This document shows, in pieces, positions 1-64,000 of a stretch of 64,000 bases of DNA (position 1 is its first letter; the number at the start of each line of letters is the position of its first letter). The position numbers were made by a program, and so were the translations under genes. The stretch is from the IMG/VR virus record IMGVR_UViG_3300017788_001394, positions 39,293 through 103,292 of that record; one strand, given 5' to 3'. A model generated the notes under the pieces. The model worked only from the letters and a program-made list of their open reading frames with translations. It ran no database searches and was not told where the DNA came from. This DNA comes from a virus.

Positions 1-942
1 TAATCCGTGAATCTTAGCATTAATAGCATCTTTGCCGCCTGCGAAATCTATAAATTTCCATATCTGTTCTGTCTTAGGATCTTTGTTCCACCACTTGTAC
101 ATACGGCCAGCAGTCCAACAACAGGGCAACGCTACTCCCTCTGCTGTAATAAACAAACTACCTTCGTCTTTAACTTTACAACGAATGGGAGTTTGTTGGT
201 AGTAAGCATCCATACTACCATATTTTATTTCCAACATTGATTGTTTCTTTAATGCACTGTTTACATACTTGTCGTCGGGCTTTTTAAGTTCAGTTGTTTG
301 ATTGCCACGACGATCAATTGCTTGATGTGATTCTTTTTTCTTGCTGTCCTGCGTAATAAATCTTCCGGTTTTTTTAGCAACAAACTTTTCAAAGCCCATT
401 GTTTGTGCTAGTTCTTCTGCTTCGTCTACTTGATGTTGGTTGTGTTCAAATATAAGGAAGTCCCATCGAGCTCTGCCGCCTGCTGCAATAAATGCTTTCA
501 TGTTACGATAAACAGTATCCCAATTAACACCTTGACGATATAAATGATTTGTATCACGTAGCCCATCTACACTAAAAATAACTGTGCCTGCTCTTCCAAG
601 TACAGCGGCAAGTTCTTGCCACCATTCAGTATCACGAGCACCTGCGTTAGTATTCATGCTTAACCACATGTTAGGGTTATGTTCTCTAAAGTATTTAAAT
701 ATTTCAAGTGTATCTCGTGCAATAATAGGATCACCTAAATTGCCACACATATACATTGTTTTAAGTTGACCGATAAACTCTGGCTCAAATATACGTTTAC
801 AATCTTCAAGTGTTAGCTCGCTTAAATCGATATGAGGATTTAATGCGCCGCCGTTTTGATTGCGGTCACACATTGGACAACTGGCTTGACAGTTTTGTGT
901 TACTTCTAAGTGTATGGTTTTTATGTTTTCGAAAGTGTACAT
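1..942 (-). CDS. Radical SAM protein with C-terminal SPASM-like domain (3' end runs off the window; absent from ORF track)
   Basis: Manual translation from ATG at 942: MYTFENIKTIHLEVTQNCQASCPMCDRN (CxxxCxxC)...MCGNLGDP...FSVDG...RCKVKDEGSLFITAEGVALPCCW. Frame is open to position 1. Confidence 0.9.
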   Translation of the reverse strand, partial: MYTFENIKTIHLEVTQNCQASCPMCDRNQNGGALNPHIDLSELTLEDCKRIFEPEFIGQLKTMYMCGNLGDPIIARDTLEIFKYFREHNPNMWLSMNTNAGARDTEWWQELAAVLGRAGTVIFSVDGLRDTNHLYRQGVNWDTVYRNMKAFIAAGGRARWDFLIFEHNQHQVDEAEELAQTMGFEKFVAKKTGRFITQDSKKKESHQAIDRRGNQTTELKKPDDKYVNSALKKQSMLEIKYGSMDAYYQQTPIRCKVKDEGSLFITAEGVALPCCWTAGRMYKWWNKDPKTEQIWKFIDFAGGKDAINAKIHGL

Positions 943-967
943 TCAAATATATCTACTTTTGTGTTTC

Positions 968-975
968 TATAAATA
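968..975 (+). promoter_or_regulatory. T4-type late promoter motif TATAAATA
   Basis: Exact T4 late consensus 25 nt upstream of ATG 1001; a gp55-like gene lies in the window. Confidence 0.55.
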
Positions 976-1000
976 CTTATCTAAATTATAAAGGTACTTA

Positions 1001-1330
1001 ATGAATTATTATCACATCTGGGCCGATCCTAAGGAAGGCGTCGAGGCTAAAGATTTTGCAGTAAAAATGCGTAAGTTCTTGGATCAATTGGTTTCGATGG
1101 GTCGTATGCATTCTTATAAATTAACTAGGATGAAATTGGGATTCAGGAGCATTGACTTACCAGAATTTCATGTTATAATGGAATTTAAAAATATGCAACA
1201 GTTAGATGACGCAATGACTTCTGTATTAGAAGATGAACAAAACATCGAGTCTGTTCATGTTGCATTTAATCAATTGGTGGATAGCGAAACTATACATCAC
1301 GCATTATACAGGGATTATCCAGATGAGTAA
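1001..1330 (+). CDS. DUF6614-like small ferredoxin-fold protein
   Basis: YHIWAD...YKLTRMKLGFR...PEFHVIMEF...QLDDA pattern recalled for DUF6614. Confidence 0.6.
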   Translation: MNYYHIWADPKEGVEAKDFAVKMRKFLDQLVSMGRMHSYKLTRMKLGFRSIDLPEFHVIMEFKNMQQLDDAMTSVLEDEQNIESVHVAFNQLVDSETIHHALYRDYPDE

Positions 1331-2507
1331 AGTAAATAGTTGGGATGAATTTCAACCATTGGAAGAATTGTTAGTAGGAAGTGTATACAACAGCGAATTC
1401 TTCAATGAAGTTAAAAATCCAAAAATACGCAGTGCATTAAAAAAGATCATTGACGAAACACAAGAAGATCTTGAATACTTCAAAACTCAAATGCAAAGTC
1501 ATGGCATTAAGGTGTATCAGCCTAGTCCTACAGAACTAGGATACAAGTCTAGTATCATGGACTACGTGAACGAAAACGGAGAGCTTGGATATAAAAGAAA
1601 CGTAGGCGGATCGTTTTTTACCACTGGTGTTAGTGCAAGTTTAATTCCAAACCCGCCGCTACAGCCAAGAGATGATAGTATTGTAATGGGTAACAAGATA
1701 CTAGTCACCGACCCCAACACATATGCTATTAAGGCGCTGTTGCCGAAATTTGAGGAATGGTTCGGTAAGGAAAATATCGACACTTCAATGAAGAAAGAAA
1801 ATGTTCAGTTACCAAGAAGCGAAAAGAATCTTAAAAACTACTTGACCAGAAACAATATTGCTGTAACTGATGAGAATCTCGAAGCTGCTAAAAAGATAGA
1901 AACATTGGGCGGATTTTGCAGTCCAACACTAACTAGGATTGGCAAAACCTGTTTAGTAGATACATGGCAAGTACCTACAGTAGTAGAAGATTTCTTAAGT
2001 GTAAAAGTTCCAGAGTTTGATTACCGCAAGATTACAATCGGCGGTCATAATGATAGTATTTTTAGCGTGATTAAGCCAGGTGTATTGGTAGCAACAAGAG
2101 AACTAGAACCTTACAAGCATATTTTTGAAGGCTGGGATATTATTTGGTTTGATGATCCAAATTGGAGTCATGTTAGACACTGGCTGGATCTACGTGCTAA
2201 GAATCGTGGCAAGTGGTGGGTCCCTGGCGAAGAACAAAACGACGAGTTTACTTCGTTTGTTGAAACATTCCTTAGTAACTGGACTGGTATGGCCGAAGAA
2301 ACTATATTTGATGTTAACTGTTTGGTTATCGACGATCAACACGTTGTTGTTAATAGCGAAAATCCTTATCTGATTGAAAACCTAGAAAAGCATAACATGA
2401 CGCCTGTTATTTGCCCACTGAGACATAGCTTCTTTTGGGATGGCGGATGGCATTGCTTGACACTTGATATTAAACGCAGAGGTGGACAAATTGACTACGG
2501 AATTTGA
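1323..2507 (+). CDS. Amidinotransferase (glycine/inosamine-phosphate amidinotransferase superfamily)
   Basis: VNSWDEFQPLEELLVG N-terminus, PRDD, GHND and C-terminal DGGWHCLTLD (catalytic Cys). Likely start is ATG 1323, overlapping the upstream stop. Confidence 0.85.
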   Translation: MSKVNSWDEFQPLEELLVGSVYNSEFFNEVKNPKIRSALKKIIDETQEDLEYFKTQMQSHGIKVYQPSPTELGYKSSIMDYVNENGELGYKRNVGGSFFTTGVSASLIPNPPLQPRDDSIVMGNKILVTDPNTYAIKALLPKFEEWFGKENIDTSMKKENVQLPRSEKNLKNYLTRNNIAVTDENLEAAKKIETLGGFCSPTLTRIGKTCLVDTWQVPTVVEDFLSVKVPEFDYRKITIGGHNDSIFSVIKPGVLVATRELEPYKHIFEGWDIIWFDDPNWSHVRHWLDLRAKNRGKWWVPGEEQNDEFTSFVETFLSNWTGMAEETIFDVNCLVIDDQHVVVNSENPYLIENLEKHNMTPVICPLRHSFFWDGGWHCLTLDIKRRGGQIDYGI

Positions 2508-2979
2508 AGCATATATGAAAGAATGGATTTTAAACGATCTTTCATCTCCTGTTGCTGCATTAAATAATTTTTCAAAATGCCCGTATGCTAAAACAGCATT
2601 TTTAGAAAACAAGGTGCGGTTCGTGGACGGTAGCGCAAACTTATATGCTGTAGTGGAGAAAGTTGTAGCACACTGGGATGACCAGCTTACAGAAGTTGTT
2701 GTTATACACCTGGGTGATAGTATATCATCTGATGATATAGAAACAACAGTAAACGCATTAAATCAACAGTATATGCCCGAAGATTTTATTTTCCTTGACG
2801 ACCATGTGGAAAACGAAGAACGTATGCATGACGTTGTTTTCAACAATGGAAAGTATAATGTTCTGTTTTTACAACAGAAAAGCAAACTAGATTTAGCAGC
2901 CAAAAAATTAGAAAAGCTAGGCTATTATAAGAATTGGACTAAAGAGTACTACGACGAAGTTGTAAGTTGGCGATCATAA
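2464..2979 (+). CDS. Hypothetical protein, DUF1415-like (CPYAK motif); start may be 2491 or 2515
   Basis: NNFSKCPYAK motif and GYYKNW C-terminus. Confidence 0.5.
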   Translation: MILNAEVDKLTTEFEAYMKEWILNDLSSPVAALNNFSKCPYAKTAFLENKVRFVDGSANLYAVVEKVVAHWDDQLTEVVVIHLGDSISSDDIETTVNALNQQYMPEDFIFLDDHVENEERMHDVVFNNGKYNVLFLQQKSKLDLAAKKLEKLGYYKNWTKEYYDEVVSWRS

Positions 2980-3402
2980 CGGTCCTAACAATTCAAAGCC
3001 ATCTATTTTACTTTTATATTCGTCGGCGCCTCCTAAGTATAGATACTTAAACCCTAGTTCTTTATAATAAGCACATTCGATTTTTAAACTACTGATGCCT
3101 AGTCTTAATTTAGGATTTTTATAATCCCATGCAAACTGTATTGCTTCTACATTTTCGTTATCATATCGTCTTAATATACTAAATCCTACTAATTGATCGT
3201 TATCATAATATCCGATAATATCATTGTTTTTATCTGTAAACTCGCTATCAAATATAGGCATTACACTTCTAAATTTTTTATAGTTACAGTATTCTCTATA
3301 TAAGTTTTGTAACTCGCTAATTTCAAAATCTTGTATAGTTAATAAGCTATAATTGCCTAGTTTATTGTAATTGGTTTTACTTAAATCAATTCTCGCATAC
3401 AT
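2974..3402 (-). CDS. Aminoacyl-tRNA-protein transferase C-terminal (ATE_C/Bpt-like) GNAT-fold protein
   Basis: LGISSLKIECAYYKELGFKYLYLG...YKSKIDGFE resembles the LG..S...EI..A...G..YLYLGY......YK motif of ATE_C. Confidence 0.65.
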   Translation of the reverse strand: MYARIDLSKTNYNKLGNYSLLTIQDFEISELQNLYREYCNYKKFRSVMPIFDSEFTDKNNDIIGYYDNDQLVGFSILRRYDNENVEAIQFAWDYKNPKLRLGISSLKIECAYYKELGFKYLYLGGADEYKSKIDGFELLGPL

Positions 3403-3438
3403 ATCTATTCCAATGATAGTTTCATACTTTTAATAAAA

Positions 3439-4086
3439 TCATTTATTTTCATCCGTATTGTTGTCTGGAGGTGTCAATAGTGCGGTAAGATGGTCATCCA
3501 GCCACCATCGATCTGCAGGTTGTATGTATTTTTCATTGGCATCTTGCTTTAAAATTTCTTCAATTTGAGGATCGTCCCATGCTATCGGAAAATCCAGCCA
3601 ATGTGACAAACTTTTCACGTATTGCTGCTTATAAAGATACAATAATTCCTGACTGATATAAAACGGAGGTATTTTTATATTTTTTAAAAGCTGTGGCATG
3701 TTGCCCCAAGTAGGACCGCCACGAAGTCGTGTTTGTTGATGTGTTAATATATTTTTATCCCTACCAATAACCACCAGTTGTGTATCGATACCGACATCCT
3801 CTAATTTATTTATAAAATCAAATACAGGCGGTACTTTAGGCAACCAGTTTTCGATATAAGGATTCGAAATACTTGTTACAGCGTATTGTTTACCTCCCAT
3901 TATGTTAACATCAATTTTATCTATATTATTCCAGTAATAGTTAAACGGTTCTTTATAATGTGGTATAAAATAACCGTCGGGTTTAAGTGCATCTTTCCAC
4001 CCATGCACATCTTTATGTAAACTAAAAATTTTACCAAATAAATGATTCCCAGATCCTTGTGGACCTACTAATACAATCATCTTCAA
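3439..4086 (-). CDS. P-loop/sulfotransferase-like protein
   Basis: N-terminal VLVGPQGSGNHL and downstream VVIGRD, matching the PAPS-binding loop layout. Confidence 0.5.
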   Translation of the reverse strand: MKMIVLVGPQGSGNHLFGKIFSLHKDVHGWKDALKPDGYFIPHYKEPFNYYWNNIDKIDVNIMGGKQYAVTSISNPYIENWLPKVPPVFDFINKLEDVGIDTQLVVIGRDKNILTHQQTRLRGGPTWGNMPQLLKNIKIPPFYISQELLYLYKQQYVKSLSHWLDFPIAWDDPQIEEILKQDANEKYIQPADRWWLDDHLTALLTPPDNNTDENK

Positions 4087-4107
4087 TTTTCGATTCCTTT
4101 GAAAATT

Positions 4108-4144
4108 AAAATACGGCTACATATCATTATGCAGCCGTATTTTT
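4108..4144 (-). terminator. Intrinsic terminator downstream of the symporter (possibly bidirectional)
   Basis: AAAATACGGCT-ACAT...ATGC-AGCCGTATTTT inverted repeat with A/T tails. Confidence 0.7.
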
Positions 4145-4159
4145 AATATAACAATTACT

Positions 4160-5638
4160 TTACTGTGAATTTGAAATTAATTCAGTGGTTTTGCTTTTGT
4201 TAACAGCCGTAATCAGACTAGCTAGTATACCTGATCCGAAGATTGCTATTAGTGTTCCTGCCATAGTAAATGCAGCACCACCACCAAACTGTTGACCATA
4301 TACAAACATTGGGAAACCTATAATGAATGCAATCACAATGCCCCAAAACATACCATGCTCGCTAATCAACTCAGGCTTCCATAGATGTAACATCATTGGC
4401 CACCATACTGTTGCTCTCATCACACCAAAGAACAAGAAAATTGTCAACAGTGTCATTCCGGGCCAGTTTGCGATTACAAGAGCCATAGTAGCTAGTGCTA
4501 GCATACCACCTCTTGACCATTTGATATTAGCTGCTTCGCTGCTGTCGTTACTAAACTTGTTTTTGATGTCATGTCCTACTAGTGATGCAGCACTATTAAG
4601 TTGACTGTCTAATACTGCAACAAGTCCTGCAAGCAACATGAACAACACAATAAGCACTGTCCAGCTTGGCAAGAAGCTACCGATGGTAATAACTGTAGTC
4701 ATACCTACCAGTTCTTTTGGAATTTCTAAGCCAGCGCCTGCAGCAACAAATCCAAGTGAACCGATCATCAAAGGTACAAATACGAAGATAAATGCGCCGC
4801 CGATGAATGCATGTTTGATGCGATCTTGCTTAATAGCAAACGCTCTCTGGTAGAATCCGTTATCGCCCCATGGTGCACCAAGGTGTCCAAGTGCAGTACT
4901 CATACCTACTGCCATAAACACACCAAGCGCAAAATCGTTAACTAGGCTTGCACCATTGCCGGTTATACCGCCAAATCCAGTTGTTAGTATTGCACTACCA
5001 CCTGCTGCACTCCATGCCCATGGAATAACAACTATTATACCTGCCCACAATACTACGATTTTAAAAATTTCAGTAATAACGGACGCTTTTAATCCGCCAC
5101 GCAGTGCATATAGCAGTGCGATGCCTGCAAGTGCAATTGTTACAAAGTGATAGTTGATGCCAGTGATGGTTTGAACTGCCTGCGAGCCTGCAAGTGCGTT
5201 GATTGCAAATGCACAGCTAGCTAACATCCAAAGTTCTAACAAGAAGATATTTTGCACACGGCTGCTAAACTTTTCTTTAATATAGCCTGGTAACGTAAAG
5301 CCCATCGGCTGACTTGCTCTAATTTTATGAACAAATAATCCAAATATAATTAAACTTAAGAAGTTACCTATAGTAAACCAAAATAGCCCAGCAATGCCAT
5401 TCATGTATGCCATTTGAGCTGAAATAAACAGTGCTGGTGCCCATGCCCATGCTGCTGCAGTACTCATTGCCCCTGCTAATCCGCCGATTTCACGACGTGC
5501 TACTAAGAAGCTTGTTTTGTTGTCCGCATAGCCTTTAACATACCAAGCAGTTAATGCAAAGACTATTAAACCATACAGTCCTACTAATAACCATCCGGTG
5601 GTTTGGTCGAATAGCGGAAATAATGTTGTTAAATCCAT
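4160..5638 (-). CDS. Sodium:solute symporter (SSS family, PutP/DUR3-like)
   Basis: About 13 hydrophobic segments; FLVARR, STAAAWAWAPALF, YALRGGLKASVITE, YQRAFA, LDSQLNSAASL. Confidence 0.85.
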   Translation of the reverse strand: MDLTTLFPLFDQTTGWLLVGLYGLIVFALTAWYVKGYADNKTSFLVARREIGGLAGAMSTAAAWAWAPALFISAQMAYMNGIAGLFWFTIGNFLSLIIFGLFVHKIRASQPMGFTLPGYIKEKFSSRVQNIFLLELWMLASCAFAINALAGSQAVQTITGINYHFVTIALAGIALLYALRGGLKASVITEIFKIVVLWAGIIVVIPWAWSAAGGSAILTTGFGGITGNGASLVNDFALGVFMAVGMSTALGHLGAPWGDNGFYQRAFAIKQDRIKHAFIGGAFIFVFVPLMIGSLGFVAAGAGLEIPKELVGMTTVITIGSFLPSWTVLIVLFMLLAGLVAVLDSQLNSAASLVGHDIKNKFSNDSSEAANIKWSRGGMLALATMALVIANWPGMTLLTIFLFFGVMRATVWWPMMLHLWKPELISEHGMFWGIVIAFIIGFPMFVYGQQFGGGAAFTMAGTLIAIFGSGILASLITAVNKSKTTELISNSQ

Positions 5639-5639
5639 T

Positions 5640-6377
5640 TTATTCTCCTTTAATGTATCTATATACTACTCGTTCGGCCGGTGTAGTTACATCGCCAAAC
5701 TCCACTCTTTTTAACTGCTCGTAGTAAGGCTGTTGAAGTGTTTTTCTATATTCGAATACTTCATCAAACAATTCATAATCACAAACTTCCCAAGAAAGAA
5801 AATTAGAAATTTTATCAAAAAACTCTGTTGGTTTAGAATGATTAACATCGTACATGTTAACACGTAACAGGTTTGCATTGTTGTATTCTTTATTAAACGA
5901 CCCCGCTGCAATATCTGCTCTGAGCCTGACGAGCAAGTCGTCTTCATCTGTAGCTTCTATCATCCCATACCAACGTGCTTGATCCATTGTTGGTTCATTG
6001 CGAAGGTATCGCATCAGATGTTCTTCTACTGTAGTGCATTCTAGTAAAATCATCTTATCGTTATTTTGTAAATTACCAATGGCAGTTTCTATACTAGGGT
6101 TTAGTTTTTCTCTAACACCTACAGGCCAGCCTGCGTATATGTTATAGCCCCACAGCTTTTCTTTTGATCTTGACAAATCCATCATTGCAATAAAATTGTC
6201 ATTGTTTTGTATTTTACAGTAAGTAACGTATTTGTGCCCACTACCGTCTGGTAGCAAAGGATTATCAGTAACTACTGGTTGATGCTTTTTGCGTTCCGCA
6301 CTAAATCTATCAACTACCCAACTTAAAAAACTGCCATATGCACCAGGTTGATATGCAAGGCAAATTAATTGTGTCAT
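5640..6377 (-). CDS. Hypothetical protein, possible degenerate P-loop/sulfotransferase fold
   Basis: N-terminal LAYQPGAYGSFL Gly-rich loop; AGGAG RBS upstream. Confidence 0.4.
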   Translation of the reverse strand: MTQLICLAYQPGAYGSFLSWVVDRFSAERKKHQPVVTDNPLLPDGSGHKYVTYCKIQNNDNFIAMMDLSRSKEKLWGYNIYAGWPVGVREKLNPSIETAIGNLQNNDKMILLECTTVEEHLMRYLRNEPTMDQARWYGMIEATDEDDLLVRLRADIAAGSFNKEYNNANLLRVNMYDVNHSKPTEFFDKISNFLSWEVCDYELFDEVFEYRKTLQQPYYEQLKRVEFGDVTTPAERVVYRYIKGE

Positions 6378-6404
6378 TTTAAATATTTCTCCTGTATGTC
6401 ATTG

Positions 6405-6433
6405 AAAAACCCCTGCCAGATTAATAGCAGAGG
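6405..6433 (-). terminator. Terminator-like hairpin in the leader of the 5640-6377/symporter unit
   Basis: Minus strand CCTCTGC-loop-GCAGGGG followed by TTTTT. Confidence 0.55.
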
Positions 6434-6533
6434 CTAAAGTTATACTACCATTTTATTTGATAGAGAAACAACGAACTTACTGTTAGTAGCGTTGTTGCTT
6501 CTGTGTTAATTATATAGTGTTTTATTTATTTGG

Positions 6534-7211
6534 TTATTTTTTCGACCAGACAAAATACAACCGATTGTTATGATCGTGTTTAATGTCAATGACATCAACG
6601 CCAAAGTAGTCTGCACAGTTAATAATAAAGTTACTATTCCACGAGTAAAAACTAATCCATCGGCTTTCGGGTGGAGTATGCTGTACACCGGGATTTACTC
6701 TGAAAAATAGCTTTCCTTTAGATGCAGTTAACGATACTGCTTTTTCTAGTTCAGTAAAGATTTTATCAGTGCTACCAAAGTTAATACTACCTAGTGCTAA
6801 TACAACATCGTATTGTTGACTAGTTGTATAATCAGCAATTTTACACTGTATGTCGGCATGACTGTTGTAAGGATCTAAGCCTGTCAGGTTATTAATTTTA
6901 CCTTTGAATTCGTTGTAACCACAACCAATGTCAAGCACCGAGCGTGGTTTTAATGAATTGACTTCTTCAATTAGCTTTAATCCGCTATACTTAAACTTCT
7001 TCATTTCAGGTTGCCATACTTCACTAAAGTATCGACCTAATACTTTGTCGTCGATTTTTTCTACCAACTCGCCTATGTTGCTAAAACTTACATTGTCGAC
7101 CCATATATCAAACGTTCCGACGATTGCTTGCTGCAACTTTGCAGGATGTCTGAGCAACTGAGGGTTAGTTTGCAGCATGTGTTCTACTGCTTCGAGGATT
7201 TTATGATTCAT
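6534..7211 (-). CDS. Class I SAM-dependent methyltransferase
   Basis: VLDIGCGYN, GLDP, YDVVLALGSINF. Confidence 0.8.
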   Translation of the reverse strand: MNHKILEAVEHMLQTNPQLLRHPAKLQQAIVGTFDIWVDNVSFSNIGELVEKIDDKVLGRYFSEVWQPEMKKFKYSGLKLIEEVNSLKPRSVLDIGCGYNEFKGKINNLTGLDPYNSHADIQCKIADYTTSQQYDVVLALGSINFGSTDKIFTELEKAVSLTASKGKLFFRVNPGVQHTPPESRWISFYSWNSNFIINCADYFGVDVIDIKHDHNNRLYFVWSKK

Positions 7212-7248
7212 TTACTAATATTTCTCACATTTCAGACATATTAAAATG

Positions 7249-7276
7249 ATTATAATATTATTATAATCGTTGTCAA
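7249..7276 (-). promoter_or_regulatory. Sigma70-type promoter TTGACA-N16-TATAAT overlapped by an inverted repeat
   Basis: Perfect hexamers on the minus strand; palindrome GATTATAAT-att-ATTATAATC at 7248-7268. Confidence 0.6.
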
Positions 7277-7500
7277 TCATTATTATATAATATTATCACT
7301 GCTTTACCTGGACCTGCCATTGAAGGCAAATCCCCATACTCTGTTACATACCATTCTATTACTGCACGATACCATTTTTGACTGTCATGGTGTGCTAATT
7401 TATTAAAACGGTGTATATTATTGTTTGTTGCTTCTATACAAGATATAGATTTTGCTGCTTCGATTTGCAGTTCACGTAACGATAAACTATTTATATCCAA
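7273..7500 (-). CDS. Hypothetical protein (75 aa)
   Basis: ORF overlaps the stop of the upstream gene in operon orientation. Confidence 0.55.
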   Translation of the reverse strand: MDINSLSLRELQIEAAKSISCIEATNNNIHRFNKLAHHDSQKWYRAVIEWYVTEYGDLPSMAGPGKAVIILYNND

Positions 7501-8572
7501 TTCTCATAAACCTCTTATATTTTTCTAACTGCAATTCTCCAGAATATAACACTTTCTTCATCGGAGTATGTGCTGTAAAATCTTTTAGATTATCATAACA
7601 ATTAGTGTGCATTTCTAAATCGTTAAAATCATTAGCCTGTAATACTAGCAGTTTATCTTTTGGTAATGCACGGTACCAACAATCGAACTTTGCAATGTGT
7701 TCGCAACTAGTATTAATTATCGTATCTGGTGTATCGAACAAATGACAGATAGATCCATTTGTTCGTGTTACAAGATAACTGTGTCCTTCATACTTTATGT
7801 TGTGTATATCTTCAATTGTTGCTTGAAATTTCCAATTGTCGACTACCCAAGGCTTGTTAAATACGTTAGCAACGTGCGAAGTAGCAGGGTCAATATCAAA
7901 ACTTCTTACTTTGCTTAACTGTATGTTATTCTCGAACAACATAACAGATAGTATTCCATACCATCCTGCACACAGAAAAACAGTACCTAAGTCAATATTG
8001 ATTTTTTTTATTTCTTTTATTAGCCAGATTTTACTTTGTAACTGACCTCTACTAAAGCAATCTTTATCAAATACAATATTATTTACAAATAACTTTTTAA
8101 AGGCATTTGTAAATTGTGTAGAAGTGTATTGATCTAAGATATTCCACAATTTCCATACGTTTTGTTCTATTATTAGCTTACGTAATTCGTCGTTGCCAAT
8201 TATTTTAAAAATACTTCGTAAATTTTTGTTTACAATTGCAGTACGATATAAATTTACAGTATCATCTTCTTCATCATACAACCTGAATAAGCTATATAAG
8301 TTTTTTTCTATTACTGCACGTCTTAGATCGTCACTATGACCTCCAGTAACTGGAAACTGTTCCATTATTTTAAAAATTGCATGTAAGTTATCATCAATCA
8401 CAGCACGTCTGATATCCGAATCTGCATTGCATAACCTAAAAATACTACTAAGGTCACGGTCTATATATGCACGCCTCAAGTTATTCAATGCAGCATTGTC
8501 GGGATATAACAATTCATATCTATCTAATATCTCATGTGTTTGTAAAGGAAAAATATAGTCAGACATTGACAC
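7487..8572 (-). CDS. SAM-dependent methyltransferase-fold protein with N-terminal helical repeats
   Basis: FSRGQLQSKIWL, CAGWYG, SFDIDP, INTSCEH; five LRRAV..xNL..IF repeats at the N-terminus. Confidence 0.65.
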   Translation of the reverse strand: MSMSDYIFPLQTHEILDRYELLYPDNAALNNLRRAYIDRDLSSIFRLCNADSDIRRAVIDDNLHAIFKIMEQFPVTGGHSDDLRRAVIEKNLYSLFRLYDEEDDTVNLYRTAIVNKNLRSIFKIIGNDELRKLIIEQNVWKLWNILDQYTSTQFTNAFKKLFVNNIVFDKDCFSRGQLQSKIWLIKEIKKINIDLGTVFLCAGWYGILSVMLFENNIQLSKVRSFDIDPATSHVANVFNKPWVVDNWKFQATIEDIHNIKYEGHSYLVTRTNGSICHLFDTPDTIINTSCEHIAKFDCWYRALPKDKLLVLQANDFNDLEMHTNCYDNLKDFTAHTPMKKVLYSGELQLEKYKRFMRIGYK

Positions 8573-8574
8573 AG

Positions 8575-9288
8575 TTAATCTTCGCCGACTGTTTTTTCAA
8601 ATTGATTATGCAACCAGTCGAAGTTATTAATCTTTTTCAATGATTTTAGATCGTTACGATAATAAGATCCAAACTCACGACCTTGATTGGCACCCATAAC
8701 ACAATATTCGCCATATGGTCTGTCACGTCCACGACTACACCAAATGTTTAATCTATATTCATTGTCTATGTTATCACCGTTCGGAATAATACTACTAGAA
8801 AGTTTAGCACATTCTCTAAATGCACTTTTCCACGTTTCGAAAGGATTGGTATTGAATGCAGTAATATTACTAATTTGGAATTTAGGAACAAACGAACAAC
8901 CAATTGTAGTTGTCATATCTACATTCCATTTTTTAGCTTTCAACAGTTCTTTACGTGGAAACAGTTTAGCACCGCCGTAACCGTAGACTAAATCGTTTAC
9001 AGGATTTCTACTGCGCCAAACATATACGCATTCTGTTTCAGGAACATGCCCATACTCTAATTTACGTGCATTTGGCCTAAAGCTGAATTTAAAATCTTCT
9101 TCTATAATAGCATCGGCATCAATGACATAAAAATGACTAGTTTCTGCAATCTCTGCTGCTGCCCGGTGTGCATTAAAAATACCTTTAACTCCTTGCACTT
9201 GCTTGGCATATGGTGCAAATAATTTTAAGTATTCAAAGTTTTCAGCGGCTGTTTCTTCAAAGTAGCTAATTTGTATAACGTCTAGCAT
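8575..9288 (-). CDS. Glycosyltransferase-like protein (GT-A fold)
   Basis: GVKGIFNAHRAAA, YVIDADA (DxD), NPVNDLVYGYGGAKL, WKSAFRE; paralog of 35072-36049. Confidence 0.7.
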   Translation of the reverse strand: MLDVIQISYFEETAAENFEYLKLFAPYAKQVQGVKGIFNAHRAAAEIAETSHFYVIDADAIIEEDFKFSFRPNARKLEYGHVPETECVYVWRSRNPVNDLVYGYGGAKLFPRKELLKAKKWNVDMTTTIGCSFVPKFQISNITAFNTNPFETWKSAFRECAKLSSSIIPNGDNIDNEYRLNIWCSRGRDRPYGEYCVMGANQGREFGSYYRNDLKSLKKINNFDWLHNQFEKTVGED

Positions 9289-9296
9289 ATTCTTTT

Positions 9297-9413
9297 TTAC
9301 TCATATATGAATGGATCTCGCTTACGCAATTCAGCTAGTCGCTTTTTTAAACGTTTGCGTTCTTTATAATTAGTCCAAGGGCTTAATATAAATTTTATAA
9401 TTTTGGCAAGCAT
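9297..9413 (-). CDS. 38-aa basic micropeptide ending in PFIY (not in ORF track)
   Basis: MLAKIIKFILSPWTNYKERKRLKKRLAELRKRDPFIYE. It fills the gap between the carbamoyltransferase and the glycosyltransferase, overlapping the former's stop. Confidence 0.7.
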   Translation of the reverse strand: MLAKIIKFILSPWTNYKERKRLKKRLAELRKRDPFIYE

Positions 9414-10909
9414 ACTTTAACTCCGTATGTGGTTTCCCATCGCTCTGCGTCGGCTCTCGTATTTACTAAAGGTTCGCCTTTAATATTAAGGCTAGTATTT
9501 AAAAGCATTGGACAACCAGTTAACTGTTTCCAATTAATTAATAATGCTCTAACATCTGGACAATCATTTGGTCCTACTGTTTGGACCCTACTTGTGCCAT
9601 CGTAATGTATGATCGCAGGAAATAAATCCGGATGCTTGCATCTTGCAATATACTGCATATAAGGGCTGCTGTCAACTGGCATTTCAAAATAGTCGTGTGC
9701 ATCTTCTGCTAGTATCATAGGAGCAAACGGTCTAAACGCTTCTCTGTGTTTAATATTATTAACACGATCCTTGACTTCTACACCACGTGGATCGGCAAGT
9801 ATACTACGATGACCTAATGCCCTTGGCCCAAATTCTGCACGACCAGATGCAACTGCAGTTATCTTATTCTCTAGTAGCTCGTCAATAACTTCTTGTACAG
9901 GATACGCCCCTGGGATATCTGTCCCGCTGTATACATCGTAATTGATAAACTGTTTCTTGTGTGCTAACACTGCACCTATTGCGCTGCCTGCATCTCCTGG
10001 GTTTGGCATAATCCAAACATTTTTGTAATACTTTGTAGCAATGTTGTTTGCTACACAATTTAAAATACACCCGCCCATTAACACCAAGTTATCAGTGCCA
10101 ACATGTTTCTTAGTATATTGAACCAACCCGTCGAATATTTCTTCGTATAACCGTTGTGTAGCTGCAGCTATATCAGCATAATCTTGCACACTTGTTAACT
10201 CTGGTGCCCAATCCATACAGCCACGATGATAGTTGTCTTTAAACAATACTTGCGGATTGATACAGTTTGGCATTTTTAGTATAAAGTCTCTCCTCATACG
10301 AGCGTACAGCCTAGTAGAATCTCCTATTGCTGCCATACCCATTAAAATGTATTCGTGTTCTTGCGGCTTGAGACCTAAGCGTTGCGTCATTGCACTATAC
10401 CATATACCAATACTGTCAGGATATGTTTGATGCCAAGTGCGCTTTAGCTTATTTTTCTTTCCGTTCCATACACTGATGGTGTCCCACTCGCCAATACTAT
10501 CAACAACCAATACTGCAGCATTGCTGAATTTTGATGTATAGTAACCTGCGGCTGCATGGCTTAAATGATGGCTAGTTGTAGTAGACTTAGGTGCGTCTGC
10601 ATAGTATCTACGCATATATGTAGTAGGAGATTCTTTGCGTAGTAACTTGTATTGTCCCGAGTATAGTTGCCGTATTTTTTTAAGCCACGGTTTTTCATAG
10701 TAATAAATTTCCGTCGGCTTGCCATATGTGAGTGCTTCCGATATCAAGTCAGGGTGTAAGTTCTTATCGTTTTTGATTCTACTGTAACGCTCACTATGTG
10801 CAGCAAACAATAACTTTAATTCAGTTTTATCTGACAGACCTTTTCTGCTTTGTTTAAAAACTGCTAAACTAGCGTCGTGGGCCATGCCCGTCCAACCCCA
10901 TATAATCAT
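9395..10909 (-). CDS. O-carbamoyltransferase (NodU/CmcH/TobZ family)
   Basis: HDASLA, ERYSRIKND, HHLSHAAAG, GGCILNCVAN, GDAGSAIGA, EFGPRALGHRSILADP, RPFAP, LLNTSLN. Confidence 0.95.
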   Translation of the reverse strand: MIIWGWTGMAHDASLAVFKQSRKGLSDKTELKLLFAAHSERYSRIKNDKNLHPDLISEALTYGKPTEIYYYEKPWLKKIRQLYSGQYKLLRKESPTTYMRRYYADAPKSTTTSHHLSHAAAGYYTSKFSNAAVLVVDSIGEWDTISVWNGKKNKLKRTWHQTYPDSIGIWYSAMTQRLGLKPQEHEYILMGMAAIGDSTRLYARMRRDFILKMPNCINPQVLFKDNYHRGCMDWAPELTSVQDYADIAAATQRLYEEIFDGLVQYTKKHVGTDNLVLMGGCILNCVANNIATKYYKNVWIMPNPGDAGSAIGAVLAHKKQFINYDVYSGTDIPGAYPVQEVIDELLENKITAVASGRAEFGPRALGHRSILADPRGVEVKDRVNNIKHREAFRPFAPMILAEDAHDYFEMPVDSSPYMQYIARCKHPDLFPAIIHYDGTSRVQTVGPNDCPDVRALLINWKQLTGCPMLLNTSLNIKGEPLVNTRADAERWETTYGVKVCLPKL

Positions 10910-11334
10910 CTTACTGTGTCTCCGCATATACCGTAAATATTTCCTATTTTATCCGGCAATGGTTTATCTAACAAATCTAACCATACAGCGGTTTTATTAT
11001 TAATAAACGTGCCTGGATAACACCATAAGTATCCTTTACTAGTGAGTGTTACGTCATCGGTTTGGTGCCAAAATGTATTAGTATTCATACGTAATAAAAT
11101 AGAAAGTGCTTCTAAGTTTTTAGCATGTGTCCAGACCCCTTGCTGTTGCAAGAATGATACATCTGCAGGCTGTTGTGGTTCGTCATGTCCATAATACAGA
11201 ATACCTTTGTATGCAATTAAATCGCACTCTACATCATATCCTATGCTGTATGCATGTTTTAAGTATGCATCATCATTTTCATACGCCAGATTAGCGCCGT
11301 CTATATTTCCCTTGTGTGCTATGAATTTAGCCAT
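10906..11334 (-). CDS. Glycerophosphodiester-phosphodiesterase-like small protein
   Basis: IAHKGN...GYDVECDL...GHD...WTHAKN...FWHQTDD. Confidence 0.65.
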   Translation of the reverse strand: MAKFIAHKGNIDGANLAYENDDAYLKHAYSIGYDVECDLIAYKGILYYGHDEPQQPADVSFLQQQGVWTHAKNLEALSILLRMNTNTFWHQTDDVTLTSKGYLWCYPGTFINNKTAVWLDLLDKPLPDKIGNIYGICGDTVR

Positions 11335-11373
11335 TTTTTTTCAGATCCTATAGGTGTAACAATAACGTGCATG

Positions 11374-11427
11374 TTACTTACAATTAACTATATGTGATAT
11401 CTATGTCAAATGTTAATGTTTTTTCAT
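11374..11427 (-). pseudogene. Decayed 5' remnant of a HAD phosphatase gene
   Basis: Broken-frame reading MK/TLTFDID..T/VNCK parallels MKTLIFDLDGTLVDCK of 17835-18407. Confidence 0.4.
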
Positions 11428-11454
11428 ATTAACTACTTATATAACTAAAAATAT

Positions 11455-12468
11455 TTATATCAATGACAAGCACCGCAATAATTCTTTATAATTGCCCTTA
11501 TCGCCTGGAACACTAATTCTAACGTAGTCTTCGCTTAATATATTACAAACTTTATGAGAACAGTTTTCAATACTAATCTTAGCATGTATAAAGTTTGTTT
11601 CGCTCGGTAAGCATAATATATTGTGTTCCCTTAACTTAGAAATCAAAATATCCCTATTTGCTATAACATTAGCTACATAGGTGTTAATTTCATGTTTAAA
11701 TTTAACTAATGTATCTAACCAGGCAATGCTTGGGCCTGTTATGTCATTCATGTTGCGTAGCTTATACAATAATTCTCTATTAAATCTATCACTAACTGTA
11801 TATCCTATCCTAACCCCAGCACTACCTACTGCTTTGCTTAGTGTGCGTATCACTACTAAGTTAGGATGTGTTTGCGCTAGATCAACAAGTGATTTCGTTT
11901 TACTGAATTCTATATATGCTTCGTCAATGGCTAATATACAATTATGCTTCTCGCAACTTGCTAGCAAACATAGTAACTGTTCATGTGATATAACTGTTCC
12001 TATAGGACTACTCGGGTTGCTTAGTATAACAAGGTTAGTATTACTATCTATTGCTGTTAACACATCCACAAACGGAAAGTCGGTCGTAGTATACTTTGCA
12101 GCATATAAATTAGCCTGATACATGTCAGCATATACACTATACATTGGAAAACTAGGATCGGTTGTAATTACTTTACTACCTGGTGCTACATATACTTGAA
12201 AGATGTTGCGTATTGCACGATCACTGCCATCATAAAGCACTGTGTATTCTTTGTTAATTTGAGTAAACTGTTCTAATAACTCATATGCTAAATCTTGGTT
12301 CGGGTAATATCTGACAATGTCATCTGTTAGTAGTTCTGTATAATACTTAAACATATTATAGCTAAACTTACTATCACGCTCACTTGCATGTAATCTAAGT
12401 TTATCGGTTGTGTTATAAGGTGCGTGTATCCGATTTATTCGTTCTAAATGTTTATTATACTTAATCAT
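11455..12468 (-). CDS. PLP-dependent class I/II aminotransferase (HisC-like)
   Basis: DGSDRAI, LSNPSSPIG, IDEAYIEF, RTLSKAVGSAGVRIGY. Confidence 0.9.
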   Translation of the reverse strand: MIKYNKHLERINRIHAPYNTTDKLRLHASERDSKFSYNMFKYYTELLTDDIVRYYPNQDLAYELLEQFTQINKEYTVLYDGSDRAIRNIFQVYVAPGSKVITTDPSFPMYSVYADMYQANLYAAKYTTTDFPFVDVLTAIDSNTNLVILSNPSSPIGTVISHEQLLCLLASCEKHNCILAIDEAYIEFSKTKSLVDLAQTHPNLVVIRTLSKAVGSAGVRIGYTVSDRFNRELLYKLRNMNDITGPSIAWLDTLVKFKHEINTYVANVIANRDILISKLREHNILCLPSETNFIHAKISIENCSHKVCNILSEDYVRISVPGDKGNYKELLRCLSLI

Positions 12469-12469
12469 A

Positions 12470-13372
12470 TTATACTCCTAGCTGAGTTAATACAGGCGCC
12501 AATTCTTTATAGCTGCAATTAGCACAATGTTTAGTAGGAGTATTTGATAAGCAGCCTTGCTTAACGTTCTGAAAATCAACTCCATTGTGTATATCGTCGA
12601 TTTTAGTTTCAAATATATTACCGAAACTTTTTGCTGAGGTGTTCATACAACAAGCTAATATACGTCCTTCTACTGTTGCATATAATCCTGTCTTAATCCA
12701 GAAACAATCTTCAAAATTCCAATCGCCACGGCCTTTAATACTAGACTGCCAATTTGTTTTAAGATAAGTTAGTTGTTCGTCTGTATATCCTAAAGTCACC
12801 GACCTCGTTTCACTCCAGTCTTGTGCAATGTTTAATCTAAGTTCAGTTAAATTATAAGGTAAAACAATTTCATCATACACTTTTTGTATATCGTCAATAT
12901 TGCTAGGGTTAACTACATAGTTACATGTAATTTGACAGTTATGTCTGTCTACCTTTTGTAATTCATCTAAAAATTTAATTAGTTTGGACCATTTACTTGG
13001 TGATCTATCACGCTCATATGTTTCTTTGTAACCATCTATACTTAGATACAAATAGTCAATGTACTTCAAACTCTCTGGGAACCAAGTTGCTATACTCATA
13101 CTGTATTGACAGTTAGTAGCACTAATAAGTTTTGCGTCCGGGAAATAGTCTTTAAATGTTTTGCATATAACATTAAACTCTGGATGTAAAAAGGGTTCTC
13201 CCATGCCCATTAGTTTAGCTTCTTTAACAGGGTGATGTTTAATATGTTCCATTAATTCTGTAAATCGTGCTACACTCATGTGCTGCAATGCGCCAATCAC
13301 TTCATGTCTGTTACAGAAACTGCATTGTAAATTGCAATGATTTGTTGTTTCGATATAAACATATTCGATCAT
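12470..13372 (-). CDS. Radical SAM protein with C-terminal SPASM domain
   Basis: CNLQCSFC, GMGEPFLH, C-terminal CFW...ACC...FGN...CANC. Confidence 0.9.
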   Translation of the reverse strand: MIEYVYIETTNHCNLQCSFCNRHEVIGALQHMSVARFTELMEHIKHHPVKEAKLMGMGEPFLHPEFNVICKTFKDYFPDAKLISATNCQYSMSIATWFPESLKYIDYLYLSIDGYKETYERDRSPSKWSKLIKFLDELQKVDRHNCQITCNYVVNPSNIDDIQKVYDEIVLPYNLTELRLNIAQDWSETRSVTLGYTDEQLTYLKTNWQSSIKGRGDWNFEDCFWIKTGLYATVEGRILACCMNTSAKSFGNIFETKIDDIHNGVDFQNVKQGCLSNTPTKHCANCSYKELAPVLTQLGV

Positions 13373-14403
13373 TTAATCGATTTCCAGAAGTTATTATCGT
13401 CACGAGGAACATTTATTGCATTAGCACTAGGCCAAGGATTTGTAGTGCTTACATCGTTTATTAACAGCCTAGGACTATGTGGTAAATCGTATATTATACG
13501 ATAGTTAGTAAACCCACAACTATTTAAGTTTGCTTCGGTTACTGCCTTAAATCGTTCCGGTCTTGCTGTTGTGAATATAATCGTAGCACCTGATCTCTGT
13601 TTATCTTTAAGATAAGCAACAGCATCTGGATTTACTTCAATAGGTGTATTATAGTTATTAGAAAAGTGTTCGCTTTGATTTTTAAACACAACACCATCAA
13701 TGTCACAAAAGATAGTCATATGTTTTTTAGCATGATCGACGAAATCACTATATGTCCCGCAATCTATGTAAGTGTCAACTTCTACATTTTTAAATGCGTC
13801 TTTTTTTATGTCAATCTGGTATTTAATAATATGACTCAAGAACAGTTCGCCTGTGCAATCAGTTTTAACAGATTCATAGCTTTCAATATATTTTTTGCTA
13901 CTCTCAAAGCCATAACCGCCTACACATATATTGCCGCTAACAATACGCTTCTCTACGATGTTTCTTATTATACCGTTTTCTTCTATAATAAAACTCTTAG
14001 CAGCTATGTTTGATAGCGTGGGGTAATTACTGATATCAATTGATGTAACGAAGTTTTGACCTGCAGGTATTGCTACACTATAAAAGCTATCGCAGTCTAC
14101 ACTCATGAATGGTGTATCTGTCCAGTCTTTAACTGTTAGATATATTGTTTCAGCAGGACCGCTAGTAAACTCGTCGAGTATTACAATGTCTACAGTAGAA
14201 CCGTAAGCATTGCGTATAGCAGTATCAGCAGCGTATAGCGCACAATGCTCTTTAATCACAACAAATGTAACAGGATACTTGCCATAATATGGTGCAGCGG
14301 CGTGCATGAACATGGGCTTACTATCTGGCATTGTTAACAAGTATTTGGGTCTAGCTGTGGGGAATCTATTGCTGCGACCCGCACAGGGTATTATTATTTT
14401 CAT
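13369..14403 (-). CDS. Sugar nucleotidyltransferase fused to HAD (capsule-biosynthesis-type) phosphatase
   Basis: IPCAGRSNRF...PKYLL...IVEK...DCGT, then FCDIDG...FTTARP...LLIND. Confidence 0.8.
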   Translation of the reverse strand: MKIIIPCAGRSNRFPTARPKYLLTMPDSKPMFMHAAAPYYGKYPVTFVVIKEHCALYAADTAIRNAYGSTVDIVILDEFTSGPAETIYLTVKDWTDTPFMSVDCDSFYSVAIPAGQNFVTSIDISNYPTLSNIAAKSFIIEENGIIRNIVEKRIVSGNICVGGYGFESSKKYIESYESVKTDCTGELFLSHIIKYQIDIKKDAFKNVEVDTYIDCGTYSDFVDHAKKHMTIFCDIDGVVFKNQSEHFSNNYNTPIEVNPDAVAYLKDKQRSGATIIFTTARPERFKAVTEANLNSCGFTNYRIIYDLPHSPRLLINDVSTTNPWPSANAINVPRDDNNFWKSIK

Positions 14404-15137
14404 AATCTGTTAATCTCTTTCATAATGAAATCATAATCTGCTTTATGATTTATGCAGTATGGTAATACTCGTGCAAGCATAAATTTATAAATCTTGTTGT
14501 TAAATATATTTGAATACTTTTGTTTTAGTTTATTATAAATGTAGTTACAGCTTAATTGATAGTTTGCTTTATTATTATAGTTCCTGACAAACCAAAGCCC
14601 AGTTAAGTCTTGTCTGAGTTTGTTAGCATCAAAGTATATACTATCAAATTCTGTTGGACTAACATCTATCATGTAAAATTTATTGTTGTAGTATAGTAAA
14701 TTATCAAACGTAAAGTCGCCGTGTATCAATGATTTTGGTAGTACATAATTAAATTTGTATGATAGATTTATATTACATACATTGTTAATACGTTGTTGCT
14801 TGTTTAACACTATACTACTATAATCTTCAGTTTTAGTCGTGTTAGCTAAACAAAAATCAAAATAAGAACTTATGTAAACAACAAGCCTATCTAAGTCTGT
14901 AGCAGTAGCAGTTTCTAAATAATTTCTAATAGAGATACCAGGAATATATTCCATAAAAATTGTAGTGTCGGTATATCTATAAATTTTTGGCTGGTCAAAT
15001 GGCATCAATGTAGTGTTTAGTAAATATTGATCTATATTTTTAATACCAGACTTAAACACGCCTAACTGCTCGTCAATGACTGCTAACGCAACGTAACAAC
15101 CACTTCGTCCATTGGTAAATTCTTGTATTACTTTCAT
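14400..15137 (-). CDS. APH/choline-kinase-like phosphotransferase
   Basis: GRSGC, MEYIPG, HGDFTFDNLL, MID. Confidence 0.8.
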   Translation of the reverse strand: MKVIQEFTNGRSGCYVALAVIDEQLGVFKSGIKNIDQYLLNTTLMPFDQPKIYRYTDTTIFMEYIPGISIRNYLETATATDLDRLVVYISSYFDFCLANTTKTEDYSSIVLNKQQRINNVCNINLSYKFNYVLPKSLIHGDFTFDNLLYYNNKFYMIDVSPTEFDSIYFDANKLRQDLTGLWFVRNYNNKANYQLSCNYIYNKLKQKYSNIFNNKIYKFMLARVLPYCINHKADYDFIMKEINRL

Positions 15138-15162
15138 CTCGATTTCATTATAAACTGTAGTT

Positions 15163-15178
15163 AATAAATATATTTATG
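15163..15178. promoter_or_regulatory. Adjacent oppositely oriented late-promoter-like motifs (AATAAATA +, CATAAATA -)
   Basis: Palindrome ATAAATATATTTAT between divergent genes. Confidence 0.4.
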
Positions 15179-15225
15179 AAAATACGATTCTTACTCGAGA
15201 CTAGTCTTATTTATGGTTAATATCA

Positions 15226-16351
15226 ATGAGTGAAAAACTTAAAGTCGCAATATGTCTTACCGGACTAGTACGTAATACTTAGTGCAGTGTCTGCATATAT
15301 TAAACATATATTTACTAAGATTGGTAATGATAATAAGATCGAGTTTGACTACTATTGTCATTTTTGGAAAAATGATAAGCTGTATCCATATAATATAAAT
15401 GAAGATTGGTTAGGTATCACATCCTTACCCAAGGAAGATGAAACAAGTGTTAACCACGTCGTGGCTACATTAAATCCAAAAGCAGTCACATATAACTGTT
15501 ACATTGACATGTTTCCTACTTTTTTAAACCACGGCCTGTCGCAATATATTGATTACAGCACACATTTGGACTTGTTTATAGATAAAACGATAGATAAAGA
15601 TTTCTTTATGTCAGTTGACAGTACTGATCCAACAAAATATTTTGATTGTTGGTGTAAGTTTCATAATGATTGGGTTAATTTTGCACACCTAACCAGTCAA
15701 TTTTTTGCTATAGAACAATGCTTGAAACCTGTTGTTAGTTCAGACATACAATATGATGCAATATTAAGATGGAGATATGATCAATTATTTTTAACATCAG
15801 ATTACCACATAAACAAGTTAGTGGAGAATCTAAAAAATACACACCGCAATCACATTGTTGTTGAATGGATGCATAGTGGGAGGTGGGACGTAATCGAAAG
15901 TATAGAAATAACTAACATTTCCCAAGTCGGGATAAATCCCGGTATGGATATAACAGTGTCTGACACTTGGTGGATAGTTGATGCTGACACTGCAGCGTTT
16001 ATGTCCAAGTATTTAACAATTGCATATGCAGACATAAGAAAGTATTATAAAGTATTCTTGTTAAGGGATGCTGGACAACATACTTTTTTTTATTACGCAC
16101 TATTGTCAATAAAAATTAATTTTAACATTGTCGGATCTATAGGAAGCAATTTAATCAGAGATCCGACAATATTACCGCCTATCGACGATTTATCTGAACT
16201 AAGTATTATTGATTCTGATCTTGCGATAAACATAGCGAGGAGTGATCCCGGGATAAGCAGTTATAAAAAGCAACTTGAAGAATCTCAAAAAAAGAAGTAT
16301 GTGTATAATATTATCAAACATTTTAATTTTGTGTCTGAAGAAACATTATAA
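15226..16351 (+). pseudogene. Putative glycosyltransferase-like gene (K-I/V-A-I-x-L-T-G family) with a +1 frameshift near 15277
   Basis: MSEKLKVAICLTGLVRNT* continues in the +1 frame as LSAVSAYIKHIF...DYYCHFW...RWRYD; colinear with paralog 18485-19657. Confidence 0.65.
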
Positions 16352-16367
16352 GTCAGGTTAAACCCAT

Positions 16368-16458
16368 ATGTCAAAAACAATTATATAGCAGTAATGTTTT
16401 TAGGACTAATACGATTCGATATCGACATTTTTAAGCAACACATAATATGCATATTCTA
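16368..16458 (+). pseudogene. Truncated 5' remnant of a third paralog of the same family
   Basis: Adding one A to the A-run gives MSKNNYIAVMFLGLIRFDID, similar to KIAIYLTGLI/KVAICLTGLVR. Confidence 0.35.
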
Positions 16459-17142
16459 TCATAGTATTAGCTTTGCACAAAAGGATTTTAAATCAGAATC
16501 TGGATAGCTAGCGGGCATTTCAATAATATCGAAATCTTTAAAAAAATCTCTGCTATAAAACATTAACGGAGTAGACTTGTATTTTTCTTTTAATTGACTA
16601 ATAGTCAACTGTTGTCTGTACGCTTGTGTTTCTAAAAAGATATCTTGTGTTTCTATATCTTTAATGTCTGTTATCATGACTACTACGTTTGATATCCTAC
16701 GCATTTGATTTATAACTGATAACGCATAATCGTAATCTGGAAAGTACTGAAATACACTGTTAGATATACAACAATCATAACTGTTACTTTTAATCGACGC
16801 CGTGTTGTTGAAAAAATTATTTTTTTCTATTACTTTATTACAGTATTCGACAAAATACTCACTAATGTCACACCCACCGACATTGATGTTTTTATAGTTT
16901 TTAAAATAATATAGCAATGCCCCATTACCACAACCATACTCAAATATAGAACTAATGTTTCCTACTTCATTTTCTAAGAAATTTATAAAATCATAATATG
17001 ACGACTGATCAATTTTAAAAATCGAACTATGCAGTTTATAACTCGACTCCTTGCTATCAGTTACTGTTAGACTGTGTGTTATTGAATCTGTATTTTTATT
17101 CCACACAAAGTCTTTTTTATTAATTACTTCATTCCAACTCAT
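16459..17142 (-). CDS. Class I SAM-dependent methyltransferase
   Basis: FEYGCGNGA, GCDIS, YDCCISNSVFQYFP; likely start MSWNE at 17142. Confidence 0.85.
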   Translation of the reverse strand: MSWNEVINKKDFVWNKNTDSITHSLTVTDSKESSYKLHSSIFKIDQSSYYDFINFLENEVGNISSIFEYGCGNGALLYYFKNYKNINVGGCDISEYFVEYCNKVIEKNNFFNNTASIKSNSYDCCISNSVFQYFPDYDYALSVINQMRRISNVVVMITDIKDIETQDIFLETQAYRQQLTISQLKEKYKSTPLMFYSRDFFKDFDIIEMPASYPDSDLKSFCAKLIL

Positions 17143-17143
17143 T

Positions 17144-17845
17144 TTATGTTTGTTGTAACCAATGTTGCAAATCCTCTGGTGTTCCAATGCCATGCATAGA
17201 TTCAACATTAACTGTTTTAACTGTGCATCCTAATGCAATAGTATAATTAAATACCGGACACAAATAAAACTCGTTATTGAATCTGTCGTTAGCAACAAAC
17301 ATATGATTAGCACTGTGTTTGTATGTTTTCCAAGACTTCCAATAGTAATGCCCTGTCGTTGCACGATCACTTATTGGTTGTTTTTCTGCTACACGTATTA
17401 CATTGCCTGTTGCATCTGTTTCCGCAAAACTCCATTTAGGATCACGTTCTGGGCAATCAAATGTAAGTATTACTCCATCATAATTCATATTATTAACAAA
17501 TAAATTTTTATCCCACGACATTATTTGATCGCAATTAGAAATAAAAACACTATCGTTGTCATTTAAGTGTGCGTCTGCAGTTAACACACTACATGCAGCG
17601 CCTTCAGTTAATGTGTCTAGTTCTACTACTTTAGCATTAGGGTAATAATCTTTTACTGCGTCGACAATATTTTGTTCTTTTCTAATAATAAAAATGTAAT
17701 CATCAAACTCTAAATCTATGTTTTCTACTGCACGAACAAACATAGGTTTACCTTTTACATCTATCAATGGCTTAGGTTGTATATAACCATGAGACTGAAA
17801 CCTAGACCCGTTGCCTGCCATTGGCATTATAAGTTTAAAACTCAT
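17144..17845 (-). CDS. Sugar-phosphate nucleotidyltransferase (NTP_transferase family)
   Basis: MPMAGNGSRF...PKPLIDV...TEGAA...NCDQ...AEK...GIGTPEDL. Confidence 0.9.
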   Translation of the reverse strand: MSFKLIMPMAGNGSRFQSHGYIQPKPLIDVKGKPMFVRAVENIDLEFDDYIFIIRKEQNIVDAVKDYYPNAKVVELDTLTEGAACSVLTADAHLNDNDSVFISNCDQIMSWDKNLFVNNMNYDGVILTFDCPERDPKWSFAETDATGNVIRVAEKQPISDRATTGHYYWKSWKTYKHSANHMFVANDRFNNEFYLCPVFNYTIALGCTVKTVNVESMHGIGTPEDLQHWLQQT

Positions 17846-18407
17846 ATAACTTCTCTATTAAGTCTTTACTATCAGCAACTGCTATTACAGTTGCCCCTGT
17901 TAACATTGCACCTTCTATCCCCACGAGACTGTCTTCGAATATTACAGTATTAGAAGGTGTGTTATTTGTTATTCTCATGCACTCATTATACATCCACGGG
18001 TTAGGTTTAGCGGGACCATAGTCACGTGTATAAACACATTCGAACTGCCATAATTGCAAAATATTCATACATTTAAAAACAAACTCACTACGGCTATTAC
18101 TTGCTAAACACAATTTATATTTGGTGTATAATCTAGTAAAGTGATCTGCTAACTCTTTATTATACTTTACATACTCATTGATGTGAGCTCGTGTATGTTC
18201 TTTTTTTAAATCATCAACAGCTATTGTAACATCGTAGCCTTTATTTTGCAAATATTTTATTTTAGCAGTAGTAGGCAATCCCTCTACTTCTTCGTCAGCA
18301 TATGTTATACCCGGACACTGATGTGTCACCGCCCATCTGAATCCGTCTTGATGTAACTTTTTACAGTCTACTAACGTTCCGTCTAAGTCAAATATTAATG
18401 TTTTCAT
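17835..18407 (-). CDS. HAD-family phosphatase (beta-PGM-like)
   Basis: FDLDGTL, LASNS, KPNP, FEDS; start at MKTLIF 18407. Confidence 0.9.
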   Translation of the reverse strand: MKTLIFDLDGTLVDCKKLHQDGFRWAVTHQCPGITYADEEVEGLPTTAKIKYLQNKGYDVTIAVDDLKKEHTRAHINEYVKYNKELADHFTRLYTKYKLCLASNSRSEFVFKCMNILQLWQFECVYTRDYGPAKPNPWMYNECMRITNNTPSNTVIFEDSLVGIEGAMLTGATVIAVADSKDLIEKLYEF

Positions 18408-18484
18408 AAAAAAATATTTATCTTGGTTAAATACTATTTTAATTATAAAAATACATTTTATTAAAGAATTGATTATCATAAATT

Positions 18485-19657
18485 ATGAAAAAAATTGCAA
18501 TTTATCTGACAGGACTGATCCAGGATCGAACACATGTGTTGCCTCATGTTAAGCAATCATTTGATTACATTGCTAAAGCCTTAGATTTAGAAATAGATTA
18601 CTATTGCCATTTTTGGGATACTTCAGTTCGTTATCCTTATACCATTGACGATACTGATTTAATAGTTGGTGTATCTTGTGAGAATAAAGAAAATATATCA
18701 ACTTGCATTGAAGTTTTTAATCCTGTTAATTATACTGTTGCATCATTTATGGATTATTTTCCACATTTTTTAAAAATTGTCAGCGTTGATCCCCATAATA
18801 CAGAAGGTTATTGTAACATTGAACATTTTTTTACATTTACATTCGATAATTTTGACATCAATTCAATAACAAATGTTGTGATAGATAAAAACTTTTTTTT
18901 AAATAACGAGTTGAACGGAATTGAAAATGCAGGGCATATATTTAATCAGTGGTGGGAACTGCATACATTATGGAGTACATTTGTATTAGAAGCATCTCAA
19001 GGCATTTCAATGTCAAACTGTAACAAAATGATAGTATCATCTGGAAAACAGTACGATGCTTGTTTTAAATCGAGATACGATTTGTTATTTAATTATAGTG
19101 ACTTAGATTTCTTAAACATCTTCAATAGTATATTAGAGTTAGCTGAACGTAATACGGATAGTGTTATTTTAGAATCGGTGTGGTTCAGGCCACCACCTCA
19201 TCATGAGGTGTTGGAATCTTGTTTTCCACATCAACTACAAATCGACAATGCAATCGACATACATGAGTTTGGTTGCACGTCAGATTTTTGGTGGGCACAC
19301 GATATGTCGACAGCACAGAAACTAGCAAATTCTCTATTAGATGATTACTGTAGTTCAATGGTGTTGCGTACAGCTAAATGGAACTCTCAACATGCGTATT
19401 ACTACAGGGCATTTAGAAAATCCAATTTAGTTGTTCGATGTCCTGCCGGGAAGTTGTCTACAGGTATAATCAGAAGTAATGTAGAAATACCAAAAAATTA
19501 TCATCTTAACACTACAGCGCATTTTACTTTACTAAATAATCAATTTCTAAATCGTGATAAAAGTGACGATTCTGAAAAATGTTATCATAGATCAGGAATA
19601 ACTGCAAAATATTACACTATAGGTCAATTTAACTTTGACATATTTAAGAAAAAATAA
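18485..19657 (+). CDS. Putative glycosyltransferase-like protein
   Basis: KIAIYLTG, YCHFWD, YDACFKSRYD, SDFWW; this pattern is seen in polysaccharide-locus proteins. Confidence 0.55.
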   Translation: MKKIAIYLTGLIQDRTHVLPHVKQSFDYIAKALDLEIDYYCHFWDTSVRYPYTIDDTDLIVGVSCENKENISTCIEVFNPVNYTVASFMDYFPHFLKIVSVDPHNTEGYCNIEHFFTFTFDNFDINSITNVVIDKNFFLNNELNGIENAGHIFNQWWELHTLWSTFVLEASQGISMSNCNKMIVSSGKQYDACFKSRYDLLFNYSDLDFLNIFNSILELAERNTDSVILESVWFRPPPHHEVLESCFPHQLQIDNAIDIHEFGCTSDFWWAHDMSTAQKLANSLLDDYCSSMVLRTAKWNSQHAYYYRAFRKSNLVVRCPAGKLSTGIIRSNVEIPKNYHLNTTAHFTLLNNQFLNRDKSDDSEKCYHRSGITAKYYTIGQFNFDIFKKK

Positions 19658-20297
19658 ATACTATTTTAAAAGGAATCATGACATTATGTTATCATCTGTT
19701 AAGTCGCATGTTGTTGAATCATTGCGAAATACTGTGATTGAGTTCAACAACTACGAATATTTGTGCATTAAAAATTTGTTTCCGGAAGATTTTTACAACG
19801 AGCTGAAATCATTATCGATGCAAGAAGCAAGTAAACGAGTCCATGAAGTTTTTATTAACGAAGGCTTTGTTAATTTATTATTTGAAAAATTTAATAAAAG
19901 TCCGAAACGTAGCACGTTAATTAAAAGTATATATGCATTCTGGCAGCAGCATGGTGTTGGGTATACACTTAAACCACATGTTGATAGCTTTCCCCGAGTG
20001 TTTACAATGACTGTGTATCTCGCCGATAACGACAATACTCCTAATGCTGGTACAGCAGTGTATGATGTTAATAGAAGCACTAAGGAGTATAAAACCATTG
20101 GAATGATGCCGTATTTGCGTAATAGCTGTATGATTATTTGTCCGTATGATAACTTAACATGGCATGGCGTAGATATGTTAGTCGACGACATAAAAAGAGA
20201 TAGTATTGTTGTTGTGTTTAGCGCACAAGAATGGAACGAAACCCAAATGCATTATGCAGATTGGAAGCCAGGAGTAACAGTTAATTATGGGATTTAG
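19635..20297 (+). CDS. 2OG-Fe(II) oxygenase (start may be 19686)
   Basis: HVD...TWHGV...R facial triad with AGT motif. Confidence 0.75.
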   Translation: MTYLRKNKYYFKRNHDIMLSSVKSHVVESLRNTVIEFNNYEYLCIKNLFPEDFYNELKSLSMQEASKRVHEVFINEGFVNLLFEKFNKSPKRSTLIKSIYAFWQQHGVGYTLKPHVDSFPRVFTMTVYLADNDNTPNAGTAVYDVNRSTKEYKTIGMMPYLRNSCMIICPYDNLTWHGVDMLVDDIKRDSIVVVFSAQEWNETQMHYADWKPGVTVNYGI

Positions 20298-20844
20298 TAA
20301 TAGTAGACAATACTTAGAGAAGTATAAAAATCTTAAAGACGGTTATTACGAATATCTAATAAATGGCACCACTCGTAACTTATATACTAAATTTGAAGAT
20401 AATAGTGGTTGGATTCAAGTTGTAGTAGTTGACTGGAATAACAGAGATCATGTTAATCGTGATGAAATAGTAAATGTTAAATTAAACGACCATGACATAA
20501 ACTTCTTGCGGTCTGACATATTCGATTATAATATAATGGCTAGTGCCGAGATCTTTAAGGAACCATTCAATGAATGGATACGCTATCCACACAACATGTA
20601 TGTTCACAAATCAATGATTGAATTTAATAGTATTTCGCTAGCATCAGATACTCCTAACAGTAATCTAGTTAGTATTGACTTAAACGCACCACCACTTGCA
20701 ATATACCAAGATACTCAAGACATTGGGTTCGGCGGCGGCAGCAGTGGTATAGGAGATACATTTTTTGCATATAGCAGAGAAGGACGTAACGGATTAGTTC
20801 AAAGTTTTTGCGGACCTGCAAGAGGTGCTGTATACGTTAGATGA
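20287..20844 (+). CDS. Hypothetical protein, weak fibrinogen-C-like N-terminus
   Basis: DGYYEYLING...LYTKFEDNSGWIQV. Confidence 0.4.
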   Translation: MGFSNSRQYLEKYKNLKDGYYEYLINGTTRNLYTKFEDNSGWIQVVVVDWNNRDHVNRDEIVNVKLNDHDINFLRSDIFDYNIMASAEIFKEPFNEWIRYPHNMYVHKSMIEFNSISLASDTPNSNLVSIDLNAPPLAIYQDTQDIGFGGGSSGIGDTFFAYSREGRNGLVQSFCGPARGAVYVR

Positions 20845-22010
20845 CTAAAATATTTTGCCCGCATGTTTATAATGCATTGGAGATATCCACAATCGGTAAA
20901 TTTAAGCCTTGCTGTATATCTAGTAAAACATTTAAAAACAACAGTAATGTTGATTTTTTTGCTAGTAAATCAACATTGAATGATGTATATCACAGCGATG
21001 ATAGAAAAGATTTCATTGATAACTTTGACGAATATTTCCCTACAGAATGCAGTCAATGCTATCAAGTTGAAGCAAGTGGCGGAGAAAGTAAACGGCTCAG
21101 GGAAATCAAATACTGGGAATTATATTACAACGGTATTGAACATGTACCTGAATTTACAAAAAGCCAAAGTCTTGAGGTACTGGATTTAAAATTAGGCAAC
21201 ACCTGTAACTTAGCATGTGCTACGTGTGATTCATATAGTAGTAGTAAGTGGAATAGCCTGTTTAAGGAATTTAACAGCGGGTTTGAAACTACTGTTACAC
21301 GCTGGCAAGACGATGATAAGTTCTGGAATGATTTGGTATTAAATCTGTCTAATATTAAGAAAATTGAACTAGCAGGCGGAGAACCGTTTTTAAATAAAAA
21401 ACAAAAGATCATGTTAAAATTTCTAGTAGACAACGACCTAGCTAAGGACATCGACATTACATGGATTACTAACTGCACACAGTACGACGAAGAAGTAATT
21501 AGTCTGTTTAAACACTTTAAACTTGTGCGAGTTATGATTAGTTTAGACAACACAGGTAAACAATTCGAGTATATGCGATATCCTGCTGTATGGGATGATA
21601 GTTATCAAATCTTTTTAAAGTTTTTAGAACTTAAAAATGCAAATTTAATTAACTTAGGAATTAGTCATACTATTAGCTTGCTTAACATATATCATTTGCC
21701 TGATATGTGGGAATTTGCAAGAAAACATAAAGTAATGTTGTTTAACAACTTAGTTATGTGGCCATTCCATTGTAGAAATTTACCAGAGGATTTCAAGCAA
21801 ACAGTTAAAGCCAGACTGGAAGCAGTAAGCGACTCTAGTTACCAGCTTAATCCAGCCAATGGTAAAAACAGTTGGCTAGTAGAATTTATGTTGCAATCCA
21901 ACGAAAATGATAGTATAATGGAAAGAATGAAGGCTCATTTGAGATTTGTTAACAGGACCAGGCAGGACTTGTTTGAAGATGCGTTTCCTGAACTAGCAAG
22001 TATTTTATAA
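20841..22010 (+). CDS. Radical SAM protein with N-terminal twitch/SPASM-like domain
   Basis: FCPH...PCC...CSQC; CNLACATC; AGGEPF. Confidence 0.9.
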   Translation: MTKIFCPHVYNALEISTIGKFKPCCISSKTFKNNSNVDFFASKSTLNDVYHSDDRKDFIDNFDEYFPTECSQCYQVEASGGESKRLREIKYWELYYNGIEHVPEFTKSQSLEVLDLKLGNTCNLACATCDSYSSSKWNSLFKEFNSGFETTVTRWQDDDKFWNDLVLNLSNIKKIELAGGEPFLNKKQKIMLKFLVDNDLAKDIDITWITNCTQYDEEVISLFKHFKLVRVMISLDNTGKQFEYMRYPAVWDDSYQIFLKFLELKNANLINLGISHTISLLNIYHLPDMWEFARKHKVMLFNNLVMWPFHCRNLPEDFKQTVKARLEAVSDSSYQLNPANGKNSWLVEFMLQSNENDSIMERMKAHLRFVNRTRQDLFEDAFPELASIL

Positions 22011-22012
22011 AC

Positions 22013-22870
22013 ATGAAAGAAAGAAAATATATAAATTGGCGCAGCGGTATTAAACGTAGAATTTTAATAATAGGCGATCAAAATCTATTAGGTGACTACA
22101 GTTTAGAAGGTAAACTCGTAGGTTATAAAAGCTGGGCATGGCATTTAAAAAAACAACTTAACGAAGATCATCATATCTATACTTTACCGTTACCTAATTG
22201 CAGTTTTACACAAGTAAATGCAATATTAGAATATCTCAGAGATAGTGGTCTTCTTGATATCTTTACCCATTGTATTGTCAGTTTACCTGCAGATAACAGT
22301 CAAACATTGTTTACATCAGACGCTGACGGTTATTTTAACGCACTGTCCACTTTTATATTAACCGATCGTTTCTTAAAATATGATTTATATGATGGCAAAG
22401 AACTGTATGATAGATTCTTAGAACCACATATTATGTCAACAAGTGCATCATATTCTAAAAACAATTTAGATAATAGTGTTAGTTATTCGGTTTTTAACAA
22501 ACATTTATTCTCTGTAAATTACGCCATGTTATTAGATATATTGAAGTCGAGTAATGTTGTTCCAATATTATTTGATCTTGAATCAAGGCCAGTTGCACAA
22601 TATCAACAAATTCACACAATAAGAAAACGAGAAGATTTAAATCTATACCCCAACAATTCGTATGCATTTACCGAACCCGACGGTGTATACTGGTCAGCTA
22701 TAGAGATGATAAAGTGCATCGATTTTGATAGAGACTTTAATATCAACAATAACAACACATTCACCGCCGACGACCAATGGGTTCTTGCTAAAACATTGTA
22801 CAAAGTTTTAGCTGATAAACTAATACTTGATTGGATAATAGAGGATAAAAAAAAAAAAGGTAAATCATAA
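22013..22870 (+). CDS. SGNH-hydrolase-like protein, catalytic residues apparently lost
   Basis: IIGDQN instead of GDS; shares SWAWHL and YTLP with the next gene. Confidence 0.5.
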   Translation: MKERKYINWRSGIKRRILIIGDQNLLGDYSLEGKLVGYKSWAWHLKKQLNEDHHIYTLPLPNCSFTQVNAILEYLRDSGLLDIFTHCIVSLPADNSQTLFTSDADGYFNALSTFILTDRFLKYDLYDGKELYDRFLEPHIMSTSASYSKNNLDNSVSYSVFNKHLFSVNYAMLLDILKSSNVVPILFDLESRPVAQYQQIHTIRKREDLNLYPNNSYAFTEPDGVYWSAIEMIKCIDFDRDFNINNNNTFTADDQWVLAKTLYKVLADKLILDWIIEDKKKKGKS

Positions 22871-23680
22871 ATGAAAGATAAAGTATTGTGTATAGGATGC
22901 AGCCATTTAGCAGGTGCATACGATAAAGATGATATAGTCGTTAGCAACGAGTCATGGGCTTGGCATTTATGGAAACGTAGAGGAAAGAATGAAATTTTTT
23001 ATACGTTGCCAAGCCCAGGTCAAGGTCTGATGCAGTATGGTGCATTAATAGAAACTCTAAAAAATAAAAACAAACTAAGTCAATTTAAGTATGCCATAAT
23101 ACAGTTAACATCCGAACCTAGAATTAATTGGTATGGCGGGTTACCTCAAAATTATTATTTTTCAATATTGCCACACTTTGTTGATAACAATGAAAATGGG
23201 TTTAACGATGGACAAACAATGTATACTAAGTATGCAAGAAGTATTGTATTATCATCTGACTTTAGAAAAATGTACGAAATACACGAAGGAAAATTTGTTT
23301 CTCCGGATTCTAAAAATGCTTGGTTGGATATTAGCGAACAGCTTTATGAGTCATTTAATAAAAGTGTACTGTCGCAATCATTATTTCCTATCTATATGAA
23401 ATATATTACTGATACGTTAAAAGAACACAATATAACGCCAATCATATTCGATTGGTGGGGTAAAACGGTCGAACAATGGCAATTGATTGATAATCTGAAT
23501 ATACATGATAATATATTGTTTGTCAGGAAATCTATTAAACAGATTCTAATAGATAACAATTTGTGGAACAGAGAAGAGCAAAGTATCGGTGGTCACTTTA
23601 ACAGTATTCAAAATAAAGCTGTTACGAAATTTTTGCATAAAGAAATTATTGAAAAAGGTTTAATGCCTGACTATGAATGA
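22871..23680 (+). CDS. SGNH/GDSL hydrolase-like protein
   Basis: IGCSH block I, IIQLT..R, C-terminal GGHFN. Confidence 0.6.
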   Translation: MKDKVLCIGCSHLAGAYDKDDIVVSNESWAWHLWKRRGKNEIFYTLPSPGQGLMQYGALIETLKNKNKLSQFKYAIIQLTSEPRINWYGGLPQNYYFSILPHFVDNNENGFNDGQTMYTKYARSIVLSSDFRKMYEIHEGKFVSPDSKNAWLDISEQLYESFNKSVLSQSLFPIYMKYITDTLKEHNITPIIFDWWGKTVEQWQLIDNLNIHDNILFVRKSIKQILIDNNLWNREEQSIGGHFNSIQNKAVTKFLHKEIIEKGLMPDYE

Positions 23681-24845
23681 ATCCTTTTGTGTTGCACCAT
23701 GGCTACACATGCATGTAGAACCAACTGGCGATGTTCAACTGTGTTGTGCAAGCAATTGGAAACATGATTTCAACCGTAGCTTAGGAAACTTAAACGATGC
23801 ATCTCCGTTAGAAATATGGAACAATGAACAATATAGATATGTAAGAGCAAACATGATTAAAGGCAATATGTTAAAAAAATATTGCAGTCCGTGTTATCTT
23901 AGAGAAAATGGTGCAGTTAATCAAACCGAACGTCAACGACTTAATAAGGAATTTCCTTTAGGTTATGAACTAGCTAAAGAAACAAATGCAGATGGCAGTT
24001 TAAACAAGTTAGACATACGATATCTCGACATACGTTTTAATAATTTATGTAATTTAAAATGCAGGACATGTGGCCCAGACTGGAGCACAAGTTGGGCAAA
24101 CGAGATGGGTATTGAAAAACCATTGCACTATAATAACTCCTGGAAAAAACTAATACCGTATCTGGGCAATTTAGAAAAAGTATATTTTGCAGGAGGTGAG
24201 CCAATGATGACCGCAGAGCATTATGATTTCTTAGAGTTACTATTAGATACAAACCCTAATGTAGAATTACTATACACTAGTAATTTTACAAGATTGGAAC
24301 TCAAGGGCAGACATGTAATGGACTATTGGCCAAGGTTTAAACTTGTAAATGCAGTAGCTAGTATTGACCATTGCAATGAATACGCAAGTTATGTCAGAAC
24401 TGGAAGTGATTATAACGTAGTCAAGAATAACTTTTTAGAAATAAAAAATCAAAATTTACACAATGTTAGAGCAGGTGTAACTAGTGTACTAAGTTTGTAT
24501 AATATTACTAAAATAGGTAGCTTCATAACACAGTTGTTTGAAGATAAAATTTTAGATAATATGGATCAAATTGTTTTCAACCTATTAGTAAACCCTAATT
24601 ATCAAAACGCTTTGATTATGCCAGAAGAATCGTTGCCTACGGCATTGAATAGTATCGAATTATGTGAACAGTATTTGCATAATTTAGTAATAGATTCATC
24701 TAAGTTAAATAATATTAAAGAATGGTTAACTAATAATCATAATTATGATGAAACTTTATTTAAAAAATTTATCTACTATAATAAAGAATTAGATCGTAAA
24801 CGTAATACAAACTTTGAGTTGTTATATTCGGAGTATAATGTGTGA
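23673..24845 (+). CDS. Radical SAM protein with N-terminal twitch domain
   Basis: FCVAPW...LCC...LGNL...CSPC; CNLKCRTC; AGGEPM. Confidence 0.9.
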   Translation: MNESFCVAPWLHMHVEPTGDVQLCCASNWKHDFNRSLGNLNDASPLEIWNNEQYRYVRANMIKGNMLKKYCSPCYLRENGAVNQTERQRLNKEFPLGYELAKETNADGSLNKLDIRYLDIRFNNLCNLKCRTCGPDWSTSWANEMGIEKPLHYNNSWKKLIPYLGNLEKVYFAGGEPMMTAEHYDFLELLLDTNPNVELLYTSNFTRLELKGRHVMDYWPRFKLVNAVASIDHCNEYASYVRTGSDYNVVKNNFLEIKNQNLHNVRAGVTSVLSLYNITKIGSFITQLFEDKILDNMDQIVFNLLVNPNYQNALIMPEESLPTALNSIELCEQYLHNLVIDSSKLNNIKEWLTNNHNYDETLFKKFIYYNKELDRKRNTNFELLYSEYNV

Positions 24846-26074
24846 TGTCGAATATCCCTGATAATTTTTGTTCGGCTCCGTGGAGTGCAGTGTATGTGGA
24901 TCCGGTCGGTTATGTCGGACCTTGCTGTATATATCGTATGGATGACGAAACAGCATACGGTAATTTAAACAACGATTCAATGAGTAATATAGTTAACAGC
25001 GATAACGCAAGAAAACTAAAATTACAGCTCATTAATAATGAACGACCCGTCGGATGTAACAACTGCTGGGAAAGCGACGATAAAAATTTAACAAGTTTCA
25101 GACATTCTTGGAATGAACGAGACAATAAACAAATTGAAGATTTTTTGAATTATACTAGCAACACAGGGGATTATAATTATTCAAACATAAATTACTGGGA
25201 TATACGACCTAGTAATTTATGTAATCTAGGTTGTATTATGTGTACACCGACACTTAGTTCTGGGGTGTGGCAACTATACTCTGACTTAGGAATGTTAGCA
25301 AAAGATAACGTAAAAAAATTTAAAAAAATGAGCGAAGATGATATCAATTTAACATTGCAATACATCAAAGAAAAAGTATCAGAAAATCATAGTAACGGAA
25401 TAAATGATCATTTTTATTTTGCAGGTGGCGAACCGTTGATTATGCCAGAGCACAAAAAAATTATCGACATGTTAGAGCAGGAAAACTTTTATCATGTCTC
25501 ATTACGATATAATACAAATTTAACGTCAGTTGTGTTTAAAGATATTAATTGGTTAGATAAGTGGAAAAAATTTCAGAACGAAATAATTATCGATGCATCG
25601 ATTGACAGTACAGGAGACACTGCTGGCATACAACGATTCGGAACTGACTGGAATGTGATTAAGAACAATTTAAAATTAATTGCTGCTAGTGATAATATTA
25701 AAATAACATTTAACATTGTAGTATCTATCTTAACTTACCCTGTATTAATAGATACACTAACCGAGTTAGAAGAAATATTCGGTAACGAATATCTGAGATA
25801 CTGTGTAAAATTGACACCGTTACAATACCCTGAATTCTTATGTTTAAACAGTATAACAGATAATCATATTGACTATTCTATAATACATAAAGTAAATGAA
25901 ATGGGCTATAATGTCAGTGAGTTAGGATCTTTGTTAAGAAATAGAGAAAAATTCGTTACACAGCATGATATGCGATCGATCGCCACTGCTCGTAATAAAC
26001 TGTTTAACAGATTATATAAAATAAAAAACATAGATGTAAGAAATATACTACCCTGGTTTGTATTAGATGAATAA
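24845..26074 (+). CDS. Radical SAM protein with N-terminal twitch domain
   Basis: FCSAPW...PCC...YGNL...CNNC; CNLGCIMC; AGGEPL. Confidence 0.9.
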   Translation: MSNIPDNFCSAPWSAVYVDPVGYVGPCCIYRMDDETAYGNLNNDSMSNIVNSDNARKLKLQLINNERPVGCNNCWESDDKNLTSFRHSWNERDNKQIEDFLNYTSNTGDYNYSNINYWDIRPSNLCNLGCIMCTPTLSSGVWQLYSDLGMLAKDNVKKFKKMSEDDINLTLQYIKEKVSENHSNGINDHFYFAGGEPLIMPEHKKIIDMLEQENFYHVSLRYNTNLTSVVFKDINWLDKWKKFQNEIIIDASIDSTGDTAGIQRFGTDWNVIKNNLKLIAASDNIKITFNIVVSILTYPVLIDTLTELEEIFGNEYLRYCVKLTPLQYPEFLCLNSITDNHIDYSIIHKVNEMGYNVSELGSLLRNREKFVTQHDMRSIATARNKLFNRLYKIKNIDVRNILPWFVLDE

Positions 26075-26183
26075 CGAAAACGTCAGAACAATGTCTGGGC
26101 ACCTTAATGCCATTGGTTACGAGTTATTTGCACAATATGTATATGAGTTACTTACAGCAAAAATAGCAAAGAAAAATGAGTAA
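26067..26183 (+). pseudogene. 38-aa ORF resembling an orphan SGNH hydrolase C-terminus
   Basis: MNNENVRTMSGHLNAIGYELFAQYVYELL matches block V (H.N..G...A); overlaps both neighbours. Confidence 0.45.
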
Positions 26184-27561
26184 AATTAAACCAATTTGGA
26201 ATCATGACGGTAGCTGTTCAAACGACAGTCCTAATAAAGTTTTCTGTATGGCACCATGGTCACATACATATATTAGTCCGCAAGGAGAACGTCGTCTGTG
26301 CTGTGCTAGTCGTGAAGAACACAGTTTTCAAAAACAATATATTGACGCTAGCAATGACGAAAAATACGGCGCTGTAAAAGAGTCTAAGACCAGTGCAGAT
26401 GAGTTTAATCCGCTAACATTAGAAGAGCATTGGAATAGTCCATATATGCGTGATATACGCAAGAAATTAATGGCAGGCGAGCGTATTCCACAATGTGATG
26501 TTTGTAATGATGATATACTTAGTATAAGCAGTTATCGTAAATGGTTTACAGGTGTGTTGTTTAGAGATAAAATCGAACAAGCGTTTGATAATACAGACGA
26601 CGACGGATATACATCTATGCCTGCTATATCGTTCGATTATCGATATAGCAATTTGTGTAACTTTAAATGTCGTATGTGTGGAGAGCAACTTAGTAGCAGT
26701 TGGGAATCAGAAAAAAAGAAACACGACTTGTGGACTCCAAAAAATCAACCGTTTATGATACCCGAAGTCAAACAAAAAATGACACTGTTTCAGCGTAACG
26801 TAGTTGAGCCAGAATTTAAGAAAGCAATCAGTGATGGCATTGTAGAAGAGATTTATTGGGTCGGAGGCGAGCCTTTAATGTATGATATACATTGGTGGGC
26901 ATTAGAAGAAATGATACAAAACAACAGTGCTAGAAACTGTTACTTAAGATACAATTCCAACTTGTCACGAATCGAATACAAAGGCATGAATTTGTTCGAC
27001 TACTTACCGCAATTTAAAAATTGGTTAATGTGTGCAAGTATCGACGGCACAGGACATATTGTAGAATTTATCCGTAAGGGTATTGTTTGGGAAGAGTGGT
27101 TAGCAAACTTTAAAACAGGATTAGCAGCACCCCACGGAAAAGATAGGATGTTATTTGATTTAACAATAACAGGCCCCGGCATGTTTGCACTTAAAGATTT
27201 GTTTGATTTGTCGAGAGAATTAGATGTAAGAATCGAAACAAAAATAATGTTTGCTTTTCACCCCGACATTGTGTTTAGTCCGTTTGCTTGGCCCAAACAC
27301 ATACTAGATCGTAAAATAGATCAATTATTAAACTATATGGACCCGATAGCAACACATAAACAGCTATCTCTTGTTAACACACTTAAGGAAATGAAAAAAC
27401 GTCCAACCTTTGCAGAACAATGGCCTGACACACATAAGCAGTCATTTATTAACGGTCGAGGCTGGCAACAAAAATTAGACACGATACGCCAAGAGCAGTA
27501 TCGATTAGAAGATATATATAAAGAAGATAACGAATTATACAATTGGTGGACACAAAATTGA
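26176..27561 (+). CDS. Radical SAM protein with N-terminal twitch domain
   Basis: FCMAPW...LCC...CDVC; CNFKCRMC; VGGEPL. Confidence 0.9.
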   Translation: MSKIKPIWNHDGSCSNDSPNKVFCMAPWSHTYISPQGERRLCCASREEHSFQKQYIDASNDEKYGAVKESKTSADEFNPLTLEEHWNSPYMRDIRKKLMAGERIPQCDVCNDDILSISSYRKWFTGVLFRDKIEQAFDNTDDDGYTSMPAISFDYRYSNLCNFKCRMCGEQLSSSWESEKKKHDLWTPKNQPFMIPEVKQKMTLFQRNVVEPEFKKAISDGIVEEIYWVGGEPLMYDIHWWALEEMIQNNSARNCYLRYNSNLSRIEYKGMNLFDYLPQFKNWLMCASIDGTGHIVEFIRKGIVWEEWLANFKTGLAAPHGKDRMLFDLTITGPGMFALKDLFDLSRELDVRIETKIMFAFHPDIVFSPFAWPKHILDRKIDQLLNYMDPIATHKQLSLVNTLKEMKKRPTFAEQWPDTHKQSFINGRGWQQKLDTIRQEQYRLEDIYKEDNELYNWWTQN

Positions 27562-28823
27562 CAGCAAATAACTACAAGTGGCACTATTTAAATAGTGCAG
27601 AAGCTAATCCAATGTACGAACAAATGGCTAGTTTTATTAAGGAGAATGACTGTAAAACTGTTTTAGATATCGGATGCGGGTTTAGTAGAATCAATGAGTT
27701 TTTAACCAATGATTATTCGATAAATGGTCTAGATTCTGATATAGATTGCATAAATTATTGTTTGGAAAATCATTCAGGAAAGTATGTAATTGGCGATGTC
27801 ACTGCCATAGAAAAATACACCGAGCTCGGCACACATTACGATGCTATTGTGTTAAGTGGTATACTATATTATTTTGGTAAAGGCGATATGCCAACTGTCG
27901 AAGACTACGTTGACAGGTTGATTAAACTGTATAGCCCCAGAATAGTTATAGTATGCGAACCAAGGCCTAGTCTTGTTTATATAAGTCCAAACTTTACTGA
28001 GTTACTAGACAGATATGCATACGTTGCAAAACAATTCGATATGAAAATTCGAATGGGAAACAGAATTGTTTATTGTTTATACACAGACAGAAATCGTCCT
28101 GAGCGCAAAATAAAAGCAGAATTCAATGAACACTCGGAACTATATAATCATATTAAACAAAGTGACTTTGATACTAATCGATTGAAATATAATGTTTATC
28201 TCACCAATACAGAAAACATATCAAACGACAGAGACGGCGAATTATTTCCGCAAAATGTAAATAATTATCATTATATAAGTGTTGCAGCTGGATTTAAAAG
28301 TTTGTTTAAAGCAGTAATAGATTGGGAAGCCCACAAAGAGTTTAAATTTATATATGTTGATGTTGTTCCTACTGCATTAGATTACCGAATGTTCTTTGAT
28401 TTTAAACTTAAGCAAAACAGTAAAATATCATTCAATGAAATATATAACTTGTATGTCAGTGAGATAAACCCAAATATTATTCCCATATATGGAACGAATA
28501 ACGTTGACATAGATGAAACAGTAAAAATGCAATTAAAAGAACTCGACATTGACTTTCAACACTGGCAAGACTTTATTGCTGCATATAGTCAAATTGAAAA
28601 AACATATATCAAATTGGATGCAGTTAATAATATAAAACTTCTTAAAAATCTTATAAATTCGTGTACAGATGATAATCTAAAATGGTTTTGGTATAGTAAT
28701 ATGTTTGATTGGCACCAATTTAGATTTAAAGAACAAACATATTATCGATGGGTTAAATACTTAGATAATAATATAAAAGGCTTAAAATTGAATGGTCACA
28801 CCCCGCCGTTTACTACTTCATGA
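27543..28823 (+). CDS. SAM-dependent methyltransferase with additional C-terminal domain
   Basis: VLDIGCG, GLDSD, YDAIVLSGILYY; second Rossmann-like segment ISVAAG...YVDV. Confidence 0.75.
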   Translation: MVDTKLTANNYKWHYLNSAEANPMYEQMASFIKENDCKTVLDIGCGFSRINEFLTNDYSINGLDSDIDCINYCLENHSGKYVIGDVTAIEKYTELGTHYDAIVLSGILYYFGKGDMPTVEDYVDRLIKLYSPRIVIVCEPRPSLVYISPNFTELLDRYAYVAKQFDMKIRMGNRIVYCLYTDRNRPERKIKAEFNEHSELYNHIKQSDFDTNRLKYNVYLTNTENISNDRDGELFPQNVNNYHYISVAAGFKSLFKAVIDWEAHKEFKFIYVDVVPTALDYRMFFDFKLKQNSKISFNEIYNLYVSEINPNIIPIYGTNNVDIDETVKMQLKELDIDFQHWQDFIAAYSQIEKTYIKLDAVNNIKLLKNLINSCTDDNLKWFWYSNMFDWHQFRFKEQTYYRWVKYLDNNIKGLKLNGHTPPFTTS

Positions 28824-29613
28824 TATTATATTCAGATATTGCCAGTTCGTAAGTCAAGCAGTAATAGGTGTGTATGTCCATGATATTATTAATATAGGTC
28901 TTGATAGGCTAGCAACAAACATATCAAACGACATTTTTTCTGACCCGGCATGGGAACATATAGAACAGTCGAGCGAGAATTTAATATTTAAAAGAAATTC
29001 TTTCAACCTGTGCATTATAACTACATATCGAAAATACAAAGTTTTCATCGGCACAAACGCAGTGATAAGCAATGTTAACTTCTTATACGCAGCTGACATA
29101 TTTAAAGATAATTTAGCAATAAAAACAACAAATGTGTTTTACAACAACTTCTCGTATAGGGTTGAGTGTAGTGATTTTATACCGGGCATTACAATATCTC
29201 AATTCTTAGAAGACGACCAAGAAGGCGAATCATTGGAAAAATTTAGGGATGCAGATGTATTATTAACTACTGTTGCAAATTATATAGGAAAGAATTTTTA
29301 TATAGACAGTGACGGATTTGTGTTATACCCGTCAGATTTACAAAGTACTAACTTAATACTGACCAATCTAGATACTGATCCAGAAATTATATTAATAGAT
29401 TTTGATCACATTATTAAACAACCGTATGAACGGATGTATACAGATGTAGCTAACAGATTTTTTACTCATATATCTAAATACAATTTTGACAGTAAACGTT
29501 TTCCGGTCAATTCGATACAACCATTCTGGAAACACCATTTATTAACACATACTATAGACGAAATTAAAACTGATTTTATAAAGAGAATTGACAATGCAGT
29601 TAGAAACAAATAA
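28792..29613 (+). CDS. Protein-kinase/APH-like fold protein
   Basis: DFIPG, SDLQSTNLIL, LIDFD. Confidence 0.55.
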   Translation: MVTPRRLLLHDIIFRYCQFVSQAVIGVYVHDIINIGLDRLATNISNDIFSDPAWEHIEQSSENLIFKRNSFNLCIITTYRKYKVFIGTNAVISNVNFLYAADIFKDNLAIKTTNVFYNNFSYRVECSDFIPGITISQFLEDDQEGESLEKFRDADVLLTTVANYIGKNFYIDSDGFVLYPSDLQSTNLILTNLDTDPEIILIDFDHIIKQPYERMYTDVANRFFTHISKYNFDSKRFPVNSIQPFWKHHLLTHTIDEIKTDFIKRIDNAVRNK

Positions 29614-30811
29614 CCCATATTTTTGTATACTACCATGGATACATATGCACATATGGCCAAATGGCACAACTTATCCCTGCTGTCTATCAACTAACGATTA
29701 CAAACTAGGAAATACAAATGATAGTAGCTTCTTAGAAATATGGAACAGCGATAAAATGAGATCATTGAGAACAAATGTTCTCAACGGTAAGCCAACATCT
29801 GGTTGTGCAAGGTGTTACGAGCATGAAAAAAATGGCGCAAGAAGTATGCGAATAAATCTTAACCGAGACTATGAGCATTATTTTGATCGAACCAAGTTAA
29901 CTAAAGAAAATGGTAGTTTAGACGAAATATTCATGGCTTATATGGATATTCGGTTTAGTAATATTTGTAACTTTAAATGCAGAACATGTGGTCCAGAGTT
30001 AAGTAGCTTCTGGGTCGACGATGCTGTTAAGATGAATCGCTATTCGTCGACGCAACCTAAAATACTTAAAATCAAAAATACATTAGAAGAACTGTGGCAA
30101 GATATGGAGCAGTGGATAGACACTGTGGAAAAGATTTACTTTGCAGGCGGCGAGCCATTAATAATGGACGAACATTATAAAATATTAGAATATCTTATTA
30201 AGATAGGAAAAACTAATATTAACATATTTTACAATACTAATCTAAGTAAATTAAAATACAAAAATAAAGATATAATCGAATTATGGAAACAGTTTAGTAA
30301 AATCAGTGTCGGTGCAAGCATAGACGGTATGAATGGTCGTGCTGAATACATAAGAAGCGGAACAAGCTGGTTCGATATTGAAAAAAATAGAGAGCTGTTA
30401 CTCACTGAATTGCCTGAAGTAGAGTTTCACATAACTTCTACTATAAGCGCATATAATGCAGAACACTGCCCCGACTTTTTCAATAATTGGATTAATAAAG
30501 GTTTTATTAGTGCAACTGATATAGATTGCAATGTGCTGCTGTATCCGGAATTTCAACGAGCACAAGTGTTACCAGAGTACAAAAGAAAAATGATACAAGA
30601 AAAATATCTGCAATTTATATCAGATCATAAATTAAAAGAAATGGTCGCTGCCCAACATCGTTATGTTAGTTTCAAAGCAGTTGTGGATTCGTTAAATGTA
30701 GACAAGTCAAACTTACTTCCTCAATTTGTTGAATACAGTAAACGGCTAGACAAAATAAGAAATGAACATTTACCGGATATCTTTCCGGAATTAAGGTTCA
30801 TGTATGAGTAA
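29594..30811 (+). CDS. Radical SAM protein with N-terminal twitch domain
   Basis: FCILPW...PCC...LGN...CARC; CNFKCRTC; AGGEPL. Confidence 0.9.
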   Translation: MQLETNNPYFCILPWIHMHIWPNGTTYPCCLSTNDYKLGNTNDSSFLEIWNSDKMRSLRTNVLNGKPTSGCARCYEHEKNGARSMRINLNRDYEHYFDRTKLTKENGSLDEIFMAYMDIRFSNICNFKCRTCGPELSSFWVDDAVKMNRYSSTQPKILKIKNTLEELWQDMEQWIDTVEKIYFAGGEPLIMDEHYKILEYLIKIGKTNINIFYNTNLSKLKYKNKDIIELWKQFSKISVGASIDGMNGRAEYIRSGTSWFDIEKNRELLLTELPEVEFHITSTISAYNAEHCPDFFNNWINKGFISATDIDCNVLLYPEFQRAQVLPEYKRKMIQEKYLQFISDHKLKEMVAAQHRYVSFKAVVDSLNVDKSNLLPQFVEYSKRLDKIRNEHLPDIFPELRFMYE

Positions 30812-32006
30812 CACTTTTTGCCCGTTATTATTTCAACACTTAGCAACGCATCCCCACGGCGGTGTTACTCATTGCTGTATCGCCGATCACCGAAATGCAT
30901 TAAGCAGTGCAAGAGATGTGACCGATACCGGACACAACTACTATAACTTAAATCGTAATACAGTTAGTGATACATTTAATAGTGAAAGTTTCCGAACAGC
31001 TCGATTGCAAGTGTTAGAAGGTAAAAAGCCACAAGCATGTTTAAGATGCTATAGCGAAGAAGCTAAAGGCATAAGAAGCAAGAGGCTAGAAGAAATCGGA
31101 AACTATCCTGATTATACACTAGATATAGCTAAATCTGTTACAGATAATAATGGTTACATACAAAATATACAATTTGATTTTGTTGAATTGCGTCTGGGTA
31201 ACGTTTGCAATGTTGCGTGTAGAACATGCAATCCTGCAAGTAGCAGTAAGTGGCGCAATGATTATGACAAACTACAAAGTTCTTTGCCGTTTTCTATTAC
31301 AAACTACGATACGATCGAGGGATTCAGGTGGCCTGAACGTGAAGCATTCTGGGAAGATTTGTTACAACATTGTAATAACGTAAAGACATTTTACATTAAC
31401 GGCGGCGAGCCTACACTAATTAAACAACATTTTAAGTTTTTAGAACGTCTGGCTAGTATGGGCAGAACTGATGTTAAACTTTGGTATAACATTAATATGA
31501 CTAACATGAACGAAGAAATAATAGAAGTTTGGAAAAAGTTTGATAAGGTTAAAATTAGTTGCAGCATAGATGATTTAGGTTCGAGAAACGAATACATACG
31601 TTATCCCACTAAGTGGGACGATGTAATGCGTAATTTTTTGAGGTTAAAAGAAGAAAATTTTGAATTAGATGTTACACAAACTGTATCATTTATGAATTAT
31701 AGCAACTTGACCGAATTTTATAACTTTTTTCACAATGAACACAAGGTTTGGGTTCATCATAACTTTGTATATGATCCTGATATTTTAAGTCCTGGTGTAT
31801 TACCTAAGGAGATCAGAGATAAAATACATGCACGTATGCACAACATTTTCGAGCCATGGCAAGTAAATATGTTTGTTAACATGTATAACAATGCAGATAA
31901 CAACGAAAAGTGGAGTCGTGCGGTAGCATATACTAAATCATTAGACAGAATACGCAATCAATCGATCGTTAACGCTTTGCCTGAATTCGAACATATAATA
32001 AAGTAA
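30804..32006 (+). CDS. Radical SAM protein with N-terminal twitch domain
   Basis: FCPL...HCC...CLRC; CNVACRTC; NGGEPT. Confidence 0.9.
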   Translation: MSNTFCPLLFQHLATHPHGGVTHCCIADHRNALSSARDVTDTGHNYYNLNRNTVSDTFNSESFRTARLQVLEGKKPQACLRCYSEEAKGIRSKRLEEIGNYPDYTLDIAKSVTDNNGYIQNIQFDFVELRLGNVCNVACRTCNPASSSKWRNDYDKLQSSLPFSITNYDTIEGFRWPEREAFWEDLLQHCNNVKTFYINGGEPTLIKQHFKFLERLASMGRTDVKLWYNINMTNMNEEIIEVWKKFDKVKISCSIDDLGSRNEYIRYPTKWDDVMRNFLRLKEENFELDVTQTVSFMNYSNLTEFYNFFHNEHKVWVHHNFVYDPDILSPGVLPKEIRDKIHARMHNIFEPWQVNMFVNMYNNADNNEKWSRAVAYTKSLDRIRNQSIVNALPEFEHIIK

Positions 32007-32022
32007 AAAGTGCATATGCCCC

Positions 32023-33504
32023 TTAAACTCCTAGCGTATCTGTTTCTGTATTCCACCCTCCGGTGCCTGCTACAATGTCGTCGTTTAAATAATGTTCTGT
32101 CGTTGCAGGGTCTATTGCGGATGTAATACTAGGGACAACTATATCCGGGTTGTAAGATATGCTATCGTACCATTCTACAAATGTAGGAAATGCAGCACGG
32201 AAATCTTTGTTACGTCTGATGTCATACTGCTCATAGAAATAACGGAAGTCATTATATAACTTAGGTGTTTCTGCTGTATTGCGATGTGGCGTTTTAACAA
32301 CGTCTAAATAATCGATCAGTCGTTGAACATGTGCAACTTCACCCTGACTTAAAAACTCTTGTTTTGTTGGTAACCAATCTTCAAGTTTTTTCTTAAAAAT
32401 TGCTTTCAACTCTACCGGCAATATCGCAGCACTTTGGAAACTAGGAAAGCGCAATATGTTGAGTGTCATAGTAGGAGCACGAAATCCGTATTCTTTTCTA
32501 AGCTCTAACATGTCGTCCATAAATTCAGTTATAGACTCTAAACACAAACTATTAATAGTCATCATACAATGTAATTCTTTAACGTTAGATTCCTCTAACA
32601 ACCTTACAATGTTACTACGCCAGATTTTGTAATCAAACCCGTCACGGGTATATTCGTTTTGTGTCGCTGCACATTCAGCACTGGTATATATTTCAAAATT
32701 TTGTATGTCAAAACTTGCGTCTATTAGTTTTTGAAACATGCGCTCATTTTCGGGAACAAGATTGCTATTGATAGCAAAACGCATAGTGCTTGTTGGGTTG
32801 TCACGAAACCAATCAAACAGTTTCCAAACAGACTTATGCATTAATGGTTCGCCGCCTGTGATTCGGATTTCTTCTAGTTTATCACTAAGACCATTTTCCC
32901 ACCACTTCCAAAACGCAATAATATATGGATTGTCTTCTTCATGCAATGTTTTACGTGCAGCCCAGGGCGCAGTATCGATAAAGTGCCCACGTCCATCACT
33001 TTGGATATTCATGTAAGGACCTTTATCTTTAATGTCTTTAACCCATGTGCTGCTGAATGCAGGATTGCAATAACTACATGCAAAGTTACATGCACGGTCA
33101 AACGCAATTTCGAGTGTTCTTAATGTGACATCTTGATCCCATGGCGTAGTAACACACGCTTTTACATCTTCGTCACTGAATATTTGCGTTTTATAAACAC
33201 GGTCGCTAATGTTGTTTCGTCCAATATCTTCCACTTTCCAACAATATTCGCATTCTTGTGGACGCTCACCTTCCTGCATCATTTTACGCATAAGTTTTTT
33301 GTGTTTAGTGTTATGAATAGCGGTAGGATTAATCATTAATTCATCGGTTGGGATCCAATGTCCTGGTGGATGGTGACAGCTAGTAGTTTGACCATGACCC
33401 AGCCATATTGTAGCATTGTACCACTTAGCTGCACAAAAACTTTTACTTATCGGATCAATTATGCGTTCTTTATATTCGTGATAACTTTCATTATTTTTTT
33501 TCAT
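32023..33504 (-). CDS. Radical SAM protein with N-terminal twitch-like domain (CHHP variant)
   Basis: FCAAKW...SCHHP...CEYCW; CNFACSYC; TGGEPL. Confidence 0.9.
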   Translation of the reverse strand: MKKNNESYHEYKERIIDPISKSFCAAKWYNATIWLGHGQTTSCHHPPGHWIPTDELMINPTAIHNTKHKKLMRKMMQEGERPQECEYCWKVEDIGRNNISDRVYKTQIFSDEDVKACVTTPWDQDVTLRTLEIAFDRACNFACSYCNPAFSSTWVKDIKDKGPYMNIQSDGRGHFIDTAPWAARKTLHEEDNPYIIAFWKWWENGLSDKLEEIRITGGEPLMHKSVWKLFDWFRDNPTSTMRFAINSNLVPENERMFQKLIDASFDIQNFEIYTSAECAATQNEYTRDGFDYKIWRSNIVRLLEESNVKELHCMMTINSLCLESITEFMDDMLELRKEYGFRAPTMTLNILRFPSFQSAAILPVELKAIFKKKLEDWLPTKQEFLSQGEVAHVQRLIDYLDVVKTPHRNTAETPKLYNDFRYFYEQYDIRRNKDFRAAFPTFVEWYDSISYNPDIVVPSITSAIDPATTEHYLNDDIVAGTGGWNTETDTLGV

Positions 33505-35072
33505 GTTTTGTTACTTTCGTTAAAATGTTTATAGCAATCGTTCCACCAGTTTCCTAGTTCGGGAAAAACTTCAGGGAACTTAGTGTTTCTTCTTTGATCA
33601 ATTTGATTAAAATATAACCAGAACTGTTTTTTTCTTCTAGCTATCTCTGCAACAGAAAGCTCTGTTTTTCCGTTTTTGATCCAAGCAATGTCTCTTTTAA
33701 GTTTAGCGATTTCGTAGTGCTTGAACCCATGATACGTTCTGCCATAGTGTTCATTTTCTACATTATTTTCCATGAAAACTAAACAATCTTCTAACATAGA
33801 AATAAGTTCAGGATAAAACGCTGCATTTTGTGCGCTCATCCATTCTGGCTGACGAAGATATGGAATATCGAACCAAACTCGCTGGCGACGTTTTCTAACA
33901 AAAGGAGGATGCACAAAACCGTTACGGTCGGGAGGTTGTATAACATGATCTGTTTGATTTTCATAACCAAATTCTATACGCAAATCTAAAATCATTTGCA
34001 AAAATTCTTTAAGACGAGGAATACTTAGTAAGTTAAATGTGTTAATAAAACTTATCTCTGATCCATGTGTTTCTTTCATGAATGTTTTAATATTTTTCAT
34101 CATACGTTCGTAATTGAGACCTGTTCTGATATATTCCGCTTGTTCACCTGTACTATCTAAGCTAATGAACAAACTAAAATGTTTACATGCAGGGGCCACA
34201 TACCAATTATTACCGCTATCTGGGTTAAACTTTTCTTTATCTTCCCAAATTCTAACTTCCTCGATAGCTTTTAGTTTTTTAATAAATTTATCGAATAAAC
34301 GTTGATCAGGTGGACACATATTACTAGTTATACTTAAGTCTAATGTAGAATTTGGATTTTTGTTAACATAATCTAATACTCTAAATGTATTTTTATCCAT
34401 TAGAGGTTCGCCGCCGGTCATACGAAAAACTTTCAAATCCTTATACAAATCAGGCCACCAGTCCCAAAAGGCCTCTACATAAGGATTATCTTTATTACTA
34501 GAATTGATAGGCATTAACCCCGCAGCAGATAAACTTTTAATATCGTTATGTTTAAAGTTGTCGCCGAGATCATACGGGCCATAATCTTCGATTTCTTTTT
34601 GCCAAGATGTGCTTAAATGAGGACTGCAATATGTGCATTTAAAATTACATGCTTGATTGAAATTAACTTCAACATATCTTGGATTAATGTTGTTGTCCCA
34701 CCCGCCGTCTATTACTTCGTCCCAACCATCTTGTGCCCATACTTCGCTGCTACGATAATGCCTATCGCTTAAATGGGGTCCATCGGGAGCGTCTTCGATA
34801 TTCCAACAATATTGGCATCCAGCTGGACGTTTACCTTGCCACATATCTCTGCGTTGTTTTACTTTTTCCATTGTATTGTGCAACGCTTTAGGATTTACTT
34901 CTAATTCGTCTAAAGGAATTTTGTGTGTTGGCGGATGGTAGCAGCTTTGCGTTAATCCTGATGTTAAATGCATACTGACTTGCAACCATTTAGCCATACA
35001 CATAGTAGAACTAATCTGATTTAACTTGTCTTTAGTTTTTTTTGCTTCTTCGAAGTAATCAAGAGCTGCCAT
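33501..35072 (-). CDS. Radical SAM protein with N-terminal twitch-like domain (CYHP variant)
   Basis: MCMAKW...SCYHP...CQYCW; CNFKCTYC; TGGEPL. Confidence 0.9.
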   Translation of the reverse strand: MAALDYFEEAKKTKDKLNQISSTMCMAKWLQVSMHLTSGLTQSCYHPPTHKIPLDELEVNPKALHNTMEKVKQRRDMWQGKRPAGCQYCWNIEDAPDGPHLSDRHYRSSEVWAQDGWDEVIDGGWDNNINPRYVEVNFNQACNFKCTYCSPHLSTSWQKEIEDYGPYDLGDNFKHNDIKSLSAAGLMPINSSNKDNPYVEAFWDWWPDLYKDLKVFRMTGGEPLMDKNTFRVLDYVNKNPNSTLDLSITSNMCPPDQRLFDKFIKKLKAIEEVRIWEDKEKFNPDSGNNWYVAPACKHFSLFISLDSTGEQAEYIRTGLNYERMMKNIKTFMKETHGSEISFINTFNLLSIPRLKEFLQMILDLRIEFGYENQTDHVIQPPDRNGFVHPPFVRKRRQRVWFDIPYLRQPEWMSAQNAAFYPELISMLEDCLVFMENNVENEHYGRTYHGFKHYEIAKLKRDIAWIKNGKTELSVAEIARRKKQFWLYFNQIDQRRNTKFPEVFPELGNWWNDCYKHFNESNKT

Positions 35073-36049
35073 TAAATACTATCTATAACCTCAGTTTCAC
35101 GAATCATTGCACCTGTTCTAGCAGGATTTTTATAAGTTGTTTTAAAGAAGCGACTACCGGTCCAATCTAAATCAGCGATTTCAAGATCAAGATTACTTCT
35201 TAATTCATTACCAAGTCTTACTGTTTCTGCTTTTAATTTGATCGGATCCCAACTGTATCCTGTACGTGGACAAAGTTCTGTCCCATCTTCAAACTGGGGC
35301 GCTAATTCTGTGTTAAAGTAATTGCTTAACCAATCAAAGTCTCTAACGTTTTTCCAGTCCCATTCATGACGCAATATGTTTGTCATATAGCATCCCAATC
35401 TTGCGCCGTATACAGCCCACAATCCGTTTGGTGCATCTTCGCCTACGCTCATCCAAACCAACAAACGCTTATAGTTTTCTCTATGAATTTTCTTAAGTTT
35501 ACTAGGATCGACTACATCGCCGTTTTCTAATCCCATTTTTACACCTTCACGGAAACCAGCACGCCATGCTTGCAACGGACTGCCGTTGTTGTAGACATGA
35601 CTATACCAGTTATTCATTTGAACGTAGTGAATATTCCAACAGAAATCTACTTGCGCCCGCTTATCAGTAGGAGGTGCTGCTTCGTGTGTTCGCATACGCA
35701 TCACTACATCAACCGGCCAACATTTAATGCCGCCGTTGCCGTAAATTAAACCGTTAATTTGATTTCGTGCAGCCCAGCTAATAACATCATTACTACGAAC
35801 TTTATCCATATTGATTTCAACATTAAAAAAATCTTCGTTGACAATGTTGTCAGCATCAATTGTAATAAATCGTTCAGTTTCACTTAGTGCAGCGGCTGCT
35901 TTGTGTGCAGCATCACTGCCCCAAACACCGTGACTACGTTTAGCCCAAGGACATTTTGTTAATAAGTCTGCATAGTTTTCATCTGCATTAGGCTCGTCGT
36001 AGCTAATGTAGACAATATCAAAATCGTTAATACTTACCAGATTTGACAT
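35072..36049 (-). CDS. Glycosyltransferase-like protein (GT-A fold)
   Basis: ISYDEPNA, GSDAAHKAAA, TIDADN, YGNGGIK, AWRAGFREG; paralog of 8575-9288. Confidence 0.7.
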   Translation of the reverse strand: MSNLVSINDFDIVYISYDEPNADENYADLLTKCPWAKRSHGVWGSDAAHKAAAALSETERFITIDADNIVNEDFFNVEINMDKVRSNDVISWAARNQINGLIYGNGGIKCWPVDVVMRMRTHEAAPPTDKRAQVDFCWNIHYVQMNNWYSHVYNNGSPLQAWRAGFREGVKMGLENGDVVDPSKLKKIHRENYKRLLVWMSVGEDAPNGLWAVYGARLGCYMTNILRHEWDWKNVRDFDWLSNYFNTELAPQFEDGTELCPRTGYSWDPIKLKAETVRLGNELRSNLDLEIADLDWTGSRFFKTTYKNPARTGAMIRETEVIDSI

Positions 36050-37034
36050 ATTCAATTTCCTCAAATTTAAAAGTTATATTTTTGCCTTCTTCGCCTAATA
36101 ATAATTTACATGTAGTAGGATCTATCGTAGTCTTTACTATGTATTCTTTAAAGTTACCAATTTGATCGTAAGGTATAATTATCTTGTCAAGCAGTATATT
36201 AGGATCTTTGCCTGTTAAAAAAATCTTAAGGTCTTTGTATATTTTTTGTTCTTGCGGATTATCAAAGTTACTTCTAACAATCCATCCTTCTGTAGACGGG
36301 CTAACAGAAAATGTACTCCATTCTACTGTGGATTTTTGAATTATAGTTTGCATTCTCTTGTTGTTTCTTCTAGTATGATAATCTATGTTAACATAGTTTT
36401 GTTTTATTTTCAAGCCATAATTTTTAAAAATTCGTCTTGTTAACACGTCTACACTTGCAAGATCGAGTGTATTTTGCAAATGAGATAAATCTAAGATTGT
36501 GTAACCGTTTTTTACAATATCTATTACTTTGATTTTTATCGTTTCTAATAGATGGGTTGGATTGTTCTTTTTAATAAGATAAAATACTAAGTAATTCTCA
36601 TCAGAATCGTCAGTATAGTAGCGATTGTTAAAACGTTTACCTGTCATTTTGTAGATAGTATCTTGATTTAAGTTAACTTCCATTCTATAATCGTTTATAT
36701 ATAAAATAACATTAACATCGCTATCTATAAAGTTTTTTACTCTAGGTATTTTAGTTAGAATTTCCTCGGCTTTTTTAATTGCAAGCACATCAGATTTTGG
36801 TAATAGTTTCATACCGTCTACTAAGTTACTCACTACATATTTTTTGGGATTTAAAATGCCCATCATTAATTTTGCAGCAGTTTCATCTTCTGTTATAATG
36901 TGAGGATAGCTTTGCTGTTTGTATTTACCGGTGATACTTTTGATCTCACCTGTCCAGTCGTCGTAATATACGTAGTACTTAGGTAAAGTCTTGCCTTCAT
37001 CTGCTATTTGAATTAATCTTGGCTCTGATGACAT
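36027..37034 (-). CDS. Hypothetical protein
   Basis: 335-aa ORF overlapping both neighbours; no motif recognised. Confidence 0.7.
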   Translation of the reverse strand: MSSEPRLIQIADEGKTLPKYYVYYDDWTGEIKSITGKYKQQSYPHIITEDETAAKLMMGILNPKKYVVSNLVDGMKLLPKSDVLAIKKAEEILTKIPRVKNFIDSDVNVILYINDYRMEVNLNQDTIYKMTGKRFNNRYYTDDSDENYLVFYLIKKNNPTHLLETIKIKVIDIVKNGYTILDLSHLQNTLDLASVDVLTRRIFKNYGLKIKQNYVNIDYHTRRNNKRMQTIIQKSTVEWSTFSVSPSTEGWIVRSNFDNPQEQKIYKDLKIFLTGKDPNILLDKIIIPYDQIGNFKEYIVKTTIDPTTCKLLLGEEGKNITFKFEEIEYVKSGKY

Positions 37035-37866
37035 CTACAATATCTTCTGTTAAAAACGACTTATCGTGATAGTGAATGATACCTGAATTAATAACATAAT
37101 TTTCGATAATCAACTTCCCGGCGTCGGTATACCAATGATTTAACATTTCTGTCCAATTTATAGGTATATCTTCATTCCATAACCATTGGCTTCTTAGATC
37201 TAAATCGTACAGATTGTTCAAACTAACTGTTACTTCACTATTTACATCTAATAAATGTGTTACAATATTTGCCAACACATTTTTATCAAAGGACAGTGGT
37301 TTTTTGTCACTTAATAATTTACTATACACACTTCTCCAATTCTGGAAAATCGGGTCGGCCATCTTAAACCATTGAATGGCCAGTGGCATGTTACGATCAA
37401 AGTATATCAAATTATTAAAATTTGTAGGTAACTGGTAATGCATTTCAATATCAAAATACCGATTATAATTAATAACTGTGTTTCTAAATGTTCTTGCTAA
37501 ATTGGAAACTGCAAACCCTGTTGCATTAGCAGACATTTGTCCCCACAGTAACTCGATGTCCACATTATTGAATATCGTATCATAATCTACATAAATGGTT
37601 TCATCGAACGGTGTAGCATGAATTAGCTGCCATAAGTTCATTCCATGGAAACCATCTTTATATGCAGTGTTACCGAAAGGTAGCTCTGCTATATAATTAA
37701 AAGCATGAAAGTAATTAGATGGGACTAAATCTTTTTTGCCATTATCGACAATCAGACAAGTTTCCGCAGTTGGGTCACTAGCTTTGATACTCATCGCAAG
37801 ACCGTAGCTGTATTTTATCATATCTCTGTCGGTGTTGATACCGAGTGTAACAAATCCTCTAGACAT
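36997..37866 (-). CDS. Glycosyltransferase-like protein (GT8/mannosyltransferase-like)
   Basis: RGFVTL...LAMSIK...TPFDETIYVDYD...IHYHDK. Confidence 0.65.
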   Translation of the reverse strand: MSRGFVTLGINTDRDMIKYSYGLAMSIKASDPTAETCLIVDNGKKDLVPSNYFHAFNYIAELPFGNTAYKDGFHGMNLWQLIHATPFDETIYVDYDTIFNNVDIELLWGQMSANATGFAVSNLARTFRNTVINYNRYFDIEMHYQLPTNFNNLIYFDRNMPLAIQWFKMADPIFQNWRSVYSKLLSDKKPLSFDKNVLANIVTHLLDVNSEVTVSLNNLYDLDLRSQWLWNEDIPINWTEMLNHWYTDAGKLIIENYVINSGIIHYHDKSFLTEDIVDVIRAKINSNSR

Positions 37867-38768
37867 TAAAATTTTGCCTGTAATTTTTCAATAAAAAGAT
37901 CGGCGTGTCTACTGATTGCCCTTTTATTCATAACGTGTATATTTGTATTTTCTAATCTAACAAGAATATTCTTCCAAGGCTCTTTTCTATTATGGCTTAA
38001 CATAATTAGATCAGTTGTATCTTTGACTTCTATTAAATCATCTTTTTGGTCCATATTGAGTAACGGCACTGATAAACCTTCAACAAATGAATCATTTGTA
38101 AACCCGTTCAATAAATGAGCAGCAATGCTAACACAAAAATCTGTTCTAAATAGTGCAGGTGGGAATTGATATAGAAGATAATAATAATCCCAGTTGTCTT
38201 TCACATGTGACCATATATCAAAAAAGATTTCTGCTTCGTCACTTTTGTCAAAATATACTACAGTAGACCACCAATGATGTATACCCGTTTCGTTCAGATC
38301 ACATTCATTCATATAAGGACGTTGTCCTTCTAAGTATATAGAATCCCTGTGTAATGCCAATGGCATTGTACTGTCAAACAAGAAATCGTAATAATTGTTT
38401 TGTATAAAATAATCGGTGTCGATTAATAATGTTTTGTTATACGGAGAAAGTTGAAAAATGTCGTGTTTGTTGCTGTTACTAAATTGGGCATTAAATTCAG
38501 TCCACGGACTGTCGTAATGCTTTCGTGGATTAGACTTGTGTTCAACATCCTGAATAATAATATTGTCAAAGCATTGATTGTGCCATTTTTTATCCGTCGA
38601 TTCTTTCAACCAGTTATAAGTGCCGTTGTCTGTAACTAGTGTCACAGAGTTATTTTTCATATTTTGCTTAACATATGCGGCTGCAATGTGAGCCATTTTA
38701 ACATAATCAATTTGACTATTGTTATATGCAAACATGCACACACCGTTTTCTTCTTCACTCATTACCAA
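37866..38768 (-). CDS. Glycosyltransferase-like protein (GT8-like)
   Basis: GVCMFAYN...SPYNKTLLIDTDY...WSTVVYF...FRTDF...HVMNK. Confidence 0.65.
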   Translation of the reverse strand: MVMSEEENGVCMFAYNNSQIDYVKMAHIAAAYVKQNMKNNSVTLVTDNGTYNWLKESTDKKWHNQCFDNIIIQDVEHKSNPRKHYDSPWTEFNAQFSNSNKHDIFQLSPYNKTLLIDTDYFIQNNYYDFLFDSTMPLALHRDSIYLEGQRPYMNECDLNETGIHHWWSTVVYFDKSDEAEIFFDIWSHVKDNWDYYYLLYQFPPALFRTDFCVSIAAHLLNGFTNDSFVEGLSVPLLNMDQKDDLIEVKDTTDLIMLSHNRKEPWKNILVRLENTNIHVMNKRAISRHADLFIEKLQAKF

Positions 38769-39109
38769 CCCATTAATTTTTTAACGTTTCTTGCTCTGTT
38801 TACTTTATCTAACAGTGTTAGATATTCATTGGTTGCTTCAGTATATTTTTCAATAAGCAAATTAAAAAACTCTTTTAAATCATCAATTTTAATAGGCGTT
38901 TCTTTTGTATCTAATAAAATAGCACTTGTTTTATTAGCCGTTAATAAACCGCTAACAATACCGATCGTAATAGCATCTGCTAAAAAACTTCCGTTATTAT
39001 AATGAACTAACTGTAATATTTGCATTCTACTGCGAATATTACGTTTTTGATTTGCTAATGTTTGTCTGTAGTTTGCAAAGTCTAGAGCTTTTTCGAGTCT
39101 CTCATCCAT
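38762..39109 (-). CDS. Hypothetical protein (possible tail-fibre assembly/chaperone-like)
   Basis: 115-aa ORF with AGGAG RBS; first gene of the GT/rSAM unit, directly after the fibre genes. Confidence 0.55.
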   Translation of the reverse strand: MDERLEKALDFANYRQTLANQKRNIRSRMQILQLVHYNNGSFLADAITIGIVSGLLTANKTSAILLDTKETPIKIDDLKEFFNLLIEKYTEATNEYLTLLDKVNRARNVKKLMGW

Positions 39110-39136
39110 GCGAGTTTCTCCTTACAATTAACTACT

Positions 39137-39165
39137 ACTATAATTATTTATTATCAGGTTGTCAA
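39137..39165 (-). promoter_or_regulatory. Sigma70-like promoter (TTGACA-N17-TATAGT) containing a nested late-type AATAAATA
   Basis: Read on the minus strand upstream of ATG 39109. Confidence 0.55.
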
Positions 39166-39173
39166 GCTATTTT

Positions 39174-40460
39174 TTAGCTATCGTCCATTGTGTTGAAATT
39201 GTCTGTAATTACAACATAAGGATCTGGGTTAACGTCAAACGTTGCTGAACCTGCCCAACTAGTTCTTGTTATTGTATCTGGCATAAGATATGTAAAGTTG
39301 GAAGCAATTTGACCATCGATTGTTTGATCGTATGCAGTATCATCTAACACTACTTTAAAATGTATTTCAGTGCCGCCGGTTGCCCACTTGCCATAAATTT
39401 TAAATCTTAAACTTGCATAACCACTATACGATCCATACGAAGATGCATAAACGGATGTTCCATAGCCGTACCCGCTGGGAGGACAATAATGATAGCCAGT
39501 TGTATATCCGGTCATATAACTACTTACAAAACCGTAATAACCGCTATATGCATAACCGTAGCCGTAACCATATCCATAATTGCTAAAACCTATATTAACT
39601 GTAACTCCGGAACTTTCAAACAACAATCCTTCATTGGTTGAAGTATCGCTGCCATCGCCATAGTTTTCTGTTAAATGGTAAAAACCTTTACCGTAACTTG
39701 TTCCTGCAGTATAATAATTGTTGCTTTGATAAAAGTTATCAACAGTGAACGTTAATACACCCATTTCATTTATAACATCAGACCAGTTGTAATAACCTGC
39801 AGTGCAACCGCCTGACATTTCTAACTGAATACGTAACTGACCACCACCATTGAAAAAATGTCTTGCATGATTGTAATCATCAAATACCCATTTATATTCT
39901 CCGGTTATTTTATTTGTCCATGGAGTTGTTCTTTCCATATCGTTTGGTGTTTGCGCTGCGATTAGTAAACTTGCATCAGTTGGATCGATCGAGTTGTAAT
40001 TATAGTTAGGTATAACACTGGTGTTGATTTTATTTTCAACAACATTTAAGTCTTCTGCTCGTATTAATGTATATTTGTCAACTGTGTTTCTGCCTGTCGG
40101 CACAGCAAACACTAATATTGTATCGGTTACGTTAATGTGATCGACCATGATGTTTACACGATCAACTAAAAACTGTAATCTTTCTGCAGTAATTAAATCA
40201 CCAACCGCAATATTGTTAGCAGTGTTTACTGCACCCCACCCAAATCTATAGTTGCCATAAACTGCAGGTGCACCGTTTATATCGGTGCCACGACTGATGT
40301 TTGCGTATTGTGATGTATTAAATGCAGGTGTTGTTGCACTTGCTTCTGCAGAAGTCAATGGTGTAGAAGTAGGGTAGTTATCGCCGAACACTTTGTTTAC
40401 AAGTGTTGCGATGCCGTTATACTCACTACCGTATACCTTTGACCCCGGAGTAACAACCAT
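39174..40460 (-). CDS. Putative virion/tail-fibre structural protein with Tyr/Gly-rich insert
   Basis: Position after baseplate genes; GWG...ITA, ARHFFNGGG motifs; YGYGYGYGY tract. Confidence 0.65.
   Translation of the reverse strand: MVVTPGSKVYGSEYNGIATLVNKVFGDNYPTSTPLTSAEASATTPAFNTSQYANISRGTDINGAPAVYGNYRFGWGAVNTANNIAVGDLITAERLQFLVDRVNIMVDHINVTDTILVFAVPTGRNTVDKYTLIRAEDLNVVENKINTSVIPNYNYNSIDPTDASLLIAAQTPNDMERTTPWTNKITGEYKWVFDDYNHARHFFNGGGQLRIQLEMSGGCTAGYYNWSDVINEMGVLTFTVDNFYQSNNYYTAGTSYGKGFYHLTENYGDGSDTSTNEGLLFESSGVTVNIGFSNYGYGYGYGYAYSGYYGFVSSYMTGYTTGYHYCPPSGYGYGTSVYASSYGSYSGYASLRFKIYGKWATGGTEIHFKVVLDDTAYDQTIDGQIASNFTYLMPDTITRTSWAGSATFDVNPDPYVVITDNFNTMDDS
39417..39578 (-). repeat. Protein-level YG/GY low-complexity tract (18 Tyr in 54 aa)
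   Basis: YGYGYGYGYAYSGYYGFVSSYMTGYTTGYHYCPPSGYGYGTSVYASSYGSYSGY, encoded with mixed synonymous codons. Confidence 0.9.
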
Positions 40461-40463
40461 TAC

Positions 40464-41381
40464 TTACTTTGCTCCTACGACCACTTCGACAGTACCTGCG
40501 TCGAGTGTCTCTTTACTTGAAAGAGCTCTGCCAATAATACGTCTATAATCTCCCAATTCATTTGGATATGCTACACGAGCATGTCCGGCGACCTCGCTAG
40601 TCACAAGTCTTTCACCTTTTTTAACAGGACCAATTACTTTACATGGAACACGACCTGCTAACGCAACATACGGATGTGTTGCATCACTGCCTGCGCCGCT
40701 ATTCATTTCAAAGCCAGGTGCAGTAGAAATTATACCAAACACGTTTATGCTTGCAGATTCAGTTGACTCTGTTATTTCTTTTTCACCACCTAAAATCACT
40801 ACAGTTCCTGGTTCGTATTCGTTGTCAGCAGCATAACGTTCTGCAAGGTCAGCATATTCTGCACTAGTAGCAGTGCCTCTAAATTTAAAATTTGCTGTAG
40901 TATTCATGTTGTCGCCTGCTTGTAATACAGGAAACTGTGTGCTTAACATCGTTAAGCCGTCTTCTAAAAACTCAGTTGTTGCAGGTGTCCATGCTGTTGT
41001 GTCACTAACTTGTATAGTAACGATATCGCTATCGACTATAGTTTCTATTGTATAATGGTAAACACCCAGTGTGTCAAGTCTACTTCTAGCAACAACTCGT
41101 GTTCCGCCTGCTTGGAAACCTATCGGCCACCATGCACCGTTATCATACAAATACAATTGACTTTCGGTAGTGTTATACCAAAGTTGACCTTCGTTCGGAT
41201 TTGTTGGCGCAGTGTCAGCTGAGTTGTTGGCTAATAATCTTAAAAAATTTTCATTTAGTGCTTCACCAAACATACTATAATTTCGACCGATGAGCTTTAG
41301 TGTAGTGCTAGTGTCTACGGTTCCGTCGTTAACGATAATAGGTGTTTTACCTGCATCTGGCCAATCAACTGTATACGGCAT
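40464..41381 (-). CDS. Short tail-fibre-like protein with C-terminal intramolecular-chaperone (peptidase G2/IMC-like) domain
   Basis: LKLIGRNY..FGE..NENF...P..GQLWY N-terminal module; YADLAERY...GTVV..GG..EI...VALAGRVPCKV. Confidence 0.7.
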   Translation of the reverse strand: MPYTVDWPDAGKTPIIVNDGTVDTSTTLKLIGRNYSMFGEALNENFLRLLANNSADTAPTNPNEGQLWYNTTESQLYLYDNGAWWPIGFQAGGTRVVARSRLDTLGVYHYTIETIVDSDIVTIQVSDTTAWTPATTEFLEDGLTMLSTQFPVLQAGDNMNTTANFKFRGTATSAEYADLAERYAADNEYEPGTVVILGGEKEITESTESASINVFGIISTAPGFEMNSGAGSDATHPYVALAGRVPCKVIGPVKKGERLVTSEVAGHARVAYPNELGDYRRIIGRALSSKETLDAGTVEVVVGAK

Positions 41382-41392
41382 CTTTTTTTCCT

Positions 41393-42001
41393 TTATACAT
41401 CACTATACGATGTTCTGATTCTTAAAGTATATATTACTTGTATTTTTCTATTTGCGCTCTTCTGAACCGGATGGAAAATAACATGAGTTAACATTGTGCT
41501 ATTTGCAGTATAAAGTGCAAGCTCGTCAAAAACATAAGTGCCGTTCATATCAACACTTGTATCTAGTGCATCTTGACCTGCTGGTTGGTTGTAATCAAGT
41601 GTGCAAGTTACTACCACATCACTATATAACTCACCGGAAGTATGTGTCACTTCTACACTGTTGGTTGCTGTGCCAGTTATGGTTTCGTCGACTGTTTGTG
41701 CATATGTTTGATTATATAGCGCACCTGCTGTGATATTAGTGTTTGTTGCTTTGTATGTAACTGCACCTAATCCGTCGATAATAGTACCACCATTACCAAA
41801 ACGCATTTGTGCTATTGCATACGTTCCAATTCCACCAGCTTCGTTTGCTAATAAATTTGCAAGTGCAATACTCATATTTTCATAGTTGATAGCATTACGA
41901 CGGCGAACTAAAATTTCACCGTTGTCTGGATCCCATATTGTTATGTGTCCTTCTATTCCGAACACCGGTTTTTCAATTATCTTACTCATAGTTTTTTCCA
42001 T
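41393..42001 (-). CDS. Putative baseplate/tail structural protein
   Basis: Context; FGNGG, FDELAL, THVIFHPVQKS beta-rich pattern. Confidence 0.55.
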   Translation of the reverse strand: MEKTMSKIIEKPVFGIEGHITIWDPDNGEILVRRRNAINYENMSIALANLLANEAGGIGTYAIAQMRFGNGGTIIDGLGAVTYKATNTNITAGALYNQTYAQTVDETITGTATNSVEVTHTSGELYSDVVVTCTLDYNQPAGQDALDTSVDMNGTYVFDELALYTANSTMLTHVIFHPVQKSANRKIQVIYTLRIRTSYSDV

Positions 42002-42007
42002 TTATAA

Positions 42008-42015
42008 TATTTATA
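42008..42015 (-). promoter_or_regulatory. Late promoter motif TATAAATA
   Basis: Exact T4 late consensus just upstream of 41393-42001. Confidence 0.55.
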
Positions 42016-45000
42016 ACGTTCCGGAACCTGCATTTCTTATGAATATATGCATAGGTGTTGTTCCTGTTGCACTTAGGCTTATTCCTGTATCATTATAGGC
42101 AAAACCCAAATCATCACCATAATCAACAAAATGTTCTAGTGTTGGAATTTTATAAACCCAACTTGCATCTGTTACAGTTGCACCCGAAGCATGTGTTGTT
42201 GCACCTGTACCGAGTGTTCCTCTAGTACAATAGCGTAATGTATTGCCTTCTATAGCACGGTATTCTATACGTTCATTATCTATCCACACAACTCCGACTT
42301 GACTATCAACTGGTGCTGCTAATGTTGCTGCGTTTGCTACAGCTATGCTAGTTGCTGTAGCATTTATGCTACTAGACAATGTTGTTTTTGCAGTATCAAC
42401 AATAACTGTGCTTTCTTCAATTTGATAAGGTGAATAATAAGTCATATCAAACGTTCTGGTATCACTAGTTACAGTGCTGCCACTACTATTTGTTTGTACA
42501 CGGATACGAATATTCTCCGAGTAATCGGTTGGATATAATTCTTCGCCCCAATTATCTCTAACCACTGTATTAAACCCGTTGCCGTCGTATATATATTGAA
42601 GCGATGCGTCCAGTGTAGTAAACGTTGAACTATCTGTGTTAGTTACTACACTCGTAAATGTTCCACCAGTTAGTATTTCATCAAAATCTTCAGAGTCTTT
42701 AAAACTATGATCGTTGTATTTTAATGTAATTTCTGCATCCCGATCTAGTTCTGTTACTTCTACATCATTTTCGTCCATGTGTGTTACTGCACGATCAATG
42801 CTATGAAGCTTCGTGTGGTAAGGCTTTATTGAATTAAAGAACTCTTCAACAATCTCAGTGCCAGACGGTTGATAGTTTATTGCATCGGTTAATACCGGAT
42901 GTTCTACACGAATCTTTGCATAAGTTGTTTTAAATGCAAAGTCATCTGTAGTATTATCAGTAACTGAATGATACAAGCACTTGAACCAAAGTTTATTATA
43001 ATAAGACTTGTATTGACCTACAAATACTTTATTTCTTAATAAATCAAATATGGCTTTTATAACTGGACTAGGTTCGGCATCGAACCCGCTCATATCAAAC
43101 GGCCCTACGTCAAACCCGTAACCGAACTTTTCTAAATTCCAAAGTTCTTCGCTCAACTGTATTGTGCCTTTAGATTTCCATTGTATTACCCACTCGTCGT
43201 TAACTAGTTTGTAAATCTCTGGTCTATTTACACCGTCACTGTGCAATACATTTCTAACATAAACAAGTGTTCCTTCTTCAGTTGATAATGGATCTTCTCC
43301 TAATTCTGGTATCAGCTCTTGTTTAATATCGACATACAAATCAGGTAGTATTGATTTGTCAAACACGCTTAATAAAGATCCATCGTTATTGTATTCTTTA
43401 CGATACCAATCACTGTAAATCCAGTACTTGTCCATATCATAATCAATAACGCCATCAGTTATAATTTCTTTAAAAATTGTATCCCAGTCTGGTATTTCGT
43501 TAATTACACAAATCCTAGATAATAAATCGTTTGCTGCGTGGACAAAGTTTTGTCTTGCAGTTTTTAAATCTCTAACTAGACTTTGATTCGGTCTTGTTAA
43601 ATGTCCGTATCTGTTATACGGATGTAAGTTAAGGTCTGGTAGTGGTTGACCCATCCAAACATCTATATCGTTTGCAGGAGTATCTGCCGGAAGCTCATAC
43701 TCGTATATACGCCTCCAATAAGTCATTGTAGTGTCCGCCGAAGGAGTATGATTTAAGTTGCTATTCTTCAAACTAATATAATAGCGACCACTGCCGTCAA
43801 CTACAACATCGTCAATGCTATATGTAGTTGCACTACTATAAGTTGTATATGAATATCTCTTAACTGCATTATTCCGACCTACAATACTGTCACGTATTTT
43901 AATGTGTAGTTGTTCCGGTATCAATTCAACTGGATCACTGTCATGCAGTAATACCCATTCACTTAAAGGTAAAGCGTCACTTTCTATAATTTGATTAATC
44001 TGAACGACTGTATTATCGCTTACAACTTTATCTAAATTGTTAATCAGCAAGTTACTTGATTGCGAAGCTGCTGCCCATAGCTGTTCGAAACTATTAGGAT
44101 TTGCTAGGTAATTAGATAGCTGTTTTGTATTATAAACTCTATTACCCACAGTATCTAATTTATTCTTAACCCAGAAGTAATAAACAGTTTTAGTTCTGCC
44201 TTGCACAGGATCAACAACTGATTGTTCTGCCCAATAGTAAACGTATTCGTCGTTGTTTTTAACCTTGTAAACGTCGCCGGTAACACGTCTGCCGTTAACA
44301 GTTGCGTTTGCTTTTACTAACTGTTCCCATTGATCTGGAAATACAGTGCTTTCAGTCCATTCATAAATGTCGACTGATGCGCCGTCAAATAATCTGCCCC
44401 AGTTGTTTTGTTGATAGTCTATAGGACCTTGCTCGTAATCTAAATAGATTGCTGTATTTAGATCCCACCAACGTAATCCTAGTTGATCTGCTCCCCATGT
44501 TTTTCTTGACTCGTTATTTCCGTTAACGCTGTCGTAATTATAAACTGCAAAATCTGCAGTAGTTGCAAAGTCGATTTCATTGTCGATAAAGCCAGGTAGT
44601 ATACCTTTTGCTGGATCAAATGTTTCAATAGTAGTGATTAATGTTTTGTTAACTGCATCGTATACTTTAACATTTTCTATTAGATCATTACGGGCTTGTT
44701 CGTTGCCCTCCCTAACTAGTTGCCAACTGCCGTTATGCCCAGTTACTGTAGAGAAACTACCATAGAACTTGTACACACCCGAGACTGGGTTTACATCACT
44801 GATTCTGTCAACAAACGCATATATTGGGCGTGTTGTAGTGTTTTGTCTATAACCAGCAAAATTATAGTAATACATGTTTGCAGCATTTGTAGAGTTATAA
44901 TTAGCTGATAATTCCTGATAAGATGAAAATCTTACATTTCTAATAGGATAAACGTTTCCGACATTACCCTCTTTATTAATATAAACATCGATAAAGAACT

Positions 45001-48000
45001 TATTAGCATTGTCTATGTCTATACCAGTAACTCGATGTATACCATCTATGTTAGGCTCTGTATTACTTCCTCTGATTAAAACAAAGTCTCCTACTTGTAA
45101 GCTGTGTGCAGCGGCAGCACCAGATGGTGTTGCTATTGTAAGTTGTGCATCATCTGCAGCATCTATGCCAGCACATGCACGAGTAATATACCAACCCATA
45201 TCCATTGTTTGATATGCTGCAAAACCAACATCGCTGTCAATTTGAGAACTTGTTAATTCGTCGGCTTTCCATTTTGCAATCCATATACTGAATACGTTAG
45301 GGTCGTAGTCCATTTTACGGAATATAACGTCTCCATCAACAATTGCTTCAAATATGTTACTAACTGTTGTTTGTGTTGCAGTATATGTTTGTGCAGTGAA
45401 ACCAATGTCACCATTAGCAGTTCCAGCACCTATGATTAGTGTAGGATTTGTGCTTGTTAGCTTAACCCTGTTGTTACTGTTTGTAGCTTTTACACCTGAC
45501 ACGTTAGCTAAGTTGATTTGTGTCACTATGTCATTTATGTAACTACTAACATTAACAGTGATTACAGATGATGTGGCTGCAGTAACACCGGTTGTTAAAC
45601 CAATGACACTATTTGCAGTGCCATTGCCTATATATAATGAACTATTTATACTAGATATATTGAGTAATATACCGGTAGGTGCCAATGCTGCTGCAGTTAT
45701 ACCAGATATACCTGCAGCATTAATTTGTGATATAACTTGAGCAATAGACAAGTTCGGGTTAGTTGTTGTTGTAGAACTACTACTAATGTATGTTCCTGCA
45801 TCAATACCCACGTCACTGTTGACAGTTGCGTTAGCAATGACTAGACTAAATTGTGTTGCAGGAGTAGCTGTAGTTTTTGTTAATCTTAAACTGCCTGCAC
45901 TGTTAGATGCAGTGACATTTGGTATACTTGCACTAGTGATTCTGTTAACAATGTCTGTTATAGTATACGTTATAAATGTTGTTCCAGAAGAAGTAAAGAC
46001 AACAGTCGATGTAGTAAAAGTAGTTGAAGTATTTGCTACTAACCAATCCTTAACATCTTCTGTATATGTTCCTGCAGCCATTAATGTTTGAGCTGTTGTG
46101 ATATCTCCAGCTAAAACGGTTTCCGATCCTGCGATAACATTTGCTGTATTATATGTTTCATTGGCATAATTGTTTATTAGTGTTATGTCACTGTCTAGTA
46201 ATGCTTCTACTTGTGCTTGATAGCTAGGTGTAGCTGCTATTTCGCTTAACAGTAGACTTATGTTTATCCCTGCAACACTGCTACTAAAGTAACTTGATAA
46301 AAATGTTGACCAAATTCCAGTATATGCACTTCTAAGATTTTCAATTGCTGAAATTCTTGCGTTTGCTGCCGAAGTCTTTGCACCAGCATTATTGTTTATT
46401 ACCCAACCGTTAAATGCATTTTCAAATGCAGCTTGTGCAGTAATATTAGTTGTAGTACTTGTTGTCTCATTAAAAAACACATCAACACCATCTATTGTTA
46501 ATTTTTTTGTTGAACTTCCTACAAAGGAAGGATTGATAACAGTTCCGGTTACAACTATATTATTGTATGTAGTTGATGATATAGTATTGCTGAATACAAT
46601 AGTTTCTGCAGTAGCTGAAGTTGCGCCTAACACTAATGTAGATCCGTGTGTAACAACGTTAGTAGTGCCAATATTATTTGTTCCGGTAACAGTTATGGTT
46701 GTAGAGGTTGTTGATGTAGTTGAATTATTAAATGTGAGTGCGTTCCCGTCTAATATCAACGTTCTACCATTAGCCACGATAGGCAATGAAATTGTACCTG
46801 TAACAATGATAGGATCGTTAGGAGTTGCTAGTCCGGTGCTGCTATTCGTATCTACCATTTCCCAAACACGGCCTTGATAAATTACCCTGTCGCCGTATTT
46901 GTATGATGTTTTATTGTCCCATTGTTTAATATCCTGCCAGCTACCACTGAAATCGTAATAGTTGCTTTCTTGTTCAGGGAACATAGCAAATGCAGCATAA
47001 TCTAATACACGATAATCTGTTTCTGTAGTTAACGGTGTCCCGGAAGTAATAAAGTCATTTTTATAAGGACCTTCTTTACTTAAAGTGTCATATGAGAACA
47101 CCTTAGGCAATCTTGTTTGGAAGTTATTGCCAACGGTTCCGGTAACTAATAACTCGCTGTTAGGAGTGATATCAATATACACATCGCTTAACGCATCGCT
47201 TTCATATGTGTCTCTAAATCTTATTACTTGCGGACTTGTTAACACTAAATCTTTGCTAACATTAAATTCGACTGTATCTCTCGATCTTGTGTCACCATAA
47301 TCTGCAGTTCTGATTGCCCATTCTTCAAACAAAGTAACATCTGCTTGTGTCCCAAATATAGAAGTGTTTCTCATGAATGCGTTTAATGCATACTTTGTAC
47401 CCTTGTATTTTCCTATACCCTTGACAAATTCAAATACAGTGCTGTCGTCGAGTGTTGTATATTGTTTCCAAGACGGTGTATTATATCCAATGTTGGATCT
47501 TGCTGCATTTTTTACAGATTTGTTTACAATGTTATTGCCAACATCATAAATTTGATCGATGTCTAATACTGTTCTGTCAAAGTTATTATAAATGGTATTG
47601 TTGTCTACAATATATCCCGGTGCGTAAAGTTTACCATTCCAGTTGTTAGTTCTGCTACCGATCCACTTTATTCTTGTGTGCAACTGTCCTAGTGCAGGAT
47701 TATAAATCATATCGTCGAACCCTGTATAATTGTCAAACACTATTACATGTTCTAATTCTACAGAATACATTCTTATACCATACAATGTTAAATCAGAAGA
47801 CCTTGGTGTGATTTTAGTTACAGCATCTGATTGTTCTAAGACCTGTCTTTCAACTATTACTTTGTTAGGTAATACTTGTCGACCATTTTGATCTATTAAA
47901 TTATAAACACCGTCGTACTTGTTTTGCAAGTTATCAAAGTAACCAGTAACACCTTCTGAAATTTCAATAGATTCTGTTGCAGGAATAACGTTGATGATAT

Positions 48001-51000
48001 CGCCGACTGCAGGTGAGTTGTCTGCCCAAGATAAGAATGTTGTTGCGGCTGCATCCCAGCTTGGGACCCATCCAAATGTGTTTAGATAATAACCATAACC
48101 TCTGATAATGTCATATACATCTTGTTCTTTAACTAAAATTGTGTTATATTCTAGTCTAACAACGTCACTGGTAAATTCTTTATATTTTATAATATTAGTA
48201 TTTCCCAATGGGACAATAGTTTTTTTACTGTTGTATGATACTGGATTATATTCTAAATACATTTTACTAGTATCATACCCAGATATCATGTAACCTTCAG
48301 CTGTTAATGTTACTTTTATTGCACCATAGAATGTATCAAATATAGGTTGACTCTTATATAGCGATACAACATAATTTTCTTCTGGTATTGTTACTTTACC
48401 TTTGTCTTGACTGCTATCTAATACAAAACGCTGATTTGCTTTATTAACAAACCCGCCTAGTTTTATTACAGGGTTATACGCTGCTGTTTCAAACTTTTCT
48501 TTTAAAGAATCGATATCGGTGGTATTAAAGAATCCAAACTCAATAATCGCATTACTTAGCCCACTGTAATATTTTCTAACATTTGAGGACAATATAGCTT
48601 CGAACGTTGCTTCTTCTGTAATTACTGCAGCGTCATCAACTGCAATAATAGTCGGTTTACTCTGATAATTATTACCTGGATTTGTAATAGATACAGCTAT
48701 GATACTACCATCATGAACAATAGCTTCTGCAGTAGCACCGCTGCCAAAATTACCATAAATTTCTATACTAGTATTGCTTGTGTACCCAGCGCCACCATTT
48801 CTAACATTTATAAGTTCAATGATGCTATCTTCGTATTTTTCGTAACTTAGTTTAGGTTGTTTATTGTTGCCTAATAAACGAGTATCTTCGAATAATAATT
48901 GTGGTGTAGCTACTGATGAATGATAATCTAGTTTTCTTCTATTACTATCGAAATAACTGTTAAGCAACCATAATGGTCTTAATCTCATTAATCCTAACGA
49001 ACGATTTATATTATATTCCGGACTACGTCTCCAGCGTTGTTCTATTGGTCCCCAGTCGCCGTACACAAAGTCTTTTTGTTTTTCTGCAGTGGTAGGTGCA
49101 GTAACAATGCCCGCCGTAACAGGCCCGTTTAATGCACCTGCAGGAGTAACTAGTGTTTCGTTATCCCAGTCATACGCAGAATAACAATATGTTATATCAT
49201 AACGTTTGTCTGCATCAGATGGATCGTTGTAGTGACCGGTTTTTAATGCTTCGATCAATGCAACTCGTTTTGCATCATTACCACCGTTTGCAGTGCTTAA
49301 CCATGTGTAAAATTCACTCCACCACCCCGGTTCGTCACGGTGCCCTAACATTTCCCATGGATGTGCGTGTGGTTTGTCGGTATTAAAGTAATAATGATAT
49401 ATACCTTTCCAGCCACCGATACCAGGACCAACACTACTATAATTCCAAGTAAACTCGTTTCCTGCATCGTAGAAATTCGCATCGTTCAATGATGAAATGT
49501 TATTTCTGACTTTCCAACTGTTGAATTCGCTTTCCGTGGCTGCATTTAGTTCGTCCCATGTGTATGGAGTTTTTCTATTAGCATTAGGCATTGCTTCTAG
49601 ATAATCTATTACGTTATGATAATTGCCAACTAAGGTGTTAAAGATTCTGGTTTCTAATTCCCATATTACCGCATCTTCTATATTAAACGCAGCAGAGCTT
49701 CTAATGAATAAATCAATTACACCCGGTAACGCAGTTGCATAATGTACAGATCCGTCATGACAAATAATCGCAGGTGTAGATTCGGTGTTATCAGTATTAG
49801 CATATAATCCTGATACAACACGAGGAATGACAGGTCTGGTTAAACCTAGTTTAACTGCACTAGGTGGCATAAAACTAACACTATCTAGTGGATACCAACG
49901 AATGTCTATATAAACTTTTCCATTAGCATCGGGAAGAAGTGGGGAATTGATTTGTACTTGTGAAGCATTTAATAATTCATAATCAGAGATATTGAGTAAC
50001 GGTCTCCAATTTATCGGCGCTATGCCGTCATAAGAATCTTTGACCCATATATGAATATGATTTCGAGTATCAGCGTAATAGTTAACAATATTTGGTAAAT
50101 CAAATATAGTACTTTCACCTGCAATCCAGGTGTATTCCGCTGTTTCGTAATCTTTATATAATAACATGTCACTATATGCAAAAGGAGAATCTTTAGTTTT
50201 TCCTAAATTCAATTCGCTTAATGCTTGATCTACTAATTCGTACACAGGAATATCTATATCTGTGGTAGTGTGTAACTGAGCTACTTTTCTAATTATTTGT
50301 TGTCTAAATTTAGCATAACTAGCAGAGATAAATCTTAAACTAGCAAATGGATTTGTGTTAGCATCAGCTAATGTTACTGCTAGTAGTTCAGTACTAAATG
50401 GTTGTTGTCTTATTGTTCCGCCAAATTCATGTATTTGCGGCAATGATGTATAATTATTATCACCAAAGTAATCGCCGCTAAACCCTGGTATATTTGACAT
50501 TTGTGATTTAATATGTGCTTGTAAATCACCGAACGTTGCATTAGTTAACCACTCATTTTGTGGATTATACACATGGGTATCTGCAGTATGGAAAATTCCT
50601 TGATCTGATGTTAATATGTCATATGATGACCAACTAACTTCAATAACAGTATCTAACGGGTATATATTTTCTACAGTAACTCGTGTGCCAGAAAGTGTGT
50701 AATCATTTGTCTCGACGCCATTTATCTTTACTATTAGATTTTTTGATGATGTGTTATCATCTAGATAAATTATGCCAAAAATCGAATTATCAGATACTAG
50801 TCTATACTTAATATAGTCGATTGCAATTGAACTGCTAATTTCGACTGTCTGAGTGTTAGTTGTTGTTGATGTAATTGTCAACCCGGTAGAAATTGCAGAC
50901 CCATCTACGTTAACTAATTCAAAATCAGTTATATCGAACATTGTTTGAATGGTATATGTTTTACCTTTACTCATAAAGATAGCAGGATTAATACCGTTTA

Positions 51001-53089
51001 TTAGTTCTGGTTTATCACGTTCATTTAATGTGTTTTCACTATATACTTTTAAATTACCGCTATTGCTAAGTTTAAATCTAAACTTGTCATCTAAATCGAT
51101 ATCAGTGGTGCCGATATCAAAAATATGATCGCTGCTGATACTTTCAACAACATAACGAATATGCTTTTCGATTGGCTGATCATTGCGTAATTGCGCCCAA
51201 CCGTTATTGTAAAAACCGGTGATTAAATTCTTGTAATAATAATAACCTTTAATTTCTTCTACATTAACAACGTCTGAATCAGCTTGATATCCAATATTTT
51301 CGTTTATGCTATTATAATTATAGCGTTTTGCTCCTAGGCCAATATCAAATTCGTAACCTGGATTATTACCGTAGTCGACGTATTTAGGCGCAAACCCCAA
51401 GGCGTGGTCTACTACGCTGGAAGTTCTCGCATAATCAAATATAGTATCGCCTTCAAACGTTGTATTAGGATATGTTGTTGTATTTGATAATAAAACTTGT
51501 TCGTAATCGTAAAGATTAAATTTCGGAGCAACACTTCTAGAATCTTTTTGTTGTCCATAGATCCAGTTTGTTCCATCCCAATACCATTCACTACCAGAAT
51601 AAATTAAACTATCAATAGAATCACCAAACACATTGTTATAACCTATTTTTACAATAACTTTATCATAAAGAGTGTAATTGGTAGTATTATACACCTCAGT
51701 TAATGCAATGCTGCTACCTACACCGCTAACACTAAAAATCTTTTTATTGTAAGTAGATGTTGCATTTTTAGCAAATAGTATTGTATCGCCGTTTGCTAGT
51801 GACTTAGATGACACTTCTCTCCAATAGCTTCTATTTTCAAAAAATGTTGGATTTTTTGCTTCTGTATGAGTTTGTATACAGTCCCAGTAAGTGATGTTAC
51901 CACTGATTGTAACTTTTACTTGATCGCCTTTATTATAACCAACAACTGGATCCCACTCGTCTGTGATACTGTAGGATGCAAGGCTCCATGTCGACTGGCC
52001 AACAATTGCTGTTAATGGATTTGAAATAGAATCAAACATGTGTGTAACTGCAGTTAAGTGCTGCTTACCGTAATTGTATTTTTCCATACTTGCACGATAT
52101 TCAATAATAGGACGTATCGCTCTAAAAGGTTCGACAATATAATCGAATGGATCATCTCCGTTAAAATCACAAACTGCGATAGCAACATCGTTTCTGACCC
52201 AGGCGTTACTTCTTGCCCATGCACTTTGATCTATACTGTCTCTGCGCTCAACTACATAATCTCTAACAATAATTCTGTCATCTTGAATGTCTACAGGCGT
52301 CTCACTATCTTCGTTACGGGTCAACGAATAAATTGTGTTAGTAAAAAATGTTGTTTCTGCAGCACTGTCGTCGTACTGTCTGATAAGTTTAATGCCAGTA
52401 GGTTGTCCCACGCCTTCTACAATATAAATGTCATCGACTGGATATGTCGCATTGCCTGTGCAGTTTGTTTTAAATGCCACCCGCATCCCATTACGGAATT
52501 CTAATGTTTTACTATTTGACAATGTAGGAGTAGTGTAAGAAATTTGACCAACAATGGTTGCTATGGTGATAGGATTTCCTACTGTTGCGTTTATTTCGCA
52601 CACAGGTAAAAAGTCTAATAGCCAGAAATATCTATGATAGTTAATAAACATATCATAGTTAATAGGTAAGTCCAATGTATATGCCGGCTCATTGAGCAAT
52701 CTGTTAGGTTGCTCGACTGTTGCACCACCAAATTTTAAACCGTTAATAATATCGTCATATGATATCACATCTGTTACATTTCCGTTATCGTCTTTGTTAA
52801 CAACTCCTGGAACAAACTGATATTGATCACTGGTTCTATTATCGTCTAAGTATAAATCATCTATACTTAATCTGCTATCTTCGTGTCCTAAGTAATGATT
52901 GATAGCTTGCAAACTACCACTCGACATCAATTGATCTAGTGTAGATTCTAAGAACTTTTTATTAACCGGAGTATTAAAAATATTAGGCAATAAGTTCATT
53001 ACACTTCTTGCACCTACATATTCGCTACTTTCACCTGGTCTTGAAATAAGAGGTGCTACTGTAGGATTTGCTTTGTAATTTTGACTCAT
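42011..53089 (-). CDS. Giant (3692 aa) baseplate/virion structural protein
   Basis: Follows gp6; N-terminal LLPNIF..N.KFL, GxGY..P repeat, CBM-like motifs, Thr-rich domain, KPYHTK. Confidence 0.75.
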   Translation of the reverse strand: MSQNYKANPTVAPLISRPGESSEYVGARSVMNLLPNIFNTPVNKKFLESTLDQLMSSGSLQAINHYLGHEDSRLSIDDLYLDDNRTSDQYQFVPGVVNKDDNGNVTDVISYDDIINGLKFGGATVEQPNRLLNEPAYTLDLPINYDMFINYHRYFWLLDFLPVCEINATVGNPITIATIVGQISYTTPTLSNSKTLEFRNGMRVAFKTNCTGNATYPVDDIYIVEGVGQPTGIKLIRQYDDSAAETTFFTNTIYSLTRNEDSETPVDIQDDRIIVRDYVVERRDSIDQSAWARSNAWVRNDVAIAVCDFNGDDPFDYIVEPFRAIRPIIEYRASMEKYNYGKQHLTAVTHMFDSISNPLTAIVGQSTWSLASYSITDEWDPVVGYNKGDQVKVTISGNITYWDCIQTHTEAKNPTFFENRSYWREVSSKSLANGDTILFAKNATSTYNKKIFSVSGVGSSIALTEVYNTTNYTLYDKVIVKIGYNNVFGDSIDSLIYSGSEWYWDGTNWIYGQQKDSRSVAPKFNLYDYEQVLLSNTTTYPNTTFEGDTIFDYARTSSVVDHALGFAPKYVDYGNNPGYEFDIGLGAKRYNYNSINENIGYQADSDVVNVEEIKGYYYYKNLITGFYNNGWAQLRNDQPIEKHIRYVVESISSDHIFDIGTTDIDLDDKFRFKLSNSGNLKVYSENTLNERDKPELINGINPAIFMSKGKTYTIQTMFDITDFELVNVDGSAISTGLTITSTTTNTQTVEISSSIAIDYIKYRLVSDNSIFGIIYLDDNTSSKNLIVKINGVETNDYTLSGTRVTVENIYPLDTVIEVSWSSYDILTSDQGIFHTADTHVYNPQNEWLTNATFGDLQAHIKSQMSNIPGFSGDYFGDNNYTSLPQIHEFGGTIRQQPFSTELLAVTLADANTNPFASLRFISASYAKFRQQIIRKVAQLHTTTDIDIPVYELVDQALSELNLGKTKDSPFAYSDMLLYKDYETAEYTWIAGESTIFDLPNIVNYYADTRNHIHIWVKDSYDGIAPINWRPLLNISDYELLNASQVQINSPLLPDANGKVYIDIRWYPLDSVSFMPPSAVKLGLTRPVIPRVVSGLYANTDNTESTPAIICHDGSVHYATALPGVIDLFIRSSAAFNIEDAVIWELETRIFNTLVGNYHNVIDYLEAMPNANRKTPYTWDELNAATESEFNSWKVRNNISSLNDANFYDAGNEFTWNYSSVGPGIGGWKGIYHYYFNTDKPHAHPWEMLGHRDEPGWWSEFYTWLSTANGGNDAKRVALIEALKTGHYNDPSDADKRYDITYCYSAYDWDNETLVTPAGALNGPVTAGIVTAPTTAEKQKDFVYGDWGPIEQRWRRSPEYNINRSLGLMRLRPLWLLNSYFDSNRRKLDYHSSVATPQLLFEDTRLLGNNKQPKLSYEKYEDSIIELINVRNGGAGYTSNTSIEIYGNFGSGATAEAIVHDGSIIAVSITNPGNNYQSKPTIIAVDDAAVITEEATFEAILSSNVRKYYSGLSNAIIEFGFFNTTDIDSLKEKFETAAYNPVIKLGGFVNKANQRFVLDSSQDKGKVTIPEENYVVSLYKSQPIFDTFYGAIKVTLTAEGYMISGYDTSKMYLEYNPVSYNSKKTIVPLGNTNIIKYKEFTSDVVRLEYNTILVKEQDVYDIIRGYGYYLNTFGWVPSWDAAATTFLSWADNSPAVGDIINVIPATESIEISEGVTGYFDNLQNKYDGVYNLIDQNGRQVLPNKVIVERQVLEQSDAVTKITPRSSDLTLYGIRMYSVELEHVIVFDNYTGFDDMIYNPALGQLHTRIKWIGSRTNNWNGKLYAPGYIVDNNTIYNNFDRTVLDIDQIYDVGNNIVNKSVKNAARSNIGYNTPSWKQYTTLDDSTVFEFVKGIGKYKGTKYALNAFMRNTSIFGTQADVTLFEEWAIRTADYGDTRSRDTVEFNVSKDLVLTSPQVIRFRDTYESDALSDVYIDITPNSELLVTGTVGNNFQTRLPKVFSYDTLSKEGPYKNDFITSGTPLTTETDYRVLDYAAFAMFPEQESNYYDFSGSWQDIKQWDNKTSYKYGDRVIYQGRVWEMVDTNSSTGLATPNDPIIVTGTISLPIVANGRTLILDGNALTFNNSTTSTTSTTITVTGTNNIGTTNVVTHGSTLVLGATSATAETIVFSNTISSTTYNNIVVTGTVINPSFVGSSTKKLTIDGVDVFFNETTSTTTNITAQAAFENAFNGWVINNNAGAKTSAANARISAIENLRSAYTGIWSTFLSSYFSSSVAGINISLLLSEIAATPSYQAQVEALLDSDITLINNYANETYNTANVIAGSETVLAGDITTAQTLMAAGTYTEDVKDWLVANTSTTFTTSTVVFTSSGTTFITYTITDIVNRITSASIPNVTASNSAGSLRLTKTTATPATQFSLVIANATVNSDVGIDAGTYISSSSTTTTNPNLSIAQVISQINAAGISGITAAALAPTGILLNISSINSSLYIGNGTANSVIGLTTGVTAATSSVITVNVSSYINDIVTQINLANVSGVKATNSNNRVKLTSTNPTLIIGAGTANGDIGFTAQTYTATQTTVSNIFEAIVDGDVIFRKMDYDPNVFSIWIAKWKADELTSSQIDSDVGFAAYQTMDMGWYITRACAGIDAADDAQLTIATPSGAAAAHSLQVGDFVLIRGSNTEPNIDGIHRVTGIDIDNANKFFIDVYINKEGNVGNVYPIRNVRFSSYQELSANYNSTNAANMYYYNFAGYRQNTTTRPIYAFVDRISDVNPVSGVYKFYGSFSTVTGHNGSWQLVREGNEQARNDLIENVKVYDAVNKTLITTIETFDPAKGILPGFIDNEIDFATTADFAVYNYDSVNGNNESRKTWGADQLGLRWWDLNTAIYLDYEQGPIDYQQNNWGRLFDGASVDIYEWTESTVFPDQWEQLVKANATVNGRRVTGDVYKVKNNDEYVYYWAEQSVVDPVQGRTKTVYYFWVKNKLDTVGNRVYNTKQLSNYLANPNSFEQLWAAASQSSNLLINNLDKVVSDNTVVQINQIIESDALPLSEWVLLHDSDPVELIPEQLHIKIRDSIVGRNNAVKRYSYTTYSSATTYSIDDVVVDGSGRYYISLKNSNLNHTPSADTTMTYWRRIYEYELPADTPANDIDVWMGQPLPDLNLHPYNRYGHLTRPNQSLVRDLKTARQNFVHAANDLLSRICVINEIPDWDTIFKEIITDGVIDYDMDKYWIYSDWYRKEYNNDGSLLSVFDKSILPDLYVDIKQELIPELGEDPLSTEEGTLVYVRNVLHSDGVNRPEIYKLVNDEWVIQWKSKGTIQLSEELWNLEKFGYGFDVGPFDMSGFDAEPSPVIKAIFDLLRNKVFVGQYKSYYNKLWFKCLYHSVTDNTTDDFAFKTTYAKIRVEHPVLTDAINYQPSGTEIVEEFFNSIKPYHTKLHSIDRAVTHMDENDVEVTELDRDAEITLKYNDHSFKDSEDFDEILTGGTFTSVVTNTDSSTFTTLDASLQYIYDGNGFNTVVRDNWGEELYPTDYSENIRIRVQTNSSGSTVTSDTRTFDMTYYSPYQIEESTVIVDTAKTTLSSSINATATSIAVANAATLAAPVDSQVGVVWIDNERIEYRAIEGNTLRYCTRGTLGTGATTHASGATVTDASWVYKIPTLEHFVDYGDDLGFAYNDTGISLSATGTTPMHIFIRNAGSGTL

Positions 53090-56000
53090 CTTGTGCTAAC
53101 TCCGGTATTTGCTGCGATTGATGTTGCATTTGTTATCAATGTATTAGTGATAACAAAATTTCCTATACTTAATACTGGTACGAATAGTTCGTCGCTGTCC
53201 GCATGTATTTCATATAAACTATTTAAATCTTCTGGATTTGACACAGAAGAAATTGTAATTTGTGATATTTGACCGATCATATTATTGTGAACATATGCTG
53301 CAAGTTCGGTAAAATAGAATGTTTCGCCAAAGTCCCAGTTTTCTATACTGAAAAATTCATTTATTAAGGTTATTATTTGTTGCTTTATTTCTACATCACT
53401 CTTTGTTGCATTACTAGTTTTAGTAACGTTAAATTTAGCTTGAAGTTCGGGATTAGCTAAATCGCCAAACAAAATTTTATATTTTACAGGTCTGTAAATT
53501 ATCTGGTCACTGATAGATTTCTTTGTTTCTAGACTCGTAAATGTTTCGGTTAGTTCAGATATTGTTGGAGGATTAGGTTTTGTGTAACTTCTTCCGTCAC
53601 GCAATGCCCATGTTCTGAAACTTGTATCATAACTTCTTAATAAGACATAAGTGTCGACAATGTTGGTTACTGCAGGATCGATCACTTGATTTATATCAGC
53701 AATTCTTGTATACTTCATATGTAGGTATGCACGACCGTTAACAGTAGTACCGCCGTCATCGTCATGAACCGTAAACTCGTATTCGTTCGGATAATATTCT
53801 AGTTTTGTTCCTAAGTTAATAGTTTCAGTGCTAGTTAATTTCTTAAATGCTTCCGGATCATTTATAAATGTATCGTTGTCGTTATCATCTAACGTAACTC
53901 TGAGTTTATAAGGATCAGTATAGCCTTCAGGATATGTAAAATATCCAAAACTGTTAAATGTATATTTTTTACCTAGCGGAGTCATATTAGTAGTTGACTT
54001 TGTGTTGATAGGTAAAAACTCAAATTTGTCTCTACCTGGCTTTAATGTTTCGCTACTGAAAGATTCAGCAAAATTTAAATTGTTAAATTTTAAAGTAGCA
54101 TCGCTGCCTACAATATAACGAGTTTTACGTGTTAACACTTCCCACTGAGCGTTTGCATAGTTGATTCGTATTAACCAACTATTATCTCTACTGGTATTAG
54201 AAGTATCACCTTCATACTGTCTGCTCCAGCTAGATACACTATTATTGGCTATAGTACTAGCAGGCAAATTGCTGCTGTCGATCACTGCCCATTCTTGAAT
54301 ACTTGGATTATATCTTAATCCAAAACTAAGTCTGTTTGCAATTTTAGAGATTACTGCAGTTTTTACTGTATTAGTAAACTGACTTTCCCAACTTGGAATA
54401 ATTCTTTTTATTCTAGCACCTGATGGTATCGATGATGAAAGAGTCACGGCTCCTTGACCGATCACGTTTACACCGGTTGGATTACCGACACTGTCATCTA
54501 CACCAAACCCGCCATTGTCTAATTTTATAATTCTAGCCCATACTGTATCTGCATTCGATACTGTAACTTTTGCAGTTGCACCAGACCCGCCGCCGCCTGT
54601 GAAGGATATATTTGTAGCCGAATCGTAATTAGTGCCAGGATTTGTAATAGTGACTGAAACAACTACACCTGCACTTGTGTTTGCAGTTGCAGTTGCACTA
54701 GCACCAACTCCAGTTATAACAACAGTAGGAGCGGTAAAATAACCTGAACCGCCATTAACAACTTCTATAGTTTTAATATATCCTGTTCTGAACGGTGATG
54801 TGATAAATTCTACTAATCCGTTAACTTCTAACTTTCTTAGCGGAGCAGATGCGTTGTCGCCTAATCTTTGAACAAAGCTATTGTAAGTTATATAACCTGT
54901 ACAGCTATTGTTACTTCTTGTTACTTGGTTCCAACGGTATACTCCGGTAATATTACTATCACTTGCTGTTAAGAATGTTAAACTTTCAGTTGTGTTATTG
55001 TAGTAATTATTAGAGTTATAGCCGCCAGTTTCATATCCATAATACTGTCTGTCGTAGTAGAAGTTTTTAACTTCTGGATTACTTAAAATGGGATTGATAT
55101 ACTGACTTAGTATTTGTTCAGAATTTAATACTGAAGGCAGTAATATTAAACTTCTAGTTGTAACATCTTCTTTATAAATGTATGCATCATCGGTATATTG
55201 TATCGCATCACTGTATGTTGCAGTAGGATCGTACAAATCTCTAAAACGACTGTGACCGCTATGCACTCGGTTAATACTTTTAATTTTTAAAATATTTTCA
55301 CTTACTGTTAGAGGAAATACAGTGTAGTCGTCGGCAGTGACCATACGATCTTGTGTTGCAAAGAAACGTCCGCTGTTTACTTTGATACTATCAATGGTTT
55401 CTCTTTCGCTTGCATTACTCACGGGAGATTTTAAACTACAGTTAAATGTTGCAACATAAGCTCTACTATCTTGACCAGTGTAATTGATACTTAATGTAAC
55501 GTTATTAAAGGTATCTGGATTTATGTTGTATGTTCTGTTAATACCAGTTCTATACCACACACGAATTATACCACGTGGGGTGTTGCCAAAATTGCCGTCC
55601 GCAAACACAATACTAACCTGGTCGTTTTCTCTGGAACTTACAGTGTATACGTTTCTAGAACCAGAATTGTTTACTATATTACTGTTTCCAAATAGTCTGT
55701 CAATTTGAGTCCATGTTGCCAATACTTGTCCAACTTCGTCGATTGTTTGAACCCAGATGTTACCGTTAGCAACGTTGTTTTCATTAATATCAATTACCAT
55801 ATTTGGTAGACCGTTTGCTATTGAAAAATCTTTATATTGTAACGACCCTTCTTTGAATCCGAAAAAGAATCCAGTATTAGGACTTGCAAGTCCACCATTA
55901 TCATTTTGATAAAGCAGATCATAAACACCGTATGGGTCTGGTATTTTTTCTTCTAGTTTGTTTCTAGCTTGATCATAACTGATACTGTGTGCAGTAAAGG

Positions 56001-56628
56001 AAGTTCTACCAGAATCAATGATTCCACTAAATTCTTTAATTACATCGTTGTTAGAACTGTTAGTTCTGTATATTTCATACTGAACATTATTCTTTGTAAA
56101 TTTAGCAAACGGAGATCCAAATCTATTACTACTTTGAAAAATACTATTCATAATAGTTAAAAAGTTTTGGTATGTGTCAGGATCAGTGGTGTCTTCATAC
56201 TGAACTGTAACGTTTGCTAAACTATTGCCATTAACATCATACACCGTCTGGTTAGTTCTAACACTATCTATCTTTAAGTATCCGCTTGCAACAACGTTTC
56301 TGGTAGGCTTGTACCCCAAGAACTCAGCAATACGCAATACGCTTTCTCTGCGCTCTGCAGTGCTTAAAAAGTTTTCACGGCTTGCTAAGTCTGCACGAAA
56401 TGCTAGGTTATGGCCGAGGAATGCCATAAGCTCTATCAAACTTACAAATTCGCTGCTACTGATCCAGTCGTTAAAGTTTTCAGGATAGTTGTTGTTAATA
56501 TAGTCAACCATACTGTTTCTGATTGTATCAAAATCGTATGATTGAAAGTTTGCTTGTGCAAAACTTTCGTAAACTACGCTGAAGTCTTCTGCAGCAAATA
56601 AACTACTTTGTCTGATATTCTGTGCCAT
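53086..56628 (-). CDS. gp6: Baseplate wedge subunit, T4 gp6-like
   Basis: YDFDTIR...ENFLSTAERRESVLRIAEFLGYKP...FADGNFG...QDRMVTADDY. Confidence 0.85.
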   Translation of the reverse strand: MAQNIRQSSLFAAEDFSVVYESFAQANFQSYDFDTIRNSMVDYINNNYPENFNDWISSSEFVSLIELMAFLGHNLAFRADLASRENFLSTAERRESVLRIAEFLGYKPTRNVVASGYLKIDSVRTNQTVYDVNGNSLANVTVQYEDTTDPDTYQNFLTIMNSIFQSSNRFGSPFAKFTKNNVQYEIYRTNSSNNDVIKEFSGIIDSGRTSFTAHSISYDQARNKLEEKIPDPYGVYDLLYQNDNGGLASPNTGFFFGFKEGSLQYKDFSIANGLPNMVIDINENNVANGNIWVQTIDEVGQVLATWTQIDRLFGNSNIVNNSGSRNVYTVSSRENDQVSIVFADGNFGNTPRGIIRVWYRTGINRTYNINPDTFNNVTLSINYTGQDSRAYVATFNCSLKSPVSNASERETIDSIKVNSGRFFATQDRMVTADDYTVFPLTVSENILKIKSINRVHSGHSRFRDLYDPTATYSDAIQYTDDAYIYKEDVTTRSLILLPSVLNSEQILSQYINPILSNPEVKNFYYDRQYYGYETGGYNSNNYYNNTTESLTFLTASDSNITGVYRWNQVTRSNNSCTGYITYNSFVQRLGDNASAPLRKLEVNGLVEFITSPFRTGYIKTIEVVNGGSGYFTAPTVVITGVGASATATANTSAGVVVSVTITNPGTNYDSATNISFTGGGGSGATAKVTVSNADTVWARIIKLDNGGFGVDDSVGNPTGVNVIGQGAVTLSSSIPSGARIKRIIPSWESQFTNTVKTAVISKIANRLSFGLRYNPSIQEWAVIDSSNLPASTIANNSVSSWSRQYEGDTSNTSRDNSWLIRINYANAQWEVLTRKTRYIVGSDATLKFNNLNFAESFSSETLKPGRDKFEFLPINTKSTTNMTPLGKKYTFNSFGYFTYPEGYTDPYKLRVTLDDNDNDTFINDPEAFKKLTSTETINLGTKLEYYPNEYEFTVHDDDGGTTVNGRAYLHMKYTRIADINQVIDPAVTNIVDTYVLLRSYDTSFRTWALRDGRSYTKPNPPTISELTETFTSLETKKSISDQIIYRPVKYKILFGDLANPELQAKFNVTKTSNATKSDVEIKQQIITLINEFFSIENWDFGETFYFTELAAYVHNNMIGQISQITISSVSNPEDLNSLYEIHADSDELFVPVLSIGNFVITNTLITNATSIAANTGVSTR

Positions 56629-56993
56629 TATTCTATCTCACCTATAAATGTTAAGTACAATTCCTCTGCAGTGCCGGTGTCGTTATAAAACATTTGCACC
56701 CTTATACTTAAACTATGATCGTCTGGCTTTTCTGCTTTCATATCCTGAAATACCCATCTTGGGTCGCTTCGGACAATTCTCTCAACATCTTCTTTTGCTA
56801 ACGATTCTGTTAAACCGTCTAGTGGATCAAACAATAAGTCCCAAATGATAGATCCAAATTCTGGATTTATCACTCGCTCACCTTTTTTTGTGTAAAAATG
56901 ATTCATTAAATCACGAATAGCAAGTTCTTTATCTACAAGAATCTTGCTACTGTTTTGATTTTCGACTGTGCTATATCCGATATATGTTGCCAT
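56628..56993 (-). CDS. gp25: Baseplate wedge subunit, gp25-like
   Basis: TKKGERVINPEFGSIIWDLLFDP...DPRW. Confidence 0.9.
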   Translation of the reverse strand: MATYIGYSTVENQNSSKILVDKELAIRDLMNHFYTKKGERVINPEFGSIIWDLLFDPLDGLTESLAKEDVERIVRSDPRWVFQDMKAEKPDDHSLSIRVQMFYNDTGTAEELYLTFIGEIE

Positions 56994-56998
56994 AATAA

Positions 56999-57006
56999 TA
57001 TTTATC
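56999..57006 (-). promoter_or_regulatory. Late-promoter-like motif GATAAATA
   Basis: Directly upstream of the gp25 start; the same motif occurs at 62850-62857 and 18415-18422. Confidence 0.55.
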
Positions 57007-57025
57007 GGATAATTATATGCTAATA

Positions 57026-57934
57026 TTATATCCTAATTTTTGAAGAAATAATATCGCCTGTAACTAATTCTACCGAATCTGTTTTAATAGTAAACACGTT
57101 TCCGCTTAAAGTGAAATCATATTCATACTGTAAAATATTATTATTAACCTTAACTTCTAGTTTTTCTACTGGAGTCATTGCAGGAGTTTTTGATAAAGAA
57201 TAATTTACAGTAGAACCGTCATATGTCCGGCGTTGTGTAATTAATGTTTCTTCATAACGTTTAGCAATATCACGCTTAATACTGTTAGGAGTTAACGGTA
57301 AAAATTCTAATGTTTCAGCATAATATGAAAATCTTGCTCGTGCTAATTGATCTCCTGACAGCAACCCAATTTGATTAGATGCTCTCATTTCAAAGATACC
57401 GTTTGCTCGTAACCATCCTCTGTTTTTTGGATTACCGTAATCTGCTAAACGAAGTATAGTTGCTGCACGAATAGAGTTTTGTCTATTTGCATGATCCCTT
57501 AAAATCATACCGGCAACTGTATCCCAATTTTTATTTGCAATATGATTTCTTAAATTATATTGACCTTCCATTGCATAAACTATTGTAAAATTTTCTGCTA
57601 ACAAATAATATAATAACAACCCGTCAAACGCTGATTGTGACATTTCATTTAACCCGAAGGATTTTAGCTGTCTGATTAAATTACGTTCTTTACGACGGAA
57701 ATCTTCTATCCAGATATTATATGCTTCTTCTTCTGTTATACCTCTAGTTGCGGTACCTACAGAATATCCTTTACCATCATAACCATTATATTTAAAATTA
57801 TTCAATGCAACTAGCACAAGTGTATCACTTGCGAACACATTATCTATATAAATTTCAGTTTCGTACAAATCCTCGTCGAGGACAGTATAGTCTTCCCAAT
57901 TTGTTTTATGATATATTTGTAATTCTGTTAGCAT
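57026..57934 (-). CDS. Degenerate lysozyme-like (GH24) domain plus C-terminal beta domain
   Basis: GITEEEAY.....D, MSQSAFDGLL; lies downstream of the gp5-like gene; catalytic Glu not evident. Confidence 0.5.
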   Translation of the reverse strand: MLTELQIYHKTNWEDYTVLDEDLYETEIYIDNVFASDTLVLVALNNFKYNGYDGKGYSVGTATRGITEEEAYNIWIEDFRRKERNLIRQLKSFGLNEMSQSAFDGLLLYYLLAENFTIVYAMEGQYNLRNHIANKNWDTVAGMILRDHANRQNSIRAATILRLADYGNPKNRGWLRANGIFEMRASNQIGLLSGDQLARARFSYYAETLEFLPLTPNSIKRDIAKRYEETLITQRRTYDGSTVNYSLSKTPAMTPVEKLEVKVNNNILQYEYDFTLSGNVFTIKTDSVELVTGDIISSKIRI

Positions 57935-59274
57935 TATTGAGGTCCTACTTTTGGTGCGGTACCAGCAGCGCCACCTGTTCCACCTACAGGGCCGCCGCCA
58001 CTTAACTGTGCTAAGTTGTAATCTTTTGATGTAGTGTCTGTTGTATTACTTCTTGCTTGGGATGGCAAATACATTTCGTTTGTTAAATGACCTCCCCATG
58101 GTTCGTGTTCAGGAACACGGCCTGCTGTGCTTTGTTTTACACCGGTGTTTGTTGTTAAATTATTTGGTCCTGGTTTACCTGCTGTTGCTGCTGCTGGACC
58201 GTTTAAGTCGATCATACTAGAAGTAACTCGTGTGTTCCCCGATGCTTTTATATGCATATTTGCATCTGTAGTTAACTTAATATCTTTAGTGCTGTAAACA
58301 TCAACACCTCCGGTTGCACTGTGTATTTTAACACCCGATCCTCTTGCATTTAAATTTACAGTGTCTGCATCGACATTAAAGTCTCCGTCAACATATAAAT
58401 TAAAATCTTGCGTTGCTCTCATACTAATACTGCCACCTGCATAGATATCTAAGTTTCCTGAGCTATCTAATTGTATCCATCCACTGCCATTTTGATTAAT
58501 AATATAAACAATACCAGCACTGTCATTTAGTAATATTTGCGCTCCGCTGCCGCTTCTTAATCTTACTAAGTTACTCTTTCCTGGTTCTCTGCTTTTATCT
58601 GGTGTATAGTTTGTTCCTTCAACGTATGCAGTTGTGCCGTCGTCAAATACTAGTCCATGACCACCGGGTGTTAAAAATCCAGCAACAGTGGATGGACTTT
58701 CACGTCTCATACCGCTACTACTTACACCACGGGCAGCATCAAGACCTATACCTTGGGCAGCATTAGCATTTGCAATAGGGTGACGTGTTCTTTTATTTCC
58801 GTCTTGGGTTTTGTCTGGCGCTGTATCTAATGTAGCACCGACTGTCCTAGACTCGCCATCTATTTCACTAGCAGGTATACCTGGTACGTTTGTGTTTCTA
58901 GTAGATTCTAGCATAACTCCCATCAAGAATCCTTCTTGTTCTTGACCGGTAAATGCAACTACAACTTCCGATCCCGGTGACGGCGGAGGGAATGCAGCAC
59001 CGTAGGTGTTACTGTAATTCCTTCCGCTAATTGATCCGCCAAATGGCATCGGTCTACGTATTTTTACAAAACCTCTGCGTTCTTCCGGTGTATCTTTATT
59101 GCTAAGTCTTTGATGATTTACTAATTCTACCCATATGTGTCCTTCATAATCAGGATCTGCATGTTCTACTACTTTTGCAAGATATACTCCGTTTAGACTG
59201 TTAACACCACCATTATCTGATGGGCCGCCTGTAGATGATAGTCGTGTGCTGTTTAATCCGGTAAATCTTGTCAT
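57934..59274 (-). CDS. gp5: Baseplate hub/central spike, gp5/VgrG-like
   Basis: OB-fold (AKVV...D....G.I.V, P..GSEVVVAF) and beta-helix repeats (GNLDIYAGGSISMRA), RVPEHEPW. Confidence 0.75.
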   Translation of the reverse strand: MTRFTGLNSTRLSSTGGPSDNGGVNSLNGVYLAKVVEHADPDYEGHIWVELVNHQRLSNKDTPEERRGFVKIRRPMPFGGSISGRNYSNTYGAAFPPPSPGSEVVVAFTGQEQEGFLMGVMLESTRNTNVPGIPASEIDGESRTVGATLDTAPDKTQDGNKRTRHPIANANAAQGIGLDAARGVSSSGMRRESPSTVAGFLTPGGHGLVFDDGTTAYVEGTNYTPDKSREPGKSNLVRLRSGSGAQILLNDSAGIVYIINQNGSGWIQLDSSGNLDIYAGGSISMRATQDFNLYVDGDFNVDADTVNLNARGSGVKIHSATGGVDVYSTKDIKLTTDANMHIKASGNTRVTSSMIDLNGPAAATAGKPGPNNLTTNTGVKQSTAGRVPEHEPWGGHLTNEMYLPSQARSNTTDTTSKDYNLAQLSGGGPVGGTGGAAGTAPKVGPQ

Positions 59275-59284
59275 TTATTGTTCC

Positions 59285-61906
59285 TTAAAATAATGATGCT
59301 AACCAATTTGGTGGCGACACATGTGCAGTATCTCCGCTACCGCCCCAATACGCACCTCTATTAACATCTATGCTGTTACCCCGTGCAATGTCATAATGGA
59401 AAGTGTTACCGCCCATATACCATTGACTTGACGGATACGTGTGATTGGCTGCTCCTATACTGGGATTATACCCTGCTGCAGTTGAATTATTAATAAAGTT
59501 TTGTGAAAACGTTTGTATAATTGCTCTGTCTGCTGCATTGCCAACCGAAAGTCTCCTGCCGCCTGAATACAATGCAACATCTGACGCATCTCCTAAATGT
59601 CTGCCGCTGCCAGGGTCGGCTCTGTAACCACTTATCGTTACAACTGTTACTCCAGTCTGATTTCCAGTAAGTGTAAGAATAGTATTCAATGCAGGATTGA
59701 CGCCGCTAGCAAGTGAATGCCCTCCGGGTGGACTTGTACCAGTTGCTCCAGATGGTAAAGATCCTTCGGGTGGTCGTTGTGTACTACCGTTTGCTCCGGT
59801 CACCGACCCATCTTCACTGCCTGGTTTTAAACCAGGCAGTGAAGATACTCCATCTCTATCTCTGTAGTTTTGTCCTCTATCAAGTTGTTCATAAATTAAT
59901 GATGTTTGACAGTTCATATCTCTAAATGCTACTAAGTTCATAGTAAATGAACCGGACTGGTATGTAGCACTTCCTTGATACATTAAATACAACCCCGATA
60001 AAAAGTATGAAACTTGATTTTCAATATCCATTAACCCTGTTTTGTCGTTTGGATATCTGGGAGCTCTGATATTTAAGAAAAATCCTTGTCCACCTCGTTG
60101 ATAGTTTGCGCCTGTTTGCCCATTAGGTCCACCTAACCAATAAGGATCTCCTCTAATAGATAATGTTATCTGAACAAGGTCTGCAACACTATACAAATTG
60201 TTATACATCGCAGCCGCTTGTGCGGCCCCTACTTCTTGTCCGTTCGGGTCGCCGCCTTGTGTTCCAGGATTTTGGGGCTGGTGGTATAAAAATGACATAG
60301 GGATAGTAAGTTCGTTATTTGAATTAATATCAGAATTTGCATATAATTCACTTTGTGTAATATACCGGGTTGTATTACGACCTCTATTAGGTGTAGTTAA
60401 AGTAAAAAATTCTGGGGCCTGAAACCGTCCTAATTCGTTTGTTAACTCTGTTTCTTGTCTAACCAAATCACTAATTTCTGATTGCAACCTAGTACGTTCC
60501 GCCTCCAGTTGTGTTCTGTTACCGGGGCCGTTTCCCTTAATTAAACTGTCTATGTTAATCAATGATTTTCTAGCTGCGCCCAATTCTCTTTGTACATCAT
60601 CTAGTCTACCTCTCAATCCACTCGGAGTATTGCTGTCTGAACTCCCTCCGGGAAACTCACCACTAGCAAATGTTTTAGCACCATTGAGTGTAGTTTGCAT
60701 TGTAAAATAAGTGTTGTTAAGAGCAATATCAAAATTTAAAACTTCAGTATTTTTACCAGTGAAAATATAATCATACCGCTTTTTTATTTGCCCGTTTCTA
60801 AACATTTTATTAATTTTATCACGTTGTATGCGTGGACTACTGTTAACTTGTTGGTAACTATCAGGATCGTTGATTGCTTGAGGAGCCAGAACGGGTATTA
60901 CAGTATATGTTAACTGTCTCGCATAGTTATTAGATAGCTCATCATAATTGCCGTATTTGATAGAAGTTCTGTACGAAAACCATCGTATCTGGTCAGCAAA
61001 TGCTCCGGGATTAGCAATAGTTTCGTTCGGGTCAGTTTTAGCAAATCCGTTACCTGTTAACGCAATCGGCAATCTACGGAAGTTATGAGTTGCCATCAAC
61101 GCTGCAGAAATAGCAGATGTAATTGTTGTTCTAATGGGTAAGGAGAATGTCGCAGCACCGTCGGTTAAACTTACTACTCTTGCTCCTTCTAAAATACCCG
61201 GATCTATAGAACCAAACGTCCAATTCGACGCTCCGTATTCGTCTTTCAATACATAAGAATTAGGCCATAATATATTAGGATTTGTTGCCGCAACACTTCT
61301 TGCTTGTCTGTTGAGTTCATTTTGAAAATTAGTTAAAAATTCGCCAAAATTTCTAGCATAAACAGTAACATCAGATATTAATGTGAATTCGTTTTGTTTA
61401 AATGCTTCTTCTGTTATTTCAACTAATTCGCCTGAATAATATGCAGCACCGTTTTGAAAAGACATTGTTAATGATCTGAATACACAATAGTAATAAAAAG
61501 GTCCGGCATCTCTAATATTATTAGTTGGAATACCGTCGGGCGATGCTCCGCTAAAATTCAATTCAAAAATGAACGCTGCTTTTAAATGATTCTCTATGTC
61601 TAAATCTTTTGCTGCTTTAATTATTCTAGTAAAAAAAGTAATACCGCCTACTTCGATAAAATTTACATTAAACTGGTTAGCTATTGCTTGTCTGTTAGTA
61701 TTAACAAATGTTAACACAAAATTTTGTTCTACTGATTCTATGCTAATTTCGTTTTCAACACCACTTTGTGCTAGTGTAATAATTTTATTTTGTGACTTTA
61801 ACTTCGGTAAGCCCAAGTCTATATTAGCTGGGTGAGTTATATGTAATGCCCAGTTATAAGTGTATGTTTCATACTTGTTCAATATATTGTCTAAATAAAC
61901 TGACAT
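59285..61906 (-). CDS. Baseplate hub-like protein with C-terminal peptidase M15-like domain
   Basis: NILNKYETYTYNW, YDYIFTGKNTEV, IRGDPYWL; C-terminal ISGYR...RHLGDASD...FHYD. Confidence 0.6.
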   Translation of the reverse strand: MSVYLDNILNKYETYTYNWALHITHPANIDLGLPKLKSQNKIITLAQSGVENEISIESVEQNFVLTFVNTNRQAIANQFNVNFIEVGGITFFTRIIKAAKDLDIENHLKAAFIFELNFSGASPDGIPTNNIRDAGPFYYYCVFRSLTMSFQNGAAYYSGELVEITEEAFKQNEFTLISDVTVYARNFGEFLTNFQNELNRQARSVAATNPNILWPNSYVLKDEYGASNWTFGSIDPGILEGARVVSLTDGAATFSLPIRTTITSAISAALMATHNFRRLPIALTGNGFAKTDPNETIANPGAFADQIRWFSYRTSIKYGNYDELSNNYARQLTYTVIPVLAPQAINDPDSYQQVNSSPRIQRDKINKMFRNGQIKKRYDYIFTGKNTEVLNFDIALNNTYFTMQTTLNGAKTFASGEFPGGSSDSNTPSGLRGRLDDVQRELGAARKSLINIDSLIKGNGPGNRTQLEAERTRLQSEISDLVRQETELTNELGRFQAPEFFTLTTPNRGRNTTRYITQSELYANSDINSNNELTIPMSFLYHQPQNPGTQGGDPNGQEVGAAQAAAMYNNLYSVADLVQITLSIRGDPYWLGGPNGQTGANYQRGGQGFFLNIRAPRYPNDKTGLMDIENQVSYFLSGLYLMYQGSATYQSGSFTMNLVAFRDMNCQTSLIYEQLDRGQNYRDRDGVSSLPGLKPGSEDGSVTGANGSTQRPPEGSLPSGATGTSPPGGHSLASGVNPALNTILTLTGNQTGVTVVTISGYRADPGSGRHLGDASDVALYSGGRRLSVGNAADRAIIQTFSQNFINNSTAAGYNPSIGAANHTYPSSQWYMGGNTFHYDIARGNSIDVNRGAYWGGSGDTAHVSPPNWLASLF

Positions 61907-61912
61907 TTATGC

Positions 61913-62212
61913 TTAAATTCCTATGCTACTAATATTTTTAGGAACAACAATTAATAAACCTGCTTTAAAATCAAAAATTGGATCTTTAATTACATCTCTG
62001 TTGTAGTGAATAATAACCCACCATAGTTTACTATTACCGTATAAGTTATATGCCATCAAGTCCGGTCTCATGTTGTACTTAGACGGTATAATAGTTTTAT
62101 TAACTTGAACTGATAAGTTTTCCGCTGTCAGAGGCGGATTATAAACTTCTAAATACTTTTCATTAACATTTGTTATTGAATAGTTACTACTTTCTTTATA
62201 TGTAACTGCCAT
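61913..62212 (-). CDS. gp53: Baseplate wedge subunit gp53-like (LysM-related)
   Basis: RPDLMAYNLYGNSKLWWVI..YN...DP. Confidence 0.8.
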   Translation of the reverse strand: MAVTYKESSNYSITNVNEKYLEVYNPPLTAENLSVQVNKTIIPSKYNMRPDLMAYNLYGNSKLWWVIIHYNRDVIKDPIFDFKAGLLIVVPKNISSIGI

Positions 62213-62802
62213 TAAATGAATCCTTGTCCGTATAGACTACCCGATACAAATTCAGGCATATTGAACACTTGTTTTTGTTTGTCCGGTGTAACAATTGGCA
62301 TTAAATCTAGTGCAATAGTCTGTACAGTAGGTAACGCAACACCTCCAAATTCTTTTAAATCCGTGTCGCTTGACAACACCATTGAAAAGCTACCAACTTG
62401 AACTCTTACTTCTTTAAATAATCCCAAACCGCTAAATCGTAATACCGGCGGCGGGGTACCAGCGAGTGGATCTTTCACCCCGTAAAACATTTTTGTAACA
62501 CTTCTCAAAAAGTGTATAACTCCTTGTAAGTAAGCGTGTTCCTCATCTGTTACTTGAGAAAATTGTGCTGTTACTTGCAACATGGGCGAAGGAGTATTGC
62601 TATATGCATTGAAACTATAGTTAGTATGTGTCATGCTATACGGACTATAGATCACTGATTGTGAATAAGAAATATCAGGCTGGTTAGGAAACACTATTCC
62701 GCCATGGCGTCTTAAAATTTCTGCAGGTCCTTTACAATAAAAATTTACTGCTCCGGGTGCTGTTCTTAAAAATACTCTGTTACCGCTACTCACGCCGCTC
62801 AT
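62212..62802 (-). CDS. Baseplate/tail-tube initiator-like protein
   Basis: FPNQP.I...FLRSVTKM...GTPPPVLRF; first gene of the baseplate operon. Confidence 0.55.
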   Translation of the reverse strand: MSGVSSGNRVFLRTAPGAVNFYCKGPAEILRRHGGIVFPNQPDISYSQSVIYSPYSMTHTNYSFNAYSNTPSPMLQVTAQFSQVTDEEHAYLQGVIHFLRSVTKMFYGVKDPLAGTPPPVLRFSGLGLFKEVRVQVGSFSMVLSSDTDLKEFGGVALPTVQTIALDLMPIVTPDKQKQVFNMPEFVSGSLYGQGFI

Positions 62803-62849
62803 TATACACTTACCTTTTTTGACAAATAAATATGTTACTGTCTCTTATA

Positions 62850-62857
62850 TATTTATC
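62850..62857 (-). promoter_or_regulatory. Late-promoter-like motif GATAAATA heading the baseplate operon
   Basis: Same CGATAAATA as upstream of gp25. Confidence 0.55.
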
Positions 62858-62882
62858 GAATAATTATATTAGTATATAATGA

Positions 62883-62911
62883 TTGACATTTATACGAATG
62901 TATACTATATT
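62883..62911 (+). promoter_or_regulatory. Sigma70-type promoter TTGACA-N17-TATATT for the sigma-factor gene
   Basis: Near-consensus hexamers, then AAGGA RBS and ATG 62937. Confidence 0.65.
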
Positions 62912-62936
62912 AAAAAATAAATCTAAGGAATTTTTA

Positions 62937-63812
62937 ATGAAAAGAGTAAATTATCTTAATAACAAAGATATGTTAACAGAAATACACAAAAGCAAACTTT
63001 CATACTGTCACTTATTAGAAAAAGAACACGGACGTTATGATGTTATAGTTGACGAATACAACGATATATTCACCGACGACATAATTCAACTAGCTAAAGA
63101 AAACCGTGCATATCAATTAACCGTAGAATCATATGAAGCTGCATATTTAGATTGGTATAACAATAGTAAAAAACTAAAAGACAAACCTAAAGTAGCAGAT
63201 CATCGAGTACACGCAGCAGACATACCTACCGAAGATTTAATATTCAGAGTTATGACTTATGAACATGTACCACTGGAACCGGGTCGTAAATCAAAACCAA
63301 AAACTACTGCAGACGCACATTCTAAATGTAATTTCCCTCCATTTAAACACTTTAAATCCATTGACAATGAAATGCGTGAAGTAGTACGTAGCCATTGGAA
63401 AGGTGGTTTCGACAACGGTCATTTTAGTGTAGACCACGGAACCGTAACAAACAACTTAGCAAAAATGTATATTAAACTATGTGAGCGTTATAGTATGCGT
63501 AGTAACTGGAGAGGATATACTTACGTTGACGAAATGCGTAGCCATGCATTACTACAGTTGAGTCAAATTGGATTGCAGTTTAACGAACACAAATCACAAA
63601 ACCCGTTTGCTTACTATACTGCCGCTGTTACTAACAGTTTTACAAGAGTTTTGAATTTAGAAAAACGTAATCAAAACATAAGAGATGATCTATTACAAGA
63701 AAACGGACAGCTACCATCATTTAGTAGACAAATTGATCACGAAATAGCAGAACGAGCAAAGTGGGATGAACAAATGGCTGCAGAACACAAAGACGCTGGT
63801 TACAACATTTGA
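62937..63812 (+). CDS. gp55: Late-transcription sigma factor, T4 gp55-like
   Basis: NYLNNKD, NWRGYTYVDEM, F...KSQNPFAYYT....NSF...L..EK. Confidence 0.85.
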   Translation: MKRVNYLNNKDMLTEIHKSKLSYCHLLEKEHGRYDVIVDEYNDIFTDDIIQLAKENRAYQLTVESYEAAYLDWYNNSKKLKDKPKVADHRVHAADIPTEDLIFRVMTYEHVPLEPGRKSKPKTTADAHSKCNFPPFKHFKSIDNEMREVVRSHWKGGFDNGHFSVDHGTVTNNLAKMYIKLCERYSMRSNWRGYTYVDEMRSHALLQLSQIGLQFNEHKSQNPFAYYTAAVTNSFTRVLNLEKRNQNIRDDLLQENGQLPSFSRQIDHEIAERAKWDEQMAAEHKDAGYNI

Positions 63813-63877
63813 GTTAACTTTTGTTTAACATCACGGTTGGACAAAATAATAAAAATTATCAATTTTTGGAGAACGAC

Positions 63878-64000
63878 ATGAAAAACTTTATTGCTGCTCT
63901 ATTACTTACTACCACTGTTGCCTACGCAGAAGGCGATGCTGCTCAAGGCGAAAAACAATATAAAAAATGTGCTGTTTGCCATACCGTCGAAGAAGGTGGA
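63878..64000 (+). CDS. Class I cytochrome c (cytochrome c2-like), partial, with signal peptide
   Basis: MKNFIAALLLTTTVAYA-EGDAAQGEKQYKKCAVCHTVEEGG: AxA signal cleavage site, GD...G motif, CxxCH; GGAG RBS. Confidence 0.85.
   Translation, partial: MKNFIAALLLTTTVAYAEGDAAQGEKQYKKCAVCHTVEEGG

Follow-up and report, generated by a model that had tools for sequence, protein, structure and literature searches.

What product does a jumbo phage make with roughly 60 kb of genes, placed beside its tail-fiber genes, for sugar-transferring, radical SAM (rSAM), and other tailoring enzymes? The question is raised by a freshwater phage record whose genome is estimated by CheckV at near 370 kb, 28% of which is in hand as a 103-kb IMG/VR contig. 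The window analyzed here is a 64,000-nucleotide stretch of that contig. An earlier note on this DNA had read positions 1 to 39109 as an island of about 40 consecutive genes that runs off the left edge, abuts fiber and baseplate genes, and makes a tailored glycan or adduct that is put on virion proteins.

Gene content and setting of the island

The outline of the island holds. We counted 41 non-nested open reading frames (ORFs) in positions 1 to 39109, and the rSAM and enzyme block continues leftward to about contig 18.4 kb, arguably 11.9 kb. The rSAM gene at the left edge has a start codon at 942, and its full ORF (359 aa, contig 39155-40234) extends past the window. Further left are an OpuAC-type ABC importer, an aldo/keto reductase, and AMP-binding enzymes, and the hydropathy scan places an ABC permease at the left flank of the contig. 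The adjoining baseplate and fiber genes are gp25, gp6-like, and VgrG-like, with a baseplate wedge closest to those of jumbo phages Atu_ph07, SCTP-2, PA5oct, and fHe-Yen9-04. The join between fiber genes and enzymes (~39.1 kb), which might have been chimeric, is spanned by contigs obtained independently in two other studies and is thus real.

TABLE 1 Features of the island and its fiber-side border (window coordinates)
Feature	Position	Strand	Basis or remark
rSAM without N-terminal twitch	1-942	-	Pfam Radical_SAM, E 1.3e-9
Four-gene unit	1001-3402	mixed	Pfam, PDB, Atlas; same unit in relative L010
DUF6614	1001-1330	+	Pfam
Amidinotransferase	1233-2507	+	PDB matches, Atlas lead
171-aa ORF	2464-2979	+	In four-gene unit
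ATE_C-like aminoacyl-transferase domain	2974-3402	-	27.3 bits, cut-off 25
Symporter operon, four genes	3439-7211	-	Pfam, hydropathy, motifs
SSF Na+/solute symporter	4160-5638	-	Pfam SSF, E 1.5e-21; 10 hydrophobic segments
Methyltransferase-motif protein	6534-7211	-	Motifs by eye
361-aa protein	7487-8572	-	N-terminal helical repeats; >2000 unannotated metagenomic family members
Short GT-A paralog, 237 aa	8575-9288	-	33.7% identity to 35072-36064, E 8e-30
38-aa Lys/Arg-rich ORF ending DPFIYE	9297-9413	-	Overlaps carbamoyltransferase stop codon
NodU/CmcH-family carbamoyltransferase	9395-10927	-	Carbam_trans_C, E 1e-51; Carbam_trans_N, E 1.7e-33
Activation/tailoring block	10906-18479	mixed	Pfam, NCBIfam, motifs
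HisC-like class I/II aminotransferase	11455-12468		Family model
Conventional rSAM-SPASM	12470-13372		Pfam/NCBIfam
Nucleotidyltransferase-HAD fusion	13369-14403		HAD C terminus by family model; N terminus weak PDB match, E 0.019
APH/RIO-like kinase	14400-15137		HGDxxxxN motif; RIO, E 3e-4 (weak)
354-aa ORF	15287-16351	+	
Methyltransferase	16459-17208		Family model
NTP transferase	17144-17845		Family model
HAD phosphatase	17835-18479		Family model
Plus-strand array	18485-32006	+	CC-type rSAMs with other genes between
Weak 2OG-like protein	19635-20297	+	21 bits, under cut-off
Six CC-type N_Twi_rSAM	20841-22010, 23673-24845, 24842-26074, 26176-27561, 29588-30811, 30804-32006	+	NF033640
Methyltransferase-like protein	27543-28823	+	Motifs
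Two CH-type N_Twi_rSAM	32023-35072	-	NF033640, 300 and 296 bits
GT-A-fold GT-like protein	35072-36064	-	AF2 pLDDT 88.8
335-aa protein	36027-37034	-	Closest relatives only
Two GT8-like (glycogenin-like) paralogs	36997-37866, 37866-38768	-	Profile comparison
115-aa protein (S115), first operon gene	38762-39109	-	Position conserved in 18 loci and RsoM2USA ORF354
Sigma-70-type promoter, TTGACA-17-TATAGT	39137-39165	-	11/12 match
Two fiber/tail-pin-like structural genes	39174-41381	-	PHROG hits

The group transferases that the earlier note had listed (carbamoyl-, amidino-, amino-, and aminoacyl-) are all recovered by family or structure matches. The C-terminal catalytic segment of the amidinotransferase matches HsvA, SxtG, and StrB1 (E 7e-8 to 1e-7). 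The carbamoyltransferase is encoded at 41 of the 80 viral loci and at 11 of 78 cellular ones; the 38-aa ORF at its end gives no match to the DUF5989 model, and a search next to the carbamoyltransferase of 37 relatives turned up no equivalent. Other items come out in part. One of the two NTP transferases (17144-17845) is assigned by family model and the second, the N terminus of the fusion, only weakly. Among the four methyltransferase folds, that at 16459-17208 is assigned by model and those starting at 6534, 7487, and 27543 by motif. Both HAD assignments stand, whereas the kinase match is weak, the proposed 2OG oxygenase falls below its cut-off, and the SGNH proteins are putative. The C terminus of the 361-aa protein looks like a Rossmann methyltransferase from its motifs and matches the ORF347 region of Ralstonia phage RsoM2USA; a PDB search with this protein returned no match.

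The symporter operon, which has a sigma-70-type site (promoter scan, 12/12 match, ~7249-7276), also encodes a P-loop-like 215-aa protein and a 245-aa ORF; the earlier note had not mentioned its Na+/solute symporter. The activation/tailoring block includes a 142-aa ORF, and the plus-strand array holds a 390-aa orphan, two 270- to 285-aa paralogs (22013-23680), and a 273-aa ORF.

Radical SAM proteins

All 10 radical SAM proteins previously counted are present: the protein at the left edge, the conventional rSAM-SPASM, and eight members of N_Twi_rSAM (NCBIfam NF033640; twitch domain N-terminal). Across the whole contig there are about 19 rSAM genes, of which 14 belong to N_Twi_rSAM, scoring 205 to 407 bits against a cut-off of 170. 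In each of the 14, an N-terminal Cys-rich domain is followed by CX3CX2C, and a C-x17/18-C ... CxxC twitch pattern is found. The six CC-type proteins (254 to 402 bits) show the Pfam order SPASM, then Radical_SAM. In the two CH-type proteins (starting at 32023 and 33501), C-H or C-Y-H stands in place of the CC pair. These correspond to the copies adjoining the GT-A gene in relatives, and a co-oriented CH-type rSAM lies next door in 38 of 59 GT-A hits.

An AF2 model from the plus-strand array reached a pLDDT of 90.4. The structures nearest to the rSAM core model are anSME, viperin, SkfB, BlsE, MoaA, and DesII (Z 10.4 to 11.7); enzymes acting on sugars and nucleotide sugars are among these neighbors, as are peptide maturases. 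The proteins share a twitch-type auxiliary cluster with the natural-product enzymes BtrN, NeoN, DesII, BlsE, and AviX12-type epimerases, of which DesII and BlsE are structural neighbors, and natural-product rSAM sugar tailoring likewise pairs with amino-, amidino-, and carbamoyltransferases. The likeness is at the superfamily level only (Z 10 to 12, 13 to 20% identity); the twitch domain is N-terminal here and C-terminal there, and the phage genes stand behind fibers. NF033640 is a naming model, and no reaction or substrate was found for it in the literature. Single phage genomes carry arrays of 8 to 17 N_Twi_rSAM copies, of which we found no description in the searchable literature.

Glycosyltransferase-like proteins and the conserved operon

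Four GT-A-type proteins are confirmed where about six GT-like proteins had been claimed. The GT8-like paralogs match one another with an hhalign probability of 99.8% (profiles A3 and A4), A4 matches glycogenin-1 (E 9e-8), D-x-D is conserved, and the Atlas lead is also to GT8. The GT-A-fold protein, present in 63 of 80 viral loci, has an invariant D70-x-D72-N (alignment A2). Its fold matches (VIA Z 8 to 9.8, rmsd 3.0 to 3.5 Å, 135 to 141 residues) include B4GALNT1, WrtF, SunS/ThuS, PBCV-1 A64R, and STIV A197, and nucleotidyltransferases score level with glycosyltransferases in this search. D-x-D also aligns in its short paralog, which is matched in 61 of the 80 loci. The 335-aa protein has no profile similarity to GT families.

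These genes belong to a stereotyped, co-oriented series (fiber, S115, GT8, GT8, GT-A, two CH-type rSAMs, about three CC-type rSAMs, carbamoyltransferase) found in dozens of the 80 viral loci examined. The family is present in at least 597 IMG/VR viral contigs; the 10 records that were checked have genomes estimated at ~340 to 400 kb, and two or three are near complete. The suspicion that related islands lie unannotated in metagenomic jumbo phages is thereby borne out, and no characterized phage pathway of this kind was found in the literature, as had been supposed.

A minimal form of the cassette occurs in the cultured phage RsoM2USA (MG752970, ORF347 to ORF355), where all genes are annotated as hypothetical. 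The order is fiber, small protein, two GT8-like, GT-A-like, one CH-type rSAM, and short GT-A paralog, without a carbamoyltransferase. Identities to our phage are 44.5% for the GT-A-like protein, 35% for the CH-type rSAM (ORF349), and 43% for the short paralog. Mass spectrometry has identified ORF356, ORF359, and ORF361, upstream of that cassette, as virion proteins (PMC8504454).

Promoter and position behind the fiber genes

The operon stands directly behind fiber genes in every relative. Its sigma-70-type promoter lies between the fiber stop codon and the operon, and seven of nine relatives keep an exact TTGACA together with a good -10 box at the operon head, with diverged spacers. Promoters of the same class precede the exonuclease, ATPase, and HNH genes of the contig, whereas a structural gene is preceded by a T4-late-type TATAAATA box instead. 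The claimed union with the tail module is therefore positional and not transcriptional, and by its promoter sequence the operon is not simply a piece of the late tail operon. This difference points to expression that is separate and possibly early, and it makes a virion target less likely. The C-terminal domain of the fiber shares 58% identity with a virion structural protein of PA5oct and is present in PA5oct-like phages, which are absent from the N_Twi_rSAM hits among phage records; this counts against the proposal made below.

Proposed product and its acceptor

The families present (GT-A/GT8-like transferases and NodU-family carbamoyl-, amidino-, amino-, and nucleotidyltransferases) support a set of enzymes of the carbohydrate-tailoring type, as does the cellular context of N_Twi_rSAM described below. 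As a tentative best explanation of the whole, we propose that the block makes an unusual sugar decoration and edits it. We infer that the soluble GT8-like and GT-A-like transferases would assemble a short glycan from nucleotide sugars on a cytoplasmic acceptor; the cassette encodes no membrane assembly protein, and importers are its only multi-pass members. Each N-terminal-twitch rSAM would take hydrogen from one defined sugar carbon, where its auxiliary cluster would lead to oxidation, epimerization, or deoxygenation. Keto groups may then be transaminated and the resulting amines amidinated, and hydroxyls carbamoylated and methylated, while the kinase, nucleotidyltransferase, and HAD enzymes would activate extra building blocks supplied by importers.

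Virion fiber or baseplate proteins are the leading candidate acceptor, though at less than even odds. Glycan tailoring is the part of the original claim that is supported; attachment to virion proteins is a candidate reading, weakened by the operon's own promoter and by the finding of no acceptor motif conserved across cassette-bearing fibers. The phage resembles PBCV-1 (A064R), Mimivirus (fibril), and the O-glycosylating mycobacteriophages in having a soluble virus-encoded GT-A and no membrane export step, and the GT-A fold matches PBCV-1 A64R, Mimivirus R699, and STIV A197 (Z 7.9 to 8.9). It differs in its promoter, which is not of late type, and virion attachment is here a candidate reading. 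We know of no radical SAM, carbamoyl-, or amidinotransferase in those virion glycosylation systems.

It is unlikely, though worth weighing, that the host envelope is the target, with the soluble transferases and rSAMs acting at the cytoplasmic face on lipid-linked intermediates of LPS or capsule, and host export displaying the altered glycan, which would mask receptors or exclude competing phages. The promoter class is common to early-type genes, and GT8 is a typical LPS-core family. An envelope-glycan-like cluster on a Crocinitomicaceae chromosome has three N_Twi_rSAM genes among those for an NAD-sugar epimerase, a carbamoyltransferase, a sulfotransferase, and a membrane protein that fuses UbiA, GT4, and GDSL. 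GT8-type glycosyltransferases and "radical SAM cassettes" also occur in the host recognition cluster described for pelagimyophages and cyanomyophages (Zaragoza-Solas et al. 2020, PMC7029224), a large variable island by a giant baseplate protein and tail fibers. That paper reads them likewise, as modifying the host O-chain, and gives neither an operon structure nor assignments to families; the phage studied here differs from those in its wedge affinity, size, and freshwater source. However, Pfam and hydropathy scans of the island found neither a priming transferase nor a Gtr-type membrane protein, and no flippase or polymerase either, as the earlier note had it for flippase, polymerase, and export genes; the solute symporter is the only multi-pass protein in the window part. 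Envelope editing also fails to explain the strict position behind fiber genes, and RsoM2USA is described as lytic (PMC8504454).

We consider it improbable that the product is a free aminoglycoside-like or pseudo-oligosaccharide metabolite acting on the host or competitors, made by oxidation, transamination, phosphorylation, transamidination, and carbamoylation. Twitch rSAMs, aminotransferase, kinase, StrB1/SxtG-like amidinotransferase, phosphatase, and TobZ/NodU-family carbamoyltransferase do follow aminocyclitol logic, as in streptomycin and butirosin biosynthesis, and there are importers in the island and AMP-binding enzymes to its left. Yet the island has no exporter or resistance gene, the RsoM2USA cassette lacks amino-, amidino-, and carbamoyltransferases, and the conserved fiber linkage is left unexplained.

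Modification in the manner of a RiPP, with rSAMs cross-linking or epimerizing residues of the adjacent fiber and GTs glycosylating it, is very improbable. Peptide maturases typically carry the Pfam SPASM-type auxiliary-cluster domain seen here, the nearest structures include anSME, SkfB, CteB, and SuiB, and the neighboring 428-aa fiber has a Tyr/Gly-rich loop (54 residues, 18 Tyr). That loop is lineage specific, with YG-rich loops in four close relatives and none in more distant cassette-bearing loci; moreover, Pfam models report no peptide-recognition domain on these rSAMs, no precursor-like short ORF is conserved among relatives, and the cellular context of N_Twi_rSAM is carbohydrate, not peptide. 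Least probable of all is hypermodification of phage bases against restriction, for which the early-type promoter class, weaker rSAM matches (viperin, MoaA, QueE), and a weak PP-loop/QueC-like protein, nitroreductases, and a thymidylate-synthase-family gene on the contig left might speak, but the last is a full-length thymidylate synthase match (338 bits), the conserved core is GTs and rSAMs behind fiber genes rather than beside nucleotide-metabolism genes, and generic Pfam scans of the tested ORFs found no DpdA/TGT-like or other base-exchange family, an absence that is weak evidence because the contig covers only 28% of the genome.

We conclude from sequence comparison that the operon conserved in this clade of ~340- to 400-kb jumbo phages is present here in a rearranged and much expanded version. 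If it edits a sugar decoration as proposed, growth to 14 rSAM paralogs would yield a more heavily edited product.

Extent and gene content of the island

The window covers the right end (64 kb) of a linear IMG/VR virus record (the contig), which is 103,292 bp long and has no terminal repeat; CheckV estimates 28% completeness, so the genome would be near 370 kb. The record is of freshwater metagenomic origin, and sections of the stretch turn up again in river, lake, and wastewater runs of 12 further studies. Window positions 1 to 39109 hold 41 non-nested open reading frames (ORFs), 10 of them radical SAM (rSAM) genes by Pfam and NCBIfam, the same number that the earlier note had read from the sequence. 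As that note had also proposed, the enzyme island runs off the left edge; it extends to approximately contig position 18.4 kb, adding six N-twitch rSAMs and three rSAMs of other kinds, along with two nitroreductases and a weak PP-loop protein. Farther left are an aldo/keto reductase, an OpuAC-type ABC importer, a split rSAM, and AMP-binding enzymes, and after these come replication-type genes (thymidylate synthase, HNH, ATPase, and exonuclease). To the right, the island does abut genuine baseplate genes (gp25, gp6-like, and VgrG-like). No tRNA genes were found, and an Rfam search gave no match in the window; a symporter leader was also negative at relaxed thresholds. A giant protein beside the baseplate wedge gene has segments in common with ORF361 of the cultured Ralstonia jumbo phage RsoM2USA, a virion protein of >288 kDa. 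Directly after the tail module, at the right edge, a c-type cytochrome begins, which could be an auxiliary metabolic gene or host DNA that follows.

Coordinates of features in the window and on the contig
Reference	Position	Strand	Feature
Window	968-975	+	T4-late-type TATAAATA box, 25 nt before DUF6614 gene
Window	4160-5638		SSF (Na+/solute) symporter
Window	7249-7276	-	Perfect 12/12 sigma-70 consensus (TTGACA-16-TATAAT) before symporter operon
Window	7487-8572		361-aa protein
Window	9297-9413	-	38-aa Lys/Arg-rich ORF ending DPFIYE, 19-nt overlap with carbamoyltransferase stop codon
Window	18485-19657		390-aa protein with just four relatives, none named
Window	35072-36064		330-aa protein with putative GT-A-type domain
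Window	36027-37034		335-aa unknown gene
Window	36997-38768		Two GT8-like proteins of ~280 aa (A3, A4)
Window	39109-39174		Junction of island and tail module
Window	39417-39578	-	Tyr/Gly/Ser-rich insertion (YGYGYGY...) within 428-aa fibre gene
Window	42008-42015	-	T4-late-type TATAAATA box, 6 nt before ATG (42001) of 202-aa structural gene
Window	42011-53089	-	Giant 3692-aa protein
Window	63878-64000	+	Start of c-type cytochrome, signal-peptide-like N-terminus, CAVCH haem motif, off right edge
Contig	15542-17454		OpuAC-type substrate-binding protein and ABC permease
Contig	24433-24460	-	Perfect 12/12 TTGACA-16-TATAAT before 370-aa rSAM gene

An expanded radical SAM family

Radical SAM enzymes are costly, oxygen-sensitive catalysts. 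All-against-all BLAST resolves one rSAM cluster of 20 ORFs, and 14 of these, eight in the window, score 205 to 407 bits against the NCBIfam family N_Twi_rSAM (NF033640, "twitch domain-containing radical SAM protein"), above its curated whole-protein cut-off of 170 bits, which was exceeded in none of 14 control genomes. Every one of the 14 copies has CX3CX2C at residues 109 to 161 and, ahead of it, an N-terminal C-x17/18-C(C or H) ... CxxC pattern; three have C-H or C-Y-H in place of C-C. Mutual identity is only 23 to 32%, and the duplications are therefore old. The Pfam order in these proteins is SPASM, then Radical_SAM, and the only other domain on the rSAM proteins is one weak Fer4_12 match. 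An AlphaFold2 (AF2) model (pLDDT 90.4) finds its fold matches mostly over residues 85 to 375, hardly probing the N-terminal domain, and the rSAM core lies closest to anSME, viperin, SkfB, BlsE, MoaA, and DesII, all within one Z unit, so that structure picks no substrate class. Beside the rSAM genes, no short ORF that might encode the precursor peptide of a RiPP maturase system proved to be conserved.

The family comprises at least 6963 proteins at E <= 1e-5 and is encoded by at least 597 IMG/VR contigs in an alignment-based scan; a viral contig scan with a single-protein query returned nothing, and the alignment query recovered the family. Outside phages, it is present in species-representative genomes, among which metagenome-assembled genomes (MAGs) are frequent; these include Bdellovibrionota, Bacteroidota, and Polyangiaceae, usually with one to three copies per locus. 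On a 4.3-Mb Crocinitomicaceae chromosome, three copies sit among genes for a sugar epimerase/dehydratase, a carbamoyltransferase, and a UbiA-GT4-GDSL fusion, in a cluster that also holds a sulfotransferase, a PhyH dioxygenase, and a WelO5-like oxygenase. Such a neighbourhood belongs to glycan or glycolipid tailoring rather than to peptide chemistry. A single "Elusimicrobia" MAG (CAIRTQ01) supplies >10 short contigs with N_Twi_rSAM genes (loci L091 to L125), a signal that is probably a mis-binned jumbo phage.

A conserved operon in giant phages

Synteny comparison across related jumbo phages, which the earlier note had suggested, brought out a recurrent co-oriented order in the best 80 loci: fibre gene(s), a 115-aa protein, two ~280-aa proteins, a ~310-aa protein, two rSAMs of the CH type and approximately three of the CC type (variants of the N-terminal Cys pattern), and a carbamoyltransferase. 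A short paralog of the ~310-aa protein often closes this order in the same loci; in three loci (L011, L015, and L025), the domain of this short GT-A paralog is also fused inside 1000- to 1300-aa proteins after the carbamoyltransferase. Five contigs of 40 to 125 kb that were checked are 11 to 34% complete, which puts their genomes at approximately 340 to 400 kb. The five large records examined include complete genomes with direct terminal repeats (DTR) of 337 and 347 kb and a 92%-complete record of 342 kb, with 8, ~17, and ~16 N_Twi_rSAM copies above the cut-off, respectively. Among 50,697 deposited phage records, the core occurs only in RsoM2USA, which has the gene order seen here, a single rSAM, and every cassette gene annotated as hypothetical. 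The RsoM2USA genes just upstream of the cassette encode virion proteins, as established by mass spectrometry (PMC8504454).

Among the matches listed, the baseplate wedge is closest to those of Atu_ph07, SCTP-2, fHe-Yen9-04, and PA5oct. A T4-like pelagimyophage (HTVC008M/cyanomyophages) was rejected, as the best listed matches of the wedge are jumbo myophages at 37 to 40%; the hosts of these are Agrobacterium, Salicola, Yersinia, Pseudomonas, Xanthomonas, Sinorhizobium, and Erwinia.

Glycosyltransferase-like and tailoring enzymes

An hhalign probability of 99.8% marks the two ~280-aa core proteins as paralogs. The A4 profile matches glycogenin-1 (GT8) at E 9e-8 over profile positions 3 to 112; the A3 profile alone has no sequence match in the PDB, and neither protein matches Pfam GT8 as a single sequence. 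In the D-x-D motif, D117 and D119 are invariant in A3, and D96 is invariant in A4 in an E/D-x-D context. The AF2 model of the 330-aa protein (pLDDT 88.8) contains a putative GT-A-type domain that aligns to many GT-A enzymes at Z 8 to 9.8 over ~140 residues, with the nucleotidyltransferases IspD and MobA tying (Z 8.2 to 8.9). D70-x-D72-N73 is invariant across 30 sequences of this family, which has no sequence-level match in the PDB or Pfam, by profile included. Alongside the short GT-A paralog is a 361-aa protein from a family with >2000 unannotated members; its profile has no sequence match in the PDB. When 22 unassigned island proteins were compared with the GT-A, GT8, and 361-aa-protein profiles by hhalign, nothing reached 20% probability; PHROGs has no family for any of the five core proteins.

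The carbamoyl-, amidino-, and aminotransferases and the aminoacyl-transferase-like domain named in the earlier note were all recovered by Pfam, NCBIfam, or PDB sequence search. The carbamoyltransferase matches Carbam_trans_N (117 bits) and Carbam_trans_C (175 bits), both above the Pfam cut-offs; at 160 bits versus the NodU equivalog cut-off of 1000, it is a member of the NodU/CmcH family rather than NodU itself. The C-terminal catalytic segment of the amidinotransferase (residues 359 to 419 only) matches the solved HsvA, SxtG, and StrB1 (E 6.6e-8 to 1e-4); the remainder of the protein was unmatched in the PDB search, and there is no Pfam match. Family models further confirm a HisC-like aminotransferase, two HAD phosphatase domains, one NTP transferase, one methyltransferase, and the ATE_C-like domain. 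The rest of that inventory is fainter: three of the four methyltransferase folds are recognized by motif alone, and the 2OG oxygenase, the APH/RIO-like kinase, and the second nucleotidyltransferase (fused to a HAD domain) are weak matches, whereas the SGNH proteins stay candidates.

A Na+/solute symporter, absent from the initial list, is also present; together with the OpuAC importer it suggests import of a quaternary-amine-like or other small solute. The APH-like kinase and two nucleotidyltransferases lie in the vicinity of these transporters, an arrangement that recalls phosphocholine-type activation. DUF5989 proteins (PF19451) are small partners of carbamoyltransferases; the 38-aa ORF was rejected as one, with no match on the contig at E <= 1, its likeness being limited to the C-terminal PFIY motif. 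None of 37 related loci showed a counterpart of the 38-aa ORF next to the carbamoyltransferase or a PFIY-ending ORF after it.

Junction and transcription

A chimeric join near 39.1 kb, which the earlier note had raised, is ruled out: contigs from two independent studies bridge the junction, and relatives show the same adjacency. Inside the 64-bp gap after the fibre stop codon lies TTGACA-17-TATAGT, and seven of nine relatives, including distant ones with a diverged spacer, have a perfect TTGACA and a good -10 box at the equivalent place. Contig-wide, sigma-70-type sites precede the exonuclease, ATPase, HNH, ABC-importer, symporter, and cassette operons, and none precedes baseplate or fibre genes; this distribution suggests that transcription of the island resembles that of early-type genes and does not depend on the tail operon. 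The TATAAATA box is not enriched in the window (6 matches versus 13.8 expected), and only its placement before two genes counts, as suggestive.

The Tyr/Gly/Ser-rich fibre insertion is restricted to this contig and the relatives closest to it (L003, L024, and L059), and at least three insertion-bearing contigs also carry the 335-aa gene. Confined in this way, the loop cannot be a general substrate of the cassette.

Nature of the product and its acceptor

In the best-supported reading, a glycan is assembled in the cytoplasm and then edited by radical chemistry. The twitch rSAMs would oxidize or epimerize, and transamination, amidination, carbamoylation, and methylation would then follow. We infer these steps from what the enzyme families do elsewhere, for which BtrN, NeoN, StrB1, and TobZ/NodU are the models. 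It is possible, if on balance doubtful, that N_Twi_rSAM proteins are post-glycosylation carbohydrate editors, such that hexoses installed from host UDP-sugars are converted in place, one paralog per position, to rare epimers and to keto, deoxy, amino, or guanidino sugars. Were this so, expansion of the array would be a direct source of surface-glycan variety in the arms race between phage and host; the reading would provide a new route to glycan diversity and a first function for thousands of unstudied radical SAM enzymes.

As to the acceptor, some evidence favors virion proteins, namely, that the cassette lies behind fibre genes and that membrane assembly proteins are lacking. Among the scanned ORFs, Pfam detected no flippase or polymerase, consistent with the earlier note, and no bactoprenol transferase family (Gtr/Wzx/Wzy-type), and the only multi-pass proteins in a hydropathy scan are the SSF symporter and the ABC permease. 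Some evidence likewise favors the host envelope: the promoter class points this way, as does the published view of similar islands (PMC7029224). A free metabolite is allowed by the aminocyclitol-like gene set.

Numerous rSAM genes have been recorded in large marine phages (PMC5332604), as have "radical SAM cassettes" in a pelagimyophage host recognition cluster (PMC7029224). Our literature search turned up neither the operon nor its family or product, and it revealed no characterized pathway with this gene set, in agreement with the earlier note.

That one phage can carry 14 to 17 paralogs of one family, in an operon kept in hundreds of environmental giant phages, points to a chemistry that is important to the phage and not yet described. 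The minimal cassette in the cultured phage RsoM2USA makes the question directly testable. A product displayed on the fibres would be the first virion glycan edited by radical chemistry, with possible consequences for host recognition; a product that instead changes the host envelope, or one that is a free aminoglycoside-like compound, would represent a new kind of phage weapon.

Follow-up and report, generated by a model that had tools for sequence, protein, structure and literature searches.

In radical SAM enzymes, SPASM and twitch domains are described as C-terminal extensions, and the auxiliary cluster of BtrN is held by four Cys ligands in an enzyme that performs the two-electron oxidation of an aminocyclitol (PMC9012708). 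We compared BtrN (2-deoxy-scyllo-inosamine dehydrogenase; PDB 4M7S/4M7T) with an array of radical SAM proteins encoded in a window of 64,000 nucleotides, the whole stretch of DNA that was analysed, taken from the 103-kb virus record IMGVR_UViG_3300017788_001394 (positions 39,293 to 103,292). The array proteins resemble BtrN in a predicted single, fully Cys-ligated auxiliary cluster, in an apparently homologous twitch domain and in a core fold of the SPASM/twitch class. They differ from it in domain order, since the twitch domain lies C-terminal to the core in BtrN and N-terminal in the array proteins, and in size, BtrN having about 250 aa whereas the array proteins have 389-523 aa and an extra helical C-terminal region; the sequence similarity between them is marginal (E 0.002).

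Large sets of radical SAM genes have been reported from marine T4-like phages, whose large myovirus genomes hold many of them (12 in one 183-kb environmental genome), as 'cassettes' within a hypervariable host-recognition cluster, near tail fibres and glycosyltransferases (Nishimura 2017, PMC5332604; Zaragoza-Solas 2020, PMC7029224). These two studies made no N-terminal-twitch assignment, defined no orthologous subtypes and drew no link to bacterial arrays, all of which are provided by the present analysis. In contrast to the marine T4-like sets, the phage studied here is a freshwater jumbo phage, and in its baseplate it is similar to Atu_ph07 and PA5oct-type jumbo phages. Among cultured phages, KVP40.0261 and genes 0303, 0305 and 0306 of Vibrio phage K566 gave full-length matches to a profile of the 14 copies found in our record, with the same C...CC...CxxC pattern before CxxxCxxC. 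The KVP40 member adjoins a HAD gene, a second radical SAM gene and a QueC-like gene, which echoes the QueC-like gene that sits between two upstream radical SAM copies here. The KVP40 and K566 members show 22-26% identity, occur in one to three copies versus 14 here, and are annotated merely as 'radical SAM domain-containing' or 'MoaA/NifB/PqqE family'; as both Vibrio phages are cultured and carry family members, they offer entry points for experiments.

Membership, copy number and conservation of the array

The first-pass annotation had proposed eight radical SAM ORFs of 390-520 aa. These ORFs are real, and all of them (389-523 aa) exceed the curated cut-off of 170 bits for NCBIfam NF033640 ("twitch domain-containing radical SAM protein", N_Twi_rSAM), with scores of 254-402 bits and E-values of 1e-62 to 1e-123; no match over the cut-off occurred in any of 14 control genomes. 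The eight paralogs are listed below with their identity to orthologs in two related phage contigs (G001 and G002).

20841..22010, plus strand: N_Twi radical SAM paralog, 389 aa; NF033640 261 bits; orthologs at 60% (G001) and 57% (G002)
23673..24845, plus strand: N_Twi radical SAM paralog, 390 aa; NF033640 301 bits; orthologs at 62% and 63% in G001 and G002
24842..26074, plus strand: N_Twi radical SAM paralog, lineage-specific, 410 aa; NF033640 254 bits, model positions 2-338 only
26176..27561, plus strand: N_Twi radical SAM paralog, core subtype, 461 aa; NF033640 322 bits; phage orthologs at 78% and 81%
29588..30811, plus strand: N_Twi radical SAM paralog, core subtype, 407 aa; NF033640 402 bits; nearest to the family consensus
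30804..32006, plus strand: N_Twi radical SAM paralog, core subtype, 400 aa; NF033640 351 bits; orthologs at 75% and 76% in G001 and G002
32023..33504, minus strand: N_Twi radical SAM paralog, core subtype, 493 aa; NF033640 300 bits; orthologs at 65% and 78%; SC-H replaces CC
33501..35072, minus strand: N_Twi radical SAM paralog, core subtype, 523 aa; NF033640 297 bits; orthologs at 61% and 69% in G001 and G002

Eight is the correct count for the window and an under-count for the record, which has 14 members over the cut-off, the 6 others lying upstream of the window (C1:25497-38444), and in addition about 5 other radical SAMs. The family itself is large: about 8,800 clusters (50% identity) match at E<=1e-30, the 29588..30811 paralog has more than 6900 homologs at E<1e-10, and members typically come as sets of 4-14 diverged paralogs, bacterial arrays reaching up to 11-12 copies per genome. 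A literature search for a functional study, a characterised member or a substrate of NF033640 found none. The phage genes, judged by sequence, are intact members of a known, uncharacterised family, and nothing structural sets them apart from it; what is new here is the unusually large set of 14 copies within one phage. One of the closest database homologs shows 87% identity. Comparison with cultured phages by megablast gave nothing related, and a first search of the genome contigs with one protein gave no match. The alignment of the 14 paralogs was too diverged to serve as seed.

Pairwise identity among all 14 copies is 16-34% (median 22%), in keeping with the strong divergence described earlier for the array. 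Seven of the eight window paralogs have 1:1 orthologs in the two related phage contigs, at 57-81% identity; for the 24842..26074 paralog no reciprocal ortholog was found in either contig, and it forms a lone branch in the tree. A dN/dS check for relaxed selection had been proposed, and the values speak against it: dN between ortholog pairs is 0.12-0.40 and dN/dS is around 0.1 where computable, dS being saturated or undefined for most pairs, so that the ratio cannot properly be calculated for these. From such comparisons, the paralogs are old and each is conserved under purifying selection. A recent burst of duplicates was considered and rejected, since the paralogs fall in separate clades with orthologs elsewhere.

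The core subtypes 33501, 32023, 29588 and 26176, often with 30804, are found as a set again in further jumbo-phage contigs and in arrays of bacteria. The 33501 type usually adjoins the 32023 type, and this pair is seen again in phage and bacterial arrays; the 30804..32006 paralog forms a clade with bacterial members (support 1.0). A closed 2.66-Mb Bdellovibrionota contig carries a core-subtype array flanked by BipA and Dus, in which one gene has 51% identity to the 26176 paralog and two genes have 51-54% identity to the 32023 paralog. A large share of the 'bacterial' loci come from MAG contigs, which may be mis-binned phage DNA. Natural tandem fusions of 2-3 units exist in the family, which fits enzymes that work together. 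Orthologs, shared bacterial subtypes and low dN/dS fit distinct and maintained roles, so that this part of the suggestion that each paralog acts on its own position or substrate stands. A reading in which the substrates are unrelated is not favoured: that one set of subtypes is repeatedly found together suggests that they catalyse consecutive steps of a single pathway. Clustering with a characterised single-function family had been named as evidence against separate functions; a single curated family does indeed take in all the paralogs, but as it has no characterised function the objection holds only by half.

Cluster ligands, twitch domain and fold

In the alignment of the 14 copies (numbering of the 29588-30811 protein), C13, C32, C73 and C76 of the N-terminal domain are invariant, as are C127, C131, C134, S139, G187-G188-E189, N218, S244 and R256. 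The SAM-cluster cysteines are thus kept throughout, as the first-pass annotation had stated, and the superfamily signature, CxxxCxxC plus the GGE SAM-binding motif, is invariant, from which reductive SAM cleavage is predicted. The motif string given for the array holds in part: CNxxCxxC, S..W, GGEP and the four N-terminal Cys are present in all eight window ORFs, but the 'CC' doublet is not universal, three of the 14 copies having SC-H or SC-Y instead, and the spacing after the first N-terminal Cys is x18 and not about x15. Decay of copies was likewise considered and rejected, the catalytic residues being retained in every one of the 14.

Pfam SPASM is matched at residues ~6-110, before Radical_SAM at ~118-300, in six of the eight ORFs. 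The N-terminal domain aligns to the twitch domain of BtrN (4m7s residues 164-240) with a modest E-value of 0.002, and the positions of all four Cys ligands of the auxiliary [4Fe-4S] cluster of BtrN match the invariant N-terminal Cys. These alignments support homology of the N-terminal domain with the C-terminal twitch domain of BtrN, and the N-terminal twitch domain that had been proposed. The domain lies N-terminal here, in contrast to the C-terminal auxiliary-cluster domain of canonical SPASM/twitch proteins. This architecture had been presented as unusual, a view that we do not uphold, because an N-terminal twitch domain already defines the curated family NF033640 and is thus catalogued.

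The AF2 model of the 29588..30811 protein (pLDDT 86) has as nearest folds to its radical SAM core BlsE (Z 12.6), anSME (12.1), MoaA (11.8) and SkfB (11.7). Foldseek and VIA searches with this model returned generic radical SAM cores, with no solved family member and no substrate clue; since the matches are tied among sugar-, peptide- and nucleotide-acting enzymes, the fold does not identify the substrate. The nearest folds include SkfB, CteB, anSME, SuiB and ChlB, and characterised SPASM/twitch enzymes are mostly peptide maturases (PMC9012708), which would be consistent with protein or peptide modification. The products would then be formylglycine, epimerised residues, or thioether or carbon-carbon cross-links, and the targets virion proteins such as the neighbouring tail fibres, or a RiPP precursor that has escaped recognition. 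The proximity of the core block to tail-fibre genes, with which it may share a late promoter, points the same way. Nevertheless, the array proteins have four conserved Cys beyond the SAM cluster, suggestive of a single auxiliary cluster, and lack the seven-Cys SPASM pattern (two auxiliary clusters) of RiPP maturases. No RRE-type leader-binding domain was found with Pfam and NCBIfam, and the array genes overlap or abut except for one 100-bp gap, leaving little room for precursor-peptide ORFs beside them; a precursor could lie elsewhere, or the substrate could be a protein. In bacteria, the genes are accompanied by a kinase, an NTP-transferase, glycosyltransferases, SGNH proteins, a sulfotransferase and a carbamoyltransferase. 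On balance, we consider modification of proteins or peptides quite improbable.

Generic similarity to MoaA, viperin and QueE, together with the QueC-like genes between two upstream copies and near the KVP40 member, could also be read as a sign of DNA or nucleotide hypermodification of the phage against host restriction. However, the array proteins score far under the family cut-offs of nucleotide-acting radical SAM enzymes, no DpdA/TGT, DNA glycosyltransferase or hydroxymethylase was found among the genes scanned, and the bacterial chromosomal arrays adjoin GT2, SGNH proteins and a kinase, not DNA-metabolism genes. Such a role therefore appears very improbable.

Neighbouring genes and a proposed pathway

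The array is accompanied by the following features of the window:

17144..18479, minus strand: MobA-like NTP-transferase and HAD phosphatase beside the array (Pfam NTP_transf_3, 7e-9; HAD_2, 1.7e-19)
19635..20844, plus strand: two conserved partner genes, 220 aa (weak 2OG-FeII_Oxy_3 match, E 6.5e-4, below cut-off) and 185 aa; G001/G002 orthologs at 47-61%
22013..23680, plus strand: two paralogous proteins, 285 and 269 aa, interleaved with radical SAM genes (mutual hhalign probability 100%)
27543..29613, plus strand: 426-aa protein with methyltransferase-like N-terminus (Methyltransf_25, E 5e-4, below cut-off) and 273-aa protein
35072..36064, minus strand: GT-A-fold protein, probable glycosyltransferase, 330 aa, directly downstream of the radical SAM pair (AF2 pLDDT 77)
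36027..39109, minus strand: four conserved genes between the GT-A-like gene and the tail-fibre genes, 335, 289, 300 and 115 aa; G001/G002 orthologs at 42-64%
42008..42015, minus strand: TATAAATA motif, the T4-type late promoter consensus, at the head of a minus-strand gene string ending with two radical SAM genes

The protein encoded at 35072-36064 is probably a glycosyltransferase, judging from its model. Its top Foldseek matches are all GT2-type glycosyltransferases, VIA aligns its residues 8-160 to GT-A glycosyltransferases with Z 10.3-9.2, nucleotidyltransferases of the same fold (MobA, IspD) scoring nearly equal (Z 8.3-8.9), and its DxD motif (D70-A71-D72) is invariant. It has at least 8000 homologs, the best 120 of which show 70-98% identity. 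No Pfam match was obtained at E<=0.01 and none is precomputed for its homologs, so that the assignment is one of fold and not of sequence family.

Besides the NTP-transferase and HAD genes, the phage context includes a carbamoyltransferase, an aminotransferase and methyltransferases. Neighbours of the same kind accompany the bacterial arrays. In Bdellovibrionota, genes for an APH-like kinase, a MobA-like NTP-transferase, a GT2 and three GDSL/SGNH proteins are interspersed among the radical SAM genes, and on a Crocinitomicaceae chromosome the copies adjoin a GT1/GT4 fusion, a sulfotransferase, PhyH and a carbamoyltransferase homolog. Of the sugar and peptide substrates suggested by the first-pass annotation, a sugar fits this context better (NTP-transferases, GT2 or GT-A-like proteins, kinase, SGNH proteins, carbamoyltransferase), and peptide cross-linking fits it less well. 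The recurrence of the same subtype set in phages and bacterial chromosomes probably reflects one multi-step sugar-tailoring pathway. Therefore, we hypothesize that the array enzymes form one carbohydrate or glycan tailoring pathway with BtrN-like radical chemistry, tied to the GT-A-like genes and the tail-fibre operon, a reading to which we give about an even chance. Each enzyme would generate a 5'-deoxyadenosyl radical and abstract one specific hydrogen atom, and the electron of the substrate radical would pass to the fully ligated auxiliary cluster, in a two-electron oxidation of the BtrN type or a related redox-coupled rearrangement. The subtypes may then act one after another, each at its own position, on a single carbohydrate-type substrate (an NDP-activated sugar, a cyclitol or a glycan). 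Assembly and transfer of this substrate could fall to the neighbouring nucleotidyltransferase, phosphatase or kinase and GT-A-like glycosyltransferases, and methyl-, carbamoyl- and amino-transferases and 2OG oxygenases could add further groups. Subtypes that travel together between phages and bacteria beside nucleotidyltransferase and glycosyltransferase genes turn the vague observation of "many radical SAM genes" into a defined, testable pathway hypothesis.

The same chemistry could instead yield a small molecule that stays free of the virion, aminocyclitol/aminoglycoside-like or lipid-derived, acting as antibiotic, signal or host-manipulating metabolite during infection. The BtrN-like auxiliary cluster would suit it, and the island also encodes an aminotransferase, a carbamoyltransferase, nitroreductases, a QueC-like ATPase and an SSF symporter. 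In Paenibacillus and Eubacterium the family genes lie in clusters with ACP, ketosynthase or acyltransferase genes and not in glycan clusters, and a cyanophage with contiguous AHBA-synthase-like, inosamine-amidinotransferase and radical SAM genes has been described (PMC12801897), which also counts for a small molecule. Against this, no exporter is present beside the conserved core, which directly adjoins the tail module in three phages. GT-A-like or GT2 genes form an integral part of the arrays in phages and bacteria alike, a sign that the product is transferred to an acceptor; we regard a free product as rather unlikely.

Returning to the glycan pathway, the core block of the phage studied here is contiguous with the tail-fibre and baseplate genes and partly co-oriented with them, so the product would most likely be a glycan of the virion or of the infected cell's surface, an assignment that is speculative. 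As to its timing, we infer from the sequence that the TATAAATA motif at 42008..42015 is a late promoter; the window has 6 such sites versus 13.75 expected, and it also codes for a gp55-like late sigma factor (62883-63812). Scans for sigma-70 promoters and terminators gave counts equal to the shuffled-sequence level. A more specific version, which we put forward as doubtful, is that the N-terminal-twitch subtypes, the GT-A-like genes and the NTP-transferase make a radical-tailored glycan that is attached late to the phage's own tail fibres or baseplate, a radical-SAM-dependent virion glycosylation shared horizontally with surface-glycan clusters of predatory Bdellovibrionota and Bacteroidota. 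A product on the virion or cell surface would bear on host recognition by the phage and on new radical carbohydrate chemistry.

For the interleaved genes in general, searches of Pfam and PHROGs and phmmer against PDB gave nothing, most being without a detectable family. The two proteins at 22013..23680 have no Pfam or PHROG match, the one at 22871-23680 falling in virus-only 'hypothetical' clusters of the Atlas, and the four at 36027..39109 have no Pfam, PHROG or PDB match. With hhalign, the GT-A-like protein could not be linked to any other protein of ~300 aa, and those starting at 36997 and 37866 are paralogs of each other (99.9%). The 273-aa protein is matched by a long G001 ORF at 24%, non-reciprocally, and by a separate G002 gene at 33%, reciprocally, and the 426-aa protein has reciprocal best matches at 45-50% to ORFs of ~2.3 kb (about 750-765 aa) in both contigs.

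Architecture and cluster sites of the paralogs

All eight radical SAM ORFs described in the first-pass annotation were present in the window (389-523 aa), and each scored between 254 and 402 bits against NF033640 (N_Twi_rSAM), for which the curated cut-off is 170 bits, while every other radical SAM model remained below 45 bits. In six of the eight, the Pfam order was an SPASM-type domain at the N-terminus followed by Radical_SAM. The N-terminal twitch architecture pointed out earlier is real in the array, but it is already the defining feature of this existing curated family. The whole record holds 14 members above the cut-off, six of them upstream of the window (whole-record positions C1:25497-38444), together with about five radical SAM genes of other kinds; none of 14 control genomes had an NF033640 match above the cut-off. 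The array, real and well conserved, represents a family that is known but uncharacterised, of which it is a new and unusually large example; it defines a tractable target for pathway discovery, not a new kind of system.

Pairwise identity between the 14 copies is 16-34%. Their alignment (numbering of the paralog at 29588-30811) revealed invariant cysteines in the N-terminal domain (C13, C32, C73 and C76) and at the SAM cluster (C127, C131 and C134), as well as invariant S139, G187-G188-E189, N218, S244 and R256. As judged from these residues, the catalytic apparatus of the paralogs is intact.

SPASM and twitch domains have been reviewed as C-terminal extensions; the auxiliary cluster of BtrN has four Cys ligands and the enzyme performs a two-electron oxidation, whereas the MoaA cluster has three, with substrate binding at an open iron site (PMC9012708). 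When the profile of the 29588 subtype was compared with PDB sequences, positions 6-79 matched residues 164-240 of BtrN (4M7S; E 0.002), and the four invariant N-terminal cysteines aligned with the C...C...CxxC positions of its C-terminal twitch domain. Based on these aligned cysteines and the published ligand counts, the predicted auxiliary site of the paralogs is of the BtrN type with four Cys; the paralogs and BtrN are similar in cluster ligation but opposite in domain order. The AF2 model (pLDDT 86) had no close solved relative by VIA-align or Foldseek: the nearest folds in VIA-align were effectively tied (BlsE, Z 12.6; anSME, 12.1; MoaA, 11.8; SkfB, 11.7) and Foldseek TM-scores were about 0.4.

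An ancient subtype set common to phages and bacteria

Related IMG/VR contigs hold 8, 12, 5, 6 and 4 family members. Reciprocal best hits gave 1:1 orthologs (57-81% identity) in each of two related phage contigs for seven of the eight paralogs in the window, the one at 24842-26074 being the exception, and these orthologs are conserved at least as well as two structural proteins, the baseplate wedge (59%) and the giant protein of the fibre (45%). The conserved block extends from 19635 to the tail genes and adjoins the tail module in each of the three. Of the six copies upstream, most are specific to this lineage, without an ortholog in the related contigs, and therefore C1:25497-38444 represents the variable half of the island. 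Scattered among the six paralogs of this half (locus L002, 5497-18444) are genes for a QueC-like PP-loop protein and two paralogous nitroreductases, as well as unknown genes. The dN/dS check proposed in the first-pass annotation indicated purifying selection on ortholog pairs, since dN was 0.12-0.40 with saturated dS (1.6-3.9 or undefined), and the ratio was about 0.1 where computable. In a 187-sequence tree, the paralogs of the studied phage fell in separate clades shared with other phages and bacteria. The paralogy is ancient and its orthologs are conserved.

At E<=1e-30 the 14-copy profile matched 8,805 clusters (50% identity), and these include many proteins in which two or three units are naturally fused in tandem. 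Among representative library matches, many proteins of 790-1,400 aa (P0276-P0312) carry two or three tandem N_Twi units, and five long fused ORFs lie together at an Elusimicrobia locus (L027). The family occurs in 31 of 151 sampled Bdellovibrionota genomes, with up to 11 copies each, and other genomes hold 7-12 copies; members were also found in Bacteroidota, Elusimicrobia, Legionellales and some Firmicutes, frequently in tandem arrays. When each copy was assigned to the nearest paralog of the studied phage (subtypes named by ORF start), types 33501, 32023, 29588 and 26176, and frequently also 30804, co-occurred in phage and bacterial arrays alike, so that one subtype set is common to phages and bacterial chromosomes. 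A Bdellovibrionota array, for instance, lies in a 2.66-Mb contig beside BipA and Dus, with members 33-54% identical to the phage subtypes. Three TMED/MED MAG contigs of 14-18 kb (L025, L030 and L033), assigned by binning to Betaproteobacteria, Verrucomicrobia and Rickettsiales, contain homologs of the GT-A-like and tail-adjacent genes of the studied phage and are probably mis-binned phage fragments.

Full-length members are also present in cultured phages, namely KVP40 (gene 0261) and K566 (genes 0303, 0305 and 0306); no functional study of these members was found in the literature. KVP40.0261 is flanked (L109, 132073-141152) by a HAD gene, a second radical SAM gene (0260), a PF04095 protein and a QueC-like gene. 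The 0260 product lacks most of the twitch domain, since its match is limited to profile positions 50-332. A T4-like environmental genome of 183 kb with 12 radical SAM genes (Nishimura et al., 2017; PMC5332604) and a pelagimyophage host-recognition cluster with radical SAM cassettes and glycosyltransferases (Zaragoza-Solas et al., 2020; PMC7029224) were reported previously, in both cases with no family or function assigned.

Gene neighbourhood and putative pathway

The genes accompanying the array were the following; for the remaining interleaved genes no family was detected.

Genes accompanying the radical SAM array
4160-5638, minus strand: sodium:solute symporter (Pfam SSF, E 1.5e-21), inside the enzyme island
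12470-13372, minus strand: conventional radical SAM protein with C-terminal SPASM, 300 aa, beside a class I/II aminotransferase and a HAD-like protein
Upstream: two nitroreductases and a QueC-like protein
Around the array: NTP-transferase and HAD phosphatase
Around the array: methyltransferases
Around the array: carbamoyltransferase
Directly downstream of the two minus-strand radical SAM genes: protein of 330 aa with predicted GT-A fold

Because the C-terminal-SPASM protein is encoded in the island of the N_Twi paralogs, both domain orders occur there. The symporter is unusual phage cargo and may import a precursor. In the studied phage a QueC-like gene lies between two copies, which parallels the one near the KVP40 member.

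Residues 8-160 of the 330-aa protein aligned with GT-A folds (VIA Z 10.3-9.2), its D-A-D motif is invariant, and its top Foldseek matches were all of GT2 type, among them SunS, a peptide S-glycosyltransferase, and the capsid glycosyltransferase of PBCV-1. Metagenomes contain at least 8,000 homologs of the protein, the best 120 at 70-98% identity.

In bacteria, the Bdellovibrionota array is interleaved with an APH-like kinase, a MobA-like NTP-transferase, a GT2 (PF00535) and three GDSL/SGNH proteins, and copies in a Crocinitomicaceae chromosome lie beside a GT1/GT4-UbiA-GDSL fusion, a sulfotransferase, PhyH and a carbamoyltransferase homolog. PhyH dioxygenases and more radical SAM genes were the commonest families among 145 bacterial neighbours. 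The contexts in Paenibacillus and Eubacterium differ, with ACP, ketosynthase and acyltransferase genes.

We hypothesize that the subtypes would act one after another at specific sites of a single carbohydrate-type substrate, by radical steps that amount to BtrN-like oxidation or related chemistry; the nucleotidyltransferase would activate this substrate and GT-A enzymes would handle it. This carbohydrate-pathway reading has, in our judgement, about an even chance of being correct. Of the alternatives, a free small molecule as the product seems unlikely, modification of proteins or peptides slightly more so, and modification of DNA very improbable. More speculatively, the product might decorate virions or the surface of infected cells.

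Source phage and putative late-expression signal

The window covers bases 39293-103292 of an IMG/VR virus record of 103,292 bp (CheckV completeness about 28%). Gene products of the record include a late sigma factor of the gp55 type, wedge and hub proteins of the baseplate, and a structural giant of 3,692 aa. The wedge shares 37-40% identity with its counterparts in three jumbo phages (Atu_ph07, SCTP-2 and PA5oct), and a sequencing-run index queried with window positions 29588-33504 contained near-identical DNA in freshwater and riverine metagenomes; the record therefore represents part of the genome of a jumbo myovirus from fresh water that is uncultured. The giant protein (42011-53089) is similar by BLAST to the neighbouring 1,180-aa baseplate wedge (53086-56628), both on the minus strand.

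The T4 late-promoter consensus, TATAAATA, is depleted across the window (6 sites versus 13.75 expected). One site heads a minus-strand string that begins with tail genes, continues with the GT-A-like gene and ends with the two minus-strand radical SAM genes; the position of the site suggests late expression of this string. Sites at 968, 11452 and 42008 lie just 5' of gene starts, and the positions are consistent with late-promoter use by the encoded gp55-like sigma factor.

Follow-up and report, generated by a model that had tools for sequence, protein, structure and literature searches.

The host range of phages is set by variable loops on their tail proteins. A loop in a tail-module protein of an uncultured marine jumbo phage, encoded in a 64,000-nucleotide stretch of viral DNA (the window), raises the question of what a dense array of tyrosines beside an island of radical SAM (rSAM) enzymes is for. 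A sequence-only reading of the window had proposed a RiPP-like core embedded in a fibre protein, to be modified by rSAM-SPASM enzymes, with Tyr O-glycosylation and an unmodified adhesive or self-assembling segment as other options. The loop belongs to P0001, a 428-aa protein whose open reading frame and translation lie on the minus strand at 39174..40460. Composition, alignment and an AlphaFold2 (AF2) model place a Tyr/Gly-rich insertion at aa 288-348 (39417..39599, minus strand), between two conserved beta-strands; the tract as first reported, aa 295-348 (39417-39578, minus strand), is slightly shorter. The count given for those 54 residues was exactly reproduced: 18 Tyr, together with 13 Gly and 9 Ser, and no Asp, Glu, Lys or Arg. 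Against a Tyr background of 5.4% among 20,698 residues from the large open reading frames of the window, at least 18 Tyr in 54 aa has a binomial tail of 2e-10 per window position; the second-richest 54-aa stretch in the whole window holds 10 Tyr, and none of 20,000 shuffles of P0001 reached 18. The Tyr richness of the tract is thus far beyond chance.

A fresh DNA slippage array was considered as the origin of the tract and ruled out, since the periodicity reported by Tandem Repeats Finder is weak (6 nt, score 30, 73% matches) and the codons are mixed (TAT 14 and TAC 4; GGT 5, GGA 4, GGC 3 and GGG 1). The codon mixture had been read as a sign of maintenance at the protein level, and this is borne out by comparison with three close relatives, in which loop dN/dS is 0.06-0.18 where computable. 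The loop is therefore under purifying selection and maintained as protein; its dN is 2-4 times as high as in the remainder of P0001.

To what kind of protein is the loop attached? The AF2 model of P0001 (pLDDT 79.8) consists of a helical N-domain (aa 1-160) followed by a beta-sandwich (aa 163-428), from which the loop emerges at a pLDDT below 50, predicted to be disordered; because AlphaFold confidence is low there, the loop is probably flexible. P0001 has 119 homologues recovered by homologue search, while no match was found in Pfam, in PHROGs, or by tblastn against 50,697 phage records. Structural comparison was similarly sparse: Foldseek returned nothing from the PDB at E <=0.001 and three uncharacterised viral proteins only from BFVD, and a wide VIA search gave weak lectin/galectin- or jelly-roll-like matches to the beta-sandwich, with Z of 4-5.6, too low to name a fold family.

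The P0001 gene sits between tail-fibre-like genes and the baseplate, with gp6-like and gp25-like genes among its neighbours. Directly upstream is a 305-aa tail-fibre-like protein (40464..41381, minus strand; PHROG virion/tail-fibre families), which has an N-terminal fibre motif in common with CBB_231, annotated as structural, and with the N-terminus of ORF355 of the cultured Ralstonia phage RsoM2USA. Beyond it lies a 202-aa virion protein homologue (phrog_11259; 41393..42001, minus strand) with 42-44% identity to Rak2/GAP32/CBB-like jumbo phage proteins, whose CBB member is annotated as structural. Its RsoM2USA homologue, ORF356, was detected in virions by LC-MS/MS (PMC8504454). That proteomic study, which covered the ten most abundant bands only, found ORF356 and ORF361 and did not report ORF355 (PMC8504454). 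ORF355 is a fusion, its residues 5-94 corresponding to the 305-aa fibre-like protein and its residues 89-311 to P0001. The gene position and this fusion suggest that P0001 is a putative tail-fibre-associated virion protein. The label 'fibre protein' used in the sequence-only reading therefore holds for the module in which the gene resides but not for the fold, which AlphaFold predicts as a helical domain and a beta-sandwich.

Comparison of relatives shows what is held constant in the loop and what is not. At the same insertion site, relatives from all clades carry (GY)n, (GGY)n, (SGY)n, (NGY)n, (AY)n or almost nothing, with loop lengths ranging from 5 to about 80 aa and (GGY) arrays of x17-21 in some. 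P0105, P0107 (on a 192-kb contig) and P0112 have the shortest loops; a scan of viral contigs with P0107 recovered longer-loop relatives only. Tyrosines fall at every second or third residue, separated by small residues and without charge. In the family alignment, where its length runs from 5 to 75 aa, the loop is the indel hotspot of P0001, with 37% gaps versus 4% elsewhere and 44% identity versus 60% elsewhere, and, judged from this alignment, it is composition and not sequence that is conserved. The loop is absent from most of the wider superfamily. On a tree of 109 superfamily representatives the periodic-Tyr tract undergoes at least 14 state changes (shuffled labels: mean 21, minimum 16), indicating repeated gain and loss. 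The insertion is specific to the family and varies in length; it sits at a fixed structural site of a marine Rak2-like jumbo phage protein. The (GGY)n array of one relative (L077) is built from runs of identical 9-nt units, unlike the tract of the window.

The nearby rSAM genes gave the proposal of a RiPP-like core its initial appeal, whereby these enzymes, like spliceases or cyclophane formers, would act on Tyr-Gly motifs by excision, cross-linking or some other change. Two genes with an N-terminal twitch domain close the module that runs in the same orientation as P0001 (33501-35072 and 32023-33504, minus strand; NF033640 and Pfam Radical_SAM matches), and a convergent plus-strand array (20841..32006; SPASM and Radical_SAM matches) adds six more such paralogues, a methyltransferase-like gene and several unknowns, so that eight N-twitch rSAM paralogues lie within a 19-kb span inside the window. 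Furthermore, rSAM genes follow the loop-protein gene in 46 of the 48 loci with at least 9 kb of downstream sequence, and YG motifs are known targets of spliceases (reviewed in PMC11002830). The enzymes themselves point elsewhere. Five proteins were scored against NCBIfam NF033640 (twitch domain-containing radical SAM protein; cut-off 170 bits), giving 296.7 and 299.8 bits for the minus-strand pair and 261.3, 300.9 and 402.5 bits for three from the array; by these profile scores they are members of that family, full length and above the curated cut-off. Their SPASM match, at about residues 6-80, is N-terminal of the Radical_SAM match at about 118-300, and each of the six array paralogues shows this order. 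On peptide-maturase models, with cut-offs of 265-850 bits, the rSAM proteins reach no more than 13-43 bits (XyeB 31.8/450, nif11-type 22/518.7, WgkB 37.3/650), and Pfam scans of the rSAM proteins recovered only SPASM, Radical_SAM and Fer4_12, with no leader seen and no domain of the PqqD/RRE type, of which divergent forms are easily missed. A literature search found no paper on NF033640 or on the N-terminal twitch.

The distribution of loop and enzymes separates them further. NF033640 genes are absent altogether from four records that have a (GGY)n-type loop (L079, 34.8 kb; L081, 79 kb; L089, 37 kb; L127, 12.9 kb). Conversely, Tyr-poor or loop-less P0001 homologues with the enzyme module kept occur in L214, L215, L222 and RsoM2USA, and the complete genome of the last has no Tyr tract anywhere while retaining the rSAM and enzyme module. 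The covariation of tract and rSAM content that had been proposed as a check thus fails in both directions. Loop Tyr count does show a weak positive trend with rSAM gene number in the downstream 10 kb (Spearman 0.31, p 0.056), a non-significant value that is uncorrected for phylogeny and comes from fragmentary contigs in which the rSAM count saturates within the 10-kb flank. Given the NF033640 membership, the low maturase scores and the independence of loop and enzymes, we regard a RiPP-like core as very improbable; the rSAM arrays of these phages do not need the Tyr loop. Because the loop varies independently of the rSAM genes, a sticky surface loop, or possibly a site of sugar attachment, is likelier than a peptide core.

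Sugar attachment is brought into consideration by the genes that lie between P0001 and the rSAM pair. A 64-nt spacer behind the loop-protein gene contains a sigma70-like promoter, TTGACA-17-TATAGT (39137..39165, minus strand; consensus scan, 11/12), and of 66 distinct related loci, deep clades included, 64 have the motif in this spacer. The first gene of the downstream module encodes a conserved 115-aa protein (38762..39109, minus strand) that is present in all related loci with enough flank, including RsoM2USA (ORF354, 34% identity, E 7e-19), and has no significant match among Pfam, PHROG or NCBIfam-type family models. It is followed by A2 (37866..38768, minus strand), a candidate glycosyltransferase whose AF2 model (pLDDT 90.4) has a glycogenin-like, GT8-type GT-A fold. 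Foldseek placed glycogenin and UGGT at the top (E about 4e-7, probability 1.0), and VIA aligned 226 of 262 residues with human glycogenin-1 (Z 15.5, rmsd 4.0), followed by UGGT, LARGE1, GlyE and LgtC at Z 14-15. A DxD motif following a beta-strand (D116-x-D118) is invariant in 35 sequences. No Pfam family matched A2 at E <=0.01, Glyco_transf_8 (PF01501) included, and Atlas offered a lead only, a neighbouring cluster in which 25% of members carry GT8; in the model, the nearest matches to the GT-A fold of A2 across the entire domain are GT8 members. The adjoining A5 (36997..37866, minus strand) is a paralogue of A2 (hhalign probability 96%, E 1.9e-9) with an invariant D93-x-D95.

Two further conserved genes complete the interval. 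A3 (36027..37034, minus strand; 335 aa) is syntenic in the main clades and has no Pfam or PDB sequence match. A4 (35072..36064, minus strand; 330 aa) contains a VDADN motif and has a paralogue at 8575-9288; its mean column identity is 75%, its identity to proteins of deep clades is still about 60% and that to RsoM2USA ORF350 is 44.5%, and it gave no meaningful Pfam match, no PDB match and weak glycosyltransferase leads in Atlas. Since hhalign found no significant similarity of A4 to A2 (probability 0.4%) and the comparison of A3 with A1 gave no match, we call neither A3 nor A4 a glycosyltransferase. Profiles of the four downstream unknowns matched no PDB sequence, and an Rfam search of 38000-41500 on both strands found no RNA family.

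Could the loop then be a multi-site acceptor for Tyr O-glycosylation, with the adjacent GT8-fold transferases adding sugar in trans and the large upstream island supplying or tailoring the glycan? Several of the top matches to A2 (glycogenin, UGGT, GlyE and LARGE1) are enzymes of protein glycans, its DxD is invariant and its paralogue adjoins. The island encodes enzyme types suited to donor building, and the loop conserves composition rather than sequence; supply and tailoring of the glycan would draw on the nucleotidyltransferase, aminotransferase, carbamoyltransferase, methyltransferases and rSAM paralogues of the island. The 115-aa gene and A2 are linked to the loop-protein gene in 70 of 70 and 74 of 74 loci; however, synteny across the whole lineage includes these genes, so that their linkage is not independent evidence, and the conserved promoter divides the enzyme module from the structural gene. 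The GT8 fold, moreover, does not specify an acceptor, and the Pfam GT8 model is unmatched. A further objection is that the transferase genes are kept where the loop has three Tyr or is missing (L214, L215, L222, RsoM2USA ORF355), so that the loop is not their essential acceptor. The earlier remark on Tyr O-glycosylation gains some support from the glycogenin-like fold encoded two genes downstream; we consider an acceptor role possible but doubtful, and the chief competitor of the reading favored below. An extended version, in effect glycogenin in trans, would have the GT8-fold enzymes prime the loop tyrosines and the island (8-21 N-twitch rSAM paralogues, carbamoyltransferase, aminotransferase and methyltransferases) extend the primed chains into a complex brush of glycans on the tail fibres. 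This we think unlikely; if true, Tyr-linked glycosylation of virions would be new to phages, and the uncharacterised NF033640 family would gain a function.

The acceptor of glycogenin is a Tyr in a flexible segment, and A2 resembles glycogenin and other GT8-GT24 enzymes (UGGT, GlyE, LARGE1, LgtC) in fold over its whole length and in its invariant DxD. Glycogenin, however, is its own substrate for glucosylation, whereas the phage has the enzyme and the Tyr-rich sequence on two different proteins, and A2 lacks a Pfam GT8 match and persists in phages without the loop. The likeness to rSAM-SPASM maturases (PlpX, XyeB/YhhB/FxsB, PqqE, MftC) is similarly partial: a radical SAM core and an auxiliary Fe-S domain are encoded beside a Tyr/Gly-rich sequence, but the auxiliary (twitch) domain of the phage enzymes is N-terminal, their scores are far below the cut-offs, no leader or RRE was seen and there is no covariation with the loop.

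The periodicity of the loop suggests a different role, in which it would self-associate or cross-link, through stacked beta or polyglycine-II-like structure or through dityrosine links, and so glue subunits or fibres together during assembly. Repeats of period 2 (xY) or period 3 (xxY) would line up every tyrosine along the same side of a strand or PPII/PGII helix, the composition of the loop is under strong purifying selection, and the phage adhesin gp38 provides a precedent in forming a polyglycine-II sandwich from Gly-rich motifs (PMC12032242). AlphaFold, on the other hand, predicts no confident structure for the loop, and its range of 5 to about 80 aa and its absence from most of the wider superfamily are hard to reconcile with an essential role in assembly. 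Such a role appears improbable to us.

We favor instead, at roughly even confidence, an unmodified, exposed and multivalent Tyr array that acts as a binding surface, so that what the sequence-only reading had listed as its alternative, an unmodified adhesive or self-assembling segment, has moved to the front, the loop and the rSAM genes varying independently. The loop would display tyrosines at a fixed period, flexibly, on the beta-sandwich of a tail-fibre-associated protein, where it could bind a host-envelope ligand, a glycan held by aromatic stacking being the most plausible. The low-confidence loop on a lectin-like beta-sandwich and the location of the gene in a tail-fibre/baseplate module were counted in favor. 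The tract exists, is selected, occupies a fixed structural site, is hypervariable in length and is gained and lost independently of the nearby rSAM genes; from these observations and the models we infer exposure of the loop, the presence of P0001 in the virion and the binding role itself. Three points weigh against the binding surface. A specific receptor paratope would not usually be a strictly periodic array such as (GGY)x17-21, and arrays of this kind fit a compositional role (acceptor array, cross-linking or self-assembly) at least as well; the gene for a glycogenin-like transferase is invariably two genes downstream; and the predicted beta-sandwich has weak structural matches, at Z <=5.6.

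Tyr/Gly segments of this kind are familiar from other systems. The [G/S]Y[G/S] repeats of FUS-type proteins, plant (GGY)n glycine-rich proteins and minimalist antibody paratopes of Tyr, Ser and Gly use the same restricted alphabet with periodic Tyr, and they give either sticky self-association or high-affinity binding. Those examples are eukaryotic or synthetic, whereas in P0001 one loop of this composition is borne by a folded phage domain, and it has no homology to them. Among phages, a loose analogy can be drawn with the gp38 adhesins of T-even-like Straboviridae, which are also tail-fibre-associated proteins of large myoviruses, with Gly-rich repeats beside variable segments that are rich in indels and evolve rapidly. 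In gp38, the Gly-rich motifs and hypervariable segments decide receptor recognition (PMC12032242). P0001 nevertheless has no sequence or profile match to gp38 (Pfam, PHROG, and tblastn against 50,697 phage records); gp38 combines a beta-helix with a polyglycine-II sandwich, whereas P0001 is modelled as a beta-sandwich with one inserted loop; and the tyrosine of the P0001 loop is strictly periodic and its binding role putative. A nearly pure array of periodic Tyr and small residues, occurring in several repeat flavours at one site, is a distinct, simple way of building a binding or acceptor surface in marine jumbo phages, which are abundant. The genes around it form a strictly conserved nine-gene module, comprising the tail protein, the 115-aa protein, two glycogenin-like transferases, two unknowns, an N-twitch rSAM enzyme and two further unknowns, and its presence in the cultured phage RsoM2USA makes both tail-protein glycosylation and the function of NF033640 testable at the bench.

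The source record of the window is a 103-kb IMG/VR sequence with an estimated completeness of 28%. A 202-aa protein neighbouring the loop-bearing protein P0001 has counterparts, 42-44% identical and annotated as structural, in Rak2/GAP32/CBB-type jumbo phages; the genes upstream of P0001 encode a 3692-aa protein, a 305-aa tail-fibre-like protein, and gp6-like and gp25-like baseplate components. From this similarity and the tail-fibre-like and baseplate-like genes, the source organism is an uncultured marine relative of Rak2-like jumbo myoviruses.

The Tyr/Gly tract (39417-39578, minus strand) corresponds to residues 295-348 of P0001, the 428-aa product of an ORF at 39174-40460 on the same strand. 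As the sequence-only reading had described, it holds 18 Tyr and lacks charged residues; Gly (13) and Ser (9) are the other frequent residues counted. The Tyr content lies far above chance level: Tyr accounts for 5.4% of ORF residues in the window (binomial tail 2e-10 per position), the runner-up among the window's 54-aa stretches reaches 10, and 0 of 20,000 shuffles of P0001 attain 18. The codon count bears out the mixed usage noted earlier, Tandem Repeats Finder detects a weak hexanucleotide periodicity, and no Rfam family was found on either strand. Against three relatives at 83-92% identity, loop dN/dS is 0.06-0.18 where computable, and loop dN exceeds that of the remaining protein by a factor of two to four; the tract is therefore selected at the protein level, as had been claimed, yet evolves comparatively fast. 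Loop dS (39417-39599 against the related loci L010, L002 and L003) is higher in every pair, at 0.67 to >1.8 versus 0.27-1.3 in the gene remainder, a difference that could stem from misaligned repeats or from local recombination.

Close homologues of P0001 number 119 in metagenomes; 50,697 deposited phage records yielded none. A profile search extends the family to 1,141 representative clusters (E up to 0.001). Its AlphaFold model (pLDDT 79.8) consists of a beta-sandwich plus a helical N-domain, with weak structural matches to lectin or galectin-like folds (Z 4-5.6) and pLDDT under 50 over tract residues 288-345. The earlier label of a fibre protein thus fares unevenly: the predicted structure is not a fibre fold, while the tail-fibre-like and baseplate genes upstream speak for the association. 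In the family alignment the tract is an insertion separating two conserved strands, 5-75 residues long (median 50), composed of 24% Y, 20% G and 15% S, and with a gap fraction of 37% versus 4% elsewhere. At the identical site, relatives that branch deeply (25-32% identity) have other periodic arrays, namely (GGY)x4-21, (SGY)n, (NGY)n and (AY)n, and some have about three tyrosines there. A periodic-Tyr tract is present in approximately 17 of 117 full-length representatives of the wider superfamily, and at least 14 state changes on a rough FastTree tree of 109 representatives (shuffled mean 21, minimum 16) suggest that the tract was gained and lost repeatedly. The N-terminal domain includes another segment of low confidence (pLDDT under 50), at 40266-40331 (aa 44-65); it is an insertion limited to the closest relatives of the window, the family consensus being mostly gaps there. 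Family member P0113 and the proteins of L074/L085 (IMGVR_UViG_3300025652_000098) are 706-736 aa long; they carry a repeat-rich insertion of about 300 aa within the N-terminal domain and a Tyr loop of (SGGY)n type.

P0001 is followed on its strand by a 115-aa gene, four genes of 290-335 aa and two radical SAM (rSAM) genes; beyond them comes a convergent array with six further rSAMs. At 261-402 bits against a cut-off of 170, the rSAMs belong over their full length to NCBIfam NF033640, 'twitch domain-containing radical SAM protein'; they are no new permutation, and they score far under the cut-off of every peptide-maturase model. For phages these arrays are remarkably large: eight N-terminal-twitch paralogues occur in the window (20841-35072), and related 172-198-kb records (those behind L032 and L009) contain 16-21 rSAM matches. 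A literature search on NF033640 found no paper.

Covariation was assessed over 80 loci of the loop-protein family, 80 of a GT8-like gene, and further deep relatives. The loop-protein gene and the GT8-like gene proved strictly linked: the GT gene lies within 1.5 kb in each of the 70 loci that extend 1.4 kb or more downstream, and a loop-protein family gene is present in 74/74 GT loci for which the upstream side is covered. Of the 48 loci that reach 9 kb or more downstream, 46 continue with N-twitch rSAMs, the exceptions being (GGY)n members, and NF033640 was not found in the whole records L079 (34.8 kb), L081 (79 kb), L089 (37 kb) and L127 (12.9 kb), which are genome fragments. Conversely, the clade L210-L223 has the module complete, though L214, L215 and L222 have only three loop tyrosines. 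Ralstonia phage RsoM2USA, a cultured phage with a complete genome of 343.8 kb, also contains the entire module: its ORF355 fuses a tail-fibre N-terminal motif to a P0001-type body without the Tyr loop, and next come homologues of the 115-aa gene, of both GT8-like genes, of the genes A3 and A4, of one N-twitch rSAM and of two more island genes; no (YG)3 or (GGY)3 tract occurs anywhere in that genome, a pattern that does detect the tract in the window's own record. Tyr count and rSAM count within 10 kb downstream correlate only at rho 0.31 (p 0.056, uncorrected). Taken together, the loop varies independently of the rSAMs, and the proposed coupling of tract to rSAM content was not seen. The GT genes are linked to the loop-protein gene, not to the loop itself, and because this linkage lies within a lineage-wide syntenic block it is not independent evidence for functional coupling. 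RsoM2USA (L224, MG752970.1, 215.9-223.6 kb) is a soil jumbo phage whose conserved nine-gene module, ORF355-347, is annotated as hypothetical throughout; it offers a bench model for the module.

With NF033640 enzymes far below the maturase models and varying independently of the loop, a RiPP-like core rewritten directly by the rSAMs, as first suggested, is very improbable. The independent variation favours instead the alternative raised at the same time, an unmodified adhesive segment, and we give roughly even credence to an exposed tyrosine array in which the lectin-like domain of a tail-fibre-associated protein would display unmodified tyrosines as a binding surface. The closest precedent is the gp38 adhesin tip, with its glycine-rich motifs and hypervariable segments (PMC12032242), to which P0001 has no homology. 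A self-assembly or cross-linking element is possible, at rather long odds.

The main rival, less probable than a binding surface, is that the loop accepts Tyr O-glycosylation by glycogenin-like transferases. The model of A2 (37866-38768, minus strand; pLDDT 90.4) matches glycogenin-1 along the entire catalytic domain (Foldseek E 4.9e-7; VIA Z 15.5, rmsd 4.0, 226 aligned), closely followed by UGGT, LARGE1, GlyE and LgtC, and its DxD motif is invariant; A2 and its paralogue A5, the next gene, are GT8-fold. The rival also gains from a sugar-type enzyme island upstream, with a carbamoyltransferase (9395-10927), an aminotransferase (11455-12468), a canonical rSAM-SPASM protein (12470-13372), a nucleotidyltransferase (17144-17845), and HAD phosphatases and methyltransferases within 1-18479, a set suited to making a decorated sugar. 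Against it, the transferases persist in phages without the loop. The island also carries a gene for a sodium:solute symporter (4160-5638) and one for a small protein (2974-3402) that has an Arg-tRNA-protein-transferase C-terminal domain.

No family or fold was assignable to A3 or A4 in the searches run. A4 (35072-36064) is the most conserved module gene, retaining about 60% identity across clades whose loop protein keeps only 25-30%; it has many invariant residues, VDADN among them, and a shorter paralogue in the upstream island (8575-9288).

A gap of 64 nt, the sole real spacer of the block, separates the loop-protein gene from the 115-aa gene and contains a predicted near-consensus sigma70-type promoter, TTGACA-17-TATAGT (39137-39165, minus strand). 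Among 66 distinct related loci (L002-L222), 64 have the same sigma70-like element in the equivalent position, including deep clades with spacers that are otherwise unalignable. This conserved promoter weakens the argument for one operon with the fibres; the GT/rSAM module is probably a separate transcription unit, and may possibly be expressed before the structural genes.
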